Of a stretch of 55,920 nt of DNA, positions 1-55,920 are shown one piece after another. Both the position numbers and the translations under genes were made by a program. How positions within the stretch are numbered: position 1 is the stretch's first letter; each line of letters starts with the position of its first letter. Origin of the DNA: a bacterium (GTDB lineage Bacteria > SZUA-182 > DTGQ01); the NCBI GenBank assembly GCA_040752695.1, contig JBFMGO010000029.1, positions 1 to 55,920 of the forward strand. Direction: 5' to 3'. A model generated the notes under the pieces. It ran no database searches and was not told the origin of the DNA. It saw nothing but the letters and a program-made list of their open reading frames with translations.

Positions 1-214
1 CCTGGGGAATTTACACAAAGTCAATGCTCATGCGATTTATGGTTTAATTCGTTCCAGACAATCTCAGCCTTGCGACTTTCAGCAACTTAAACGGGCTGCT
101 TGAGATAAAACTTTTAACTGTCGAGTATATTATATGTAATATATGTATTACCCTGTATTGCACATATTGCATATATTTTTATATATTGTGTGTATTGCTA
201 TGTAAGGAAACATA

Positions 215-1339
215 ATGTTGAACCAAAAACAAGATTTCGATGTCGTGGTTGTTGGTGGAGGGCCTGCTGGAGCGATAGCTGCCAAATATGCAGCTTCGAA
301 TGGGGTCAAGACCCTCTTGCTGGAGCAAAAAAAGGTCATTGGAGTTCCTGTCCGGTGCGGTGAGTTTTTCCCTATGGCCGAAGAGTTAGAAAAGATTTTT
401 GTGCGCAGCAAGTTAGTACCGGAATTGTACAACATCAGGAACGATCTCATTGCTCAAAGGATAGACACGGTACGGGTATACTCTCCCAAGGGCACGAGTT
501 TTGATGTCCCGCTGCAGGGGCACAGCGTGTACAGGGAAAAATTTGAGCAGCACCTGCTCAATGAAGCTGCCAAGGCAGGAGCCACCATTCAGATGAATAC
601 GCGGGTCGAGATGATTGAGGGAGGTTCGGTTTACATGAGAGATGCGGTGTTAAGTCCCCGCGTTATCGTTCTGGCCTGCGGCCCCAATCGAAAGCTGCTT
701 AATCAACTTGGAATCCCGGTTCAGAAGGATCTTGCCATTTGTGTCCAATACCTCATGGAAGGTCTTCATATTGAACCTAATGTCGTTGATATGTATTACG
801 GAAATGTATCACCAGGAGGGTATGCCTGGGTGATTCCCAAAGGAAAAGACTGTGCTAATGTGGGGTTGGGGATACGAAGGGATTTCTATGGTCAGAATGT
901 CCTGAATCTACTGGATCAATTCCTTCAAGGCCCTTTCATGGCGGAGAAAATCGGGCAGGGCCGAAAGATTTCCACTATTGCGGGGCTTGTGCCGGTTAAC
1001 GGCCCTCTTCCCAATACGGTCATTGGCAACACTCTTCTGGTCGGCGATGCGGGTGGACACGTAATGGCCACCAACGGTGGAGGCATCCCCACAGCCATGA
1101 TCTGCGGCCGCATAGCCGGAGAGGTCAGTGCAAGCCATGTCCGGCAGTCGAAACCTCTGGATGCTTACGAAAAGAAGTGGAAGGAGGAGTGCGGCAAGGA
1201 ATTTGCCAATGCCCTCCATACCCGAAAGAGAGCTGATTTTGTTGTCTATCGGTTCGGCTGGGCGGCAGAAATCCTGATGAGGCTTGTAGGCACCAAGATT
1301 ATTTCGCGAGCACTGAAATGCGCTTTTGTCGGTCCCTGA
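215..1339 (+). CDS. Geranylgeranyl reductase family FAD-dependent oxidoreductase (digeranylgeranylglycerophospholipid reductase-like)
   Basis: N-terminal VVVGGGPAG Rossmann motif, PGGYAWVIPKG..ANVGLG and GDAGGHV...GGGI motifs typical of the GGR family. Confidence 0.85.
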   Translation: MLNQKQDFDVVVVGGGPAGAIAAKYAASNGVKTLLLEQKKVIGVPVRCGEFFPMAEELEKIFVRSKLVPELYNIRNDLIAQRIDTVRVYSPKGTSFDVPLQGHSVYREKFEQHLLNEAAKAGATIQMNTRVEMIEGGSVYMRDAVLSPRVIVLACGPNRKLLNQLGIPVQKDLAICVQYLMEGLHIEPNVVDMYYGNVSPGGYAWVIPKGKDCANVGLGIRRDFYGQNVLNLLDQFLQGPFMAEKIGQGRKISTIAGLVPVNGPLPNTVIGNTLLVGDAGGHVMATNGGGIPTAMICGRIAGEVSASHVRQSKPLDAYEKKWKEECGKEFANALHTRKRADFVVYRFGWAAEILMRLVGTKIISRALKCAFVGP

Positions 1340-1945
1340 TGCATCTTGCATCTTGGCATCTTACAACTTGCATCTTGCATGCGGAGCAGATAGCCAGTCC
1401 GTGATACGTCTAATCTTTTCTTTTTAGTGTGACACATGATCGGTCCTTGATATACCTTTCGCGTATGGCAGATGAGCGGATGATCGATCCCTGATGAATT
1501 AGCCGATCTTTGATGCACTACTCGGCCACCGATGCACTTTGGCCCTTGATGCATTTACTAGGTCCTGTGATGCGCTATTCGGCCCCTGATGCATAATTGC
1601 ATTGCATCTTTTCTTTGTATGTGGCTGACAAAATGAGACCGGCACTGATAAAATGGTATCGGATCAATAGCGACATTGGCGAAATGGGATGGCACCCATG
1701 AAACGGGAATAGCATGCCTGGAATGCGAAGGCACTCGTGGGATGAAAAGATGCCCACAGGATGAAAGGTACTTACAGAATGAGAAAGTGCTCATAGAATG
1801 AGATGGCACTCGTGCAGAAAGATGACACTCATGCAGTGATGATGACGCCCATGCAAAAAGATGGCGCTGATAAGGTGATGATGACACTGATAAATCCGAG
1901 AGTGAAGAAAGAAGGCTGAAGGAAGAGAGAAAAAGGCTCAGGATT

Positions 1946-2806
1946 ATGAATATTATTGATTACATAGATATTTGGTATCGCATTTTACGCAGAAAGCCCA
2001 TCGGGTTCAGTATCGACCTCACCCATCAGTGCAATCTTTCCTGCAAAACATGCTATATGAAGTGGTATCAGCGCGAGCCGGAAATATCTACCGGGCAATG
2101 GGAAAAACTCCTATCCTCCTTTCCCCTCAGTTACCGTTACTATGGAGCGTGGACAGGAGGAGAGCCTCTTTTGCGGGCGGAAACCATTGCAAAGCTGATT
2201 CACCTTTTCAAATGGAACTGGGTTGCCACGAACGGGACGATTCCACTTCCCATAAATTGGTCCAATGTTTCATTCCTTGTTTCCATTGACGGAAACGAGG
2301 AAATCCACGATCGGCAGAGGGGTCACTGGGCGGAGGTAGTCAAGAATGTCCGTCAGGATTGCTTCGTTATCTACGATATTACTCATCTCAATCGCGAAGA
2401 GAAAGTCTTGCGGGAAACGGTCAAATTCTGGCAGAGTCGATGTAAGGGGATCATTTTCGGCTTCTACACGCCGTCGGTCGATGACAAGTCGGGATTACTC
2501 CTGAGCCCGGAAGAGCGCAGGACCGCTGTAGAGATTATAAGGAAACTGAAAAATGAATACCCCAATTTCATCGTTAACAGTATCAAACAACTGGAGAATT
2601 GCTGCAACACCCCCTGGAGTCAGAATTGCCCGGCTGGAAACTGCATCGTAGGATTAACCGTACAGGGTGAATTTAAAACCCCGTGCGTCATGGGTTCGGA
2701 TGTGGATTGCTCGAAATGCGGGTGCGCCGTGCCCCAGTTTATGTACCTGGTGCAGCGCCTCGACATCCCGGCCATTCTCTCCTCCATACGGATACTTTCG
2801 AAGTAG
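1946..2806 (+). CDS. Radical SAM protein with C-terminal Cys-rich auxiliary motif
   Basis: CNLSCKTC (CxxxCxxC), TGGEPLL, TNGT, SIDG motifs; C-terminal PCVMGSDVDCSKCGC. Confidence 0.85.
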   Translation: MNIIDYIDIWYRILRRKPIGFSIDLTHQCNLSCKTCYMKWYQREPEISTGQWEKLLSSFPLSYRYYGAWTGGEPLLRAETIAKLIHLFKWNWVATNGTIPLPINWSNVSFLVSIDGNEEIHDRQRGHWAEVVKNVRQDCFVIYDITHLNREEKVLRETVKFWQSRCKGIIFGFYTPSVDDKSGLLLSPEERRTAVEIIRKLKNEYPNFIVNSIKQLENCCNTPWSQNCPAGNCIVGLTVQGEFKTPCVMGSDVDCSKCGCAVPQFMYLVQRLDIPAILSSIRILSK

Positions 2807-2974
2807 TTCATGCAGAGTACTCCATGACATGCACAGTACCCCATGATATGAATAGTACGCCATGACATATGTGTGGATAGATATAACCAAACGCTTTCAG
2901 ATGAACTCAATGCACCAAACACAGCCCAATATACAACAGCCCAACACACAACCCATAAGCCCATATATAAACAG

Positions 2975-3613
2975 ATGAAAAAAAAATCGATTCTTGCCCT
3001 CATTTATGATCTCGATGGAACGCTCATCGATTCGCGTCGAGATCTGTGCATTGCCGCGAATGTCATGCGCTCTCACTTCGGCCTCTCACCCATAAGTGAG
3101 GAAACGATACGAAACTACATCGGCCTTGGCGTCAAGCACTTGGTCAGCCGAGCTCTTGACGGCAAAGAGGCTCTGTATGCGGAAGGATTCGATATCCTGC
3201 GCAGTTATTATGCCAAACACTTAACCGAAAACACTCTCCTTTTCGAAGGCGTGGTCGAGATATTGGAATATTTCAAGCATAAAATGCAATTCGTGCTGAG
3301 CAATAAGCTCGATACGGAAACGAAAATGATTATTCAACAACTCAATATCAGTCGGTATTTTACCGAGGTCATCGGCGATATCGATGGAATACCCATCAAG
3401 CCTGATCCAGCCAAGCTGCTGGCTATCATGGATAAATACAGCATCGTTCGTCAAGATGCTGTAATGGTCGGAGACAGCTCAATCGATATCGAAACCGGTT
3501 ATAACGCAGGCGTCAACACAGTTTTCATTAACGGCGGAATCGGCAAAAGAGGAACCATCGAACCAGATATTGTCGTTGACCGCATCGTTGACCTCAAAGA
3601 TTACTTCACCTGA
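2975..3613 (+). CDS. HAD-superfamily hydrolase, phosphoglycolate phosphatase-like
   Basis: YDLDGTLIDS motif I, LSNK, KPDP, MVGDSSIDI motif IV; start moved to ATG 2975 because the upstream extension of ORF 2873 is low-complexity. Confidence 0.85.
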   Translation: MKKKSILALIYDLDGTLIDSRRDLCIAANVMRSHFGLSPISEETIRNYIGLGVKHLVSRALDGKEALYAEGFDILRSYYAKHLTENTLLFEGVVEILEYFKHKMQFVLSNKLDTETKMIIQQLNISRYFTEVIGDIDGIPIKPDPAKLLAIMDKYSIVRQDAVMVGDSSIDIETGYNAGVNTVFINGGIGKRGTIEPDIVVDRIVDLKDYFT

Positions 3614-4032
3614 TGATTTCCTGATGAATAACATGGTGAATAACATGGTGAATACATGATTATGAACACATGATGAATCCCTAGTGGGCCCTTGAAGAAC
3701 ACATGAAGAACACATGACGAAACCCTGACATCCTCCCATGATCTCCCGACCTTCCCCTGATGCTCTCCTTAAGATAATCCCCTGATCTTCCCCTGATGAT
3801 TCATGATCCGAGCTTCCGCACCCTCTTTGTGAAATTAAACATTTATGTGATCCGATGAATTCTGAAAGTCCGTTCAGCAGTGTCTTTTTGGCAAGGGTGC
3901 GTGAAAAGCAGGTTAAAAAGATGTTATCATTTGAAGGGATTGCGCATATATTCGGCAGGCAGGCATATATTAAGAGAGGGTTTATCCCTACAACGCGATT
4001 TATAATCAATAGATCTATATTTATAGTAACCC

Positions 4033-6294
4033 ATGATCGATCAGGCACAGATTATTCTCAAAGACGTATTCGGGTATGATGAATTCAGACCCCTCCAAAG
4101 AGAGATCATCCATAATGTTCTCAAAAGAAACGATACTTTGGTCATCATGCCGACAGGAGGGGGAAAATCGCTCTGCTACCAAATCCCAGCCCTCATTTTC
4201 GAGGGCTTGACGGTAGTCGTCTCTCCTTTGATTTCGCTGATGAAGGACCAGGTTGGGCAATTGAAGGAGCTTGATGTCGATGCCGCATTTTTAAACAGTT
4301 CATTGTCGTATGAGCACTACCGGCAAACCGTTGCGCGGATAGTGAGAAATGAAGTCAAGCTGCTTTACCTTGCCCCTGAAACATTGTTCAAACCAAAAAC
4401 CCTGGCGTTGCTTTCGTCGGTGAAGGTTGATTGCCTGACCATCGATGAGGCTCACTGCATTTCAGAATGGGGGCACGATTTCCGGCCCGAATACCGGAAG
4501 CTTATTGAGATCAGGCGACAGTACCCCTCGGCAGTATGCATTGCTCTCACAGCGACGGCAACACCACGGGTGCGGCAGGATATCAAAAGCAATCTCGGCT
4601 TTGACCAGGTGAATGAATTTATTGCCAGTTTTAACAGAGAGAATTTATTTATCCAAATCGTGCCGAAAAACAATCCTCTTTCCCAGTCATTGCAATTTTT
4701 GCAGAGGTTTCCGAACCAATCCGGCATCATATACTGCTTTTCCCGCAAACAGGTGGATGAACTGTATGAAGTATTGCAGGGAGAAGGATTCAGCGTCAGG
4801 CCGTATCATGCGGGTTTGTCTGAAAATGAGCGCACCCGGAATCAGGGATTGTTTATCAGGGATGATGTACAGATTATCGTAGCCACTATTGCTTTTGGCA
4901 TGGGAATCAATAAGCCGAATGTCCGGTTTGTTATCCATTATGATCCTCCTAAAAATATCGAGACTTACTATCAGGAGATCGGCAGGGCAGGGCGCGATGG
5001 CTTAAAAGCCCATTGCCTGCTGCTGTTCGGCTATGGAGATATCCAGAAAATTAAATATTTCACGGCCCAGAAGAGCGAACAGGAACAACAGATAGCCAAT
5101 CTTCATCTTGATGCCTTGCTGCGCTTTATCGAAACCGGTACCTGCCGCCGCGTCCCCTTGCTCACCTATTTTGGCGAGGATTATTCCGCTCCAAAGTGCG
5201 ACTCATGTGACAGGTGCCTGGAAGGAGAAAAGGAGCTTGTCGATATTACCATCCCTGCTCAAAAATTCCTCTCGTGCGTCAAAAGGACCGGCGAGACATT
5301 CGGCATCAATCATATCATTGACGTCCTGCGGGGGGCACGCTCTCAGAACGTATTGAAATTCAATCATCAAAGCTTATCGACCTACGGTATCGGAAAGGAG
5401 TATTCAAAGAGGCAGTGGTTTAATCTGGCCCGGCAATTTATTCAACATGGCCTGATGATACAGGATATGGCGTATGGCAGTTTAAAACTCACTCCAAAAA
5501 CCTATGAGGTATTTAAAGGCACGAAAAAAGTCATGGGTAGGGTCGAAGGAAAAGAAGCCGGTGACGGGCAGGGAGAAGAAAGTGCTGTCCAATACGACCG
5601 TGGTTTGTTCGAATTATTGAGAGGGAAACGAAAGGAGTTGGCTGACAAGGCCAGCGTTCCCCCCTATATAATTTTCCCTGATAAAACTCTCATGGAAATG
5701 GCCACTTTTTTTCCGCAATCCGAGAGGAGCTTATTGAATATTCAAGGGGTCGGATTAGCAAGGCTTGAAAAATACGGCGATATTTTCCTGAATATCATTG
5801 AGCAGTACTGCCGGGAACAGGGTATTCAAGAGAAACCGAAGCACACAGCAGCCAGCCAATTAACCGCAGCCAGTCAATTAACCGCCGCATCAACGCTAAT
5901 GCCAGCGGCAGCTCAATTGCCGACATCAAAACCAATACAAAAGCCAATATCAAGGCAGGCCCCTAAGTCAACGCAAAAACGAAAACACATTATCGTGGGA
6001 GAGGCATATAACCAGGGCAAACCGGTCAAAGAGCTTATGGAGGAGTTCGGTGTCAAGCTGGACACGATCTTGGCTCACCTGTACAAATACCTGCAGGAAG
6101 GGCATACGATCAGGACCAATGGGCTCCTGGAGCTTTCAACCTTATCCACCGACCAGCAATCTGCCGTGTTGAAAACCATCGACCAGCTTGGCACGGGATA
6201 CCTGAAGCCCGTCTTCGAGGCGCTCAATGAAGAAATCAGCTACATAGAGATCAGGATCTTGCACTTGTATTATGTGAGTACACGTAGTATGTAA
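4033..6294 (+). CDS. recQ: ATP-dependent DNA helicase RecQ
   Basis: MPTGGGKSLCYQ Walker A, DEAHCISEWGHDFRP, QEIGRAGRDG, Zn-binding CRR..CDSCDRC, RQC and HRDC (VPPYIIFPDKTL) regions, C-terminal HTH-like tail. Confidence 0.97.
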   Translation: MIDQAQIILKDVFGYDEFRPLQREIIHNVLKRNDTLVIMPTGGGKSLCYQIPALIFEGLTVVVSPLISLMKDQVGQLKELDVDAAFLNSSLSYEHYRQTVARIVRNEVKLLYLAPETLFKPKTLALLSSVKVDCLTIDEAHCISEWGHDFRPEYRKLIEIRRQYPSAVCIALTATATPRVRQDIKSNLGFDQVNEFIASFNRENLFIQIVPKNNPLSQSLQFLQRFPNQSGIIYCFSRKQVDELYEVLQGEGFSVRPYHAGLSENERTRNQGLFIRDDVQIIVATIAFGMGINKPNVRFVIHYDPPKNIETYYQEIGRAGRDGLKAHCLLLFGYGDIQKIKYFTAQKSEQEQQIANLHLDALLRFIETGTCRRVPLLTYFGEDYSAPKCDSCDRCLEGEKELVDITIPAQKFLSCVKRTGETFGINHIIDVLRGARSQNVLKFNHQSLSTYGIGKEYSKRQWFNLARQFIQHGLMIQDMAYGSLKLTPKTYEVFKGTKKVMGRVEGKEAGDGQGEESAVQYDRGLFELLRGKRKELADKASVPPYIIFPDKTLMEMATFFPQSERSLLNIQGVGLARLEKYGDIFLNIIEQYCREQGIQEKPKHTAASQLTAASQLTAASTLMPAAAQLPTSKPIQKPISRQAPKSTQKRKHIIVGEAYNQGKPVKELMEEFGVKLDTILAHLYKYLQEGHTIRTNGLLELSTLSTDQQSAVLKTIDQLGTGYLKPVFEALNEEISYIEIRILHLYYVSTRSM

Positions 6295-6350
6295 GCATGC
6301 CCTTGTTTCCCTGACTGACACTTTTAAGGAAAGGTTCCCTTGTTTTATCC

Positions 6351-6380
6351 TTGACATCAGTTAAATATTCCTGGTAAAAT
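6351..6380 (+). promoter_or_regulatory. Sigma70-type promoter upstream of the fluoride riboswitch
   Basis: TTGACA (6351-6356), 18-nt spacer, TG-n-TAAAAT extended -10 (6375-6380). Confidence 0.7.
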
Positions 6381-6428
6381 AAAAACCAGGTTTGGAACTA
6401 TTATTACATCTTATCAGCAGGTTTAAAA

Positions 6429-6488
6429 GGCGATGGAGTTCCGCCGTATAACCGCTTCCGGATAATGCCGGAAGCTGATGACTCCTAC
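6429..6488 (+). ncRNA. Fluoride riboswitch (crcB motif) aptamer
   Basis: GGCGATGGAGTTCCGCC..TAACCGC-[hairpin CTTCCGG/CCGGAAG]-CTGATGACTCCTAC matches the crcB consensus GGCGATGGAGTTCGCC...AACCGC...GCTAATGACTCCTAC, with the GGAGT/ACTCC pseudoknot. Confidence 0.92.
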
Positions 6489-6542
6489 CGGCAGGTAAAT
6501 ACTTGTGGTAGGAGTCGAAGAATTGCTTATATCGAATTTTTT

Positions 6543-6586
6543 AAGGCTCTTACCAGGGTTAATTCCTGGATAGGGCCTTTTTTTTT
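6543..6586 (+). terminator. Intrinsic terminator in the riboswitch leader
   Basis: AAGGCTCTTACCAGGG-TTAAT-TCCTGGATAGGGCCTT stem followed by a long T run, between aptamer and start codon. Confidence 0.7.
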
Positions 6587-6701
6587 ATAAGCAGTAAAAA
6601 GAGCCGGCAAAACGATGAATAAGTAAGGAATCAATAAGGAATCGGTGAATCAGTAAAGAAACAGTGAATCAGCAAGGAACCAGTGAGGAGGAAGTTTATC
6701 T

Positions 6702-7991
6702 ATGGCTTTAGCGCTGGCAAAGATTATCATTTTCGGCCTGATTGCCGACTGGCTGCTCAGAAAGGTTCGAATTCCCGGCCTGATAGGGATGCTCCTGGTA
6801 GGCGTGGCTTTTGGGCCGTATGCCCTCGGGTGGCTGAGCCCGGAGCTTTTGGCCATTGCTGCGGACTTGCGCCTGATCGCTCTCATTGTCATTTTGTTGC
6901 GGGCGGGGTTCCAATTGAGCAAGGATACACTGAACCGGGTGGGGAAGCTGGCTTTCAGGCTTTCTTTTATCCCGGCCACGTTCGAGGCTGCGGCTATTAC
7001 GCTTCTCGGTCCGCATCTTTTAGGGTTGACCTGGCTGGAATCGGCGGTCCTTGGCTTTGTGCTCTCTGCGGTCTCGCCGGCAGTGGTGGTGCCGCTCATG
7101 ATACGCTTCATAGAAGAGGGGCGGGGAGCGGAAAAGGGTATCCCAACCCTGGTTTTGGCTGGCGCATCAATGGACGATGTCTATGTCATCACGGTCTACA
7201 GTGCTCTCATTGGCATATACACAGGCCGTAAAGTCAATATCATCTGGAAACTGGCCGGGATACCCCTGTCCATTTGCCTGGGCATAGGCATTGGCTTGCT
7301 GGCAGGGTATCTTCTGTATCGCTTGTTCGAGCGTTTCGATCCGCGGGCAACCAAGCGCGTGCTGCTGATCCTGGGAGTTTCCATTCTCCTGGTACAGCTC
7401 GAACACGTAATTCAGAACTGGATTCCCTTCGCATCCCTTTTGGGTGTCATGGCTATCGGATTCATCATCCTGGAAAAGCGGGAGCTCATGGCCCATGAGA
7501 TATCCGCCAAACTGGGCAAGATCTGGGTCTTTGCCGAGATCTTGCTCTTTGTTATGGTGGGAGTGCAGGTCAATGTGCCTGTAGCTCTGCGGGCAGGTCT
7601 GGCCGGGTGCGTCCTGATCGGGCTTTCCCTGGTTTCAAGGAGCATCGGAACCTACCTGTGCGTTACGGGAAGCGAACTGACCTTTAAAGAAAGGATGTTT
7701 GTCGTTGTTTCCTATCTTCCCAAGGCAACTGTCCAGGCAGCATTCGGAGCGGCTCCCCTTGCCGCCATGAAGCTTGCAGGCATGAATACCGCACCTGGCG
7801 AACTCATCCTGGCCATGGCTGTACTGAGCATCCTTTTGACTGCTCCCCTGGGTGCATTCGCTATCGCCATGGCTGGAGAACGGTGGCTCAAGGTCGCTCC
7901 GTCCACGATATCCATGCCTCGGAAGTCTGATGCAGTGCAGGCCAGAGAGGGAAAAGCGGACCTTAAAGGGGCACGATGTGAAACGACGTGA
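6702..7991 (+). CDS. Cation:proton antiporter (Na+/H+ exchanger family, NHA/SLC9B-like)
   Basis: About 12 hydrophobic segments; ILLRAG, AVSPAVVVP, ASMDDV (paired Asp), PKATVQAA motifs; SD GAGGAGG upstream. Confidence 0.9.
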   Translation: MALALAKIIIFGLIADWLLRKVRIPGLIGMLLVGVAFGPYALGWLSPELLAIAADLRLIALIVILLRAGFQLSKDTLNRVGKLAFRLSFIPATFEAAAITLLGPHLLGLTWLESAVLGFVLSAVSPAVVVPLMIRFIEEGRGAEKGIPTLVLAGASMDDVYVITVYSALIGIYTGRKVNIIWKLAGIPLSICLGIGIGLLAGYLLYRLFERFDPRATKRVLLILGVSILLVQLEHVIQNWIPFASLLGVMAIGFIILEKRELMAHEISAKLGKIWVFAEILLFVMVGVQVNVPVALRAGLAGCVLIGLSLVSRSIGTYLCVTGSELTFKERMFVVVSYLPKATVQAAFGAAPLAAMKLAGMNTAPGELILAMAVLSILLTAPLGAFAIAMAGERWLKVAPSTISMPRKSDAVQAREGKADLKGARCETT

Positions 7992-9558
7992 ACCTGAGCA
8001 TGTATCCGAAACAGCCTTATCCCCAAAAGCGGCACCCACAGAAACGGGATCTCCAAGAGCCAGATCCCAAACAGCGATATCCCAAACAGCGGCATCTCAA
8101 ACAGCCACATCCCCCATAGCCTCGCCTTCCCCTCCCCGGCAGCCACCCTCGAAACCTCCGTTATCCTCGCTATCCCCGCTATCCCCAACTGTTATCGCCC
8201 TGGGCCTGGTCAGTTTCTTCACTGACCTGTCCAGTGAGATGATTTATCCTCTTTTGCCTGTGTTTCTCTCTTCTGTACTGGGGGCAGGAGCGTTCGCCCT
8301 TGGACTCATTGAGGGCATAGCTGAGACAACTGCCTCAATCCTGAAGATTGTCTCAGGTTATCTGACTGACAGGGCAGGCGGAAGAAAGCCCTTTGTCCTG
8401 ATCGGTTACGGCCTGTCCTCTACCGTTCGTCCCTTGATCGGTCTGGCCATGGTCTGGCCTGCGGTCCTTGTCCTGAGATTTATGGACAGGGTAGGCAAAG
8501 GGATCAGGACATCTCCACGGGACGCCCTGATTGCCGAGGTCACTCCTCCCGGATGCAGGGGCCGGGCATACGGCTTTCACCGGGCCATGGATCATGCTGG
8601 CGCAGTCTTTGGTCCTCTGGCCGCAGTCCTTTTAATACAGAGATTTGGGTTTTCGCTGCGAAGCGTTTTTCTCTGTTCCGCAATTCCTGCTGTTGCGGTC
8701 ATGGTGATCCTTGCTTTATTCGTGCGGGAAGGAAAGCAAGAGGGCAAGGTGACTGGCGATTCCCCACTCGTGCAGAAAGGAATGAGTGGTGGCAGGGTGT
8801 CTTGCGATAATCCGGCAGCAGCGGGAGGCGAGGCAGCAGCAGAGGGAAGAGGGACAGACCAACATCAGGCTGTGGTACAGTCTGCAAGACATGTTGCAAA
8901 ACATGTTGCAAGACAGGCTGCGGGAGAATCAGCGGGAGAATCTGCTGAACAATCAGCGGAACAATCTGCTGGGCAATCAGGGACTGATCAAAAGGGCATG
9001 GGAGGTGATTTTAGGCTCTTCCTCCTGGCCGTCATCATCTTTACCCTTGGCAACTCCACTGATGCATTCCTCTTGCTCAGGCTTAATGCGGCAGGCGTGG
9101 GAGCGGCTGGAACAGCTACCCTCTGGTCGCTGTTCCATGTGGTGAAGATGGCGTCAACTTATGCAGGAGGACGGCTTTCGGACAGAACCGGGCAAAAATC
9201 CATGATCATAACCGGCTGGGCTTATTATGCTTTTATATATCTTCTGTTTGCCTTTCTCCACAGCCAAAGGGCACTGATCGGCGTTTTCCTGCTATACGGC
9301 GCTTACTTTGGTCTTACCGAACCTGCAGAGAGGGCCTGGGTGTCCTCATTCGCACCTCAGGCAGGGAGGGGAAGAGCCTTCGGCTCCTATCATGGCGCCA
9401 TCGGCCTTGCCTCTTTGCCAGCCAGCCTCATCTTTGGCCTGGTGTGGCAGACATGGGGCTATAGATACGCCTTTATCATGGGTGGAATTTTCGCTTTGCT
9501 CGGATGCGTACTTATCAGGGAGGCATCGGCACCATCTACGGATGCCTGCCGTGCTTGA
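7978..9558 (+). CDS. MFS transporter
   Basis: SFFTDLSSEMIYPLLP, GYLTDRAGGRK, DRVGKGIRTSPRDALI and GRLSDRTG motif A copies; likely GTG start 7978 overlapping the antiporter stop; low-complexity N-terminus and central loop. Confidence 0.9.
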   Translation: MKRREPEHVSETALSPKAAPTETGSPRARSQTAISQTAASQTATSPIASPSPPRQPPSKPPLSSLSPLSPTVIALGLVSFFTDLSSEMIYPLLPVFLSSVLGAGAFALGLIEGIAETTASILKIVSGYLTDRAGGRKPFVLIGYGLSSTVRPLIGLAMVWPAVLVLRFMDRVGKGIRTSPRDALIAEVTPPGCRGRAYGFHRAMDHAGAVFGPLAAVLLIQRFGFSLRSVFLCSAIPAVAVMVILALFVREGKQEGKVTGDSPLVQKGMSGGRVSCDNPAAAGGEAAAEGRGTDQHQAVVQSARHVAKHVARQAAGESAGESAEQSAEQSAGQSGTDQKGMGGDFRLFLLAVIIFTLGNSTDAFLLLRLNAAGVGAAGTATLWSLFHVVKMASTYAGGRLSDRTGQKSMIITGWAYYAFIYLLFAFLHSQRALIGVFLLYGAYFGLTEPAERAWVSSFAPQAGRGRAFGSYHGAIGLASLPASLIFGLVWQTWGYRYAFIMGGIFALLGCVLIREASAPSTDACRA

Positions 9559-9574
9559 CCGCATGGGATTTCCG

Positions 9575-9728
9575 CGTAGTTCCCGTAACTCCCATAGTTC
9601 CTGTAGCTCCAGAAATTCCCGTAACTTCCGAAATTCCCGTAACTCCTATCAACTCCTGTAACTCCTCCTAACTCCTGTAATTCCCGTAACTCCTATAACT
9701 CCCGGGGTTCCTATGACTCCTGTAACTT
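9575..9728. repeat. Degenerate 9-nt tandem repeat (AACTCCYGT-like)
   Basis: Repeated units such as aactcctgt, aactcccgt, aattcccgt directly after the MFS stop. Confidence 0.8.
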
Positions 9729-9756
9729 CACAAGTCGCAGGTGGAGAACCTTCCCC

Positions 9757-10535
9757 CTACCTGTTTTCTCCTTTTCCGGCCATGATTCTGACCACTTCTT
9801 CAGCTAGGCTGGCCAAAAGAACATAAGGAGGCGGAGGTTCCTTCCCCTTTCTTTTCCAGATGCTGAATGCCGCAACGCCATATGAACCAAATATCCAGTC
9901 CTTCGCTTCGCGGCCCGCACCCTGAGCTGCACAGTCGAAATACCAGACCGTTGCATGGGTCTTCAGATCGTAGACCTTGAGGGACATCGCGACACGGGAT
10001 GTTTCGGTCCCCTGGGCAAAAAAAAATCGGTTATCCTCCCCCGCACCAGAAGATCAAAACCCTTTTCTCCTGCCTGGTCCATGAGAGCTTCCTCCGGTCC
10101 CTCTTGAGCGGAAAAACGCTGGGTGACCTTAAACACTCTCTGCTTCAAAAAGGCCTTTTGAAAAATAGCCGTGCATTCCGCGCCAAGGGTCTGCGACGGA
10201 TGAGGAATGAGAGCAGAGAAGACAAACGCTGCCTTCGCCTGTTTACAGGAGAAACTGCGGGGTACAACAATAGGATTGATAACGGTGACACCGCCGTCTT
10301 TGCGGTGATACTGTACAGGCTGGAAACTGGTGCCACTGGTGTAGTACCGAAACGCCGGATTATCACTGTATTCGGCCCTGCTGGCCGTAACCTTTTGCAG
10401 AGAAACACAGCCAAACGAAAACCAGAGGCCGGTAATCATGATAATCATGCCGAACGGGAATGGTCTTTTTTCCCCTGTCACCATTATGCCTGTCACGAAT
10501 CGATTATTCCTTACTATGCACTCCTTACGTACCAT
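9757..10535 (-). pseudogene. Lipoprotein gene split by a frameshift at a T9 homopolymer (ORFs 9963-10535 and 9757-9987)
   Basis: Lipobox-like FSFGC; A9 run at 10018-10026 (+ strand); T10 or T7 joins RITDFF to AQGTETSRVAMSLKVYDLKTHATVWY in one frame. Confidence 0.7.
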
Positions 10536-10624
10536 GATACTCCTTTACGATGAAACTCCTTCGCTCATATGCAGTTATAGTAACCATCTTCATGGAAATG
10601 ACGGTTGATACTCTTCGAACCAAT

Positions 10625-10709
10625 AGATTTAGAGCCACTCCGGATTTAGGCCCACTCCGGATACAGAGCTACGCCGGATAGAGAGCTACTTTGGATACAG
10701 AGCTACTGC
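10625..10709. repeat. 17-nt degenerate tandem repeat, 5 units
   Basis: agatttagagccactcc / ggatttaggcccactcc / ggatacagagctacgcc / ggatagagagctacttt / ggatacagagctactgc. Confidence 0.8.
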
Positions 10710-11455
10710 GGCAGCATATATTCATAGACTCCCGACTCCTCAGACTGCTGCTCGTCTCCCATGAGAAGATCTCCGATAAAGGAAGTCCTGGGGATCTTTC
10801 CGTTCCAGCTTTTCAGTATCCGGAAGTCGGAAGCACGGGCAATTCTGGCCGTAATCAGGACCTCCCGTTCGGAGGCCAGATAGGTTCCGTAAATGACTGC
10901 ATCGGTGTGAATGGTGTCAGGTATCTTGCCGGTGTTCCGGGTCAGGACCATTTCACCTTCTCTCTCGATTATATAGATACTATGCCCCCTCCTGATTTCG
11001 ATAACAGGAAAGCCAAGGTCACTCAAGGCAGTCATCAGCCGCTCCGAGAGGATGCGGCCAAAGGCTGAGGTTTTCTTCAGGTTGTTTAATTCCACAAAGG
11101 TGGTAATCAGGACTTTTTTACCAGGAGAGCCCTCCATCGGGACCGTGGAAAGTTCACTGCTCATCTCCTGAATCAGGGTGTCCAGAAGCTCGGAACCGTC
11201 AACTGTCTGAGAGTTGCCTCTATGAGGGGGAGGAAATGCCCCAGCCGGGAATTTCACAGGAATGCAGGCCGAAAGCAGGAAGAGGGAAAAGACCAGAGGA
11301 AGAAAGACACGCAGGAAAGAAGCAGAAGGATAAGGAGAAAAAAGCGAATGCAGAGATATTGGCGATAGGAGCGAAGACCGAGATAGCGGAGAAGAAAGGG
11401 ATAGCGGAGAAGATGAAGATGGCGGAGAAGATGAAGATAGATAAGCAGGCCGCAT
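10703..11455 (-). CDS. FlgO-like outer-membrane lipoprotein
   Basis: LFLLSAC lipobox; VLITTFVELNNLKKTSAFGRILSERL...GEMVLTR...VIYGTY...VLITARI matches the FlgO-domain pattern; start uncertain (11455 or later), and the ORF-track start 11605 lies beyond a terminator. Confidence 0.75.
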   Translation of the reverse strand: MRPAYLSSSSPPSSSSPLSLSSPLSRSSLLSPISLHSLFSPYPSASFLRVFLPLVFSLFLLSACIPVKFPAGAFPPPHRGNSQTVDGSELLDTLIQEMSSELSTVPMEGSPGKKVLITTFVELNNLKKTSAFGRILSERLMTALSDLGFPVIEIRRGHSIYIIEREGEMVLTRNTGKIPDTIHTDAVIYGTYLASEREVLITARIARASDFRILKSWNGKIPRTSFIGDLLMGDEQQSEESGVYEYMLPQ

Positions 11456-11562
11456 CGAAAAACCTTCATTCGATAGTGGCTGGCGCAATTCCATACGTAA
11501 CTCCAGGATTTCCGAACAAAGTGGAGCCATACAAAGTGGAACCACCCAATAAACAATAAACA

Positions 11563-11596
11563 GACCCGGAAAGAGGGCACTCCCTCTTTCCGGGTC
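11563..11596 (-). terminator. Intrinsic terminator after the 2640-aa gene
   Basis: GACCCGGAAAGAGGG-CACT-CCCTCTTTCCGGGTC perfect 15-bp stem followed on the minus strand by TGTTTATTGTTTATT. Confidence 0.8.
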
Positions 11597-11645
11597 GCAA
11601 TACATCGATTCGGGATGACACTACCCCGACCTTATGGTTATGTGG

Positions 11646-14600
11646 TTAGGCACCTGGTGGTGGGCCAGCAGGCTCCAGGATCGTAATGTTCACATCTGCA
11701 CTGACCGTATTGCCTGCGCTATCCGTTGCCGTTACCGTTATGGTCTGAGGTCCTTGCGGCAGTGCATCGCTGTAAACCGTTTCTCCTGTTCCAATCATCT
11801 GTCCGCCCGCCGACAGAGTCCAGACAATTGAATCGGAGGGCAGACTCCCATCTTCTTCATCGAAAACGGTGGCTGAAAATGTGATATTCATCCCATACTC
11901 AAAGCTGTCTCCATTCGTGGGCGACATTATGGTGACCACTGGAGGATTATCCGTCTCTGGAGGAGGTTCATTGACAGTAATGGTCACGCTGGTACTACCC
12001 GTATTGCCACGACTGTCCGTTACCGTTACGGTTATTGTATGTTCCCCCGCCGACAGGCCGCCATAGTCGGTCCACTCTCCTGTTCCAATCGTCAATCCAT
12101 CCGGCAATTCAGTCCAGACGATCGAATCTCCGGTGAGAGTTCCATCTTCATCGTCATAAGCAGTGGCCTCGAATTCGATAGTCGCGTTATAGTCATAGAC
12201 AGCCCAATTGAGGGGCGATAACATGGTAACCATTGGAGGGTTATTCGTCGGCGTAGGTTCATTAATGGTAATGGTCACGCTGGCACTGGCTGTATTCCCA
12301 TCGCTGTCCGTCACGGTTACGGTTATATCCTGAGTTCCGGGCGGCAGTGCATAATAGTAAAAGGCTGTCCCTGTTCCAAACGGCTCGGCCAGCGACGATG
12401 ATGTCCACACAACCGCATCAGATGGCAGATCTCCATCTTCTTCATCGTACACCCAGGCTTCGAAGGGGATATCATCCTCATAGTAATAGATGGCGCCGGG
12501 CGAGGGCGATGAAATGCTGACTGCTGGAGGAGTATTGGTCGGGTTAACCGGTTCGTTGATAGTAACGGTCACGCTGGCACTGGCTGTATTCCCATCTTTG
12601 TCCGTCACGGTTACGGTTATATCGTGCGTTCCGGAGGGCAGCACATCGTAGGAAAACTCTGTCCCTATTCCGAATTGTCCGACAAGTGACGATGTCCAGA
12701 CAACCGCCTCAGGCGGAAAGGAGACATCATCCTGGTCATAAATATAGGCCGTAAACCAGATGGGAGCCTCAAACTCGTATATCTCGCCATTCCAGGGCGA
12801 TTCTATGGAGACCGAGGGAGGATATCCGCCACAGGGCGGGATATCGTACCAAATGTGTGTATAGCCCTGGTCTTTCAGGGCATCCACCGGGAACCATACC
12901 GGCACCTGCGGATTCGGCATCCCTGAAAAGACCAGAACCATCTCCGGCGTGGCAGGAATACCGCTTAAGGTAAGGACGCACGGACCTGGCCAGGTATCGG
13001 GCATAGTAACAGATGTTACTATTATTTGATTGCCGCCGCAGTCCAAAGCCTCCATGGGCGTTCCCTCGGGGCTATCGATCCGGTTGGGATCAAGCAGGCG
13101 GTAGTTTGCCGGATTTCCGGCCCAATCAGCGGGTATGCTGTCATCGTACGTGTAATCAACCGTCAGGGTGGCTACGGGCACATCCTGACCGGGTTCACTC
13201 GCTAAGGAGAAGCTGGTGTACGGAGAAATAAAGATCGGAGCCGGCACATGCACATCGAAGGAGCATGGAGCATCGGTCAGTGGCTGACCATCGATGGTTT
13301 TGCACCTTTCCGATATATTGACGGTATAGTCACAAGGCGGCTGGTTCAAGAAGCCATCGCCTGTATAGAAAGCGGTAATCACCGTGACCGTGTTGTTCTC
13401 ATACCATGTCTGCTCAACCCAACTGGGGAACAGGGTCTCACTCCAGGGATTGGTGATTACGAGCTCATCTCCTCCTATTCTTGTCGTATTCGGATCCATG
13501 GGCACGTCGAATTGAATGGCGATCTTCCCGGCTCGCACTCTCCAGTAGTCATACGAGCCTCCTTCATCGAAGACGTTCCGTATGTCGTGCATGGTTTCCA
13601 CACCGACTACATCCAATACTCTTCCGGTGTACGCTTTTCCCTGGAAGGTGGCAACACCGTTTTGCGGCAGTATCTCATACACCTTGTCGGAGTCCTTAAC
13701 ACCGGTTACCTGCAAGGTGTATTCCACTGTTTCCTGCGGGTCGGTCTTGATCAGGACCTGGCCATCTCCAGGCAAGATAGTTGATGCGTAGGCCGGGTCG
13801 CACTGATTGGGATCCCAGCCATTGGGATCCCATCTGTTGTTCTCATAGCATGCATAATCCAGAACATGCTGGATTCCCAGTTCCCTGATTACTCCATTTC
13901 CATCCACGTAGGAAATGTTGTAATTATCGGCATTGAGAGCGGTTTCGGAATCCAGTGCCTCAGTGAAGTACAAGCGGATGTAGTCATGGTCCTCTCCGCC
14001 CAGCCGCTCGATACCCTGCAGCCTGAACACGTATTCAGGCTGGTTGATGGTAATGGTCACGATTTCAGTGGCCGTATTATTGTCACTGTCTGTCACGGTT
14101 ACGGTTATTTCGTGGATTCCAGGTGGCAGCAGGTTATTATAGGAGAACTCTGTCCCTGTTCCATAGCAGAACCCTGTCCCTGTTCCGATTTGTCCGATCG
14201 ACGACAATGTCCAGACTACTGCATCAGGTGGCAACCATCCATCTTCTTCATCGTATACCCAGGCATCAAAGCAGATAGCGTCCCCAAAGGCAAAGATAGA
14301 GCCATCCCCAGGTGATGAAATGACGACCGATGGAGGAGTGTCCGTGGGGATAGGCGGTTCATTGATGGTAATGACTACGGTTTCAGTGACCGTATTACCA
14401 TCGCTGTCTGTCACGGTTACGGTTATTTCCTGCATCCCGGACGGCAGCAGGTCATAGGGAACCGATGTCCCTGTCCCGAATGGTCCGATCAGCGACGATG
14501 TCCAGACAATCGAATTAGGCGGCAGTTCTCCATCTTCTTCATCGTAGACAGAGGCTTCGAACCAGATCATGTCCCCATACTCGTAGATGGCACCAGACGA

Positions 14601-17600
14601 GGGCGATGACATACTGACCCCTGGGGGATTATTCGTAGGAATGGGCGGATCGTTGATGATGATGGTTATACTGGCGCTGGCCGTATTCCCATCTTTGTCC
14701 GTCACGGTTACGGTTATATCATGGGTACCGGACGGCAGCGCATCATAGTAAAAATCCATCCCTGTTCCAAATGGTCCGACCAGCGACGATGTCCAGACCA
14801 CCGCCTCAGGCGGGAACGAGTCATCATCTTCATCGTAAATAGAGGCTGAAAACCAGACGGTGCTCTCATAATCATAGGTCTCACCATTATACCAGGGCGG
14901 TCCTATGCTGACCTGTGGCGGATATCCTCCACAGGGAGGCCTGTCACACCAAATACCTGAGTAGCCTACGTCTTTCAGGGCATCCACCGGGAACCATGCC
15001 GGTATTTGGTAATTCGGTAATCCCGAAAAGACCAGAATCATCTGCGGTGTGGCCGGAATACCACTTAAGGTGAGGACGCATGGCCCCGGCCAGGAATCGG
15101 GCATAGTAACGGATGTTACCGTTATTTCATTACCGTTGCAATCCAAAACCGGCCTGAATATTATCTTAGGAGTATCGATCTGGTTCGGATCAGATTCATT
15201 GGTATCCATCCAGTTAGGATCAAGCAGGCGGTAATTTCCTGGATTTTGGGCCCAATCAGTGGGTATGCTTCCCTCATAACTGTAATCGACCGTCAGGGTG
15301 TTCTGACCGGGTTCACTCGTTACGGAGAAACAACTGGTGTACGGTGAAAAGAAGACAGGCTCCTGGACGTATACATAGAAGGAATACGGGGCATCGGTCA
15401 GTGGCTCGCCCTGGGCGTTTTTGCACTTTTCCGTTATCTTGACTCTCAAGTCGCGGGGTGTATAGTTCCAATATCCATCAGCCGCATAGAAAGCGGTAAT
15501 TACCGTGATCGTGTCGTTCTCATACCATGCCTGCTCGAACCCGCTGGGATATATTTCCTCATCCCAGAAAGTGGTGAGTATGAGCTCATCTCCTCCTATC
15601 CTGGTCGTATTTGGGTCCATGGGCACGTCGAACCGAATGGCTATCATCTCGGTTCGCACTCTCCAATTGCCATATGAAGATCCTGCATCAAAGGCATTCC
15701 CGATATCGTGCATGGTTTCCACACCGGCCACTTCCATTACCTTTCCGGTATACTTTTTCCCCTTGAATTTGGCGATACCCCTCTCCGGCAGTATCTCATA
15801 CCGTCGGCTGGAGTTCTTGACACCGGTTACGTGCAGAGTGTATTCCACCGAATCCTGCGGATCGGTCTTGATCAGAACCTGGCCATCTGCCCTCATGACG
15901 GGTGGTGCATAAGCTGGATCACATTGATTAGGATCCCAGCCATCAGGATTCCAGACATTAGGATCCCAACTGCTGTTATCGTAGCAATCGTGATCCACAA
16001 CCCACTGAATTCCCAGTTCTCTGGTTGCCCCATTGCCATCCAGGTAGGAAATGCTGTAATTGTTGGCATCCAGAGCGGTTTCGGAATCCACATCCTCATT
16101 GAAGTACAGGCGGATGAGGTCATAGCGGTCTTGTTCTTCCTGCTTAACACCTTTCAGCTCGGGCAGGATGATATCCGGGTTGACGACGAGGATCCATTCC
16201 CCCGGAGTATTGGCAAATTGACCCTTCAGGGTCCATGGCAGATTTCCATCTATCTCGGGCGGAGTCAGGTGGTCCAGCCCCTTCAGTGTCTGCACCTTGA
16301 TTAAGGCATACTGAACCGGCTGGTAATGCAACTCGGCCATGTCAGCATAGTCTGAATCTGACACTTGGTTTTGATCGCGATAGAATCTCCAGTCGACACG
16401 ATTAGCATCCCCAAGGTCGACCGGCTGAAAGGATATGATGTTCGGGTCTTTGAAATCAAAGGCATTAAAGCAGCCTGAAGATGCATGAAAGGTTAAAACT
16501 CCCATTCTGTTATCCGCATTCACCCAGATTTTGGGCTTCTCCGTAGTGAAAGAGAAAGTATACGGAATATTATACTCGATCCCGACCGTACTGTTCGAAT
16601 CACCGAAGGATAAAGAATCAAACGAGCTATCAATACCCTTGACGGTAATTCGATATTCAGTATCCGGCAGTACCTGCCTGAAGTTGAAGGCAACCAGACT
16701 GACCTGCTGCCAGGGGCCATCGCATTGCCATCCCCACGGTGAATAATGGCCCAGCGGGCAGTCACCAAAATACGGATTATACTCAACCAGGTAGTCGTCA
16801 CCCTGAATGAGCTGAGTTTCACCAGCCCAGATTTCAGCATCGATGCCGCCGGAAATATAAGGCTGAGCAAAGTACAGGTTGACCCGTCTGTATTCCAGGT
16901 CAACATTTTCCTCTCCATCGTGCGGCTCCGTGCGATAGAGCAGCTTCTGCACTTTCGGTCCTTCTTCCTCGCTCTGGCACATGGTGGTAAAGACCAGGTC
17001 CTTATCCACCCAGAGGAAAGGTACGCCATCGCAGACTAAAGCCTTGGTGTCAGGATCGGTGTTCAAATGGATTCTGTAATTGGTGCAGGTATCCATTGTA
17101 AAGGCAATCTGCAGCCGGGACCATCCGAACTCCTGCTCGGACCAGAAAAACGCGGGCACCGGATAGTTGGGATGTTCAGGCCCGGGATCTGCCCCGGCTC
17201 CGTAGTAGCTGCCGATAACCTCGATGCTGTTCTCAACGACATCCTTCATCCCTTCCGTCAACTGGCCGCAGAACTGAATCGTGACCACATTATCCGTGCC
17301 GCTCTCATCCAGATAATAACCGGTCTCTCCCTGCTCCGGATTGGTATACGCTATCCCCACTCTCTCGGTGGAGAAGTGATGAGTCCTTTCGGGCAGCAAG
17401 GAACCGTCATCGGCCTTGATATTCCTCATGGTGAGCGTAAAATGGGAAGATGCGGGAAGTGATTGAGGTATCAGGCTAAAATCATTCGGACTATACTGAT
17501 AGAATGGAACATCCTGCCAGACGCTGCCACTATCCGTAGCCAGGACAAAATCCGCTTCGGAAATATTGACACCGACATTATACCTGAAGTAAAGATCACC

Positions 17601-19568
17601 CGATCCGCACTCCAATATTTCCCCCTCAGCCGGATACCGGTCCACCAGACGGGGAACTTTGGTCCGGAATGTGCCGGAGAAGGCCGCAATCTTCTTGCCT
17701 TTGAAAGAAAGTGCCTCGCCATCCAGCTCGATCCTGTAGACATGGTCATATCGGCGGGGGAAGAAAATAGCCAGCCGGTCGCCGATGCGCTGCTTGCCTT
17801 CTGCACTGTCGCACTCTTCGCAATCATAAGGATGATTTGGATCATACGGGTAGTCGGGAGAATCAGAGTGCGATCCGCTATCTCCGAATCCGGGCAGCGG
17901 CACCCAGGCCAGTTTGTATGAAGGCTCCTGGTCGGTGGCGTTCTGCCTGGCCGGGATCTCTACTCCATTGGTATCGTTAAATACATGAATATGCTCCTGC
18001 ACGGAATCGCGGTCGGTAATGGTATTGAAAATCAGGGTCACCGGCTCATCGAGGCCGTTTTCGATGCTGCCGCTCTTTGGAAGCATGGCGGCAACTTGAG
18101 GAGAGGCGGTGGTGAACTGAATGGTGAAATTCCCGGTGACCGGATCAAACTTATCAGGAGGATGGAAAATATTCACGATAGGGTCACCAAAGATGGTCCT
18201 GATAGATGACGCCAATACGATAGCATAGCTCGTGTTCTCTGCATAGAGTCCATGAATTTCGATATCGGTTTTACCCCAGATCACTCTTTGTCCCGGCAGA
18301 GCCGGTGTAATAGTCAGGTCCGTATCGAGATTCACCGAGTTTTGGTCGATCAGATTGGTGAATCCGGCTCTGACGCACCCTCCCACATCAATACCGGTTG
18401 CTCCGTTGGGAATAAAATAATCGTCATCGTCGTCACCACCATCAATCATCCAGGCCATCAGCTCTCTCATCTCGAAGGAGTAGATATAGTCATGGTACAG
18501 GGGATTGCCGCCTTTGTCCTTGATTGTATTCTTAATGCGGATGACATACTTACCAACCGGCATCTCGCTGCCGGCAATCTTCTGACCGTCATCCTTCACG
18601 GGAATAATAGTCAGCTTGCAGGGTGAAGGAGAAAAGGACCACGGCCCATCATCTTCCTGATAATAGTCACTAAAATAAGCATCGTACCACCCCCATTCGA
18701 ATTTCCAGCGTAGATTTCTGTCTGCAAATGCCGGCGGGGCTTCGATCAGAACCGTTTCCCCTTCCTTGACCGAATTGGCGTCCATTTCCCGGGTGAATTT
18801 CACGAGGATTCCCGGCTGGGGATAAAAGGCGCCGCTGTAATCACTAAATAACTCGTAGCGATGAACAATGGCCGGATGGTTGGGATCATGGCTTTCTCCG
18901 ATTTTATCGGGAGCTACGTAGTCGATGGAGGCGAAGCGGCCAATGATGGAACCCTCAATGGTCCCCATATCTCTGGTCCTTCCTGCCTCTATGGCTACCT
19001 CATCGTTCAGGGCAAAATCTTTTCCATCATCTTGACCACGCATAACCCCTACCCGGTAGTTTCCGATGGGGATTCCCCTGATCTTGTAAACCCCGTTAGA
19101 GTTAGTGACTGCCATGAACTGGGTCCCATACAGGAAAACCACCACTCCCTGCTGCGGGCTCTGGAACCAGGTGATCCGGCCGGTCAGATCACCGGTCGCG
19201 GTCAGGACAAAATCCAGATTGACGGTTCCAGCCAAAAGCCTCACCTTCTGAGAAGCCTTTTGATTGCTCTTCTCATCAGCTATTATGATATAACTGCCCT
19301 GTTGCAGGGACATGAGATAATTGCCAGCCGAGTTGGTGAAAGCGGTGCGAACGGGCTGGGAGTCCTGGCCGGGAATAGAGCTATCGGGATATGCGGAAAT
19401 CAAAACCCCATCCTTCGGTACCCCATTGCTGACAACTGTCCCGGTGAGGATGCCCTGACCTTTCAGTTGTCCCTCGCTCGTAGTTTCGTTGTCCTTTGTG
19501 GAACACCCCAGCCCGAGAAGGAAAATAAAGGCCAGTAGAAAGGTCCACGTTTTTTTGGAAGCGCGCAT
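11646..19568 (-). CDS. Giant surface lipoprotein (2640 aa) with carboxypeptidase-regulatory-like, SbsA/Big-like and PKD-like Ig repeats
   Basis: Signal peptide ending LLGLGC; beta-sandwich motifs; two copies of an approx. 400-aa module; seven approx. 100-aa repeats PPxVxIxSP...VYDEEDG..VWTS..ITVTVTDxDGN; acidic composition; SD AGGAG upstream. Confidence 0.85.
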   Translation of the reverse strand: MRASKKTWTFLLAFIFLLGLGCSTKDNETTSEGQLKGQGILTGTVVSNGVPKDGVLISAYPDSSIPGQDSQPVRTAFTNSAGNYLMSLQQGSYIIIADEKSNQKASQKVRLLAGTVNLDFVLTATGDLTGRITWFQSPQQGVVVFLYGTQFMAVTNSNGVYKIRGIPIGNYRVGVMRGQDDGKDFALNDEVAIEAGRTRDMGTIEGSIIGRFASIDYVAPDKIGESHDPNHPAIVHRYELFSDYSGAFYPQPGILVKFTREMDANSVKEGETVLIEAPPAFADRNLRWKFEWGWYDAYFSDYYQEDDGPWSFSPSPCKLTIIPVKDDGQKIAGSEMPVGKYVIRIKNTIKDKGGNPLYHDYIYSFEMRELMAWMIDGGDDDDDYFIPNGATGIDVGGCVRAGFTNLIDQNSVNLDTDLTITPALPGQRVIWGKTDIEIHGLYAENTSYAIVLASSIRTIFGDPIVNIFHPPDKFDPVTGNFTIQFTTASPQVAAMLPKSGSIENGLDEPVTLIFNTITDRDSVQEHIHVFNDTNGVEIPARQNATDQEPSYKLAWVPLPGFGDSGSHSDSPDYPYDPNHPYDCEECDSAEGKQRIGDRLAIFFPRRYDHVYRIELDGEALSFKGKKIAAFSGTFRTKVPRLVDRYPAEGEILECGSGDLYFRYNVGVNISEADFVLATDSGSVWQDVPFYQYSPNDFSLIPQSLPASSHFTLTMRNIKADDGSLLPERTHHFSTERVGIAYTNPEQGETGYYLDESGTDNVVTIQFCGQLTEGMKDVVENSIEVIGSYYGAGADPGPEHPNYPVPAFFWSEQEFGWSRLQIAFTMDTCTNYRIHLNTDPDTKALVCDGVPFLWVDKDLVFTTMCQSEEEGPKVQKLLYRTEPHDGEENVDLEYRRVNLYFAQPYISGGIDAEIWAGETQLIQGDDYLVEYNPYFGDCPLGHYSPWGWQCDGPWQQVSLVAFNFRQVLPDTEYRITVKGIDSSFDSLSFGDSNSTVGIEYNIPYTFSFTTEKPKIWVNADNRMGVLTFHASSGCFNAFDFKDPNIISFQPVDLGDANRVDWRFYRDQNQVSDSDYADMAELHYQPVQYALIKVQTLKGLDHLTPPEIDGNLPWTLKGQFANTPGEWILVVNPDIILPELKGVKQEEQDRYDLIRLYFNEDVDSETALDANNYSISYLDGNGATRELGIQWVVDHDCYDNSSWDPNVWNPDGWDPNQCDPAYAPPVMRADGQVLIKTDPQDSVEYTLHVTGVKNSSRRYEILPERGIAKFKGKKYTGKVMEVAGVETMHDIGNAFDAGSSYGNWRVRTEMIAIRFDVPMDPNTTRIGGDELILTTFWDEEIYPSGFEQAWYENDTITVITAFYAADGYWNYTPRDLRVKITEKCKNAQGEPLTDAPYSFYVYVQEPVFFSPYTSCFSVTSEPGQNTLTVDYSYEGSIPTDWAQNPGNYRLLDPNWMDTNESDPNQIDTPKIIFRPVLDCNGNEITVTSVTMPDSWPGPCVLTLSGIPATPQMILVFSGLPNYQIPAWFPVDALKDVGYSGIWCDRPPCGGYPPQVSIGPPWYNGETYDYESTVWFSASIYDEDDDSFPPEAVVWTSSLVGPFGTGMDFYYDALPSGTHDITVTVTDKDGNTASASITIIINDPPIPTNNPPGVSMSSPSSGAIYEYGDMIWFEASVYDEEDGELPPNSIVWTSSLIGPFGTGTSVPYDLLPSGMQEITVTVTDSDGNTVTETVVITINEPPIPTDTPPSVVISSPGDGSIFAFGDAICFDAWVYDEEDGWLPPDAVVWTLSSIGQIGTGTGFCYGTGTEFSYNNLLPPGIHEITVTVTDSDNNTATEIVTITINQPEYVFRLQGIERLGGEDHDYIRLYFTEALDSETALNADNYNISYVDGNGVIRELGIQHVLDYACYENNRWDPNGWDPNQCDPAYASTILPGDGQVLIKTDPQETVEYTLQVTGVKDSDKVYEILPQNGVATFQGKAYTGRVLDVVGVETMHDIRNVFDEGGSYDYWRVRAGKIAIQFDVPMDPNTTRIGGDELVITNPWSETLFPSWVEQTWYENNTVTVITAFYTGDGFLNQPPCDYTVNISERCKTIDGQPLTDAPCSFDVHVPAPIFISPYTSFSLASEPGQDVPVATLTVDYTYDDSIPADWAGNPANYRLLDPNRIDSPEGTPMEALDCGGNQIIVTSVTMPDTWPGPCVLTLSGIPATPEMVLVFSGMPNPQVPVWFPVDALKDQGYTHIWYDIPPCGGYPPSVSIESPWNGEIYEFEAPIWFTAYIYDQDDVSFPPEAVVWTSSLVGQFGIGTEFSYDVLPSGTHDITVTVTDKDGNTASASVTVTINEPVNPTNTPPAVSISSPSPGAIYYYEDDIPFEAWVYDEEDGDLPSDAVVWTSSSLAEPFGTGTAFYYYALPPGTQDITVTVTDSDGNTASASVTITINEPTPTNNPPMVTMLSPLNWAVYDYNATIEFEATAYDDEDGTLTGDSIVWTELPDGLTIGTGEWTDYGGLSAGEHTITVTVTDSRGNTGSTSVTITVNEPPPETDNPPVVTIMSPTNGDSFEYGMNITFSATVFDEEDGSLPSDSIVWTLSAGGQMIGTGETVYSDALPQGPQTITVTATDSAGNTVSADVNITILEPAGPPPGA

Positions 19569-19645
19569 CCTGTTTCTCCTTTCTCAAAAAAGCGGTGAAT
19601 CGGTGAATGACTGATCGATTGTTAAAAACACCTCATTGTTCAACA

Positions 19646-22600
19646 TCACTCTGCAGGAATAGTGACCGTCTGGGTTAGTCCCAAATAATTGTCACGGTTA
19701 ACTATCACGTAGTAGGTCCCGGGTGGAACGTCAAAAAATTCATAATAACCATTCTCATTGGTTACCGTCTTCTGATCCCAGACCTCTGGGCCGTCGGCAT
19801 GATACATTTCCACTGCCGCGCCGGAGACGGGATTGCCATCTTCATCTCTCACCGTACCGGTAACAGCGGGGGGTGCCTGCTCAAGTACGTATATCCACAC
19901 ATCATCCTTTCCAGTAATTGTGCTGTTTGCGTTTACGGTCACGGTCAGCCAGATATGGTAGCTGCCCGCTGTGTCCGCGCTAAACACGGTGTTCTGAGTA
20001 CTTGAGGAATCCAATGAAGCATTGGCACCGGTCTCTATGCTGTTGGGGTCAATTCTCCAGTTTATGGTATAGGGCTCATCAGCAGGATTGATGCCTATCT
20101 GGGCACTCAAGGCAGCCGTCGGTGGATTTCCCATATCTTCCAGGTAAAGCACCTGGTTTTCGCCTGCATCCACGGTCAGGGAAGCTACCCGGATATCGAT
20201 GGTACCGGTAGTCTCCCTGAGCCCATCGCTGACCTTGAGGGAAATGGTATAATCTCCGGTATTCTGAGGTGCTTTCCAGGTGATCTGGCTCGTACCCTGT
20301 CCGGATGGAATCGTTCCTCCGGTGCAAGACCATGCATAGCTGATCTGTCTTCCTTCAGGGTCTGTCACCACAGCCTGGATTGAGATCTGCTCATTAGGCA
20401 GGACGCTTTTCTTCGTTGCAGTCAAACTCGTAATCTGCGGTGCATTATTGGCTGCTACTAGCAGCGGCACCGTTTTACTGCTTGATCGGGGTTGAGCGGC
20501 ATACGTATCCTGAACGGTCACCATGATATCCTGGGTGCCGACATAGACCGGATTATCCGGTACGGTCCAGCTAAGAGCGGGGCCCGTGCCGATGGTTACC
20601 CCCCGGCAGGACCAGGTGTAGGTGAGAGGATAGATTCCAGCAGGATCGTCCGGATCAACCGCCTTGGCGGTGAGTTTCACCGTATCTGCCAGAATGCACT
20701 GGCCGGGCACGACCCCGATCGATGTAACCACCGGCGCCCTGTTAGCCAGAACGGTCAGGGATACCCCTTTTTCCGCCTTCTTGCCCCCGCTGTCGGTTAC
20801 CGTCACCCGTACGGTGAATTCCGCAGGCTTATTTGCATCGAACTCATCTCCCTCGAACAGATCTGCGGGAATAATCAGACTCGCATTCTGGCCATTCGGA
20901 TAGGTTAAAGACCATTCGGAATCCGATACCGCTCGTGCGTTCGGGTCTATGATTTTCCATGTATAGTGCAGACTCAAGGGATCTCCATCCGGGTCATAGG
21001 CGACCACACTAAAGCTTTGGGTTCCTCCCGGTATGCCGGTTATCGCCTTTGACGGTGTCATGAGGAGGATCACCGGAGCCTCGTTCTGGGTTTCACAGGA
21101 CACTGCCTCTACCACAAGACTGATACTGGCTGTGCCGTTATCCTTCCCATCCGATACCGACACGGTCATAGAATACTTGCCGAGCTGAGGGACCTTCCAG
21201 GAGAAACGGCTGGGACTGTCAGCGGGGCTTAAGGTTTTATCCTGCATGATGAGCGGCGGGAGGGCCTTGACGATTACCGTATAGGTTAAGGGGTCATCAT
21301 CAGGATCGATAGCCGTAATATTGAGAGTGACTTTCGTCGAGTTGGGATCGGTCCAGCACACTTTAAGGCCCGGCAGAATGTCTACCTTCCGGATAATTGG
21401 CCGGAAGTTATTCACTTCCAGGTTTACATCCGCGACCGTCTCGGTAAGACCTCTTTCAGGAGTGGAAAAAGTGCGAAAGGCCGGTTTGTACTTATCCCTA
21501 TCCCTGTCACAGGAAAAGGCCACCAGAACCTCGTTCAGATTGGCGGGGACAATCAGCGTATACGTGCCATCGGCGCCCGTCAGGTCGCGGCCTCCGTATT
21601 CGCTGACGACCGCGACATCCTGCAGCGGCTTGCCGTTGCCCATCACCCTGCCGGTAATCCTGGCTACCCTGCTGTCAAGATGAAAATCGACCTGTTGCTC
21701 ACTATCAGATATGTTCGTAGATACCGTCTTTCGGTCAACCTCCACGATTCCAGCCTCAGGGATGGCTAACCTGGCCACGGCATCGAACTTGGTGCCCGCC
21801 GGCACTTTCAGCTCATACTCTCCCGTATTGGGATCAGACAGAGCAAAGGTGCCCAGCGTGGTGGAAATCCGGATATTGGGAAGCGGCTTATCGCCACTGG
21901 CGGGATCTGTTACGGTCCCATAGAGCCAGACAGACTGCACCCTGAAGGTTACGTTCGGATCGTCCCCCTGCTGCGTGTTCGGGTCCAGCCAACTGATGGT
22001 CCGGCGCTGCTCCAGGTATGTTCCGTTCTGGGCATAGTAGCGGTAGGAGATATTGACCAGTTCGGTGCCCCGTTCCACTACTACCTGGTAATTGCCCTGA
22101 GCATCGTTGGCCGTTGTAAACCCGGTATCGGCGGTAATCTTGACCTCCTTACCGGTCAGCGTCTTTTGTGTGCCATCGTCATTGATGATGGTTATGGTCC
22201 CCCGGACGTATTGGGGCGAGAGGTTAATGCTGACGATGGCATTGGGATCGCCGCAGGGAATATCCTCATTCCCTACCCACAGGTTGTGACCGACATGATA
22301 GTTGATCCGGTTATTGGTATAGGAGACTTTCAGCTTTACCTTTCTGTTCGGGGCTGATATCAGGTGGAATTCTCCGTTGGGATCGGTAAATTTTCCACCT
22401 GCGGTACTGGCATACACATAAGCGCCATGGATACCGCTGTTATTCTGGCTGTTCACTACCCGTCCGCAGATTTTCACCAGGTGAAAATCGATGTCCACCC
22501 GTTTGCAGTCGTCTCTGTTTTCATCATTTTCGTCTTTTTGCTGATCCACGTAAACGGCGTTGGGGTCCTGGACCTCATACTCGCCGAGCTGAGCAGTGAT

Positions 22601-24463
22601 GCGGGTCAAGGCGTTCTTCTTGACAGTAACCACATAGTCGCCGTTTGGGTCGGTCATGGCGAAGCTCTGCCCCTGGTAATCCACACCTTCGGCCCTGATC
22701 TGCACTCCGGCCAGCCCATTTTCATGCAGCCTGTCGTACACACGGCCATGGATGCAGCCGTGGGTTGTTACCGGCCAATCCACATTCCACCAGCTAAAAT
22801 GGGTGGCTGTGGCTACAGCGTAGACTACTTCATCTATCAGGATCAATTCCGCCTGCTGCTCGGAGAGATCCCAGGTGCTGTCGTTCGGGTCATAGGCATA
22901 CCAGGGGATAGACCGCTCTCCGCGATTATAGCTCTGACGATACATCTGCTGGAGGGCATCAGGAAGGCGGAACCGGATTTTCACGCCATCCTCAAGATCA
23001 ATGTCGTTGACTGGCGTGCCGTCTTCATATTCCAGAGTGAATTCCCCCAGGACCACTGACTCGAGCTTTTTCTCCCTCTCATCCTCTTCCCCGGCAGCAT
23101 TGGGATCACTGGTAGTGAAGTCTCCGGGGAAGGCGTCGATTTCTTTGGTAGGATCGAGGGGAGTTATCTTGACATAAATAGCGGGCTCCTCCTGTTCTGC
23201 GGCGTAGCGGGCCGGAAAAGCGCTCTTGCGGCGGGACAGGGTATGGCGAATCCTGCGCAGATCTTTCGGGGAGAAAGTCAGCGACATGGCATCATCCATG
23301 GCGTTTATCTCTAATTCTCCCTCATCCAGGTACCGGGCACGGGCACGGGAACTGGCCACGATTCCTCCCTCCATATCCAGCTTCACCCGGGAAACGACCG
23401 CCTTCATGATAACGACCACCCCCTGACTCTTTTCCTCAGGAGAAATTTTAGCCACAGTCTGAGTGCTGGCGTAGCCGGGTGCCTTCATGTCTATGATCAA
23501 ATCCATTCCGACAGGCAGTTGAGAAAAGAAGAAATTCCCATTTTCATCCGTCTGACTCTTAAAAGCCGTACCGCGGATGGAGGCAGTGGCCCCCGCGACA
23601 GGGCTTTGCGAATCCAGGTCGAATACACTGCCGGTCAATTGGCCTTTTCCGCGGTCTGCCGCTGCGGCCAGGGCCAGATACTTGCTCAGACTGGCCTCTT
23701 GAGGCAGCCAGCCACCGGCAATGCGGTCAATTACCCGGTCTATGCTGCCTGCATTCGGGTCATCCTGATTCACCTGATAACTTATCAAATTGCTGATCCG
23801 CCGCACCAAAGCAGCATTCTGAGCGGATTGGGCAGCATTGCTGCTGAACCCGGAAAGATCACTGCTGGAGATAATTCCGGGGGAATTGGCATCGATCTGC
23901 TGCAATTTCATCTGTAGCAAGACAAGGGCAGTATCCAGGCTGATGCCTGGATTTTTCACAAGATACGACCGCAGTAAAGAGGTGATGGGATTCAGGTGGA
24001 CCTGCAACGATTTATGCTGCGTGTCGCCACCGGTGGTCGATCCTGCATCGTTCTCTGCATCCTTCAGGGAGGCTACACCGTACAGAATGCCATTGAATTC
24101 CGCGCCGGAATTGGCGAATCTCCCACCCTCAGCCCTGGTGTAGAGTACTTGCGTATCGTCATCTACCTCTACCTGCGTTTGGTAGGTTCCGTTGTAAAGA
24201 GTGCTGGTGCGGGCGATGGGGTGATTGGGATCGGTTACGTAAAAGATAACATTGGCATCGGCCAGGATGTCGTCATAAACTTCTCCCGTGAGATTAAGGG
24301 TGAGGGTGGTTTCATCTCCGCCGCCACCACCTCCTCCACCTCCATCTATTGCGTCGTCTGTTTGAGAGCTGCCACCACCACCTCCTCCACAGCCGGAGAT
24401 CAGGAAGGCTGTTAAAAAGGCAATCATGAGATGGATCAGAAAAGATTTTTTATTTTTCCTCAT
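19646..24463 (-). CDS. Large surface lipoprotein (1605 aa) with repeated carboxypeptidase-regulatory-like and PKD/Ig domains
   Basis: Signal peptide LISGC followed by poly-Gly tether; repeated GxVxD...GA...TDxNGxY units; NxAPxI...DPDxDPLxYxW Ig/PKD repeats; HFSWWNVD motif. Confidence 0.85.
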   Translation of the reverse strand: MRKNKKSFLIHLMIAFLTAFLISGCGGGGGGSSQTDDAIDGGGGGGGGGDETTLTLNLTGEVYDDILADANVIFYVTDPNHPIARTSTLYNGTYQTQVEVDDDTQVLYTRAEGGRFANSGAEFNGILYGVASLKDAENDAGSTTGGDTQHKSLQVHLNPITSLLRSYLVKNPGISLDTALVLLQMKLQQIDANSPGIISSSDLSGFSSNAAQSAQNAALVRRISNLISYQVNQDDPNAGSIDRVIDRIAGGWLPQEASLSKYLALAAAADRGKGQLTGSVFDLDSQSPVAGATASIRGTAFKSQTDENGNFFFSQLPVGMDLIIDMKAPGYASTQTVAKISPEEKSQGVVVIMKAVVSRVKLDMEGGIVASSRARARYLDEGELEINAMDDAMSLTFSPKDLRRIRHTLSRRKSAFPARYAAEQEEPAIYVKITPLDPTKEIDAFPGDFTTSDPNAAGEEDEREKKLESVVLGEFTLEYEDGTPVNDIDLEDGVKIRFRLPDALQQMYRQSYNRGERSIPWYAYDPNDSTWDLSEQQAELILIDEVVYAVATATHFSWWNVDWPVTTHGCIHGRVYDRLHENGLAGVQIRAEGVDYQGQSFAMTDPNGDYVVTVKKNALTRITAQLGEYEVQDPNAVYVDQQKDENDENRDDCKRVDIDFHLVKICGRVVNSQNNSGIHGAYVYASTAGGKFTDPNGEFHLISAPNRKVKLKVSYTNNRINYHVGHNLWVGNEDIPCGDPNAIVSINLSPQYVRGTITIINDDGTQKTLTGKEVKITADTGFTTANDAQGNYQVVVERGTELVNISYRYYAQNGTYLEQRRTISWLDPNTQQGDDPNVTFRVQSVWLYGTVTDPASGDKPLPNIRISTTLGTFALSDPNTGEYELKVPAGTKFDAVARLAIPEAGIVEVDRKTVSTNISDSEQQVDFHLDSRVARITGRVMGNGKPLQDVAVVSEYGGRDLTGADGTYTLIVPANLNEVLVAFSCDRDRDKYKPAFRTFSTPERGLTETVADVNLEVNNFRPIIRKVDILPGLKVCWTDPNSTKVTLNITAIDPDDDPLTYTVIVKALPPLIMQDKTLSPADSPSRFSWKVPQLGKYSMTVSVSDGKDNGTASISLVVEAVSCETQNEAPVILLMTPSKAITGIPGGTQSFSVVAYDPDGDPLSLHYTWKIIDPNARAVSDSEWSLTYPNGQNASLIIPADLFEGDEFDANKPAEFTVRVTVTDSGGKKAEKGVSLTVLANRAPVVTSIGVVPGQCILADTVKLTAKAVDPDDPAGIYPLTYTWSCRGVTIGTGPALSWTVPDNPVYVGTQDIMVTVQDTYAAQPRSSSKTVPLLVAANNAPQITSLTATKKSVLPNEQISIQAVVTDPEGRQISYAWSCTGGTIPSGQGTSQITWKAPQNTGDYTISLKVSDGLRETTGTIDIRVASLTVDAGENQVLYLEDMGNPPTAALSAQIGINPADEPYTINWRIDPNSIETGANASLDSSSTQNTVFSADTAGSYHIWLTVTVNANSTITGKDDVWIYVLEQAPPAVTGTVRDEDGNPVSGAAVEMYHADGPEVWDQKTVTNENGYYEFFDVPPGTYYVIVNRDNYLGLTQTVTIPAE

Positions 24464-24694
24464 AAGCCAGAGCTCCTTCGCTTCAGGGGGTTAAAGGATG
24501 TTTAGAGGCTGTCCGATAACGCAAATTGCCTTAAAAAGTAAGGGTAAACGATCAATTTTGAGTGTAAACGATATATAAACGATAAATAATGTAACGTTAA
24601 ATATTATAATTAATATATATTGTAAACGATAAATTTAGATAGATTAACCACAATAAATTTTGCTTATACACAGTAGCCATCACATCCGCTCTTT

Positions 24695-24720
24695 GTCATT
24701 CCCGCCTTTGCGGGAATGAC
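24695..24720. repeat. REP-like palindrome GTCATTCCCGC-CTTT-GCGGGAATGAC
   Basis: Perfect 11-bp inverted repeat containing ATTCCC-N8-GGGAAT. Confidence 0.75.
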
Positions 24721-25240
24721 GGGATTAGATGCCTTTTCCAATAGGTGTGTTGCTTTATCAATATGAGCGAAAAAGAATATTGGTGCGCTGCCGAATACAG
24801 GATATTTATGTGCTATCGAATACAGATACTTATGCGCCGCCAAAAAAGAATACCTGTGCGCTGCCGCCTATATCTCTTTTGGGCTGAATATGCGATGTAA
24901 ATTATGAGAGATTGTATGGAAGAGGACTGTTTTTCCAGTACCTTCCCGGCTATTCGCTCATCCCCGACCTATTTGTATGTCTCCGGCTATTTGCACGTCC
25001 CGGCTATTCACATATCTCCGGCTATTCGCATGTCTGCCTGAGAGATTATGAGTCTAAAGGATTTTTTCAAGAGCAGGAATTGGTGTAGAAACATCCGGGT
25101 GAGTTCTCTGGTAATGAATTTTTTATCGGCAGGAAAAGTCCTGCCTTCGGAAAAAAAGGAAATGTCTTGTGTTGAATCCTGACGTAATGGAAGCAGTAAA
25201 TAAATGAGCCATTAGGACAAAGATATCATGAACTTAAGGA

Positions 25241-25260
25241 AAAAGGGGACAGACTTATTT
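25241..25260 (+). repeat. Left copy of an imperfect inverted repeat flanking the Uma2 gene
   Basis: AAAAGGGGACAGACTTATTT; its reverse complement matches 26285-26304 at 17/20 positions. Confidence 0.65.
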
Positions 25261-25678
25261 TCTTTTATGGACAAAGGCCGCGCGACTAAAAAAGTAGAGA
25301 GACAGGAAGATTTCTTCTCCCGCCTCTCACGGAACCGGGGACGTGCCGCTTTCTCGAATCCGACTCTTTAATCAGTTTATTCCCCTGCATTTTTGCCTGC
25401 CAGTTTCTTAATATCTGCCTGTTTCCTCAATCCTGCCTGTTCTCTCTCTCTCTGTATGTATGTATGTCTACTTCTTGCCAGTCTTATCAAGCCCTGCTTT
25501 TTCTCTTCCAAAAAGCCCTGAGCCTGAAGTTACGATTGCCCTCGCGATTACCCTAGATTTAGCTTGACGCTGCCTTCTTTTTCTTATACCCTTGTAACAA
25601 GGATTTCGGCCTCTACTATTACGATAAGACAAACAGCAAGGGGCCATGATTGTCCTTTGAGAATGGGAGAATAGATGC

Positions 25679-26245
25679 ATGAAAACACAAGATACCGCTA
25701 TGCATCAAGATACCAAATTCACCTATGAGGATTATCTTCATTTTCCGGAAGATAAAAGGTATGAGATTATCGATGGGGAGGTTAGTTTGGCACCATCACC
25801 AGATAAGATTCATCAAGATATATCAAGAAATTTAGAGTTTATCCTCTGGGAATTTGTCAAAAAAAATGATCTTGGCCTGGTGTATGATGCTCCCTTTGAT
25901 GTGGTCTTATCTGATATCGATATTGTTCAACCCGATCTTGTCTTCGTCTCCAAAGAGCGAAAGCTTATCGTGACGGAGAAAAACATCCAGGGGGCTCCGG
26001 ACATTGTCATTGAAATCCTTTCTCCCTCATCACAATACAAGGATAAAGTTATTAAGGCCAAGTTGTACAAGAAATTTGGGATAAGGGAATACTGGCTCAT
26101 CGATCCACAGGAAAAGCAAATCACCCTTCATGACTTTAGATCATCCAAAAGGAAGTCATCCACTGCCATCTATAGCTTTGACGAGATTTTCGAATCGCCT
26201 CTCTTAGCCGGGCTGAAAATAAGCCTGAAAGAACTTTTCATATAG
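25679..26245 (+). CDS. Uma2 family PD-(D/E)XK endonuclease
   Basis: YEIIDGEV..APSP...HQ, VQPDLVFV, APDIVIEILSPS, K..LY...GIREYWLIDP. Confidence 0.93.
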   Translation: MKTQDTAMHQDTKFTYEDYLHFPEDKRYEIIDGEVSLAPSPDKIHQDISRNLEFILWEFVKKNDLGLVYDAPFDVVLSDIDIVQPDLVFVSKERKLIVTEKNIQGAPDIVIEILSPSSQYKDKVIKAKLYKKFGIREYWLIDPQEKQITLHDFRSSKRKSSTAIYSFDEIFESPLLAGLKISLKELFI

Positions 26246-26284
26246 CTGGGCATTTGCTATTCGCGCAACCCTTGCCCATGAGAA

Positions 26285-26304
26285 TAATAAATCCGTCCCC
26301 TTTT
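26285..26304 (-). repeat. Right copy of the inverted repeat flanking the Uma2 gene
   Basis: TAATAAATCCGTCCCCTTTT. Confidence 0.65.
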
Positions 26305-26683
26305 ACATCTTTTTACATCTGAAATTTGGTTCAGTGAATTAAGGCGGGGTGCTCAAGAGCGAATTGGTTTATTTTTTCTCAACCGATATATCAATATACA
26401 GTGAAAGAAATGTGTCAAATTGGTGGGAAATACCTTTAGATGCAGACAAACATACATGTACATATACACGTGCAGATATATCTATAAAGTGCATCTGTGG
26501 ATATATATATAAATATGCGCATACACACACATGTAGGTGTGCATAGACATGCAGATGTACATACACGTGCAAGTGCAGGTGCATATCAGACAGAGATCAC
26601 AACTGCCTGGCAAGCGCCAGGAAGGGTTCGTTTTTCCCCATTTTGGTTTTTCCCTCATTATGGGGAGAGAGGAGATTTGAGCA

Positions 26684-27316
26684 ATGATGCTGGATTCAAA
26701 AGTAATGGCCAAAGTCAGGGACCGGTTTGCCGGTCTTCAGGAGAAGGTAAAACTTATCGTCTTTACACAGGAGATAGAATGTGAATTCTGTCAGGAAAAC
26801 CGCAAGCTGAATGAGGAGATTGCTTCTGCTTCAGATAAGGTTACCTTTGAAATCCTCGATTTCCAAAAGAATCGAATTGAGGCGGAGCGCTACCGCATCA
26901 ATCAAATTCCCGCTACGGTGGTTATGGGAGAGAAGGATTATGGCATACGTTTCTATGGAATCCCCTGCGGATATGAATTTAACTCTCTGATGGACAGCAT
27001 CTTAATGGTTTCCCGAAGAGAATCGGGCCTGTCGCAGGAAAGTAAAAAAAGGCTGCGGGACTGGAAGAAGCCAAGCCGCATCCAGGTTCTGGTTACGCTT
27101 ACCTGCCCTTACTGTTTTCAGGCTGTTAAGACTGCCCATCAACTGGCTTTTGAGAATGAATTCATAACCGCCGAAATGGTCGATACCGCCGAATTCCCCC
27201 ACTTGATAGGCAAATATCAGGTTTATGGCGTGCCAAAAGTGGTGATCAATGAAACGGTTCAGTTCGAGGGCGCACTGCCTGAGGCAGCATTCATCGACCG
27301 GCTTTTAAAGGCATGA
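26684..27316 (+). CDS. Protein disulfide oxidoreductase (PDO; two thioredoxin folds, AhpF N-domain-like)
   Basis: CEFC and CPYC motifs; GIRFYGIPxGYEFxS; VYGVPKVVIN..FEGA. Confidence 0.9.
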   Translation: MMLDSKVMAKVRDRFAGLQEKVKLIVFTQEIECEFCQENRKLNEEIASASDKVTFEILDFQKNRIEAERYRINQIPATVVMGEKDYGIRFYGIPCGYEFNSLMDSILMVSRRESGLSQESKKRLRDWKKPSRIQVLVTLTCPYCFQAVKTAHQLAFENEFITAEMVDTAEFPHLIGKYQVYGVPKVVINETVQFEGALPEAAFIDRLLKA

Positions 27317-27319
27317 TCC

Positions 27320-28210
27320 ATGGCTCCCCTCCCTTCTTTTTCACTTCAGGAAGAATATGACCTGATTATCATCGGGGCAGGCCCCGCTGGAATTTCGGGA
27401 GCTATCAATGCCGCACGTCATAAGGCCAGCTTCCTGCTCCTGGATCAGGCCGCCCCGATGGAAAAGATCCGGGTTTATGGCCAGGTTGCCAATTACCCTG
27501 GCCTGGGTATCGTAAAAGGTGAAGAACTGGCCCGAAGATTTCTTGATCACCTTTTGGCTTTTCAGATTGCTCCGCAAAGGGAGCGGGTAATGAAGATTGC
27601 CAGGGAAGCGGATGCTTATCAGATTTATGGCCACGAGAAAGTGTACAGGGCCAGAGCCGTACTTTTAGCTCCAGGCATCGTCTATGAGAAAAAAATTCCG
27701 GGGGAAGAGGCGCTGTTGGGCAAGAGAGTCAGCTACTGCCTGAGCTGCGATGGTCTATTGTACGCTGGAAAAAGGGTGGGAGTAATCGCAGAAGACCCCG
27801 AAGGGGAATCTGAAGCTGTAAGCCTGCAGCAAAATTATGGCTCGCAGGTTATCTTCTATGCCACCTATCTTTCCGTTGCCACTTCCTCATTCCATGAAGT
27901 TTACCCCAATGCCCGCGTTCAGAGACTGGAAAAGACAGATCGAGGAGTCACCATCATCGCCGAAAAGCAAACAGACCGGGAAGTGAACGGAGTTTTCATC
28001 TTTCGCAAAGGAACCTCCCCTGCCAGTCTGTCACCCTCCCTGGACATGGATAAACAGCATGTGCGCGTCGGCAGAAATATGCAAACTAATTTACCAGGCA
28101 TTTTCTGTGCCGGTGATTCCACCGGCACACCATACCAGATTGGTAAAGCAGTAGGAGAGGGGCAGGTAGCTGCCCTCGCAGCCATCAAGTATCTGGCTGC
28201 ATTGAAGTAA
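27320..28210 (+). CDS. Thioredoxin reductase-like flavoprotein
   Basis: IIGAGPAG FAD motif, VSYCLSCDG redox CxxC, TNLPGIFCAGD; canonical GGGxxA NADPH motif absent. Confidence 0.85.
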   Translation: MAPLPSFSLQEEYDLIIIGAGPAGISGAINAARHKASFLLLDQAAPMEKIRVYGQVANYPGLGIVKGEELARRFLDHLLAFQIAPQRERVMKIAREADAYQIYGHEKVYRARAVLLAPGIVYEKKIPGEEALLGKRVSYCLSCDGLLYAGKRVGVIAEDPEGESEAVSLQQNYGSQVIFYATYLSVATSSFHEVYPNARVQRLEKTDRGVTIIAEKQTDREVNGVFIFRKGTSPASLSPSLDMDKQHVRVGRNMQTNLPGIFCAGDSTGTPYQIGKAVGEGQVAALAAIKYLAALK

Positions 28211-28212
28211 GG

Positions 28213-28456
28213 AGTCAGGGCAGAAGTCAGGCCAGGGAGCAGGGCAGGGGGGACAGTGGCCGGAGGCCAGGGAGCATCAGTGGTCAGGGCAAAGGGGCAG
28301 GAGCTAGAGGCCAGGGAACAGGCAGCAGTCATGGCAGGGGGTCAGGGCAGTGGCCGGAGATCAGGGCAGCAGTCAGCATTCAGGGCAGGGGGGCAGAAGC
28401 CGGAGGTCAGGGCCGCAGGCAGAAGTCAGGAGTCAGCAGTCAGGAATCAGGGACAG
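28213..28456. repeat. Degenerate short tandem repeats (AGTCAGG/CAGGGCAG units) between converging genes
   Basis: Many gtcagggcag / gccagggagc units; only low-complexity ORFs. Confidence 0.7.
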
Positions 28457-28494
28457 TGAGAGACTCTCTCTCTCCTTTGTTACACAGTGGTTAC

Positions 28495-29727
28495 TTATTC
28501 TGCTTTTTTTCCCATGATCAAATCCTGGTAGAATTCCAGAGTTTGCCGGGCCACGCTTTTCCAACTGAAGTATTTTTCTACTCTGGTCCTGGCCTTATGG
28601 CCCATCAGCTCTCTTTTTTCCGGTGAGGACAAAAGGCTGTTTATGGCAAGAGCCAGATCCTGCGAGAACTTATCCGGGTCCTTCGGCTCCCAGTCACCAG
28701 GGCCGCGAGATTCGAGCGGAACCAATAAGCCGGTCTCCCCGTGCACGACTACCTCAGGGATTCCCCCCACGCTGGAGGCGACTACCGGCGTTTCACAGGC
28801 CATGGCTTCCAGGTTGATGATTCCGAAAGGCTCATAAACGGACGGGCAGACAAATATCGATGCGTGGGTATAGAGGTTGATAACCTGATCTACGGGAAGT
28901 ACCTGCGGTATCCAGATGACCCTGTTCCCGGTCTGAGATCTGGCATCTTCAACCTTTTCGGCCATTTCACGGCCGATTTCTTCTGTATCGGGAGCCCCTG
29001 CACAAAGCACTACCTGTACTCCCGGATGTAAGTGTCTGATGGCCCTGACCAGATGAATAATCCCCTTTTGCCTGGTGATTCGACCTACAAAGAGAATGAA
29101 TGGCTGGTCGGGATCTATTTCATATGTGGCCAGAGTGGCCCGATCCGGACTGGGCTTGTACCGGTCCAGGTCAATGCCGTTGGGGATGATGCGGATCTTT
29201 TCCACGGGAACATGGTATAGTTCATGGACATCCCTCTTCATGGCCTGGGATACGGCAACAACCCCGTCAGCGATTTTGTAGGCATTGCGTTCAATCCAGG
29301 TACTGACCTTATAGGCTGAACCCATCTGCTCCTCTTTCCAGGGTCTATGGGGCTCCAGTGAATGAGTGGAAAGAACCAGGGGGATACCAAGGAGCTGCTT
29401 GATCAGGCAGCCCGCAAAATGGGTATACCAGGTGTGAGCATGAACAATGTCGGCCTCAGGCAAAGATTCTGTCATGACAATATCTCTCAGCAGGGTGTCC
29501 ATCAGCCTTTTGTGCCGTGGGTCCTGAAGAGGGATATCAATAGGTGACTGGATACCCTTCACGATCTTATTCTCGAAGTGCTCCTTCTGATCGCCAAAAC
29601 AAAGAATCCTGATGGCGTGTTTTTTCTCTTCCAGGGCTGCCAACTCCTGAGTAAGATATTGCACGTGAACTCCGGCTCCGCCATAGATATTGGGAGGGTA
29701 TTCATTGGTTATAATAGCAATTTTCAT
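28495..29727 (-). CDS. glgA: GT4 glucosyltransferase, actinobacterial-type glycogen synthase / GlgM-like
   Basis: TNEYPPNIYGGAGVHV, HAHTWY, HSLEPHRPWKEEQ, FVGRITRQKG, PSVYEPFGIINLEAMAC; start at ATG 29727 with SD AGGAG. Confidence 0.88.
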   Translation of the reverse strand: MKIAIITNEYPPNIYGGAGVHVQYLTQELAALEEKKHAIRILCFGDQKEHFENKIVKGIQSPIDIPLQDPRHKRLMDTLLRDIVMTESLPEADIVHAHTWYTHFAGCLIKQLLGIPLVLSTHSLEPHRPWKEEQMGSAYKVSTWIERNAYKIADGVVAVSQAMKRDVHELYHVPVEKIRIIPNGIDLDRYKPSPDRATLATYEIDPDQPFILFVGRITRQKGIIHLVRAIRHLHPGVQVVLCAGAPDTEEIGREMAEKVEDARSQTGNRVIWIPQVLPVDQVINLYTHASIFVCPSVYEPFGIINLEAMACETPVVASSVGGIPEVVVHGETGLLVPLESRGPGDWEPKDPDKFSQDLALAINSLLSSPEKRELMGHKARTRVEKYFSWKSVARQTLEFYQDLIMGKKAE

Positions 29728-29838
29728 TAGGACTCCTTTTGGGTTGAGGTTTTGAACCAATTCTAAAGGTATTGACTTGAATTGTCAAAGGGATTTCCTG
29801 GCGAGTTTCCAAAAAACCTCCACTGCCCTGCAGAAGTC

Positions 29839-29922
29839 AGCATTCAACAATCATGGTTGAGCATTCAACAATCATGGTTGAGCATTCAACATACATGGTT
29901 GAGTATTCGGCATTCACTGGTG
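29839..29922. repeat. 21-nt tandem repeat, 3 good units plus a degenerate one
   Basis: AGCATTCAACAATCATGGTTG x2, AGCATTCAACATACATGGTTG, then a degenerate copy. Confidence 0.85.
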
Positions 29923-30150
29923 AGCTTTCAGTATTCATTATCCTTAATTCACTATTCAGTTTTCAATTTTCATCATTCCATAATCCTTAGGTCTATGCAA
30001 TTGTTTCCAGTGCCTTGTAACCTACATCCAGCACCCTGGCCAGCATCCAGTACGCAGCTCCCTTATCCAGCAACCAGCATCTCATTCAGGAATCCAACCA
30101 GCATCTCAACCAGTAATCCAATCAGCATCTCAACCAGTAATCATTGATAA

Positions 30151-30726
30151 TCATTGATTGGTTATGATTGATTGCAGCAGGCCCGGTATTTTCCTGAAAT
30201 CTTCCTCAAGAGGCTCACGCATATTTTGATTATATAAAGCGGCGGCTGGATGATATATGGGGAAAAATACAAAGATGCCAAGACCGGTCACTTTTTCCTG
30301 AAAGGGCTGTCCATGTACTTTGGATATTTTTAATCCCGGCAGGAAGCGATTCAAAGCGTGCCTTCCAAGGAGGACAATGAGCTTGGGCTTTATTGCTCTT
30401 ATCTGTTCGTCGAGCCATTCGCTGCATGCTTCTATTTCTGCCGGAAGGGGATCTCTGTTTTGGGGAGGCCGGCATTTGATGACGTTGGTGATATATACAT
30501 CCTCCCGCTTTAAGCCGATACCCTCAAGGAGACTGTTGAGCAACCTGCCTGCTGCACCCACGAAAGGGCGGCCTGCCAATTCTTCCTGTTTACCCGGAGC
30601 CTCTCCGATGAACATAATGTCTGCCCGGGGATTCCCTTCGCCCGGAACCGGCCTGCCGCCGCTGAGCTGGCAATAATCACACGGTTTTATCTTTTCTATC
30701 GGCTTACTCATGGTCTTCAAGCTCAT
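30151..30726 (-). CDS. Uracil-DNA glycosylase family 4 (Fe-S type)
   Basis: CDYC, GEAPG..E, GRPFVG, KCRPPQNR, HPAA motifs. Confidence 0.93.
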   Translation of the reverse strand: MSLKTMSKPIEKIKPCDYCQLSGGRPVPGEGNPRADIMFIGEAPGKQEELAGRPFVGAAGRLLNSLLEGIGLKREDVYITNVIKCRPPQNRDPLPAEIEACSEWLDEQIRAIKPKLIVLLGRHALNRFLPGLKISKVHGQPFQEKVTGLGIFVFFPIYHPAAALYNQNMREPLEEDFRKIPGLLQSIITNQ

Positions 30727-30955
30727 TCTTGCTTTCCATCCCCTCTGAGGATGCGTTTTCAGATCAATTTTCGACTTTTTCCTGAAATTGAAGCTACGTG
30801 AGCGTTTGACGATAGTATTAATTTCCTAAACACTCCGATTAGAGTGTTATTAGAGTGTTGGAATGTATCACGGTATGAAAAATCATATGAGAGGCCATGA
30901 TGAGACTCAAGATTATTAGACACTAGTGCCCTGTCAAGGCTATCTTGAGGGGTAA

Positions 30956-30985
30956 CCTGGATTCTAAGCTTTCGCTCAGAATGAC
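30956..30985. repeat. REP/MITE-like element arm
   Basis: CCTGGATTCTAAGCTTTCGCTCAGAATGAC, 29/30 identical to 32090-32119. Confidence 0.8.
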
Positions 30986-31170
30986 GTAAGGATGGATCCC
31001 ATGGGTTATTATTTTACCCATCAATTGGGGCTTGACAGGGTACTAGAGACCATATGAGAAGCACTCAAGGAGGCTGTAGGCAAGGCCGTATGCACAACCG
31101 TACGCAAGGCTGTATGTAAGACCGTATGCAAAACTGTATGCCAGACTGTATGAAAAAGGGAGATAAAAGT

Positions 31171-31974
31171 ATGGAAATAGAAAAAATAACTATTATCGGA
31201 GGCTGTGGCAAGAATGGCCAAAAAGATTGCGTCGAACAAGTCCCGCTCCTGATGGGTAATGTCGTAAGTATCGTGGGGCCTACGGGGTCGGGGAAGACAA
31301 CCTTCATCAACGACATTGCACTTTTTGCCAACTGCAATACGCCATCTCTGAGGAAGGTACTCATCAATGACACCGTGCCGTCAGAGGAATATATGGCAGA
31401 TCCATCGAAAAATCCGATTGCGCTCATCACCCAGCACACCAATTTCCTTTCGGATCTGCCGGTACATCGATTTCTCGATATCCATGCACGGATACGGCAA
31501 ACCAGTTCGCCCAGGTCTATCATAGAGGAAACCCTGGAATTTGCCAACCTGCTCACCGGAGAGCCCATCATCATGGAAAGCGCCATGACCGAGCTCTCAG
31601 GCGGTCAGACGCGGGCTTTGCTGATAGCCGATGCGGTCATTATCGGAAATTCGCCGATCATCCTGCTCGATGAAATCGAAAATGCGGGCATTCACAGGAC
31701 CAAGGCTCTGGAGCTTCTGAAAAGGTATAAGAAAATCTTCATCTTCGTCACTCATGATCCCAGGATTACACTCCTGTCCGATTTTCGAATCGTCATGAAA
31801 GCCGGAGCCATACAAAACTTGATTATCACAGGAGAAGAAGAGAAGCGGGTCGGTGAGGAAATCAAGAAACTGGATGATCTCCTGTTAGGATTTAGAGCCC
31901 AAATACGGGCGGGTAACTGTCTCGGAGAAAGGGATCTGCAGGAGCGCCTGCGAGCACTGGGATATATTGCCTAG
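31171..31974 (+). CDS. ABC-type ATPase, no adjacent permease
   Basis: GPTGSGKT Walker A, LSGGQ signature, ILLDE Walker B, VTHD switch; start ATG 31171 behind GGGAG. Confidence 0.88.
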   Translation: MEIEKITIIGGCGKNGQKDCVEQVPLLMGNVVSIVGPTGSGKTTFINDIALFANCNTPSLRKVLINDTVPSEEYMADPSKNPIALITQHTNFLSDLPVHRFLDIHARIRQTSSPRSIIEETLEFANLLTGEPIIMESAMTELSGGQTRALLIADAVIIGNSPIILLDEIENAGIHRTKALELLKRYKKIFIFVTHDPRITLLSDFRIVMKAGAIQNLIITGEEEKRVGEEIKKLDDLLLGFRAQIRAGNCLGERDLQERLRALGYIA

Positions 31975-32016
31975 AAGAGCGCGTTTAACAACGGGTTTAC
32001 CAATACCCTATACTAC

Positions 32017-32119
32017 CATTCTGAGCGAAGCCTGTCCCCGCGCAGGCATTAAGCGGGGAGCTTAGGAATCCAAAAAGCCCTGGAACTCTCCTGGATTCTA
32101 AGCCTTCGCTCAGAATGAC
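32017..32119. repeat. REP/MITE-like palindromic element with nested hairpin
   Basis: CATTCTGAGCGAAG...CTTCGCTCAGAATG terminal inverted arms with an inner CCCCGC..GCGGGG hairpin and a GAATCC..GGATTC stem. Confidence 0.8.
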
Positions 32120-32222
32120 AAGAAAATGGATGTGATGGCTGCTCTATATGAGCGAAGAAATTTAACCTCAGGAAAATTTTACCTTGTGGTTAACAGATAA
32201 TTCTTCCAAGGGGGGATGAATC

Positions 32223-32921
32223 ATGAAAGTCATTATTTGTGCCGGACCACCGACGAGTGGAAAAACGACCGTATTAAGGCAGGTAGCCAGGAGACTTCTT
32301 CACAAAGGATATAAGCTGGCTTATTTAAAAATTGATGTTCAATTCGCCGATGAAGACGAAATATTCGCCAGGGAGTATGGAATTCCCGCCAGGAGGGTTT
32401 ATTCGGGAGATTTATGTCCGGATCACTGCAATGTGGTAGTCCTCGGAGATGCTTTACGATGGGCGGAGCAAAGTGGTGCAGAGATGCTTTTTGTAGAGAC
32501 GGCGGGTCTGTGTCTGAGGTGTTCTCCCTATATAGAAACCTCGTTAGGTATGGTTGTCCTGGAATCGACCAGCGGCGTAAACCTGCCCCGGAAAATCGGG
32601 CCCATGCTTTCTTTGGCCGATATGGCAGTGGTCACCAAAATTGATCTCGTATCCCAGGCCGAGAGGGAAGTGTTCAGAGCCAATATCAATGAGACAGCAG
32701 GTGTAGCCGTGATCGAAACCGATGCTCTGCACGGCATTAACATCGATCATGTGGTGCGAAGAATAGAGCGTATGGAGGAAGTGCAGGAACCTTCATTCTT
32801 GAGGGGAAATCCCCCTGTAGGAACCTGTACCATTTGTGTCGGTAAAAAGGACATCGGAAAAGAGGCTCACTTTGGTGTATTAAGACCATTGGAATCAGAC
32901 ATATTTTATCGAGGAGAATAA
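32223..32921 (+). CDS. G3E-family (HypB/UreG/CobW-like) GTPase
   Basis: GPPTSGKT, SGDLCPDH metal motif, ETAGLCLRC, TKID; C-terminal CTIC. Confidence 0.85.
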   Translation: MKVIICAGPPTSGKTTVLRQVARRLLHKGYKLAYLKIDVQFADEDEIFAREYGIPARRVYSGDLCPDHCNVVVLGDALRWAEQSGAEMLFVETAGLCLRCSPYIETSLGMVVLESTSGVNLPRKIGPMLSLADMAVVTKIDLVSQAEREVFRANINETAGVAVIETDALHGINIDHVVRRIERMEEVQEPSFLRGNPPVGTCTICVGKKDIGKEAHFGVLRPLESDIFYRGE

Positions 32922-32932
32922 GGAGAATAACC

Positions 32933-33664
32933 ATGCAAAATACAGCCAGGGGAGTGAATCCAACGAGAATACCAGATACAACAAATACAGCAGATACAGC
33001 CGAAGGGGCAGTGCAACTGCCGGGGAAGAACTGTGGGCTGTGCGGGCTCAAAACCTGCGAGGCATTTGCTGAAATCGTGTCAAAAAATCCTGAGGCCATA
33101 AAAAGGTGTGTCTATACAGAAAAATCAAATAGTCGCCCGGTTTCAGTCAATGATCGTCCTTCTGCCTTAGTCCAGGAATTCAGGGAGGAAAGTATTACCT
33201 GGAAGGATAATCTCGGTCGGGAATACGATTTTATTCTGGACAAATTTCCAGGGGAGGCAGGGCCACGGGAAACAATCATCCTGTTTAATCCATCCAATGT
33301 CGAGAAGCTTGGCCTCAAGAAGGGTGATGTCCTCTACGGTCGCCCTGGATGGATATCCTGCGGGTGCCCGGTCAGCCACGTTGGAATTGTGGTTGAAGAA
33401 CCTGACTATTTTAACGGCACTGTAGTCTGGTGTGTCGTAGGACCAATGATGGCCAGGGAGAGAGGTATAAATATTGGTTATTATAATACTACAGCCTATG
33501 AGGGTATGGTTCATTATACCAAAACGGAACTTCAGATCGGCAAGCGTTACTATTTCCAGCCCAGGTATTGCATGCTCCAGTGGCGGCATTGCGGTCTGGT
33601 TAATACCCTCGGCAAAACTAAAGATGGATTAAGGGTGCGCATTGAAGGTTTGTGGATAGGATAG
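32933..33664 (+). CDS. Putative Fe-S binding protein
   Basis: LPGKNCGLCGLKTC..C (RnfB/AcsC-type N-terminal 4Fe-4S motif); CGCPVSH and CMLQWRHCG in the C-domain. Confidence 0.8.
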   Translation: MQNTARGVNPTRIPDTTNTADTAEGAVQLPGKNCGLCGLKTCEAFAEIVSKNPEAIKRCVYTEKSNSRPVSVNDRPSALVQEFREESITWKDNLGREYDFILDKFPGEAGPRETIILFNPSNVEKLGLKKGDVLYGRPGWISCGCPVSHVGIVVEEPDYFNGTVVWCVVGPMMARERGINIGYYNTTAYEGMVHYTKTELQIGKRYYFQPRYCMLQWRHCGLVNTLGKTKDGLRVRIEGLWIG

Positions 33665-34157
33665 ATGAAGAGGGTAGGACGGATAGGATAGATGGAGAGG
33701 AAACAGGGGCAGGTGTTAACCTGCCTGCTTTTTCTCTCGTTTATCCGGCCGGCAATGCCATTGGCTTTAGGGATATAGCCAGCTTAGAGCAGTTTTCATC
33801 TGAAAATGATCCGAGAACTGGTTGATATCATTTTCATTGCCCTTTGTGCCGGTTCACCGGCATGGGTGTTTCACTTGATCGAACTACAGAGTCCCTGCCC
33901 TCCCTTTTTCAACGGCAGCCACCGCTCTCCCATAACGGCAGCCACCACTCTCCCTTTGGTAAAGAGGCTGGGAAGATTTTTAAAGTGAGAAAAACGCTGC
34001 CCCCTGTGCTTAATGTCTACGGGCGTGAACTCCACTCTTGAGTAAAAGCACCATTGTTCTTTATCCCTGACATATTTATCACTAATGCAATATAACTTTA
34101 GATGTAGTATAATTTAGAGTAATGGCCAATCTAAAAACAGAATTATTCGGGTACCTT

Positions 34158-34249
34158 ATTGGGATATACGAGCGGATACACTATCTCGGATAGGCTGTTC
34201 GGCATTGGGATATACGAGCGGATACACTATCTCGGATAGGCTGTTCGGC
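34158..34249. repeat. Perfect 46-nt tandem duplication upstream of the kinase gene
   Basis: ATTGGGATATACGAGCGGATACACTATCTCGGATAGGCTGTTCGGC at 34158-34203 and 34204-34249. Confidence 0.95.
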
Positions 34250-34273
34250 TAAGCTTTCAGGAGGTGGATTAAA

Positions 34274-36412
34274 ATGCCCGATAAAAACAAGACACAAGAG
34301 CAACTCTTTCAAGAGAATGCAATACTGCGCCAGCGGATTGTTGAACTTGAAGCATTGGATGCCGAACGCAATCGCACGGAAGATGCTCTCAGGCAATCAG
34401 AGCGAGAGCTGAGCGTCAGAAACAGAATTAACGGCATTTTCCTTGCGATTCCTGATGATGAAATGTATGGAGAAGTATTGCAGGTAATCCTGGAGATTAC
34501 GGAAAGTCCCTATGGATTTTTCGGATACATTAACCAACAGGGAGATCTGGTCTGCCCCTCCTTAAGCAAGGATATCTGGGACCAGTGTCAGATTCCCGAC
34601 AAAGATATTATTTTCCCCCGCAAAAATTGGGACGGTCTCTGGGGCCGATCCCTCATAGCGAAGAAATCCCTCTATTCAAACGGTCCGCTCCATGTGCCGG
34701 AAGGGCATATCTTTTTATCGAGGGCCCTGGTTGTACCGGTCATTCACCAAAAGAAGATTATCGGTCAGTTGGCGGTCGCCAATAAGGCAGCCGATTATAC
34801 GCAGAAAGACCAGAATCTTTTGGAAACCATAGCTGATTATATAGCTCCTGTCCTCCATGCGCGGCTGCAAAGAGACATACAGGAGAGTGAGCGAAGGCGG
34901 TCGGAAAGGGACCTTCGGGAATCCGAAGGAAAATACTCGACCCTGGTGGAACAGGCCAAGGATTGTGTAGTTATTCTCCAGGAGGGGTACTTTAAATTCG
35001 TTAATAAGGCCGTGGAGGATATCATTGGCTATAAACCCGAAGAGCTCATGGATAAGCCTTTACAGAACATATTGGTTCCTGAGTACAGAGAACTCCTCGC
35101 TCAGCGGCGCGAATTACGGTTGGCAGGTGAAAAAGTTCCCTCTGTTTATGAAATAAAGGTAATTTGTAAGGATGGAAAAATCAAAGATGGGGAAGTTTCT
35201 ATCTCCCTTATCCAGTATCATGGAAAACCTGCGACGATGGCCATAGCCCGTGATATTACCGAACGTAAGAAGACGGAGGAGGAATTACTGAAAATTCAAA
35301 AACTTGAATCCCTCGGCACCCTTGCAGGCGGCATTGCCCACGACTTTAATAATCTTTTGGCTGCCGGCATAGGCGCGCTCTCGCTTTTAGAACTGGAGGC
35401 AGCGGAATATGGAGAGAATGTTTCTTCACTGTTAGAAATTATAAAAACGGCCTGTCAGAAGGCAAAAAATCTGACTCGACAATTACTTACTTTTGCCAGT
35501 GGCGGAGCACCCGTTAAAACTGCTGTCTCTCTCGCTAAATTAATGCAAGATACAATCAGCTTTGCCTTAAGCGGCTCTCAGGCAAAATGTGAATTATCCA
35601 TACCGGCTGACCTGTGGTGGACCGAAATCGACCAAGATCAGATCGGTCAGGCTATTCATAATATAATTATCAATGCTGAGCAGGCTCTGGCCGGAGGCGG
35701 CATAATTAAAGTGCGTGCTGAAAACGTGACGGTTGAAACGCAGAACAGCCTTTCGCTGAAGGAGGGGAAATACGTAAAGGTATTGATACAGGACCAGGGA
35801 GTTGGGATACCGGAAGAAATTATGCCTAAGATATTTGATCCTTATTTTACTACCAAGCAAAGTGGAAGCGGTCTTGGTCTGGCCATCACCTATGCCATTA
35901 TCAAAAAGCATGAAGGATATATCGGTGTAGAATCACAGCCAGGAGTCGGGACAACTCTTTATTTTTACCTCCCGTCATCGGAGAAAAGAATACATATGGT
36001 AAAAGATGTTAAGGAGAAACAATTCCATTGCGGCCAGGGAAAGATTCTCGTTATGGATGATCAGCAACTGGTTAAAGCTACGATCGGACGAATGCTTACT
36101 TGTCTCGGATACGAGGTTGCGTTTGCTGCAGACGGTGCTGAGGCAATTGAGCTCTACAAGAAGGCAAAAGAGTCCGGGAGTGCTTTTGATATCGTTATCC
36201 TGGATTTAACAATACCTGGAGGCATGGGAGGGGCAGAAACCATTCGTAAACTGCTTGAGATAGACCCCGATGTTAAGTCCATTGTTTCAAGCGGCTACTC
36301 CAATGCTCCCATAATGTCTGAGTATCAGAAACATGGTTTTAAGGGAGTAGTAACCAAGCCGTATGAAATGAAAGAGCTGAGTGAAATAGTATATAAAGTC
36401 TTAAAGGAATAG
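34274..36412 (+). CDS. Cytoplasmic hybrid sensor histidine kinase (GAF-PAS-HisKA-HATPase-REC)
   Basis: AGGIAHDFNNLL H-box, NIIINA N-box, DQGVGI, FDPYFTTK, GSGLGL; receiver VMDD..ILDLTIPG..KPY. Confidence 0.95.
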   Translation: MPDKNKTQEQLFQENAILRQRIVELEALDAERNRTEDALRQSERELSVRNRINGIFLAIPDDEMYGEVLQVILEITESPYGFFGYINQQGDLVCPSLSKDIWDQCQIPDKDIIFPRKNWDGLWGRSLIAKKSLYSNGPLHVPEGHIFLSRALVVPVIHQKKIIGQLAVANKAADYTQKDQNLLETIADYIAPVLHARLQRDIQESERRRSERDLRESEGKYSTLVEQAKDCVVILQEGYFKFVNKAVEDIIGYKPEELMDKPLQNILVPEYRELLAQRRELRLAGEKVPSVYEIKVICKDGKIKDGEVSISLIQYHGKPATMAIARDITERKKTEEELLKIQKLESLGTLAGGIAHDFNNLLAAGIGALSLLELEAAEYGENVSSLLEIIKTACQKAKNLTRQLLTFASGGAPVKTAVSLAKLMQDTISFALSGSQAKCELSIPADLWWTEIDQDQIGQAIHNIIINAEQALAGGGIIKVRAENVTVETQNSLSLKEGKYVKVLIQDQGVGIPEEIMPKIFDPYFTTKQSGSGLGLAITYAIIKKHEGYIGVESQPGVGTTLYFYLPSSEKRIHMVKDVKEKQFHCGQGKILVMDDQQLVKATIGRMLTCLGYEVAFAADGAEAIELYKKAKESGSAFDIVILDLTIPGGMGGAETIRKLLEIDPDVKSIVSSGYSNAPIMSEYQKHGFKGVVTKPYEMKELSEIVYKVLKE

Positions 36413-36784
36413 AACCCAAGCGAGTCCGGAGCCAGGCACAGGCAGCAGAATCCATAAAATAATATATCTTGAGATTTATGCTCCCTTGAAAATAAAAATA
36501 GCAAGGTATATTTAAAAACTCTCCGAAACAGGAATTTATCGATAATAAAGTCTTCTTCCAGGCACATAGGTAATCACAAGCCAGCGATACGTCAAGCGAA
36601 TCAGCCTGATGGGAAACTATCAGGAAGGAGGTGGTGTTACCATGCAGCGTTAAAGACATTAAGGAGACTTTTTGTGTGGTACTGCGTATTTGCTATCCGT
36701 CTTATTGGAAAGTATATGTAGAATCAAGGTCTTAAAAATCAGGGGGGAAACCCGATAAGTAGCCAACAAGCAAGGAGTGGTCGA

Positions 36785-37456
36785 ATGAAGATGAAGATAG
36801 CGAAATCTCTTATCATTGCCTGGGCATTACCATTGATTATCTTTGGCACGGCAGCAGCCAAGGAGGCCGCCTCCGGAGTAAACGGGAATCAGGCACTTGA
36901 GGCATTAATGGCTGGCAACAAGCGGTATACCGCCGTTAAAAATACTTACCCCAACCAGACAGCAGAGCGCCGTGCGGAGCTTGTCAAGGGGCAGAAGCCT
37001 TTTGCCATTATCCTGAGCTGTTCAGATTCACGAGTGCCACCGGAAATCATATTTGACCAAGGACTCGGCGATTTGTTTGTGATCCGTGTTGCTGGCAATG
37101 TCGTTGATGACATAGCCTTGGGCAGTATTGAATATGCAGCGGAGCACCTTGGTACGCCCCTGATTATGGTGTTGGGTCATGAGAAATGCGGCGCAGTGAC
37201 TGCCACTGTGGAGGGCGGCGAGGCTCCTGGCCATATCGGGTCTTTCACCAAAGCTATTAAGCCTGCCGTGGAAAAGGCCAAGGACCAACCCGGCGATAAG
37301 GTGGACAATACAGTCAAAGCCAACGTCGAGCTGATTGTTGAGCAATTGAAGGTGTCAAAACCAATCCTTTCCGAACTGGTTAAAGAAGGCAGGCTGAAAA
37401 TTGTCGGGGCGCGATATGACCTGGATACCGGCGCGGTAGACATTACTCATGAGTAG
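36785..37456 (+). CDS. Beta-class carbonic anhydrase with N-terminal signal peptide
   Basis: CSDSRV, GDLFVIRVAGN, GHEKCGAV zinc ligands; hydrophobic leader ending AAA. Confidence 0.93.
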   Translation: MKMKIAKSLIIAWALPLIIFGTAAAKEAASGVNGNQALEALMAGNKRYTAVKNTYPNQTAERRAELVKGQKPFAIILSCSDSRVPPEIIFDQGLGDLFVIRVAGNVVDDIALGSIEYAAEHLGTPLIMVLGHEKCGAVTATVEGGEAPGHIGSFTKAIKPAVEKAKDQPGDKVDNTVKANVELIVEQLKVSKPILSELVKEGRLKIVGARYDLDTGAVDITHE

Positions 37457-37504
37457 TCTCACCTATCAGTTATTCTTTTATCAGTGATCCCTTCCTGTTG
37501 AATC

Positions 37505-37533
37505 AGGGCGGCCCTATACAAAAGGCCGCCCCT
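37505..37533. terminator. GC-rich hairpin after the carbonic anhydrase gene
   Basis: GGGCGGCC...GGCCGCCC stem; no clear T-tract. Confidence 0.45.
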
Positions 37534-38027
37534 GTAAAATACCAAAAGATCCGTATCACACGTGATACCACGTCACACGCAGTAATCCGCACCCTGACAG
37601 CAGGGTTTCAGAGCGGAGTGCGCTTTGGGGTCACATGTACCCGCTCTGGTAAACGGGATGTCGGGGCCTGCATGCACCTTGTATAAACAATAAAACCTGA
37701 CTGTACCGGCTTGTTTGATTGTACTATCTTGTGTACTGTCTTGTACTGCCTGGTATCGATTTCTCTCCCCATTCGTAGAGGACTCGTCTCATGAAATCCG
37801 AGAAGAAGTAAATAATGCTTTTTTACGTAAAACCATATAGTTGGATTTATAAAGGATAGATAATAAGGATAAATAAAAGGATAGATAAAGAGAGATTACG
37901 GATAAGAAACTGGAATCTCAGAGGAAAACGGGGACTTCATAAAAAGTGAGGACCTCATAACTCTCTCCTTTTCTAAGGGGAATGGAAGGTATTTTACTAT
38001 TGAATATATCACAAGAACAGGGGTCTT

Positions 38028-38966
38028 ATGAGGGGGCCGGGTAAGACCATGAAAATCAAGGCCAGTGACGTAATAGTGCCTTTGGATGTTCCCAAGGCGA
38101 TGCGTGTGGAATATGTCCAGAATTATTTGACTAGTACCAGAGAAAGTGGGAGGTTGTTACTGTTTGCTGGGGATCAGAAAGCAGAGCACCTCAACAGGGA
38201 CTTTATTGGAGGTGGTATTCATCCTCAGGATAGCGATCCGGAGCATTTATTCAGGATTGCCAGTCAGGCCAGGATTGGTGTTTTTGCCACTCAGCCCGGT
38301 TTGATTACCAGATACGGAATGGATTATCCTGATGTGCCTTATCTGGTCAAACTGAATGCCAAAACGGATCTGGTCACGGAGGCGGATCCTGTAAGTCAGC
38401 AATGGCTGGATGTCAAACAGGTGGTGGATATTCGAGACAACAGCGGGCTCAAGATCCTGGCTGTGGGGTATTCGGTCTATCTGGGAAGCGTGTATGAATC
38501 CATAATGCTTCATCAGGCTGCTCAGATTATCTTTAATGCCCATCAACAGGGTCTTCTTGCTGTCCTCTGGATTTGCCTTCACGGTAAGGCAGTGAAGGAG
38601 AAAGATGAAAGGAATCCGCACATGATTGCAGGCGCCGTGGGTGTGGGGGCATGCCTTGGCTGTGATTTTGTGAGGGTAGCTTACCCCACTATGGATGGTG
38701 CCGAACCGAGAGAGATTTTTAAGGAGGCCACTCTGGCGGCAGGCCGGACCAAGGTTATTTCCTCAGCCGGATCAAGCCGCGAGATTGGTGCATTTCTCGG
38801 CAATATCCATGACCAGATTCATATCAGCGGTGCTGCCGGAATCTCGGTCGGCAGGAATATTTACCAAAGGTCTTCCGATGAGGCCATCAAACTGTGCAAC
38901 GCCGTGCACGCTGTCATTATCGAAGGCGCTTCGGTCGAAGACGCACTTGCGCATATGCTTCTCTAG
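38028..38966 (+). CDS. DhnA-type class I aldolase homolog with substituted catalytic residues
   Basis: LFAGDQKAEHLN, PYLVKLN, GYSVYLGS.YE, VGRNIYQR; expected DFVK is DFVR and expected WxYPRG is WICLHG; start may be ATG 38049. Confidence 0.85.
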   Translation: MRGPGKTMKIKASDVIVPLDVPKAMRVEYVQNYLTSTRESGRLLLFAGDQKAEHLNRDFIGGGIHPQDSDPEHLFRIASQARIGVFATQPGLITRYGMDYPDVPYLVKLNAKTDLVTEADPVSQQWLDVKQVVDIRDNSGLKILAVGYSVYLGSVYESIMLHQAAQIIFNAHQQGLLAVLWICLHGKAVKEKDERNPHMIAGAVGVGACLGCDFVRVAYPTMDGAEPREIFKEATLAAGRTKVISSAGSSREIGAFLGNIHDQIHISGAAGISVGRNIYQRSSDEAIKLCNAVHAVIIEGASVEDALAHMLL

Positions 38967-39168
38967 GGATCTGGTCTTATCATGGTTTTTCGGGCCTTGT
39001 CATGATATTTTTCATCGCAGAAGCCATATGAGGGATACCGAGGGATGCATGAGGGATGGATGAAAGATGCATGTGGGAACATTGCTCCATGTGGGGTCCA
39101 GGTGGTATCCACGTTTGGATACGTGAGAGAAAGGGAAGAGAATTTCAGGAGAGGAAGAGGAATAGGTG

Positions 39169-40605
39169 ATGGGTAACATCTTCAAGGCTTACGACATACG
39201 GGGGGCTTACCCGGATGAACTGGATGAATCTGCGGCCTGGAAAATCGGAGCTGCGTTGGTTAAGCTGTTAAAAGCAAAGAGCGTGGTTATCGGCCAGGAT
39301 ATGCGGCCATCTTCCTCGTCTTTAGCCAGAGCTTTTGCCGAAGGGGCTATCAGCTCAGGGGCATCGGTCAGTGATATCGGCATGGCCACCACACCCATGC
39401 TTTATTACGCCATTATTGAGGGGAATTTTGATGCGGGAGCTATGGTTACTGCATCCCATCTGCCTCCCGGAAGCAATGGCCTGAAGCTCAGCAGGGAAAA
39501 GGCTATTCCTTTGAGCGGAGCGCAGGGACTGCCCGCGCTTGAACGTATGGTCAAAGAGGAATGGCCGGAGCAGCCTCCTATCGGTGCTTCAGGCGGCGCA
39601 CCATGCACTGCCCCAGGCAGTGCAGCCCTGCCCGCGCCAGAAACCGCGCCGTCCGGCGCTGCACGGGGTTCGTATCGCACGATCAGCCTGATGGATACAT
39701 ACATTGACACCCTGGCTGGCTTTGTTCATCATCCGAAACCTCTGAAGGTAGTGGTTGATGCCGGAAACGGGACGGCCGGGCCTGAGGTGTTTGCGTTATT
39801 TGAAAAAATTCCGGACTGGACACTCATCCCTCTCTACACAGTACCTGACGGGATATCTCCCCACCACGTTGCCAATCCTCTTATCCTTTCCACTCTCAGG
39901 GATTTACAGGCTGCTGTCATAAAGGAGGAAGCGGATCTCGGTGTGGCCTTTGATGGAGATTGCGATCGATGCGGTTTCATTGACGAAAATGGAGTGAAAA
40001 TTCCTGAGGATCTGGTAACTGCTCTCATTGCCGAGTTCTTTCTTACTCGGGAGCCGGGGTCAACTATCCTCTATGATCTTCGCTCCAGCAAAACCGTCCC
40101 CGGGACTATTACCCGGCTTGGAGGAAAGGCGGTGCGCTGCCGGGTCGGCCATGCCTTTATCAAGGCCCGGATGAGGCAGGAAAATGCCCTGTTTGCAGGG
40201 GAGTTGTCCGGCCACTACTATTACCGGGACACGGGATTTACCGATAACGCCATGTACACCATGATTCAAATGCTCAATTACCTGGCCTTGAAAAATATGC
40301 CACTTTCCAGGATCGTCCTCCCGCTCAAAAAATATTCCTCGACAGGAGAAATCAACTTACAGGTGAAAGACAAGGATGCTATCTGGGCTGCCCTGGAAAC
40401 CACCTACAAAGACGGCCAAAAAGACTACCTGGACGGATTAACCGTAGAGTACAAATCCTGGTGGTTTAACATCAGGGCATCCAATACGGAGCCGGTTATG
40501 CGGCTTAACCTTGAAGCTCAGGAACTGAATACCATGGAAGAAAAAAGAGACGAAGTCTTCAAGGTTATCAAGAAGGCAGACCCTTCGCTGGTACTCATGG
40601 CATAA
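39169..40605 (+). CDS. Phosphomannomutase/phosphoglucomutase
   Basis: IFKAYDIRG, TASH phosphoserine motif, FDGDCDR metal loop, GELSGH, RASNTEP. Confidence 0.95.
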   Translation: MGNIFKAYDIRGAYPDELDESAAWKIGAALVKLLKAKSVVIGQDMRPSSSSLARAFAEGAISSGASVSDIGMATTPMLYYAIIEGNFDAGAMVTASHLPPGSNGLKLSREKAIPLSGAQGLPALERMVKEEWPEQPPIGASGGAPCTAPGSAALPAPETAPSGAARGSYRTISLMDTYIDTLAGFVHHPKPLKVVVDAGNGTAGPEVFALFEKIPDWTLIPLYTVPDGISPHHVANPLILSTLRDLQAAVIKEEADLGVAFDGDCDRCGFIDENGVKIPEDLVTALIAEFFLTREPGSTILYDLRSSKTVPGTITRLGGKAVRCRVGHAFIKARMRQENALFAGELSGHYYYRDTGFTDNAMYTMIQMLNYLALKNMPLSRIVLPLKKYSSTGEINLQVKDKDAIWAALETTYKDGQKDYLDGLTVEYKSWWFNIRASNTEPVMRLNLEAQELNTMEEKRDEVFKVIKKADPSLVLMA

Positions 40606-40795
40606 GTTCCGTTAAAAGCTGATCTTGTAGGAGGCTCCCCTTATATAATTTCTTTCCGGTGATGGATAGTAGTACAGCTCCCCGCCGGAATAAACAGCAT
40701 ACTCGCTGGGCCAGCGATCCAAAAAGGATGATCCTCTCCGGATCGAATGGTCTAAAGGTGGCAATAATCTCCTGCCTTAAGGTTTCAATATCCAT
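40595..40795 (-). pseudogene. Remnant of a minimal nucleotidyltransferase (MNT) gene
   Basis: DPERIILFGSLA matches the MNT N-terminus, the DxD core is absent, and a GKKLY tail resembles the MNT C-terminus. Confidence 0.55.
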
Positions 40796-41262
40796 AATCA
40801 GGTCTATACCATAATCGGGACCTATCCTACGATCAGAACCATATCAGATGTATTCTCCTTATTGTGGATTATCTGAATTTTTATAGTTTATTGAAAACAG
40901 GCGGCAAGGTCAAGTGCAAGATGAGAAAGGCTTTACCTGCACATCTTAATTTTAGTTGGAGGAAATTATCTTTCCGAAGGTGTGAAGAGGTGCAATCGAT
41001 AGAAGATATAGAAAAGTGGATACGAACAGGGAATCCACAAGCAGTTCAACTGAGTTCAGTTTCTGACCCTGTTTTTAACCTGTGCTGATGAGAAAAGTAA
41101 GGAGGTGGAACATACGAATAAAATAAATACAAGATAAAATTGTTCATGATTTCACGATACCGCCATCTCATCTCTATTCTACATAAACACAAGAACTGCT
41201 GCTTTGAAAGTCCAGCACGAAAGTTTGGCATTATGGTGTAGTCAAGATGCAAGGGGAAATGA

Positions 41263-43854
41263 ATGAAGATTAAGCCGAGCCGTTTTCTTATTACCCTCCT
41301 TATTGGTTTTTTGATGGTCACCTGCGGCTGTTTCGACAAAGACGATGATAAAGATGATGATAATAATACACCCCCGCCGGTCACTCTTACCAGTATTGAC
41401 GTAACACCAGCAAATTCAACGATAAGCCAGGGAGCGACACAACAATATACAGCCATGGGTAACTATGCCGATGGCAGCACCGGCAATATTACCGGTCAGG
41501 TCACCTGGGCGAGCTCTGATACAGCGATAGCCACTATTACGGCCGCGGGAGGACTGGCTACGGCCACAGCTCCCGGGCAGACCAGCATTACCGCCAGCCT
41601 GTCCGGCATTACCAGCACTGCCAAGACACTGACCGTTAATCTCTCTACGAATATCTTAATGGGCAAGGTCATTTCCAGTCCGAATGATCTGGCAGCCGAC
41701 TTCGATGCTGCGGTTCAGGCAATAAAAACCGCGGTCGGTCAATTTTCCTTCACGCCTGATGGCAGTACTACGCCGGTCAATCCCTGGAAGGTAGTGGAAG
41801 AGCAGTCCATGCCTTTCCCTGCGGGAAGGCATGGACTGCTCCTGGAGATTTGTGCCCCCATGTTTGCCGATGATGCCATGGCTATGGGGCAGTATCATGC
41901 TCTGGGTATGCCCTGCAAGATCGGCATCTGGACTGAGGACAGCGATGAAGATGGGGAAGATGACCTGATCAAGATCAATAGCTTTGACGAGTCAGCGCTC
42001 TTTGGCTTCTTTTTTGCCGATGCCGTGAATGCGCCAACCTTTGGTCAATTTGCCGCTCTCATCAGAAGCCATACCAGGTCGATCGTCCAAAGTGCAATCA
42101 CCGCTTTGGGTGGTGTATGGCTCTACGAGTATCAGGCACCCTTTTTTACCAAGGCAGAACTGGAGCAGACTGCCCAGGCATGGAAAACTGATGCAAAGGG
42201 CTATGCCGATCCGAACCACGGGTATGGCATACAATTTGAGGTCTCCCTGCCGCCTGACAGTCTGAACCTGGGGTCGGACGATCCGAATTCTCCCGGGAAT
42301 TTTCTGAGCAAGGTGAAACAGAAAATCGTTTCCGCGATTGGCACTACCCCCTACAGTCGTGAGGATTGGGAGGTAATCGATCCCAATTTTAAAATTCCCG
42401 TGAAGGATTATCAAGATCCTAACTATGCCAAGATCGCAGAAATAAAGATACACTCCCCCTACTATGCCAGACAAATAGTTGATCTGGGAGGAAAGTATAT
42501 AGTAGCCTTACCGTATGCCATCTCAGTCTGGCTCAATGATCTTGCTCAGGATGGCACTCGCCAGGACCCTGACAGGGTGATTGTCGGTGTCCTTAACCCT
42601 GAGTATGTGCTGAAGAATTTCCTCAAGGATGAACCTGAAAATGTCCGGTCGCGTATGCTCGGCACAGCGATTGAGATGAAAAATCAGATCCTGGCTATGG
42701 TTAATAACGGGTTGAAGGAGTATACTCTTATCGGTACCAGGCCGCAGCCACGTATTTCCACTGGTGTACTGATGGGCAAGATACCCATTTCGTCAGGTAC
42801 ATTGGAGGCAGATGCCTTTGATGCAGCGGTCCTGGCTGTGAAAACTGCGGTAGCTGGCTATGTGCCTCAGGGAACTACAGTGCCTCCCTGGAAAGTGCCT
42901 GAAGAAAAAGACATGCCATTAGCCGGGGGAAGAAAAGGCAAACTGGTGGAGATTTGCGCTCCTGGGTATGCGGCTATGGCCATGGCTATGGGCCAGCACC
43001 ATGCACTGGGCCTGCCCTGCAAGATCGGCATCTGGACAGAGGACGAAGATGGCGATACTTTTGGTGATGTTGTCAAAATCAACAGGTTCGACGAGCCAGC
43101 GCTCTTTAACTTTTTCTTTGCTGATGTTATGAGTGATCCAAACTTTGGTCCGTTCGCAGCAATGATCAGCAGTCAGACGAAAGAGATCGTGAAAATTGCC
43201 ATTACCAGTCTCGGAGGGGAATGGATCTTCGAGCATCACTCGCCTTTCTTTACTCAGGCGGAAATGCAGGCTGTCCAGGCATGGAAGAACGATACAAAGG
43301 GCTACGCCGATCCGAACCGCGGCTATGGCATAGTATATGAAGTTCCCCTGCCGGCCGGAAGTCTGAATCTCGCGCTGGACGATCCGAATTCTCCCCGGAA
43401 TTTTCTGGCTAAGATCAAAAACAGCATAATTTCAGCCGCAGATGACACTTCCATACCGAATGTACAGGACGACTGGCAGGTAATCGACCCCAATTTCAAC
43501 ATTCCGGTGGGTGATCTTGCCCATACTTTTGCCTCGGTCGGAGAGATAAAATTATGCTCTCACCAGTATTCCGAGCAGGTAGTCGCCTTGGGAGGGAAAT
43601 ATATGATAGCCTTCCCGTGCACTATCTCGGTCTGGCTCAATGATCTTGCACAGGATGGCAGCCATCAGGATCCTGACAAGGTGATTGTCAGCATCCTGAA
43701 TCCGGAATTTATCCTGAAAAACCACTTCAAGGATCAGCCTTCCACGGTACTTCAATCAATGGCGCCTATGGGCGGTGTAATCGCAGGAGAACTGAAAGCC
43801 ATAGTCGATAAGGGGCTGGAAAATTTCTCCGGTGTGGTTTCTCCGGCAGAATAA
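41263..43854 (+). CDS. Lipoprotein with a Big_2 Ig domain and a duplicated 371-aa module (four DUF302-like repeats)
   Basis: Leader ending VTCGC; SIDVTPANSTI..GATQQYTA.G.Y.DG..VTWASSD Big_2 pattern; modules start at 41644 and 42757; EICAP...ALGxPCKIGIW resembles DUF302. Confidence 0.8.
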   Translation: MKIKPSRFLITLLIGFLMVTCGCFDKDDDKDDDNNTPPPVTLTSIDVTPANSTISQGATQQYTAMGNYADGSTGNITGQVTWASSDTAIATITAAGGLATATAPGQTSITASLSGITSTAKTLTVNLSTNILMGKVISSPNDLAADFDAAVQAIKTAVGQFSFTPDGSTTPVNPWKVVEEQSMPFPAGRHGLLLEICAPMFADDAMAMGQYHALGMPCKIGIWTEDSDEDGEDDLIKINSFDESALFGFFFADAVNAPTFGQFAALIRSHTRSIVQSAITALGGVWLYEYQAPFFTKAELEQTAQAWKTDAKGYADPNHGYGIQFEVSLPPDSLNLGSDDPNSPGNFLSKVKQKIVSAIGTTPYSREDWEVIDPNFKIPVKDYQDPNYAKIAEIKIHSPYYARQIVDLGGKYIVALPYAISVWLNDLAQDGTRQDPDRVIVGVLNPEYVLKNFLKDEPENVRSRMLGTAIEMKNQILAMVNNGLKEYTLIGTRPQPRISTGVLMGKIPISSGTLEADAFDAAVLAVKTAVAGYVPQGTTVPPWKVPEEKDMPLAGGRKGKLVEICAPGYAAMAMAMGQHHALGLPCKIGIWTEDEDGDTFGDVVKINRFDEPALFNFFFADVMSDPNFGPFAAMISSQTKEIVKIAITSLGGEWIFEHHSPFFTQAEMQAVQAWKNDTKGYADPNRGYGIVYEVPLPAGSLNLALDDPNSPRNFLAKIKNSIISAADDTSIPNVQDDWQVIDPNFNIPVGDLAHTFASVGEIKLCSHQYSEQVVALGGKYMIAFPCTISVWLNDLAQDGSHQDPDKVIVSILNPEFILKNHFKDQPSTVLQSMAPMGGVIAGELKAIVDKGLENFSGVVSPAE

Positions 43855-43876
43855 CCACGATATCCTCGTTTGTCAC

Positions 43877-43916
43877 CCTTTGGCTGTCAGGCGGCGCGCC
43901 GCCTGACAGCCAAAGG
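43877..43916. repeat. Perfect 40-bp palindrome
   Basis: CCTTTGGCTGTCAGGCGGCG|CGCCGCCTGACAGCCAAAGG, no loop; may act as a terminator. Confidence 0.9.
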
Positions 43917-44022
43917 AGAGGGTGTATACGGATAGCGACGCACAATGATGCGCCTTACTCAAAGTGGTGCCATCTGCTCTAAAAATTCACCACTTTCTCC
44001 CACCTTCGCTCTTTTTATTAAT

Positions 44023-44031
44023 TTATCCACA
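44023..44031 (+). promoter_or_regulatory. Consensus DnaA box upstream of the dcw promoter
   Basis: TTATCCACA exact match. Confidence 0.5.
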
Positions 44032-44133
44032 TGAGGTGACTGGCTATAACACCTTGATGTATTTGCTTTTAATGGATCCGTTTTTCCCCTTTTAAACCAT
44101 AGCTATAAGCTAAAAAAGCAAAATATTTTTCCC

Positions 44134-44162
44134 TTGACAAAAACTTTTGAAAGGGGTATTTT
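44134..44162 (+). promoter_or_regulatory. Sigma70-type dcw promoter
   Basis: TTGACA (44134-44139), 17 nt, TATTTT (44157-44162). Confidence 0.7.
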
Positions 44163-44170
44163 TTGGTTAT

Positions 44171-44205
44171 GTGTAGCGAAGTGGGACAATGTGGGAGATG
44201 GTGAC
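44171..44205 (+). promoter_or_regulatory. MraZ-binding direct repeats
   Basis: GTG(GG) units at 10-nt spacing (44171, 44181, 44191, 44201) just upstream of mraZ. Confidence 0.75.
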
Positions 44206-44211
44206 AAGAAG

Positions 44212-44643
44212 GTGTTCATCGGAAAGTACGAGCATAATCTTGATAATAAAGGCAGGATAAGCGTTCCGGCTAAAATTCGGGACACTCTTCGAGACGAATA
44301 CAAGGATGAAAAACTCATCCTGACCTGCTATGAAAATTACCTTGTAGCTTACCCCCTCAAGGAATGGCTGGACATCGGCCAGAGGATCCGGCAGGCCCCC
44401 AATATGGAAAAAGGCGTCAGTGATTTCATGCGGCTTTTATTCTCCAATGCTTCTGACGTGAGCTTTGACAGGCAGGGAAGGATCCTGATTCCCCCTCAGA
44501 TGAGAACCAGAGCAGGCATCGATAAAGCGGTAGTCATGGTAGGTGTGATGAATAAGATTGAGATATGGGCTCAGGACAAGTGGCTTGAGTTTGAGAACAC
44601 GGTTCAACTGGATCGGGAAAGGCTAGCCAGCTTTGGAATCTGA
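44212..44643 (+). CDS. mraZ: Transcriptional regulator MraZ
   Basis: FIGKYEHNLDNKGRISVP and DRQGRILIP AbrB-like repeats, KIEIW; GTG start 44212. Confidence 0.95.
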   Translation: MFIGKYEHNLDNKGRISVPAKIRDTLRDEYKDEKLILTCYENYLVAYPLKEWLDIGQRIRQAPNMEKGVSDFMRLLFSNASDVSFDRQGRILIPPQMRTRAGIDKAVVMVGVMNKIEIWAQDKWLEFENTVQLDRERLASFGI

Positions 44644-44664
44644 CGGAAATTCGGCATTTTTGAC

Positions 44665-45663
44665 ATGTACATTCATCGACCCGTATTACTGAAGGAGGTT
44701 TTAGCCTATCTTGAGTGTGCTGACGGGAAAGTTTACGTCGATGGTACGATAGGTGAAGGAGGGCATGCAGAGCAGATTCTTAAGGGGAGTTCTCCCACCG
44801 GTAGATTGATTGGAATTGACCTTGACGAGCATATTCTTCAGAAGGCCGCCGGGCGCCTCGAAAGGTTCGGCTCCAGGGTACAACTTATTCGGAATAACTT
44901 CAAAAACATCAAAGAAATTTTATATGAGCTTGAATTGCCCGGGATCGACGGCTTTCTCGCTGACCTTGGAATTTCCAGCTTCCATCTGGAAACCCGGGAG
45001 CGGGGCTTCAGCTTTCAAAAGGATGCGCCCCTCGACATGCGCCTCGACCAGAGAAATCCCCTGACTGCGGCCAAGATCGTTAACCGGAGCAGGGAAGAGG
45101 AACTGGCCCGAATTATATGGGAGTATGGCGAAGAGAGGTGGAGCCGGAAGATCAGCCGGGCTATTGTGTCTTATCGGAAAAAAGAGGTAATTTCCACGAC
45201 TGGCCAGTTGGCAGAGATTGTACGGTCAGCTATTCCAGCCAGATTTCGTCCGAGAGGGTCGGAAACGGGAAGACGGTTGCCGGGCGGGGCAGGACAGATA
45301 GACCCGGCTACCAGGACCTTTCAGGCTCTGCGCATAGCTGTTAATCAGGAGCTCGCGGGGCTGGATCAGGCTATCAGGGATGTCGTGGATTTACTCAACC
45401 CGGGAGCGCGGATCTGCATCATATCTTTTCATTCCCTCGAGGACCGGATTGTTAAAAGGATCTTTCGAAATCTTGCCTCATCCGGTTCGATGTGCACTGA
45501 TGGCCTGGCCGCACCTTTTGTTCCCCTTCCCCGTGGGGAGAGGGCCGAGGTGAGGGGAAGGATAAAAGTTTTGACACAGAAGCCCGTTATGGCCACGGAA
45601 GAGGAAAAAATGGCCAATGCACGGGCGAGAAGTGCAAAGCTCAGAGTGGCTGAAAAGTGGTAG
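44665..45663 (+). CDS. rsmH: 16S rRNA m4C1402 methyltransferase RsmH
   Basis: HRPVLL, DGTIGEGGH, DLGISS, PLDMR, FQALRIAVNQEL, SFHSLEDRIVK, RSAKLR. Confidence 0.97.
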   Translation: MYIHRPVLLKEVLAYLECADGKVYVDGTIGEGGHAEQILKGSSPTGRLIGIDLDEHILQKAAGRLERFGSRVQLIRNNFKNIKEILYELELPGIDGFLADLGISSFHLETRERGFSFQKDAPLDMRLDQRNPLTAAKIVNRSREEELARIIWEYGEERWSRKISRAIVSYRKKEVISTTGQLAEIVRSAIPARFRPRGSETGRRLPGGAGQIDPATRTFQALRIAVNQELAGLDQAIRDVVDLLNPGARICIISFHSLEDRIVKRIFRNLASSGSMCTDGLAAPFVPLPRGERAEVRGRIKVLTQKPVMATEEEKMANARARSAKLRVAEKW

Positions 45664-45986
45664 TCAATAAAAAAGTACAGAACCCGGATGCCCATCGGGA
45701 GTTGTCGCCTCATGCGGTGCGGCAGCTCTGGAGGCAGGTTCCGATGATTATCCTTTTTGTCCTTTTGGGTTTATTTCTCGCCTGGAGGCCGATTCAGACT
45801 GCGAGATTGATCAGAGACATCGACCGGTTAAACCGGTTAAAGGCTGAAACGATGGAAATCAATGTCCGGCTGAAACTGGAAAAGGCAACCCTGACCTGCC
45901 TTGACAGGGTAGAGAATCTGGCCAGAAAAGAGTATGGATTCGTTGATCCGAATCAGAATCAAGTCATTGATGTTTTTATAAAATAG
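45657..45986 (+). CDS. ftsL: Cell division protein FtsL
   Basis: Position between rsmH and ftsI; one TM segment, coiled coil, RVENLARKEYG tail. Confidence 0.8.
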   Translation: MVVNKKVQNPDAHRELSPHAVRQLWRQVPMIILFVLLGLFLAWRPIQTARLIRDIDRLNRLKAETMEINVRLKLEKATLTCLDRVENLARKEYGFVDPNQNQVIDVFIK

Positions 45987-46044
45987 ACGTTTTTATAAAA
46001 CAGGTGTCAGATCCAGAGACGAGAAACGAGAGTTCAGGAAGAAG

Positions 46045-48177
46045 ATGGCCGTAAAGAGAAAAAGGGTGAAAAAAGCACCACCTCCCCCCAACACCAGAGG
46101 ACGGATCGTAATCCTTCAAGCCGCCTTTGTCCTGATGGTTGCCGCTTTGGCTGTACGTCTTTATCAGCTTCAGATCGTTCAGCATGATTTTTACGCCCGC
46201 AAGGTTCTGCCACGGGGGAAAAGCCTCCAGCGGTCACTGACAGGAGGTGGTGCATCGGCTCTTTCGGCAAGCCACCGAAGGGGGGATATCTATGACCGGA
46301 GGGGCAGAGTTCTAGCGGTGAGTACCGCTACGGAGTCCGTTTATGGCGTTCCCGCTCAACTCAGGCGGGAAGACAGCGACAGAATCCGCAAGGCATGTGC
46401 CATCTTGCAGGTATCGTCAAGCGCTCTGAAAAGGAAACTCGATTCCGGACAGCACTTTATCTGGATCAAGAGAAAAGTCGCTCCAAAAGTGGTCGCCCGC
46501 CTGGAAGAGCTGGATCTTGAGGGGATCGGATTCAGGGAGGAGAACCAGCGGTATTACCCTGCCAGGGAACTGTCCGCTCAGGTTCTGGGATTTACCGGCA
46601 TAGACAACCATGGGCTGGAAGGAGTGGAGCTTTTCTTCGATAAACTTCTTTCTGATGCAGGGAAGGGGAATGTATCATTGGCCGGCGCCTTAAGTACGGG
46701 AAAAACGTTCGATCTGGCAGGATTTTTTTGTCCAGCGGCGGACAGCAGTCAGGGCATCGGCAAAGGAGTACTGAACTGTCGGCTCCCTGATCAGGCATGT
46801 GATATCTTTTTGACTATTGACAAGGTTATCCAGTACCAGACCGAAAAGGAACTTCATGACGCCTGTACATCAGCGAAGGCCAAAGCCGGTATGGCCATTG
46901 TCATGGATGTGCAAAGCGCCGGCATCCTGGCTATGGCCAACTGGCCGCTGTTCAATCCCAACAGTTTTTCGAAAGTTCCGGCCAGGTTCCGGCGGAACCG
47001 GTGCATCACCGATGCCTTTGAGCCGGGATCGGTTTTCAAGACCTTTCTGGCTGCCGCAGCACTTGACACGGGCACAATCGGACAAAACGATATCATTTAT
47101 TGTGAAAACGGGGTCTTTCAGATCGGCAGGCGTACGATCCGCGATACACACAAGCATGGCTGGATGACACTGGGGGATATCGTCAGGGTTTCCAGCAATA
47201 TCGGCTCGGCCAAAATCGGGCTGTCACTGGAAAGAGAAAAATTTTACCGGCTGGTTAAAGAGTTCGGATTCGGCTCCAAAACCGGTGTTCTTCTCCCTGG
47301 CGAGGCTCAAGGGTTTATTCCGCCGCTAGAGAGATGGACTGATCTGACAACAGCCAATATTTCCTTTGGGCAGGGGATACTCACCACTCCACTGCAGATT
47401 ATCACTGCCGTCTGCTGCCTGGCCAACAAGGGGTGGTGGAGGGAGCCGGCGATCCTGAAGGCCGTGGCAGGCAGGAAGGTCAGATCAGTATCTCCCTCTC
47501 CCCTTTCTGGAGATGCCTGGGGCGATGGGAATACAAGGCCAAAATCCTGCTTCCACGGGGACCGGATAGCGGAAGTGCCTGCCCGGGAGCCGGTCCGCAG
47601 GGTTGTTTCTCCATCTGTGTGTGAGAAGCTGAGCGGGATGCTGGAAATGGTGGTCAAAGAGGGTACCGGCACCGCAGCCTTTATCCCCGGCTATCGGGTG
47701 GCAGGGAAAACAGGCACTGCCCAGAAGGTCGATCCACAAACCAGGCGCTATTCCCAGGAACTTTTCTGTTCTTCCTTTGTCGGGTTCTTCCCTGCTGATT
47801 GCCCGCAAATAGCCATTCTGGTTATGATAGACGAGCCCATGGAAGAACACCTGGCAGGTGCGGTGGCAGCTCCTGCATTCCGGAAAATTGCCCAGAGCAT
47901 TATTCGCTATCTGAATATTCCGCCGGTGCAGGGTGGCCCTGCAATGGCTGCTTATGAGGCCAGGGCGGCTCAAGGTTCCAGCAGCAGGTGTGCCATGGTG
48001 GCCCAAGGTTCCAGGCAGTATGCTGAGTTGGCTCAGGGTTCCAGCCGGCGGGCTGAGGTGACTCAAAGTTCCGGCCGGCGGGCAGGAGCCGCTGACAGAA
48101 ATGCGGCTGCCGCGGGGGATGGGGCTCCCGTCCGATTGAATGACCGGCAACTGAAATCCGTGGGGAGGGAGAGATAA
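46045..48177 (+). CDS. ftsI: Class B penicillin-binding protein FtsI (PBP3)
   Basis: RGDIYDR, RYYP, GLEGVE, EPGSVFK (SxxK), SSNIG (SxN), KTGTAQK. Confidence 0.93.
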   Translation: MAVKRKRVKKAPPPPNTRGRIVILQAAFVLMVAALAVRLYQLQIVQHDFYARKVLPRGKSLQRSLTGGGASALSASHRRGDIYDRRGRVLAVSTATESVYGVPAQLRREDSDRIRKACAILQVSSSALKRKLDSGQHFIWIKRKVAPKVVARLEELDLEGIGFREENQRYYPARELSAQVLGFTGIDNHGLEGVELFFDKLLSDAGKGNVSLAGALSTGKTFDLAGFFCPAADSSQGIGKGVLNCRLPDQACDIFLTIDKVIQYQTEKELHDACTSAKAKAGMAIVMDVQSAGILAMANWPLFNPNSFSKVPARFRRNRCITDAFEPGSVFKTFLAAAALDTGTIGQNDIIYCENGVFQIGRRTIRDTHKHGWMTLGDIVRVSSNIGSAKIGLSLEREKFYRLVKEFGFGSKTGVLLPGEAQGFIPPLERWTDLTTANISFGQGILTTPLQIITAVCCLANKGWWREPAILKAVAGRKVRSVSPSPLSGDAWGDGNTRPKSCFHGDRIAEVPAREPVRRVVSPSVCEKLSGMLEMVVKEGTGTAAFIPGYRVAGKTGTAQKVDPQTRRYSQELFCSSFVGFFPADCPQIAILVMIDEPMEEHLAGAVAAPAFRKIAQSIIRYLNIPPVQGGPAMAAYEARAAQGSSSRCAMVAQGSRQYAELAQGSSRRAEVTQSSGRRAGAADRNAAAAGDGAPVRLNDRQLKSVGRER

Positions 48178-48178
48178 G

Positions 48179-50068
48179 ATGGACCTTAGGCAGCTTTTGA
48201 CTGCACTTTCCAAGAAGCAGGTAAGAGGGAGGGGCAATCCCGATGTGATCGGAGTCACTCAGGATTCCCGGTGCGTGCAGCCTGGATTCGTATTTGTGTG
48301 CATCAGCGGCTATCAACTGGATGGACATGATTATATCGAAGATGCGATTCGTCGCGGGGCCGTGGCTGTGGTAGTGGAAAAAGACGTTCCATTGGCAGGA
48401 GGAGAGGAAAAAGAACTCCCATCGGCAGCCGTAGCAGCACCTGAGGAAGATGCCCTCCGCAAAAAGAGTGCGGAGTCGTCTTTGTCTTTTGTCCGGGTGC
48501 GGGATGGAAGGGAAGCCCTGGCTTTACTGTCGGCGGAATTGTATCGGCACCCTTCCCGGAACCTGCGGGTTATCGGCATCACCGGCACCAACGGAAAAAC
48601 CACCACCAGTTACCTGGTGACCTCCATCCTGGAGGCTGCGGGCTTTTCCGTCGGCTTGACCAATACGCTCACCTGCCGGATCAAGGGGGAGGAGACTGCC
48701 TCGGTCAGGACAACCCCCGAATCCGTAGATCTGCAAAGAACCTTACGTCAGATGGCTGATGCAGGATGCAAGTATGCAGTAGTGGAAGTATCGTCACATT
48801 CGCTGGTCCTGAACCGTATTCTGGGCTGTGAATTCGACATCGGGATCTTGACCAATATCACTTCCGATCATCTGGATTTCCATAAGACCTTTGCCGAGTA
48901 CCGGCAGGCCAAACAGCGGCTGTTTTCGGGATTGGGCTCAAGCGATAACTGCCTTAAGCCGCATGAATCCGGCGGTGCGATGCTCCCCCCCATTCAGCCG
49001 GATGCAAGAATCCAAAAGCAGCCTCAAGCTGCGCAAATCCAAGAACAACCCATAGCTGCTGCGCGAATCCAGAAGCGGCTCAAAGCTGCGGTTTTGAATC
49101 TGGACGATCCCAGCTTTTCGGTTATCAGGGAAAACACCTCGGTGCCGGTACTCTCCTATGGCCTCGGCAGCCGGGGGGACTGGCACGGTTCCACCTCCTC
49201 TCCCCTTTCTTATGAGCAGGAATTACCCCATATCCGGGCGGACCGGATTGTCTTTTCACCATCAGGGATGAACTTCCAGGTCCATACTCCGAAAGGGAGC
49301 ATGGAAATTCACAGCCGTCTTGTCGGGCTGCACAATGTTTCGAATATTCTGGCTGCCATTGGTGCAGGAGTGGCCGAAGGGATCGATCTTGCCAGAATCC
49401 GGGAGGGCGTCGAGAGGATCTTTTCCGTGCCGGGGAGATTCGAGATCATCGACTGCGGCCAGGACTTTTGGGTAGTGGTGGATTTTGCCCATACGGCCGA
49501 TGCTCTACAGAACCTTCTGCAAACAGCCAGGCAGCTTGGACCGCGAAGAATCATGACCGTTTTCGGCTGTGGCGGCGACCGGGACAGGAGCAAGCGGTTT
49601 CCCATGGGCCAGGTGGCCGCAACCTTGAGCGACAACCTTATCATCACCAGTGATAATCCCCGCAGCGAGAATCCATGGACCATTGCCCGAAAGATCGAGG
49701 AAGGAGTGCGTTCGGCCACAGCATTCTCTCCCCCTTTTCTCAAGGGGGCCGGGGAAATCTCCATTGCGGAATGCAGGCCGGATATGGATGCAGGATGCAA
49801 AAGCAGTGAAGGTACAAGTAGTGAAGGTAAAAGCAATGAAGGTAAGAGCAGTGAAGGAAAGTATGAAATAATCCTGGACCGTTATCAGGCCATCGAAAAG
49901 GCTTTATTGTGGGCCAGGGCTTCAGATATGGTGTTAATTGCCGGTAAAGGACATGAGCAGTATCAAGTTATCGGATCACAATGCAGTCCCTTTGACGATC
50001 GGCAGGTGGCCAGGCAGATTCTCACCAGTCTGGTTACGGCCACGGCCGCGGAAGATAAAAAGAAGTGA
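48179..50068 (+). CDS. murE: UDP-MurNAc-tripeptide synthetase MurE (meso-DAP type)
   Basis: GITGTNGKTT, TTPES, EVSSH, DHLDFH, DFAHT, SDNPRSE, AGKGHE. Confidence 0.96.
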   Translation: MDLRQLLTALSKKQVRGRGNPDVIGVTQDSRCVQPGFVFVCISGYQLDGHDYIEDAIRRGAVAVVVEKDVPLAGGEEKELPSAAVAAPEEDALRKKSAESSLSFVRVRDGREALALLSAELYRHPSRNLRVIGITGTNGKTTTSYLVTSILEAAGFSVGLTNTLTCRIKGEETASVRTTPESVDLQRTLRQMADAGCKYAVVEVSSHSLVLNRILGCEFDIGILTNITSDHLDFHKTFAEYRQAKQRLFSGLGSSDNCLKPHESGGAMLPPIQPDARIQKQPQAAQIQEQPIAAARIQKRLKAAVLNLDDPSFSVIRENTSVPVLSYGLGSRGDWHGSTSSPLSYEQELPHIRADRIVFSPSGMNFQVHTPKGSMEIHSRLVGLHNVSNILAAIGAGVAEGIDLARIREGVERIFSVPGRFEIIDCGQDFWVVVDFAHTADALQNLLQTARQLGPRRIMTVFGCGGDRDRSKRFPMGQVAATLSDNLIITSDNPRSENPWTIARKIEEGVRSATAFSPPFLKGAGEISIAECRPDMDAGCKSSEGTSSEGKSNEGKSSEGKYEIILDRYQAIEKALLWARASDMVLIAGKGHEQYQVIGSQCSPFDDRQVARQILTSLVTATAAEDKKK

Positions 50069-50175
50069 TGAGAGTGAACAGAAGAATTCACCCCATGAGC
50101 CATTCGTCCATGGCTTTGGGGGAAACCTCCTGCATCGCCTTTCACACTTCGCACTTCAGATTGTGGAGCGAAAAG

Positions 50176-51786
50176 ATGATCGAGATAGCCAAAGACAGCC
50201 TGACCATTACGGATATCCTTACTGCCACGGGTGGGGACCTTTTGAGTGGAAGCAAATCAGCCGCTTTTTCCGGTGTTTCCATTGACTCCCGGACCATCAG
50301 GCCGGGAGAACTGTTCTGGACCCTGAAAGGGGACCGATTCGACGGACATACCTTTGTGAACGAGGTTATCACGAAAGGAGCAGCCGGTGCAATAGTCGGC
50401 CCGGACTTTCTTCCGGCCATAACCCCGGCACCGGACATGAACTGGCCGGTGGACAGGGTCCTGATCCGGGTAAAAGACCGGACTTTAGCCTTGCAGGAAA
50501 CCGCCAGATACCTGCGCAGGCAGTTTCCCGTCCCGCTGGTGGCCATAACCGGAAGTAACGGCAAAACTACGACCAAGGAGATGATTGCTTCGATCATGGC
50601 CTGTAGAGGAAAGGTGCTCAAAACCGAAGGGAACCGGAACAACCTCATCGGCTTGCCATTGACTCTGTTCGGCCTCTCGGCTGACGTCAAGGTGGCGGTG
50701 CTGGAGTTGGGCATGAACGCATTTGGAGAGATCCGGAGACTGACTCAGATCTGCCAGCCCACTATTGGCCTGATTACCAATATCGGCCCGGCCCATATTG
50801 AATTTTTCGGGTCATTGGAGAAAATCAGCCAGGCCAAAGGAGAACTGTTCGAAGAGATGCGGCCCGATGGTGTGGCTATTATCAACGGAGACGACCCCTA
50901 CTGCCTAAAAATGGCCAGCCTGCGGCATCGGCGTCTTGGCGATGAACGCCGGACAATCACCTTCGGTCTCAGGGAGGGCGCTGACATCCGTGCCCAGGGA
51001 ATAAGACAGTACGAGGAGTGCGTCTCCTTCACCCTTCACGCGGATGGGAAGAAGGTGGACGTTACGCTTCCCCTGGTTGGACAGATCAACGTGTATAATG
51101 CCCTGGCTGCTGCGGCAGCGGCAAGGGCTTTGCAGATACCTTTGTCCGTCATTCAAAAGGGGCTTAGCCAGGTCGTTTTACCTCCCATGCGGATGATGCG
51201 ATTGAAAGGCCCGAACGGCTCGATCATTATTAATGATGCCTATAATGCCAATCCTGTCTCCATGTGCTCGGCTATTGACGTTCTTGTCCAGAGTAAGAGG
51301 AGAGGTGAACCGGACCGCACAGGCGATCCGGCGCGTCATTCCGGAAAAACAGAGAGCCTCTGCGGCACAGAGAGCCTCTGTGGCCCAGAGAACCCCTGTG
51401 GCGCAGGGAGCCCCTGTGGCGCAGGGAGCCCCTGTGGCAGCGGGAATCCGCCGGCAGGGGGGAGGGCCTTTTTGATTCTTGGGGATATGCTGGAACTGGG
51501 GGCGGATTCCGAGAGGTTTCACCGCCAGGTTGGCTGGTTTGTAGCCAACAATCCCATTGATTTTTTGTTCACCTGCGGTCAAGCGGCACATTGGATTGCC
51601 GAAGAGGCCCTGGCCAATGGAATGAAAAAAGACCATGTCTTTTATGACCTGGATCACAGCCAGATTGCGGAAACTTTAAAGACTCTGATGGCTCCGGGAG
51701 ATCGTATTCTGATCAAAGGGTCCCGTGGAGCCAGAATGGAAAAGGTCGTCAACTTGTTGATGGATAAGGGGACTTCCCCAACATAG
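50176..51786 (+). CDS. murF: UDP-MurNAc-pentapeptide synthetase MurF
   Basis: SIDSRTI, TGSNGKTTTKE, ELGMN, INDAYNANP, GDMLELG, KGSRG; start probably ATG 50176 behind GGAG (ORF track starts 50065). Confidence 0.95.
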   Translation: MIEIAKDSLTITDILTATGGDLLSGSKSAAFSGVSIDSRTIRPGELFWTLKGDRFDGHTFVNEVITKGAAGAIVGPDFLPAITPAPDMNWPVDRVLIRVKDRTLALQETARYLRRQFPVPLVAITGSNGKTTTKEMIASIMACRGKVLKTEGNRNNLIGLPLTLFGLSADVKVAVLELGMNAFGEIRRLTQICQPTIGLITNIGPAHIEFFGSLEKISQAKGELFEEMRPDGVAIINGDDPYCLKMASLRHRRLGDERRTITFGLREGADIRAQGIRQYEECVSFTLHADGKKVDVTLPLVGQINVYNALAAAAAARALQIPLSVIQKGLSQVVLPPMRMMRLKGPNGSIIINDAYNANPVSMCSAIDVLVQSKRRGEPDRTGDPARHSGKTESLCGTESLCGPENPCGAGSPCGAGSPCGSGNPPAGGRAFLILGDMLELGADSERFHRQVGWFVANNPIDFLFTCGQAAHWIAEEALANGMKKDHVFYDLDHSQIAETLKTLMAPGDRILIKGSRGARMEKVVNLLMDKGTSPT

Positions 51787-51818
51787 TTAGTTTACCATGA
51801 GGAAAATGGATAAATAAG

Positions 51819-52895
51819 ATGCTCTATCATTTGCTGTATCCGCTTCATGACAGATATTCCATGTTCAATGTCTTTCGCTACATTACGTTTCGGACCGCCT
51901 ACGCCATACTGACGGCTCTTGTACTTTCTTTTGTCCTGGGGCCGGGGCTGATTGAATGGCTCCGGCGACTTCGAATCGGGGAAACTATCCGGGAGCTCGG
52001 GCCAAAACTCCACCAGAGCAAGGCAGGAACACCCACCATGGGAGGAATACTGATCCTCCTTTCCCTGATCGTTCCTACCCTTTTGTGGTCTGATTTGACC
52101 AACCGCTATGTATGGGTGGTCTTACTGGCTACGGTTTCCTTTGGTCTGATCGGCTTTGCGGATGACTATTTAAAGCTGCGCAAGAAAAAGGGGCTGTCCA
52201 TCCGGACGAAATTTTCATTACAGATTCTGGTGGCTACGGCTATCAGCCTGTATTTATATTATTTCCCGGCCAATTCGTATACGAGCGAGCTTACGGTGCC
52301 GTTTTTGAAAAACTTCCGGCCGAATCTTTACTGGTTTTACATCCCGTTCGCCATCGCGGTCATTGTCGGCACTTCCAACGGTGTCAACCTGACCGATGGA
52401 TTGGATGGGCTGGCCATTGGTCCTCTCATTATTTCGGCCATGGCTTTCATGGGCATCTGCTATCTGGCCGGACATGCCGCCTTTGCCAATTACCTGATGA
52501 TTATTAATGTCAAAGGAGCCGGAGAACTGACGATCTTTTGTGGAACCATGGTTGGAGCAGGTCTGGGCTTTTTGTGGTTTAATTCCTATCCTGCCCAGGT
52601 GTTTATGGGAGATACCGGATCACTCCCTCTGGGAGCGGCGCTGGGAACGGTGGCCATTATCACCAAACATGAACTGCTGCTCGCCATTGTCGGCGGATTG
52701 TTCGTGATTGAAACGGTATCTGTGATTATTCAGGTCTGCTCCTTCCGGTTTCGGGGGCGGAGGGTTTTTAATATGGCGCCCATTCACCATCATTACGAAC
52801 TGAAGGGATGGGCCGAACCCAAGGTTATTGTACGGTTTTGGATTATCTCCATCATTCTGGCCCTGTTGAGCCTGAGCACATTGAAACTGCGGTAA
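51819..52895 (+). CDS. mraY: Phospho-N-acetylmuramoyl-pentapeptide transferase MraY
   Basis: [38 protein letters not shown]. Confidence 0.98.
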
Positions 52896-52983
52896 CCGCA
52901 AAACCGTCTGCGAGTGCTGTGAGTGCTGCGATGCGGTATGCCCCGCTCCGGGGAAAAGGTGTGAACATGCGAGGAAGAAAACG

Positions 52984-53814
52984 ATGAAACGTACTGCAAT
53001 CCATGCTGCCGGTTTTATGTTTATGGTCTGCCATGCTGCCGGTCTTATGCTTATGGCCTGCCTGGTCCTTTCGTCCTGTACCGCCCTTCGTCACCATTCG
53101 AAAACCGGTCTCGACGACAGCGCGTTACGCCTTGGCACGGTACAGCTCAGCTCTGATTTGATTGTACGCCAATTGGCAGAAGGCATTTGGCTGCACACTT
53201 CCACAAAGAACATCGAGCAATACGGCGGGCCGGTTCCCTCGAACGGCCTTTTAGTGGTTACTTCGGATGGAGCGGTCCTTATCGACACAGCCTGGACCGA
53301 TGAGCAGACCACAAGGCTCCTCGATTGGGCTGAAGGCAGCCTTGGTGCAAAGGTTCGTCTCCTGATCGTCACTCATGCCCATGAGGACAGACTTGGCGGA
53401 ATCCGTGCCGCGCACGCTCGAGGGGTCGTCTCGCACGGATCGGACCTGACCGGTACGCTGGCTCAAAAAGGAGGATGGCCTCCTTTGATGGAGCTTTTTT
53501 CAGGACAGAGGTCATTGCAGGTCGGGAACCGGCAGATGGAGCTGTTTTTCCCGGGACATGGGCACTCGCCTGATAATATCGTTGTCTGGCTGAGCAGGGA
53601 ACGGATCCTGGTTGGCGGCTGTCTGGTTAAGGATTTACACGCAAACAATCTGGGAAACCTGGCCGACGCCGATATAAACAGTTGGAAAAATGCCATAATA
53701 AAGGTAATGACAAAATATCCCGGTGTAGATCTGATCATTCCCGGTCATGGCGAGCCGGGAGGAGAGAACCTTTTGAAGCACACCCTTATGCTTTTAAATC
53801 GGGTACATCCTTAA
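52984..53814 (+). CDS. Subclass B1 metallo-beta-lactamase-like lipoprotein
   Basis: SNGL, IDTAW, THAHEDRLGG (HxHxD), GHSPDN, GGCLVK (Cys221, Lys224), LGNLADA, PGHG; lipobox LVLSSC. Confidence 0.9.
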   Translation: MKRTAIHAAGFMFMVCHAAGLMLMACLVLSSCTALRHHSKTGLDDSALRLGTVQLSSDLIVRQLAEGIWLHTSTKNIEQYGGPVPSNGLLVVTSDGAVLIDTAWTDEQTTRLLDWAEGSLGAKVRLLIVTHAHEDRLGGIRAAHARGVVSHGSDLTGTLAQKGGWPPLMELFSGQRSLQVGNRQMELFFPGHGHSPDNIVVWLSRERILVGGCLVKDLHANNLGNLADADINSWKNAIIKVMTKYPGVDLIIPGHGEPGGENLLKHTLMLLNRVHP

Positions 53815-53843
53815 GAAAGAGTAAGGGATTGCGAGGATAGATT

Positions 53844-55322
53844 ATGCACATTTCGGAATTCAAGGGGAAAAGGGTTTTGATTGTCGGTATGGCTAAAACG
53901 GGTGTGGCCCTGGCCAGACTGCTGGCCGGGCAGGGAGCGCTGGTCACCATCAACGACATTCGGCCGGAAGAAGAACTGTGCGCCGCCTTGAATGACTTGA
54001 AGGGGCTTTCGTACCAATCGGAGTTCGGCAGCCACCGGGTCGAAACTTTCCTCAGGCAGGACCTCATCCTGGTCAGCCCCGGTGTGCCTGTGAATGGAGT
54101 ACCGGTCAGGCATGCGGCCTTCGAGGAAGCGCGAAAGCATAATATCCCGGTCTCCAACGATCTGGAGCTGGCCTTTTCCCTCACCAGTGCCCCTTTTCTC
54201 GCTGTGTCCGGAACAAACGGCAAGACCACCGTCACGAGCCTTTTGGGAGAAATCTTCAGCCGGGCAGGCAAGCGGGTTATCGTTGGCGGAAACATCGGCG
54301 CCCCCCTCTCCCCGCTGGTGTGCGAGCATTCCGATGCGGAATTCGTCATTGCCGAGGTGAGCAGCTTTCAGCTTGAAACCATTCACCGGTTCAGGCCGCT
54401 TGTGGGCATCATGCTCAATATTACTCCGGACCACCTGGACCGCTATGCCTCCTTTGAAGAGTATGTCGAGGCCAAGGCCCGGCTCTTTATCAACCAGGCA
54501 GCCGGTGATTTTGCCCTGATCAATGCCACGGATGCTGCCACACCGCACCTTTTGTCCATTCGAAGAGGAGCAGGAAAAGTGCTCTTTTTCAGGACAGATG
54601 CGCCGTCAGTATTCTTCACTCAAGATGCGTCGCCAGTATCCTCCACTCAAGACGCGTCGTCAGTATCCACTGAATATGGAAACGAGGGAGTGACGTTTCA
54701 GGGAAAGAATATCGTTGCCCGCATCGGCGGCCGGGAAGAGAGGATCTGCTCGATCGAGCAGGCAAAGCTTACCGGAGAGCACAACCGGGAAAATATCCTG
54801 GCTGCTGCCCTGACTGCCTGGCTCTGTCACCTTGACCGCGGCGTCATCCAAAAAAGCATCGAGGAATTCAGCGGGCTCTCCCACCGGATCGAATTTGTGG
54901 CCGAGGTCAGGGGCGTGCGGTTTATCGATGATTCCAAGGGAACCAATGTGGATGCCGTAGTTCGCGCCATTCAGAGCATTCAGAGGATGAATGGAGGAAA
55001 ATCGATCTGGCTGATTCTTGGAGGCAGAGACAAAGGGAATGACTATCAGCCGCTGGTCCCTCTGGTGAAAGACCGTGTCAAGGGTATTTTAGCCATTGGC
55101 GAATCCAGACAGAAGGTGAACCAGTTCTTCCGGGACATTGTTCCGGTTTATTGCATGGACTCTTTTAAGGATGCGATACAATGGAGTTTTTCGATAGCGT
55201 CAGCCGGGGACTCGGTCCTTTTGTCACCGGCCTGCGCGAGTTTTGATATGTTTGAAAGCTACGCGCACAGAGGAGAGGTTTTTAAACAGCTCGTTCTGGA
55301 GATTGCCCGGCAGGTTGCCTAA
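53844..55322 (+). CDS. murD: UDP-MurNAc-L-Ala:D-Glu ligase MurD
   Basis: SPGVP, GTNGKTT, GGNIG, EVSSFQL, DHLDRY, DDSKGTN, SPACASFD. Confidence 0.97.
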   Translation: MHISEFKGKRVLIVGMAKTGVALARLLAGQGALVTINDIRPEEELCAALNDLKGLSYQSEFGSHRVETFLRQDLILVSPGVPVNGVPVRHAAFEEARKHNIPVSNDLELAFSLTSAPFLAVSGTNGKTTVTSLLGEIFSRAGKRVIVGGNIGAPLSPLVCEHSDAEFVIAEVSSFQLETIHRFRPLVGIMLNITPDHLDRYASFEEYVEAKARLFINQAAGDFALINATDAATPHLLSIRRGAGKVLFFRTDAPSVFFTQDASPVSSTQDASSVSTEYGNEGVTFQGKNIVARIGGREERICSIEQAKLTGEHNRENILAAALTAWLCHLDRGVIQKSIEEFSGLSHRIEFVAEVRGVRFIDDSKGTNVDAVVRAIQSIQRMNGGKSIWLILGGRDKGNDYQPLVPLVKDRVKGILAIGESRQKVNQFFRDIVPVYCMDSFKDAIQWSFSIASAGDSVLLSPACASFDMFESYAHRGEVFKQLVLEIARQVA

Positions 55323-55370
55323 GGGAAGTGGAAGGGGATTGAAATTTGTTTTTGTTTAAGGAGATTGAGT

Positions 55371-55920
55371 ATGCCCAAGGCCAAGGCTTTTGATCAGGTT
55401 CTTTTTATTACTGTCCTTACGCTCGTGGGCATCGGTCTGATTATGGTGTACAGCTCAAGTGCCCTGGTGGCCGAGGGCTCCCATTATCAGGTATCATCTT
55501 TTTATTTTTTGGAAAAACAGACTTTCTATGCCGGGTTAGCCATTGTGGTTTTACTGGGCGCCATGCTCGTGCCCTACGAATGGTGGAGAAAACGGATTTA
55601 TGCCATTTTAATCTCCTCGGTCATCCTGCTGGCACTGGTGTTTTTCCCCTCTCTGGGGAGACGGGCTGGCGGAGCATGGCGGTGGCTGCATCTGGCGGGT
55701 TTCAGTTTCCAGCCCGCCGAGTTTGCCAAGTTTGCCCTGATCCTGTACATGGCTCACTTCCTGACCAAAAAGGCAGAGGTAATAGAGGACATGAAGGCCA
55801 TTTTTCTGCCCCTGTGTATTGTACTGGGGATCTCTTTGCTCCTGATCGTGAAGCAGCCGGACCTGGGCACCAGTATCCTGGTTATGGCCGTGGCTGTCTC
55901 CCTGATATTCGCGGCAGGAG
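55371..55920 (+). CDS. ftsW: Cell division protein FtsW (5' part, runs off the window)
   Basis: ATG 55371 behind AAGGAG reads MPKAKAFDQVLFITVLTLVGIGLIMVYSSS...GAWRWL..FQPAEFAK...QPDLGT; follows murD. Confidence 0.93.
   Translation, partial: MPKAKAFDQVLFITVLTLVGIGLIMVYSSSALVAEGSHYQVSSFYFLEKQTFYAGLAIVVLLGAMLVPYEWWRKRIYAILISSVILLALVFFPSLGRRAGGAWRWLHLAGFSFQPAEFAKFALILYMAHFLTKKAEVIEDMKAIFLPLCIVLGISLLLIVKQPDLGTSILVMAVAVSLIFAAG

Follow-up and report, generated by a model that had tools for sequence, protein, structure and literature searches.

Asp-Pro-Asn is held in excess in the exported proteins of one uncultured bacterial order and may be recognised outside the cytoplasm

Why would a single tripeptide, Asp-Pro-Asn (DPN), recur in the exported proteins of a bacterium? 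The question was raised by a stretch of 55,920 nucleotides (the window) from contig JBFMGO010000029.1 of a bacterium of GTDB lineage SZUA-182 (DTGQ01; assembly GCA_040752695.1). A preliminary description had counted 12, 14, and 8 DPN in three exported proteins and one in the tail of FtsL, and these counts are exact. The 12 lie in a 2640-aa protein (ORF 11646..19568, minus strand) with a signal peptide/lipobox-like N terminus and, judging by matches to Pfam beta-sandwich families, Ig-like/PKD/CarboxypepD_reg-type domains; their codons are at 18879-18887, 17835-17843, 16440-16448, 15957-15965, 15927-15935, 15609-15617, 15213-15221, 15183-15191, 13821-13829, 13806-13814, 13488-13496, and 13083-13091, all on the minus strand. 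The neighboring gene (19646..24463, minus strand) encodes a 1605-aa lipoprotein with CarboxypepD_reg and PKD domains (Pfam) and 14 DPN, whose minus-strand codons are at 24224-24232, 23753-23761, 23099-23107, 22883-22891, 22643-22651, 22559-22567, 22376-22384, 22241-22249, 21977-21985, 21953-21961, 21827-21835, 21341-21349, 20939-20947, and 20042-20050. An 863-aa lipoprotein (41263..43854, plus strand), which has a Big_2 domain and two copies of a DUF302-containing module (Pfam), carries eight, at plus-strand codons 42208-42216, 42280-42288, 42379-42387, 42415-42423, 43135-43143, 43309-43317, 43381-43389, and 43486-43494. The ftsL-like gene (45702..45986, plus strand; DivIC family by Pfam match) has one DPN, at residue 82 of 94 (codons 45945-45953), in the tail past the membrane helix.

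Composition predicts only 0.87, 0.38, and 0.20 DPN in the 2640-, 1605-, and 863-aa proteins, respectively. The window total is 35 sites, or about 28 without internal duplicates, against about 1.5 expected; duplications, as had been claimed, explain only part of the count. They pair DPN at residues 1202, 1212, 1318, and 1450 with those at 1914, 1919, 2025, and 2160 in the 2640-aa protein, and at 316, 340, and 373 with 683, 707, and 742 in the 863-aa protein. Because the 35 sites are encoded by 14 distinct 9-base codon strings, the motif is not a DNA repeat, again as described. Among the 31 ORFs examined in the window, the 28 other than those of the three DPN-rich exported proteins held none, in agreement with the reported absence from other proteins. 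The description had also mentioned several Asp-Ala-Asn (DAN): there are three each in the 2640- and 1605-aa proteins and none in the 863-aa protein, and DAN shows no export-related contrast genome-wide. A search of 1.84 billion representative proteins with residues 1150-1560 of the 2640-aa protein returned five matches only, the closest of which has six DPN versus 0.43 expected.

The DPN excess reaches far beyond the window. We called genes in the whole genome with our own crude gene caller (3949 genes) and assigned export with a signal-peptide rule, exported meaning classes SP and TM1; class was set, blind to DPN, by the 45 N-terminal residues and the number of helices. When these heuristics were applied to 21 known exported proteins of Escherichia coli, 15 were classed as exported and 2 as cytoplasmic; the gene caller missed the other 4. 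The exported proteome contains 398 DPN versus 77.7 expected (5.1-fold), and the cytoplasmic proteome 68 versus 69.8 (observed/expected [O/E] 0.97), so the proteome-wide comparison that the preliminary description proposed came out in its favor. For a count this high in the exported set, the Poisson probability is 1e-145 (1e-105 once homologous sites are collapsed). DPN occurs in 185 of 1149 exported proteins (71.7 expected) and in 62 of 2232 cytoplasmic ones.

An artefact of repeats, paralogous families, gene calling, or export classification is very improbable as the source of this excess. Some sites do have such origins: about 25 belong to TPRs, 13 to one repeat protein, and 10 to one propeller protein, and there are low-complexity DPNSQ runs. 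A 3.3-fold DPN excess in 79 pooled dcw loci proved to be one conserved FtsI/MurC motif counted repeatedly; the window's own FtsI lacks DPN. But when sites aligned in an all-against-all BLAST were linked, 339 remained (4.4-fold, compared with 1.59 for DPD and 1.76 for NPD after the same collapse), and the 185 DPN-bearing exported proteins fall into 87 families. Exported proteins with fewer than three DPN still hold 186 versus 68.2 expected. Class assignment was independent of DPN, misclassification could only weaken the contrast, and the identical pipeline gave no excess in six other genomes.

The enrichment is broad within the exported set and specific to the tripeptide. All five length bins of exported proteins are enriched (2.8- to 6.6-fold; cytoplasmic bins, 0.84 to 1.19), and DPN is spread evenly along the proteins. 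Enrichment is 4.7-fold in proteins with type I signal peptides and 7.6-fold in those with lipoprotein signal peptides; multihaem proteins have 30 DPN versus 6.5 expected and prepilin-type proteins 12 versus 0.59. In single-span proteins (n = 161, oriented by the positive-inside rule), the outside parts contain 38 DPN versus 6.4 expected, and the cytoplasmic parts show no excess (5 versus 2.8). Among tripeptides with an expectation of at least 8 in exported proteins, DPN ranks fourth by O/E; the three above it are all haem-motif C-H words, which make up 10 of the top 11. Its close relatives behave differently: exported and cytoplasmic O/E values are 1.97 and 1.81 for DPD, 2.12 and 2.16 for NPD, 1.55 and 1.67 for NPN, 1.28 and 1.38 for DPS, 0.61 and 0.42 for EPN, and 1.00 and 0.65 for DAN, and across the whole genome none of DPD, NPD, NPN, and DAN has a contrast like that of DPN. 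In exported proteins, D-x-N with another middle residue is near expectation (DAN, 1.00; DSN, 0.96; DGN, 1.22; DDN, 1.00). The flanks are also biased: of 394 sites, 48 have Ser and 39 have Thr directly after the Asn (each 1.6-fold enriched), Glu occurs there once versus 23 expected, and Asp is not avoided (32 observed). At +2, Val (58 versus 24) and Pro (45 versus 20) are enriched, Thr is near expectation (27 of 394 sites; 1.1-fold), and Ser shows no enrichment; at +3, Asp is enriched 1.8-fold (44 versus 24).

In samples of 72 to 400 kb per genome, the excess recurs within the order. Five relatives pooled have 79 exported DPN versus 13.0 expected. The same-genus genomes G002 and G001 have 24 versus 2.9 and 4 versus 0.9, respectively (cytoplasmic, 4 versus 4.2 and 1 versus 1.3); G004, of the same family, has 7 versus 1.9 (cytoplasmic, 2 versus 1.8); and the same-order G006 and G007 have 6 versus 0.5 and 38 versus 6.8 (cytoplasmic, 1 versus 0.8 and 6 versus 3.4). 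Exported proteins of six other bacteria analysed with the same pipeline showed no excess (8 DPN versus 9.5 expected); among them, G028 had 2 versus 2.2, Desulfosarcina widdelii 1 versus 2.8, "Ca. Entotheonella" 1 versus 0.8, "Ca. Electrothrix laxa" 1 versus 1.0, and E. coli K-12 1 versus 1.4. The sole same-class genome sampled, G016, had 2 versus 1.3 and may or may not share the excess. The preliminary description had allowed that the excess might vanish proteome-wide or be matched by Ig/PKD-domain homologs from unrelated taxa; it did not vanish, and exported proteins of the six other genomes did not match it. Part of it may nevertheless be generic to beta-sandwich adhesins, because 117 Big_2 surface proteins from diverse sources, many of them sharing homologous sites, have DPN at 2.9-fold, along with DPD at 3.3-fold and NPN at 2.6-fold. 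Where exported proteins are conserved in distant bacteria, DPN is not enriched: 31 such pairs (9168 aligned residues) contain one DPN here and one in the partners.

Comparison of orthologues shows that single DPN sites are gained and lost while density is kept across the order. Between G002 and this genome (G000), 53 pairs of exported orthologues share 13 of 39 DPN positions, compared with 0 of 13 for DPD and 2 of 14 for NPD; replacements of DPN in orthologues are mostly D-P-x or x-P-x. Six orthologues of the 1605-aa protein (55 to 63% identity) have 12, 5, 14, 11, 9, and 8 DPN, with about 0.3 expected each; the seven orthologues together use 23 positions, at which DPN is exchanged for TDSGG, TDSSG, DPD, DPA, or DAN. 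The 863-aa protein's orthologue in the congeneric G002 (474 identities in 886 alignment columns) has no DPN at all and aligns GTK, EGQ, RND, DNP, and APG to these sites. Pilin orthologues at 57 to 73% identity have 32 DPN versus 0.8 expected, and homologues at 40 to 55% identity 3 versus 1.9.

All nine modelled DPN sites are in loops, where the preliminary description had expected them. In an AlphaFold2 model of residues 560-960 of the 1605-aa protein (pLDDT 80), 7 of 7 DPN lie in interstrand loops; in a pilin model (pLDDT 89.5), 2 of 2 lie in DSSP coil or at a helix N-cap. Of the nine, four occupy hairpin loops of 4 to 6 residues, two end immediately ahead of a strand, and one caps a helix at its N terminus. 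LSDPNTGEY in the 1605-aa protein, which has a D-P-x-T-G pattern, places its DPN in a 6-residue hairpin loop of the model. By predicted location, DPN thus resembles a beta-turn or Asx-Pro turn motif. Loops in the models, swaps with D-x-x turns, and a density kept while sites turn over all support the earlier idea of a turn motif under selection.

Throughout the exported proteins of this uncultured order, selection maintains DPN at roughly 5-fold its chance density, and the export-only excess is a hint that it is read by something beyond the cell membrane. Near-identical turn motifs (DPD, NPD, and NPN) escape the effect, which is seen in a single lineage and a single compartment; a lineage-specific extracytoplasmic factor is therefore the most likely source of the pressure. 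Our best explanation, with a probability of about 0.4, is that DPN is a turn-forming loop tag recognised by such a factor, possibly a modifying enzyme, for which no candidate was found. DPN would be a short turn-former in exposed loops of exported proteins (beta-hairpin tips, the ends of loops before strands, and helix caps), and recognition of the tripeptide outside the cytoplasm would create the pressure. In the leading form of this model, an enzyme unrelated to PglB/STT3 would modify the Asn or Asp, with DPN as its sequon; in a weaker form, the reader would be noncovalent, for example, a folding helper. The narrower claim that DPN is the putative acceptor motif of a general extracytoplasmic protein-modification system without an STT3 enzyme we consider unlikely. 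In such a system the Asn would be the third position of a preformed turn, and what the enzyme recognises would be that folded turn, not an N-X-S/T strand in extended form. If this is true, pili and surface adhesins, along with lipoproteins and extracellular cytochromes, are decorated throughout an entire uncultured order.

A reader may be unnecessary if DPN is simply an excellent self-capping turn, the Asp side chain capping the backbone, Pro fixing the angle, and Asn tolerating the turn conformation; the lineage's fast-evolving surface proteins would then gather DPN for stability or against aggregation. We regard this as nearly as probable as a reader. It is consistent with the loop location of every modelled site, with the interchange of DPN and other turn sequences between orthologues, with Val enrichment at +2 (as at a strand start), and with the failure of our searches to yield an enzyme. 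Several observations speak against a reader: exported proteins conserved in distant bacteria are unenriched; many sites fall where orthologues accept any D-x-x(-G) turn, which is what a structural preference alone would give; known family motifs supply part of the sites; and, to our knowledge, known sequons are not enriched 5-fold proteome-wide. But chain physics is equal in all cells, and the same preference was not seen in other compartments or organisms, given the cytoplasmic O/E of 0.97 and the six other genomes. Nor does an intrinsic preference account for the lack of any exported/cytoplasmic difference in the near-equivalent DPD, NPD, NPN, and DPS, or for the specific exclusion of Glu, and not Asp, after DPN. 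With growth estimated at about 35°C, thermostability offers no explanation.

We think it quite improbable that DPN loops are sites for Ca2+ or another metal that stiffen extracellular domains. Asp and Asn are common Ca ligands, Asp is enriched at +3, and the beta-sandwich model is similar to Ca-stabilised adhesin repeats (PDB 4p99 and 6xi1), among other folds. However, the motif needs Pro, which offers no ligand; each site is a lone tripeptide, in loops unrelated to one another, and forms no multiligand pattern; the excess is missing from unrelated bacteria that have similar adhesins; and D-x-N with other middle residues is at expectation. This last result lends no support to the Ca-binding role that the preliminary description had entertained. 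Its other suggestion, a divergent N-glycosylation sequon, fails in the PglB-like form but may hold in an STT3-independent one. Canonical N-glycosylation, in which a PglB/STT3 oligosaccharyltransferase used a relaxed sequon, would account for an acidic residue two before Asn in exported loops, but it is effectively refuted, and its probability is negligible: +2 Ser/Thr is not enriched, Pro stands where PglB excludes it, and STT3 (PF02516) had no match in this genome (96.6% complete) or in five further genomes, one of which, G035, is related to the lineage. Among 14 control genomes, four matched, all archaea. Other searches likewise gave no reader: the single TMEM260-like gene has no counterpart in the DPN-positive G001, G002, G004, G006, and G007, and the family is present in G016; Wzy_C copy number does not track DPN status; and no multispan enzyme gene adjoins the pilin clusters. 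Eight PMT_2-like genes were found.

Known systems resemble the DPN rule in part. The PglB sequon D/E-X-N-X-S/T excludes Pro at X. Like the sequon of Campylobacter PglB, DPN has an acidic residue two before Asn and is used extracytoplasmically, in flexible loops; unlike it, DPN has Pro at the excluded position, needs no +2 Ser/Thr, and comes with no STT3 found, and its modification is putative. Self-capping Asx-Pro turns occur in the NPNA/NVDP repeats of the Plasmodium circumsporozoite protein and in the DPETG hairpin of chignolin, where Asp/Asn-Pro-x likewise opens a tight turn; these are local facts, true in any organism, and give no account of an excess in one lineage and one compartment. 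DPN also occurs in family motifs (TPR inter-repeat LDPNN, the CarboxypepD_reg TDxxG hairpin, and FtsI P-x-F/Y-D-P-N), of which the TPR sites and the TDPNG sites of the 1605-aa protein are ordinary members; they are a minority of the 398, and orthologues' hairpins read TDSGG or TDSSG. Ca2+ loops of the DxDxDG and cadherin DxNDN types differ in having a multiligand pattern with a free middle residue, and around DPN the only such signal in the flanks is Asp at +3. Bacteroidetes-type O-glycosylation at D(S/T)(A/I/L/V/M/T) likewise uses a clade-wide, Asp-initiated three-residue motif, through which one system of general scope targets many unrelated exported proteins; DPN has no Ser/Thr, has Pro after Asp, belongs to another lineage, and is linked to no transferase or glycan locus. 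The Bacteroidetes Q-rule (PMC10653852) is likewise a sequence rule limited to one lineage (there, a phylum) and to export; it owes its existence to a lineage-specific envelope enzyme, glutaminyl cyclase, which acts on it and stabilises the proteins; it concerns one fixed position, the new N terminus, whereas DPN is scattered evenly along its proteins.

When the open reading frames (ORFs) of the window, which is the whole of contig C29 (55,920 bases of an assembly of 6.05 Mb in 239 contigs), were translated, the hand count of the tripeptide Asp-Pro-Asn (DPN) in the preliminary description proved exact. The 2640-amino-acid (aa) exported protein (11646-19568, minus strand) has 12 DPN (0.87 expected from its own composition) and 3 DAN, the 1605-aa lipoprotein (19646-24463, minus strand) has 14 DPN (0.38 expected) and 3 DAN, and the 863-aa lipoprotein (41263-43854, plus strand) has 8 DPN (0.20 expected) and no DAN. 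One further DPN lies beyond the membrane helix of an FtsL-like ORF (45702-45986, plus strand; residue 82 of 94), and 28 of the 31 larger window ORFs have none. Fourteen distinct nine-base strings encode the 35 window sites; judging from flanking sequences, internal duplication accounts for 7 of them (4 in the 2640-aa and 3 in the 863-aa protein) and so, as had been proposed, explains only part of the count.

Residues 1150-1560 of the 2640-aa protein (14889-16121, minus strand) are a duplicated module with a 'WDPNxW..DGWDPNQCDPAY' segment; this module found five matches, itself included, in 1.84 billion representative proteins and is a lineage-restricted domain. The two giant DPN-rich genes are directly followed, in the same orientation, by a gene for a FlgO-family protein (10703-11605, minus strand; PF17680, E = 8.5e-30), and the three genes may form one operon. 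The product of the window's ftsI (46045-48177, plus strand) has no DPN, its sole Asp-Pro being 'VDPQ' at residue 563; about 12 FtsI proteins from dcw loci of other genomes share a conserved '...P-x-F/Y-D-P-N' motif. The division/cell-wall cluster also includes a gene for a metallo-beta-lactamase-fold protein with a hydrophobic N terminus (52984-53814, plus strand), between mraY (51819-52895) and the next cluster ORF (53844-55322).

To the window's own genome (G000) we applied a crude gene caller of our own, in which ORFs of at least 90 codons were scored by log-odds of codon usage, with long ORFs as the training set, and overlaps were resolved by greedy choice; it yielded 3949 genes (81% of the genome). 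Export classes rested on two features, the N-terminal 45 residues (their charge, hydrophobic core, and A-x-A or lipobox) and a count of hydrophobic helices, giving 2232 cytoplasmic, 798 signal-peptide, 351 single-span, and 461 multi-span proteins, and 107 with a signal peptide plus one helix. On 200 kb of Escherichia coli K-12, 15 of 21 known exported proteins were classed as exported and 2 as cytoplasmic, and 4 were not called; the classes are rough, but misclassification could only blur a contrast between exported and cytoplasmic proteins. With expectations computed from per-protein composition, DPN occurred 308 times in the signal-peptide class (61.8 expected), 90 times in the single-span class (17.9), 29 times in the multi-span class (12.5), and 3 times in proteins with a signal peptide plus one helix (4.2), versus 68 times in the cytoplasmic class (67.8). 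The enrichment suspected in exported proteins thus extends across the proteome. DPN was carried by 185 of 1149 exported proteins (71.7 expected) versus 62 of 2232 cytoplasmic ones. With tripeptides expected fewer than 8 times set aside, DPN came fourth in exported proteins, behind three that contain the Cys-His of the heme-binding CxxCH motif, as do 10 of the leading 11.

The top-ranked tripeptide, CHD (72 versus 9.1 expected), indicates that Asp very often directly follows CxxCH in this genome. Other tripeptides are export biased as well: TWT (88 versus 26.5 expected), NCT (70 versus 20.4), and GLY, LYG, and YGG, each about 2.8-fold in exported proteins (456 to 480 versus about 166) but at a ratio of about 0.85 in the cytoplasmic class. 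YGG retained 271 sites after homology collapse, and the excess of these last three resembles what a 'GLYGG' repeat in a large exported family would produce.

The nearest chemical relatives of DPN showed no compartment bias in G000: observed/expected ratios in exported and cytoplasmic proteins were 1.97 and 1.81 for DPD, 2.12 and 2.16 for NPD, 1.55 and 1.67 for NPN, 1.28 and 1.38 for DPS, 1.33 and 1.50 for DPE, 0.61 and 0.42 for EPN, and 0.91 and 0.93 for SPN. In exported proteins, D-x-N with Ala, Ser, Gly, Asp, or Asn at x had ratios of 0.96 to 1.22. Residue order, Pro, and Asn each count for the DPN excess. The flanks of exported sites were largely uninformative, apart from a near lack of Glu immediately C-terminal to DPN (1 versus 23 expected), enrichment of Val (58 versus 24) and Pro (45 versus 20) two residues past it, and depletion of Lys two residues N-terminal to its Asp (4 versus 19).

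Clustering by flank identity revealed some family motifs among the sites: about 25 TPR inter-repeat 'LDPNN' sequences, 10 'ALDPNG' blades, most of them from a single propeller protein, 13 sites of which a single repeat protein supplies the majority, and some DPNSQ runs of low complexity. When sites aligned in an all-against-all BLAST of exported proteins were linked, internal repeats included, 339 independent DPN sites remained versus 77.7 expected (4.4-fold); the same collapse gave 1.59 for DPD and 1.76 for NPD. The 185 DPN-bearing exported proteins fall into 87 single-linkage families, and even proteins with at most two DPN contribute 186 sites versus 68.2 expected. DPN was enriched in all five exported length classes (2.8- to 6.6-fold; cytoplasmic length classes, 0.84 to 1.19), and its positions are evenly distributed along exported proteins. 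That the excess is an artefact seems to us highly improbable.

Enrichment was 7.6-fold in lipoproteins, 4.7-fold in proteins with type I signal peptides, and 5.0-fold in single-span proteins; 161 of the last, oriented by the positive-inside rule, had 38 DPN outside (6.4 expected) and 5 inside (2.8 expected). Proteins with at least two CxxCH motifs had 30 (6.5 expected), and 16 prepilin-type proteins had 12 (0.59 expected). Three of four pilin clusters, on contigs C7 (44.7-48.1 kb), C97 (1.6-3.2 kb), and C1 (56.2-66.3 kb), are DPN rich (observed/expected, 5/0.18, 4/0.08, and 7/0.35), and the fourth, a GspG-K-type pseudopilin cluster of the T2SS type on C77 (about 15.4-19.0 kb), has none (0.13 expected); the excess might be tied to filaments extending to the cell surface, pilin-cluster counts being too small for a test. 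Among 16 Tat-substrate candidates, all four DPN lie in one doubtful 1299-aa protein, too few to test an effect of folding before export. Exported proteins conserved with distant bacteria (31 pairs, 9168 aligned residues) were not enriched, with one DPN on each side, which places the excess in envelope and surface proteins that are lineage specific and evolve faster.

The MraY of G000 is 81% identical to that of one metagenome-assembled genome (MAG) and 64 to 67% identical to those of Deltaproteobacteria, Nitrospinota, and Nitrospirota MAGs. We passed partial DNA samples (72 to 400 kb) of other genomes through the same pipeline. Exported DPN exceeded expectation in two genomes of the same genus (G002, 367 kb, 24/2.9 observed/expected; G001, 128 kb, 4/0.9), one of the same family (G004, 148 kb, 7/1.9), and two of the same order (G007, 321 kb, 38/6.8; G006, of another family and 53% GC, 72 kb, 6/0.5); their cytoplasmic counts were 4/4.2, 1/1.3, 2/1.8, 6/3.4, and 1/0.8, respectively. 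A same-class genome, G016 (271 kb), gave 2/1.3 exported, a small count, and 5/3.8 cytoplasmic. Exported and cytoplasmic values for distant genomes were 2/2.2 and 6/6.6 in G028 (28% GC, 400 kb), 1/2.8 and 6/7.5 in Desulfosarcina widdelii (400 kb), and, from 200 kb each, 1/0.8 and 5/3.6 in "Ca. Entotheonella," 1/1.0 and 3/3.2 in "Ca. Electrothrix laxa," and 1/1.4 and 1/3.6 in E. coli K-12. Pooled, exported DPN numbered 79 versus 13.0 expected in the five relatives and 8 versus 9.5 in the six others, G016 included. A set of 117 Big_2-rich surface proteins of diverse origin had elevated DPN (2.9-fold), DPD (3.3-fold), and NPN (2.6-fold) alike, many sites being homologous; adhesins in general mildly favor Asx-Pro-Asx without specificity for DPN. 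Two other comparisons were discarded: 79 pooled dcw loci, whose apparent 3.3-fold excess came from one FtsI and one MurC conserved motif counted repeatedly, and a DNA-pattern survey (GAYCCNAAY versus NPD, DPD, and NPN patterns), whose ratios failed to tell positive genomes from negative ones (e.g., 0.55 versus 0.49).

Individual sites are kept somewhat better than other turn motifs, yet they turn over. In 53 exported G002-G000 orthologue pairs (mean identity, 69%), DPN was present in both at 13 of 39 positions having it in either genome, versus 0 of 13 for DPD and 2 of 14 each for NPD and DPS; replacements were mainly D-P-x or x-P-x. The 863-aa protein has an orthologue on contig C49 of G002 (474 identities in 886 alignment columns) that is devoid of DPN, the aligned residues being GTK, EGQ, RND, DNP, and APG. 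The two internal DUF302-containing modules of this orthologue are near-identical over long stretches; those of the 863-aa protein have diverged, yet have three DPN positions in common, a pattern suggesting that one lineage recently underwent duplication or gene conversion. Six database orthologues of the 1605-aa protein (55 to 63% identity) have 12, 5 (a partial protein), 14, 11, 9, and 8 DPN, with about 0.3 expected; across all seven proteins DPN occupies 23 alignment positions, 1 common to all and 3 confined to the window protein, with TDSGG, TDSSG, DAN, DPA, and DPD as alternates. For a GspG-like pilin, 29 orthologues at 57 to 73% identity have 32 DPN (0.8 expected) at two homologous positions, and 90 homologues at 40 to 55% identity have 3 (1.9 expected), with AAA, AKA, or SGT there. 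What is conserved across the order is DPN density rather than fixed sites.

An AlphaFold2 model of residues 560-960 of the 1605-aa protein, with the six orthologues as alignment (mean pLDDT, 80), is a chain of beta-sandwich domains; among solved structures, the folds most like it are those of Gram-positive pilins, TIE proteins, and Ca-stabilized adhesin repeats. All seven DPN of this region lie in DSSP coil: four in hairpin loops of 4 to 6 residues (residues 605, 633, 694, and 877), two as the final three loop residues before a strand (739 and 835), and one within a 13-residue loop (827). In a pilin model (90 sequences; pLDDT, 89.5), one DPN caps the N terminus of a short helix that immediately follows the long N-terminal one, and the other lies in a 20-residue loop, 4 residues ahead of a strand.

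The DPN excess is thus real, highly tripeptide specific, limited to one compartment and one lineage, and located in loops. We tentatively favor, at a probability of about 0.4, a lineage-specific extracytoplasmic factor (a "reader") that would recognize DPN turns, with covalent modification as its likeliest form. A purely structural turn preference, needing no reader, is a serious possibility that we rank only slightly lower: it accounts for the loop locations and for the D-x-x alternates at DPN positions, but the cytoplasm of the same cell and unrelated bacteria with similar folds are indifferent to DPN, and DPD, NPD, and NPN, expected to do nearly equal structural work, are unaffected. We favor a reader because the structural account leaves these contrasts unexplained. 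Metal binding by DPN, which the preliminary description had raised for calcium, we consider improbable. Thermophily (the "proline rule") was rejected as a cause, since the IVYWREL growth-temperature estimate is about 35°C.

The reading of DPN as a PglB-type glycosylation sequon we regard as scarcely credible: STT3/PglB (PF02516) had no match in the 96.6%-complete G000 in a search that matched four archaeal controls, Pro sits where PglB excludes it, and Ser/Thr is not enriched two residues past the Asn of exported sites. As to other periplasm-facing transferases that might act as reader, a TMEM260-like GT-C (PF11028; one match in G000) was rejected, as it is missing from the DPN-positive G001, G002, G004, G006, and G007 and is found in G016 and many distant genomes. 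Wzy_C/PglL-like ligases were also rejected, their copy number being uncorrelated with DPN (8 in G016, 3 to 9 in positive genomes); the O-antigen-ligase-like Wzy_C family has 15 matches in G000 at E ≤ 0.001, 12 at E ≤ 1e-5 and likewise 12 above the family cut-off. Several of these matches lie in open frames of 650 to 910 aa, and sampled relatives and distant genomes have 0 to 9 each. PMT_2-like proteins (8 matches in G000) belong to a ubiquitous family (9 of 14 controls). Beside the four pilin clusters there is no multi-span enzyme, the neighbors being standard secretion ATPase, platform, and alignment genes.

Should there be a reader, the density of DPN would be a cheap genomic marker for finding it by phylogenetic profiling and for predicting modified proteins; if not, a turn vocabulary peculiar to one lineage can become established in a single compartment of a proteome, and the explanation would have to come from folding outside the cell. 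Either way, compartment-split tripeptide statistics appear usable for discovery. The published abstracts searched did not describe DPN as an exported-proteome motif, and DPN is a rule seen from sequence alone, in a never-cultured lineage, with no known enzyme that explains it. Its closest parallels are in the Bacteroidetes, where O-glycosylation likewise follows a clade-wide three-residue rule in exported proteins and the Q-rule (PMC10653852) is likewise clade-wide and export limited; clade-wide rules of this export-confined kind have so far been signs of dedicated envelope enzymes.
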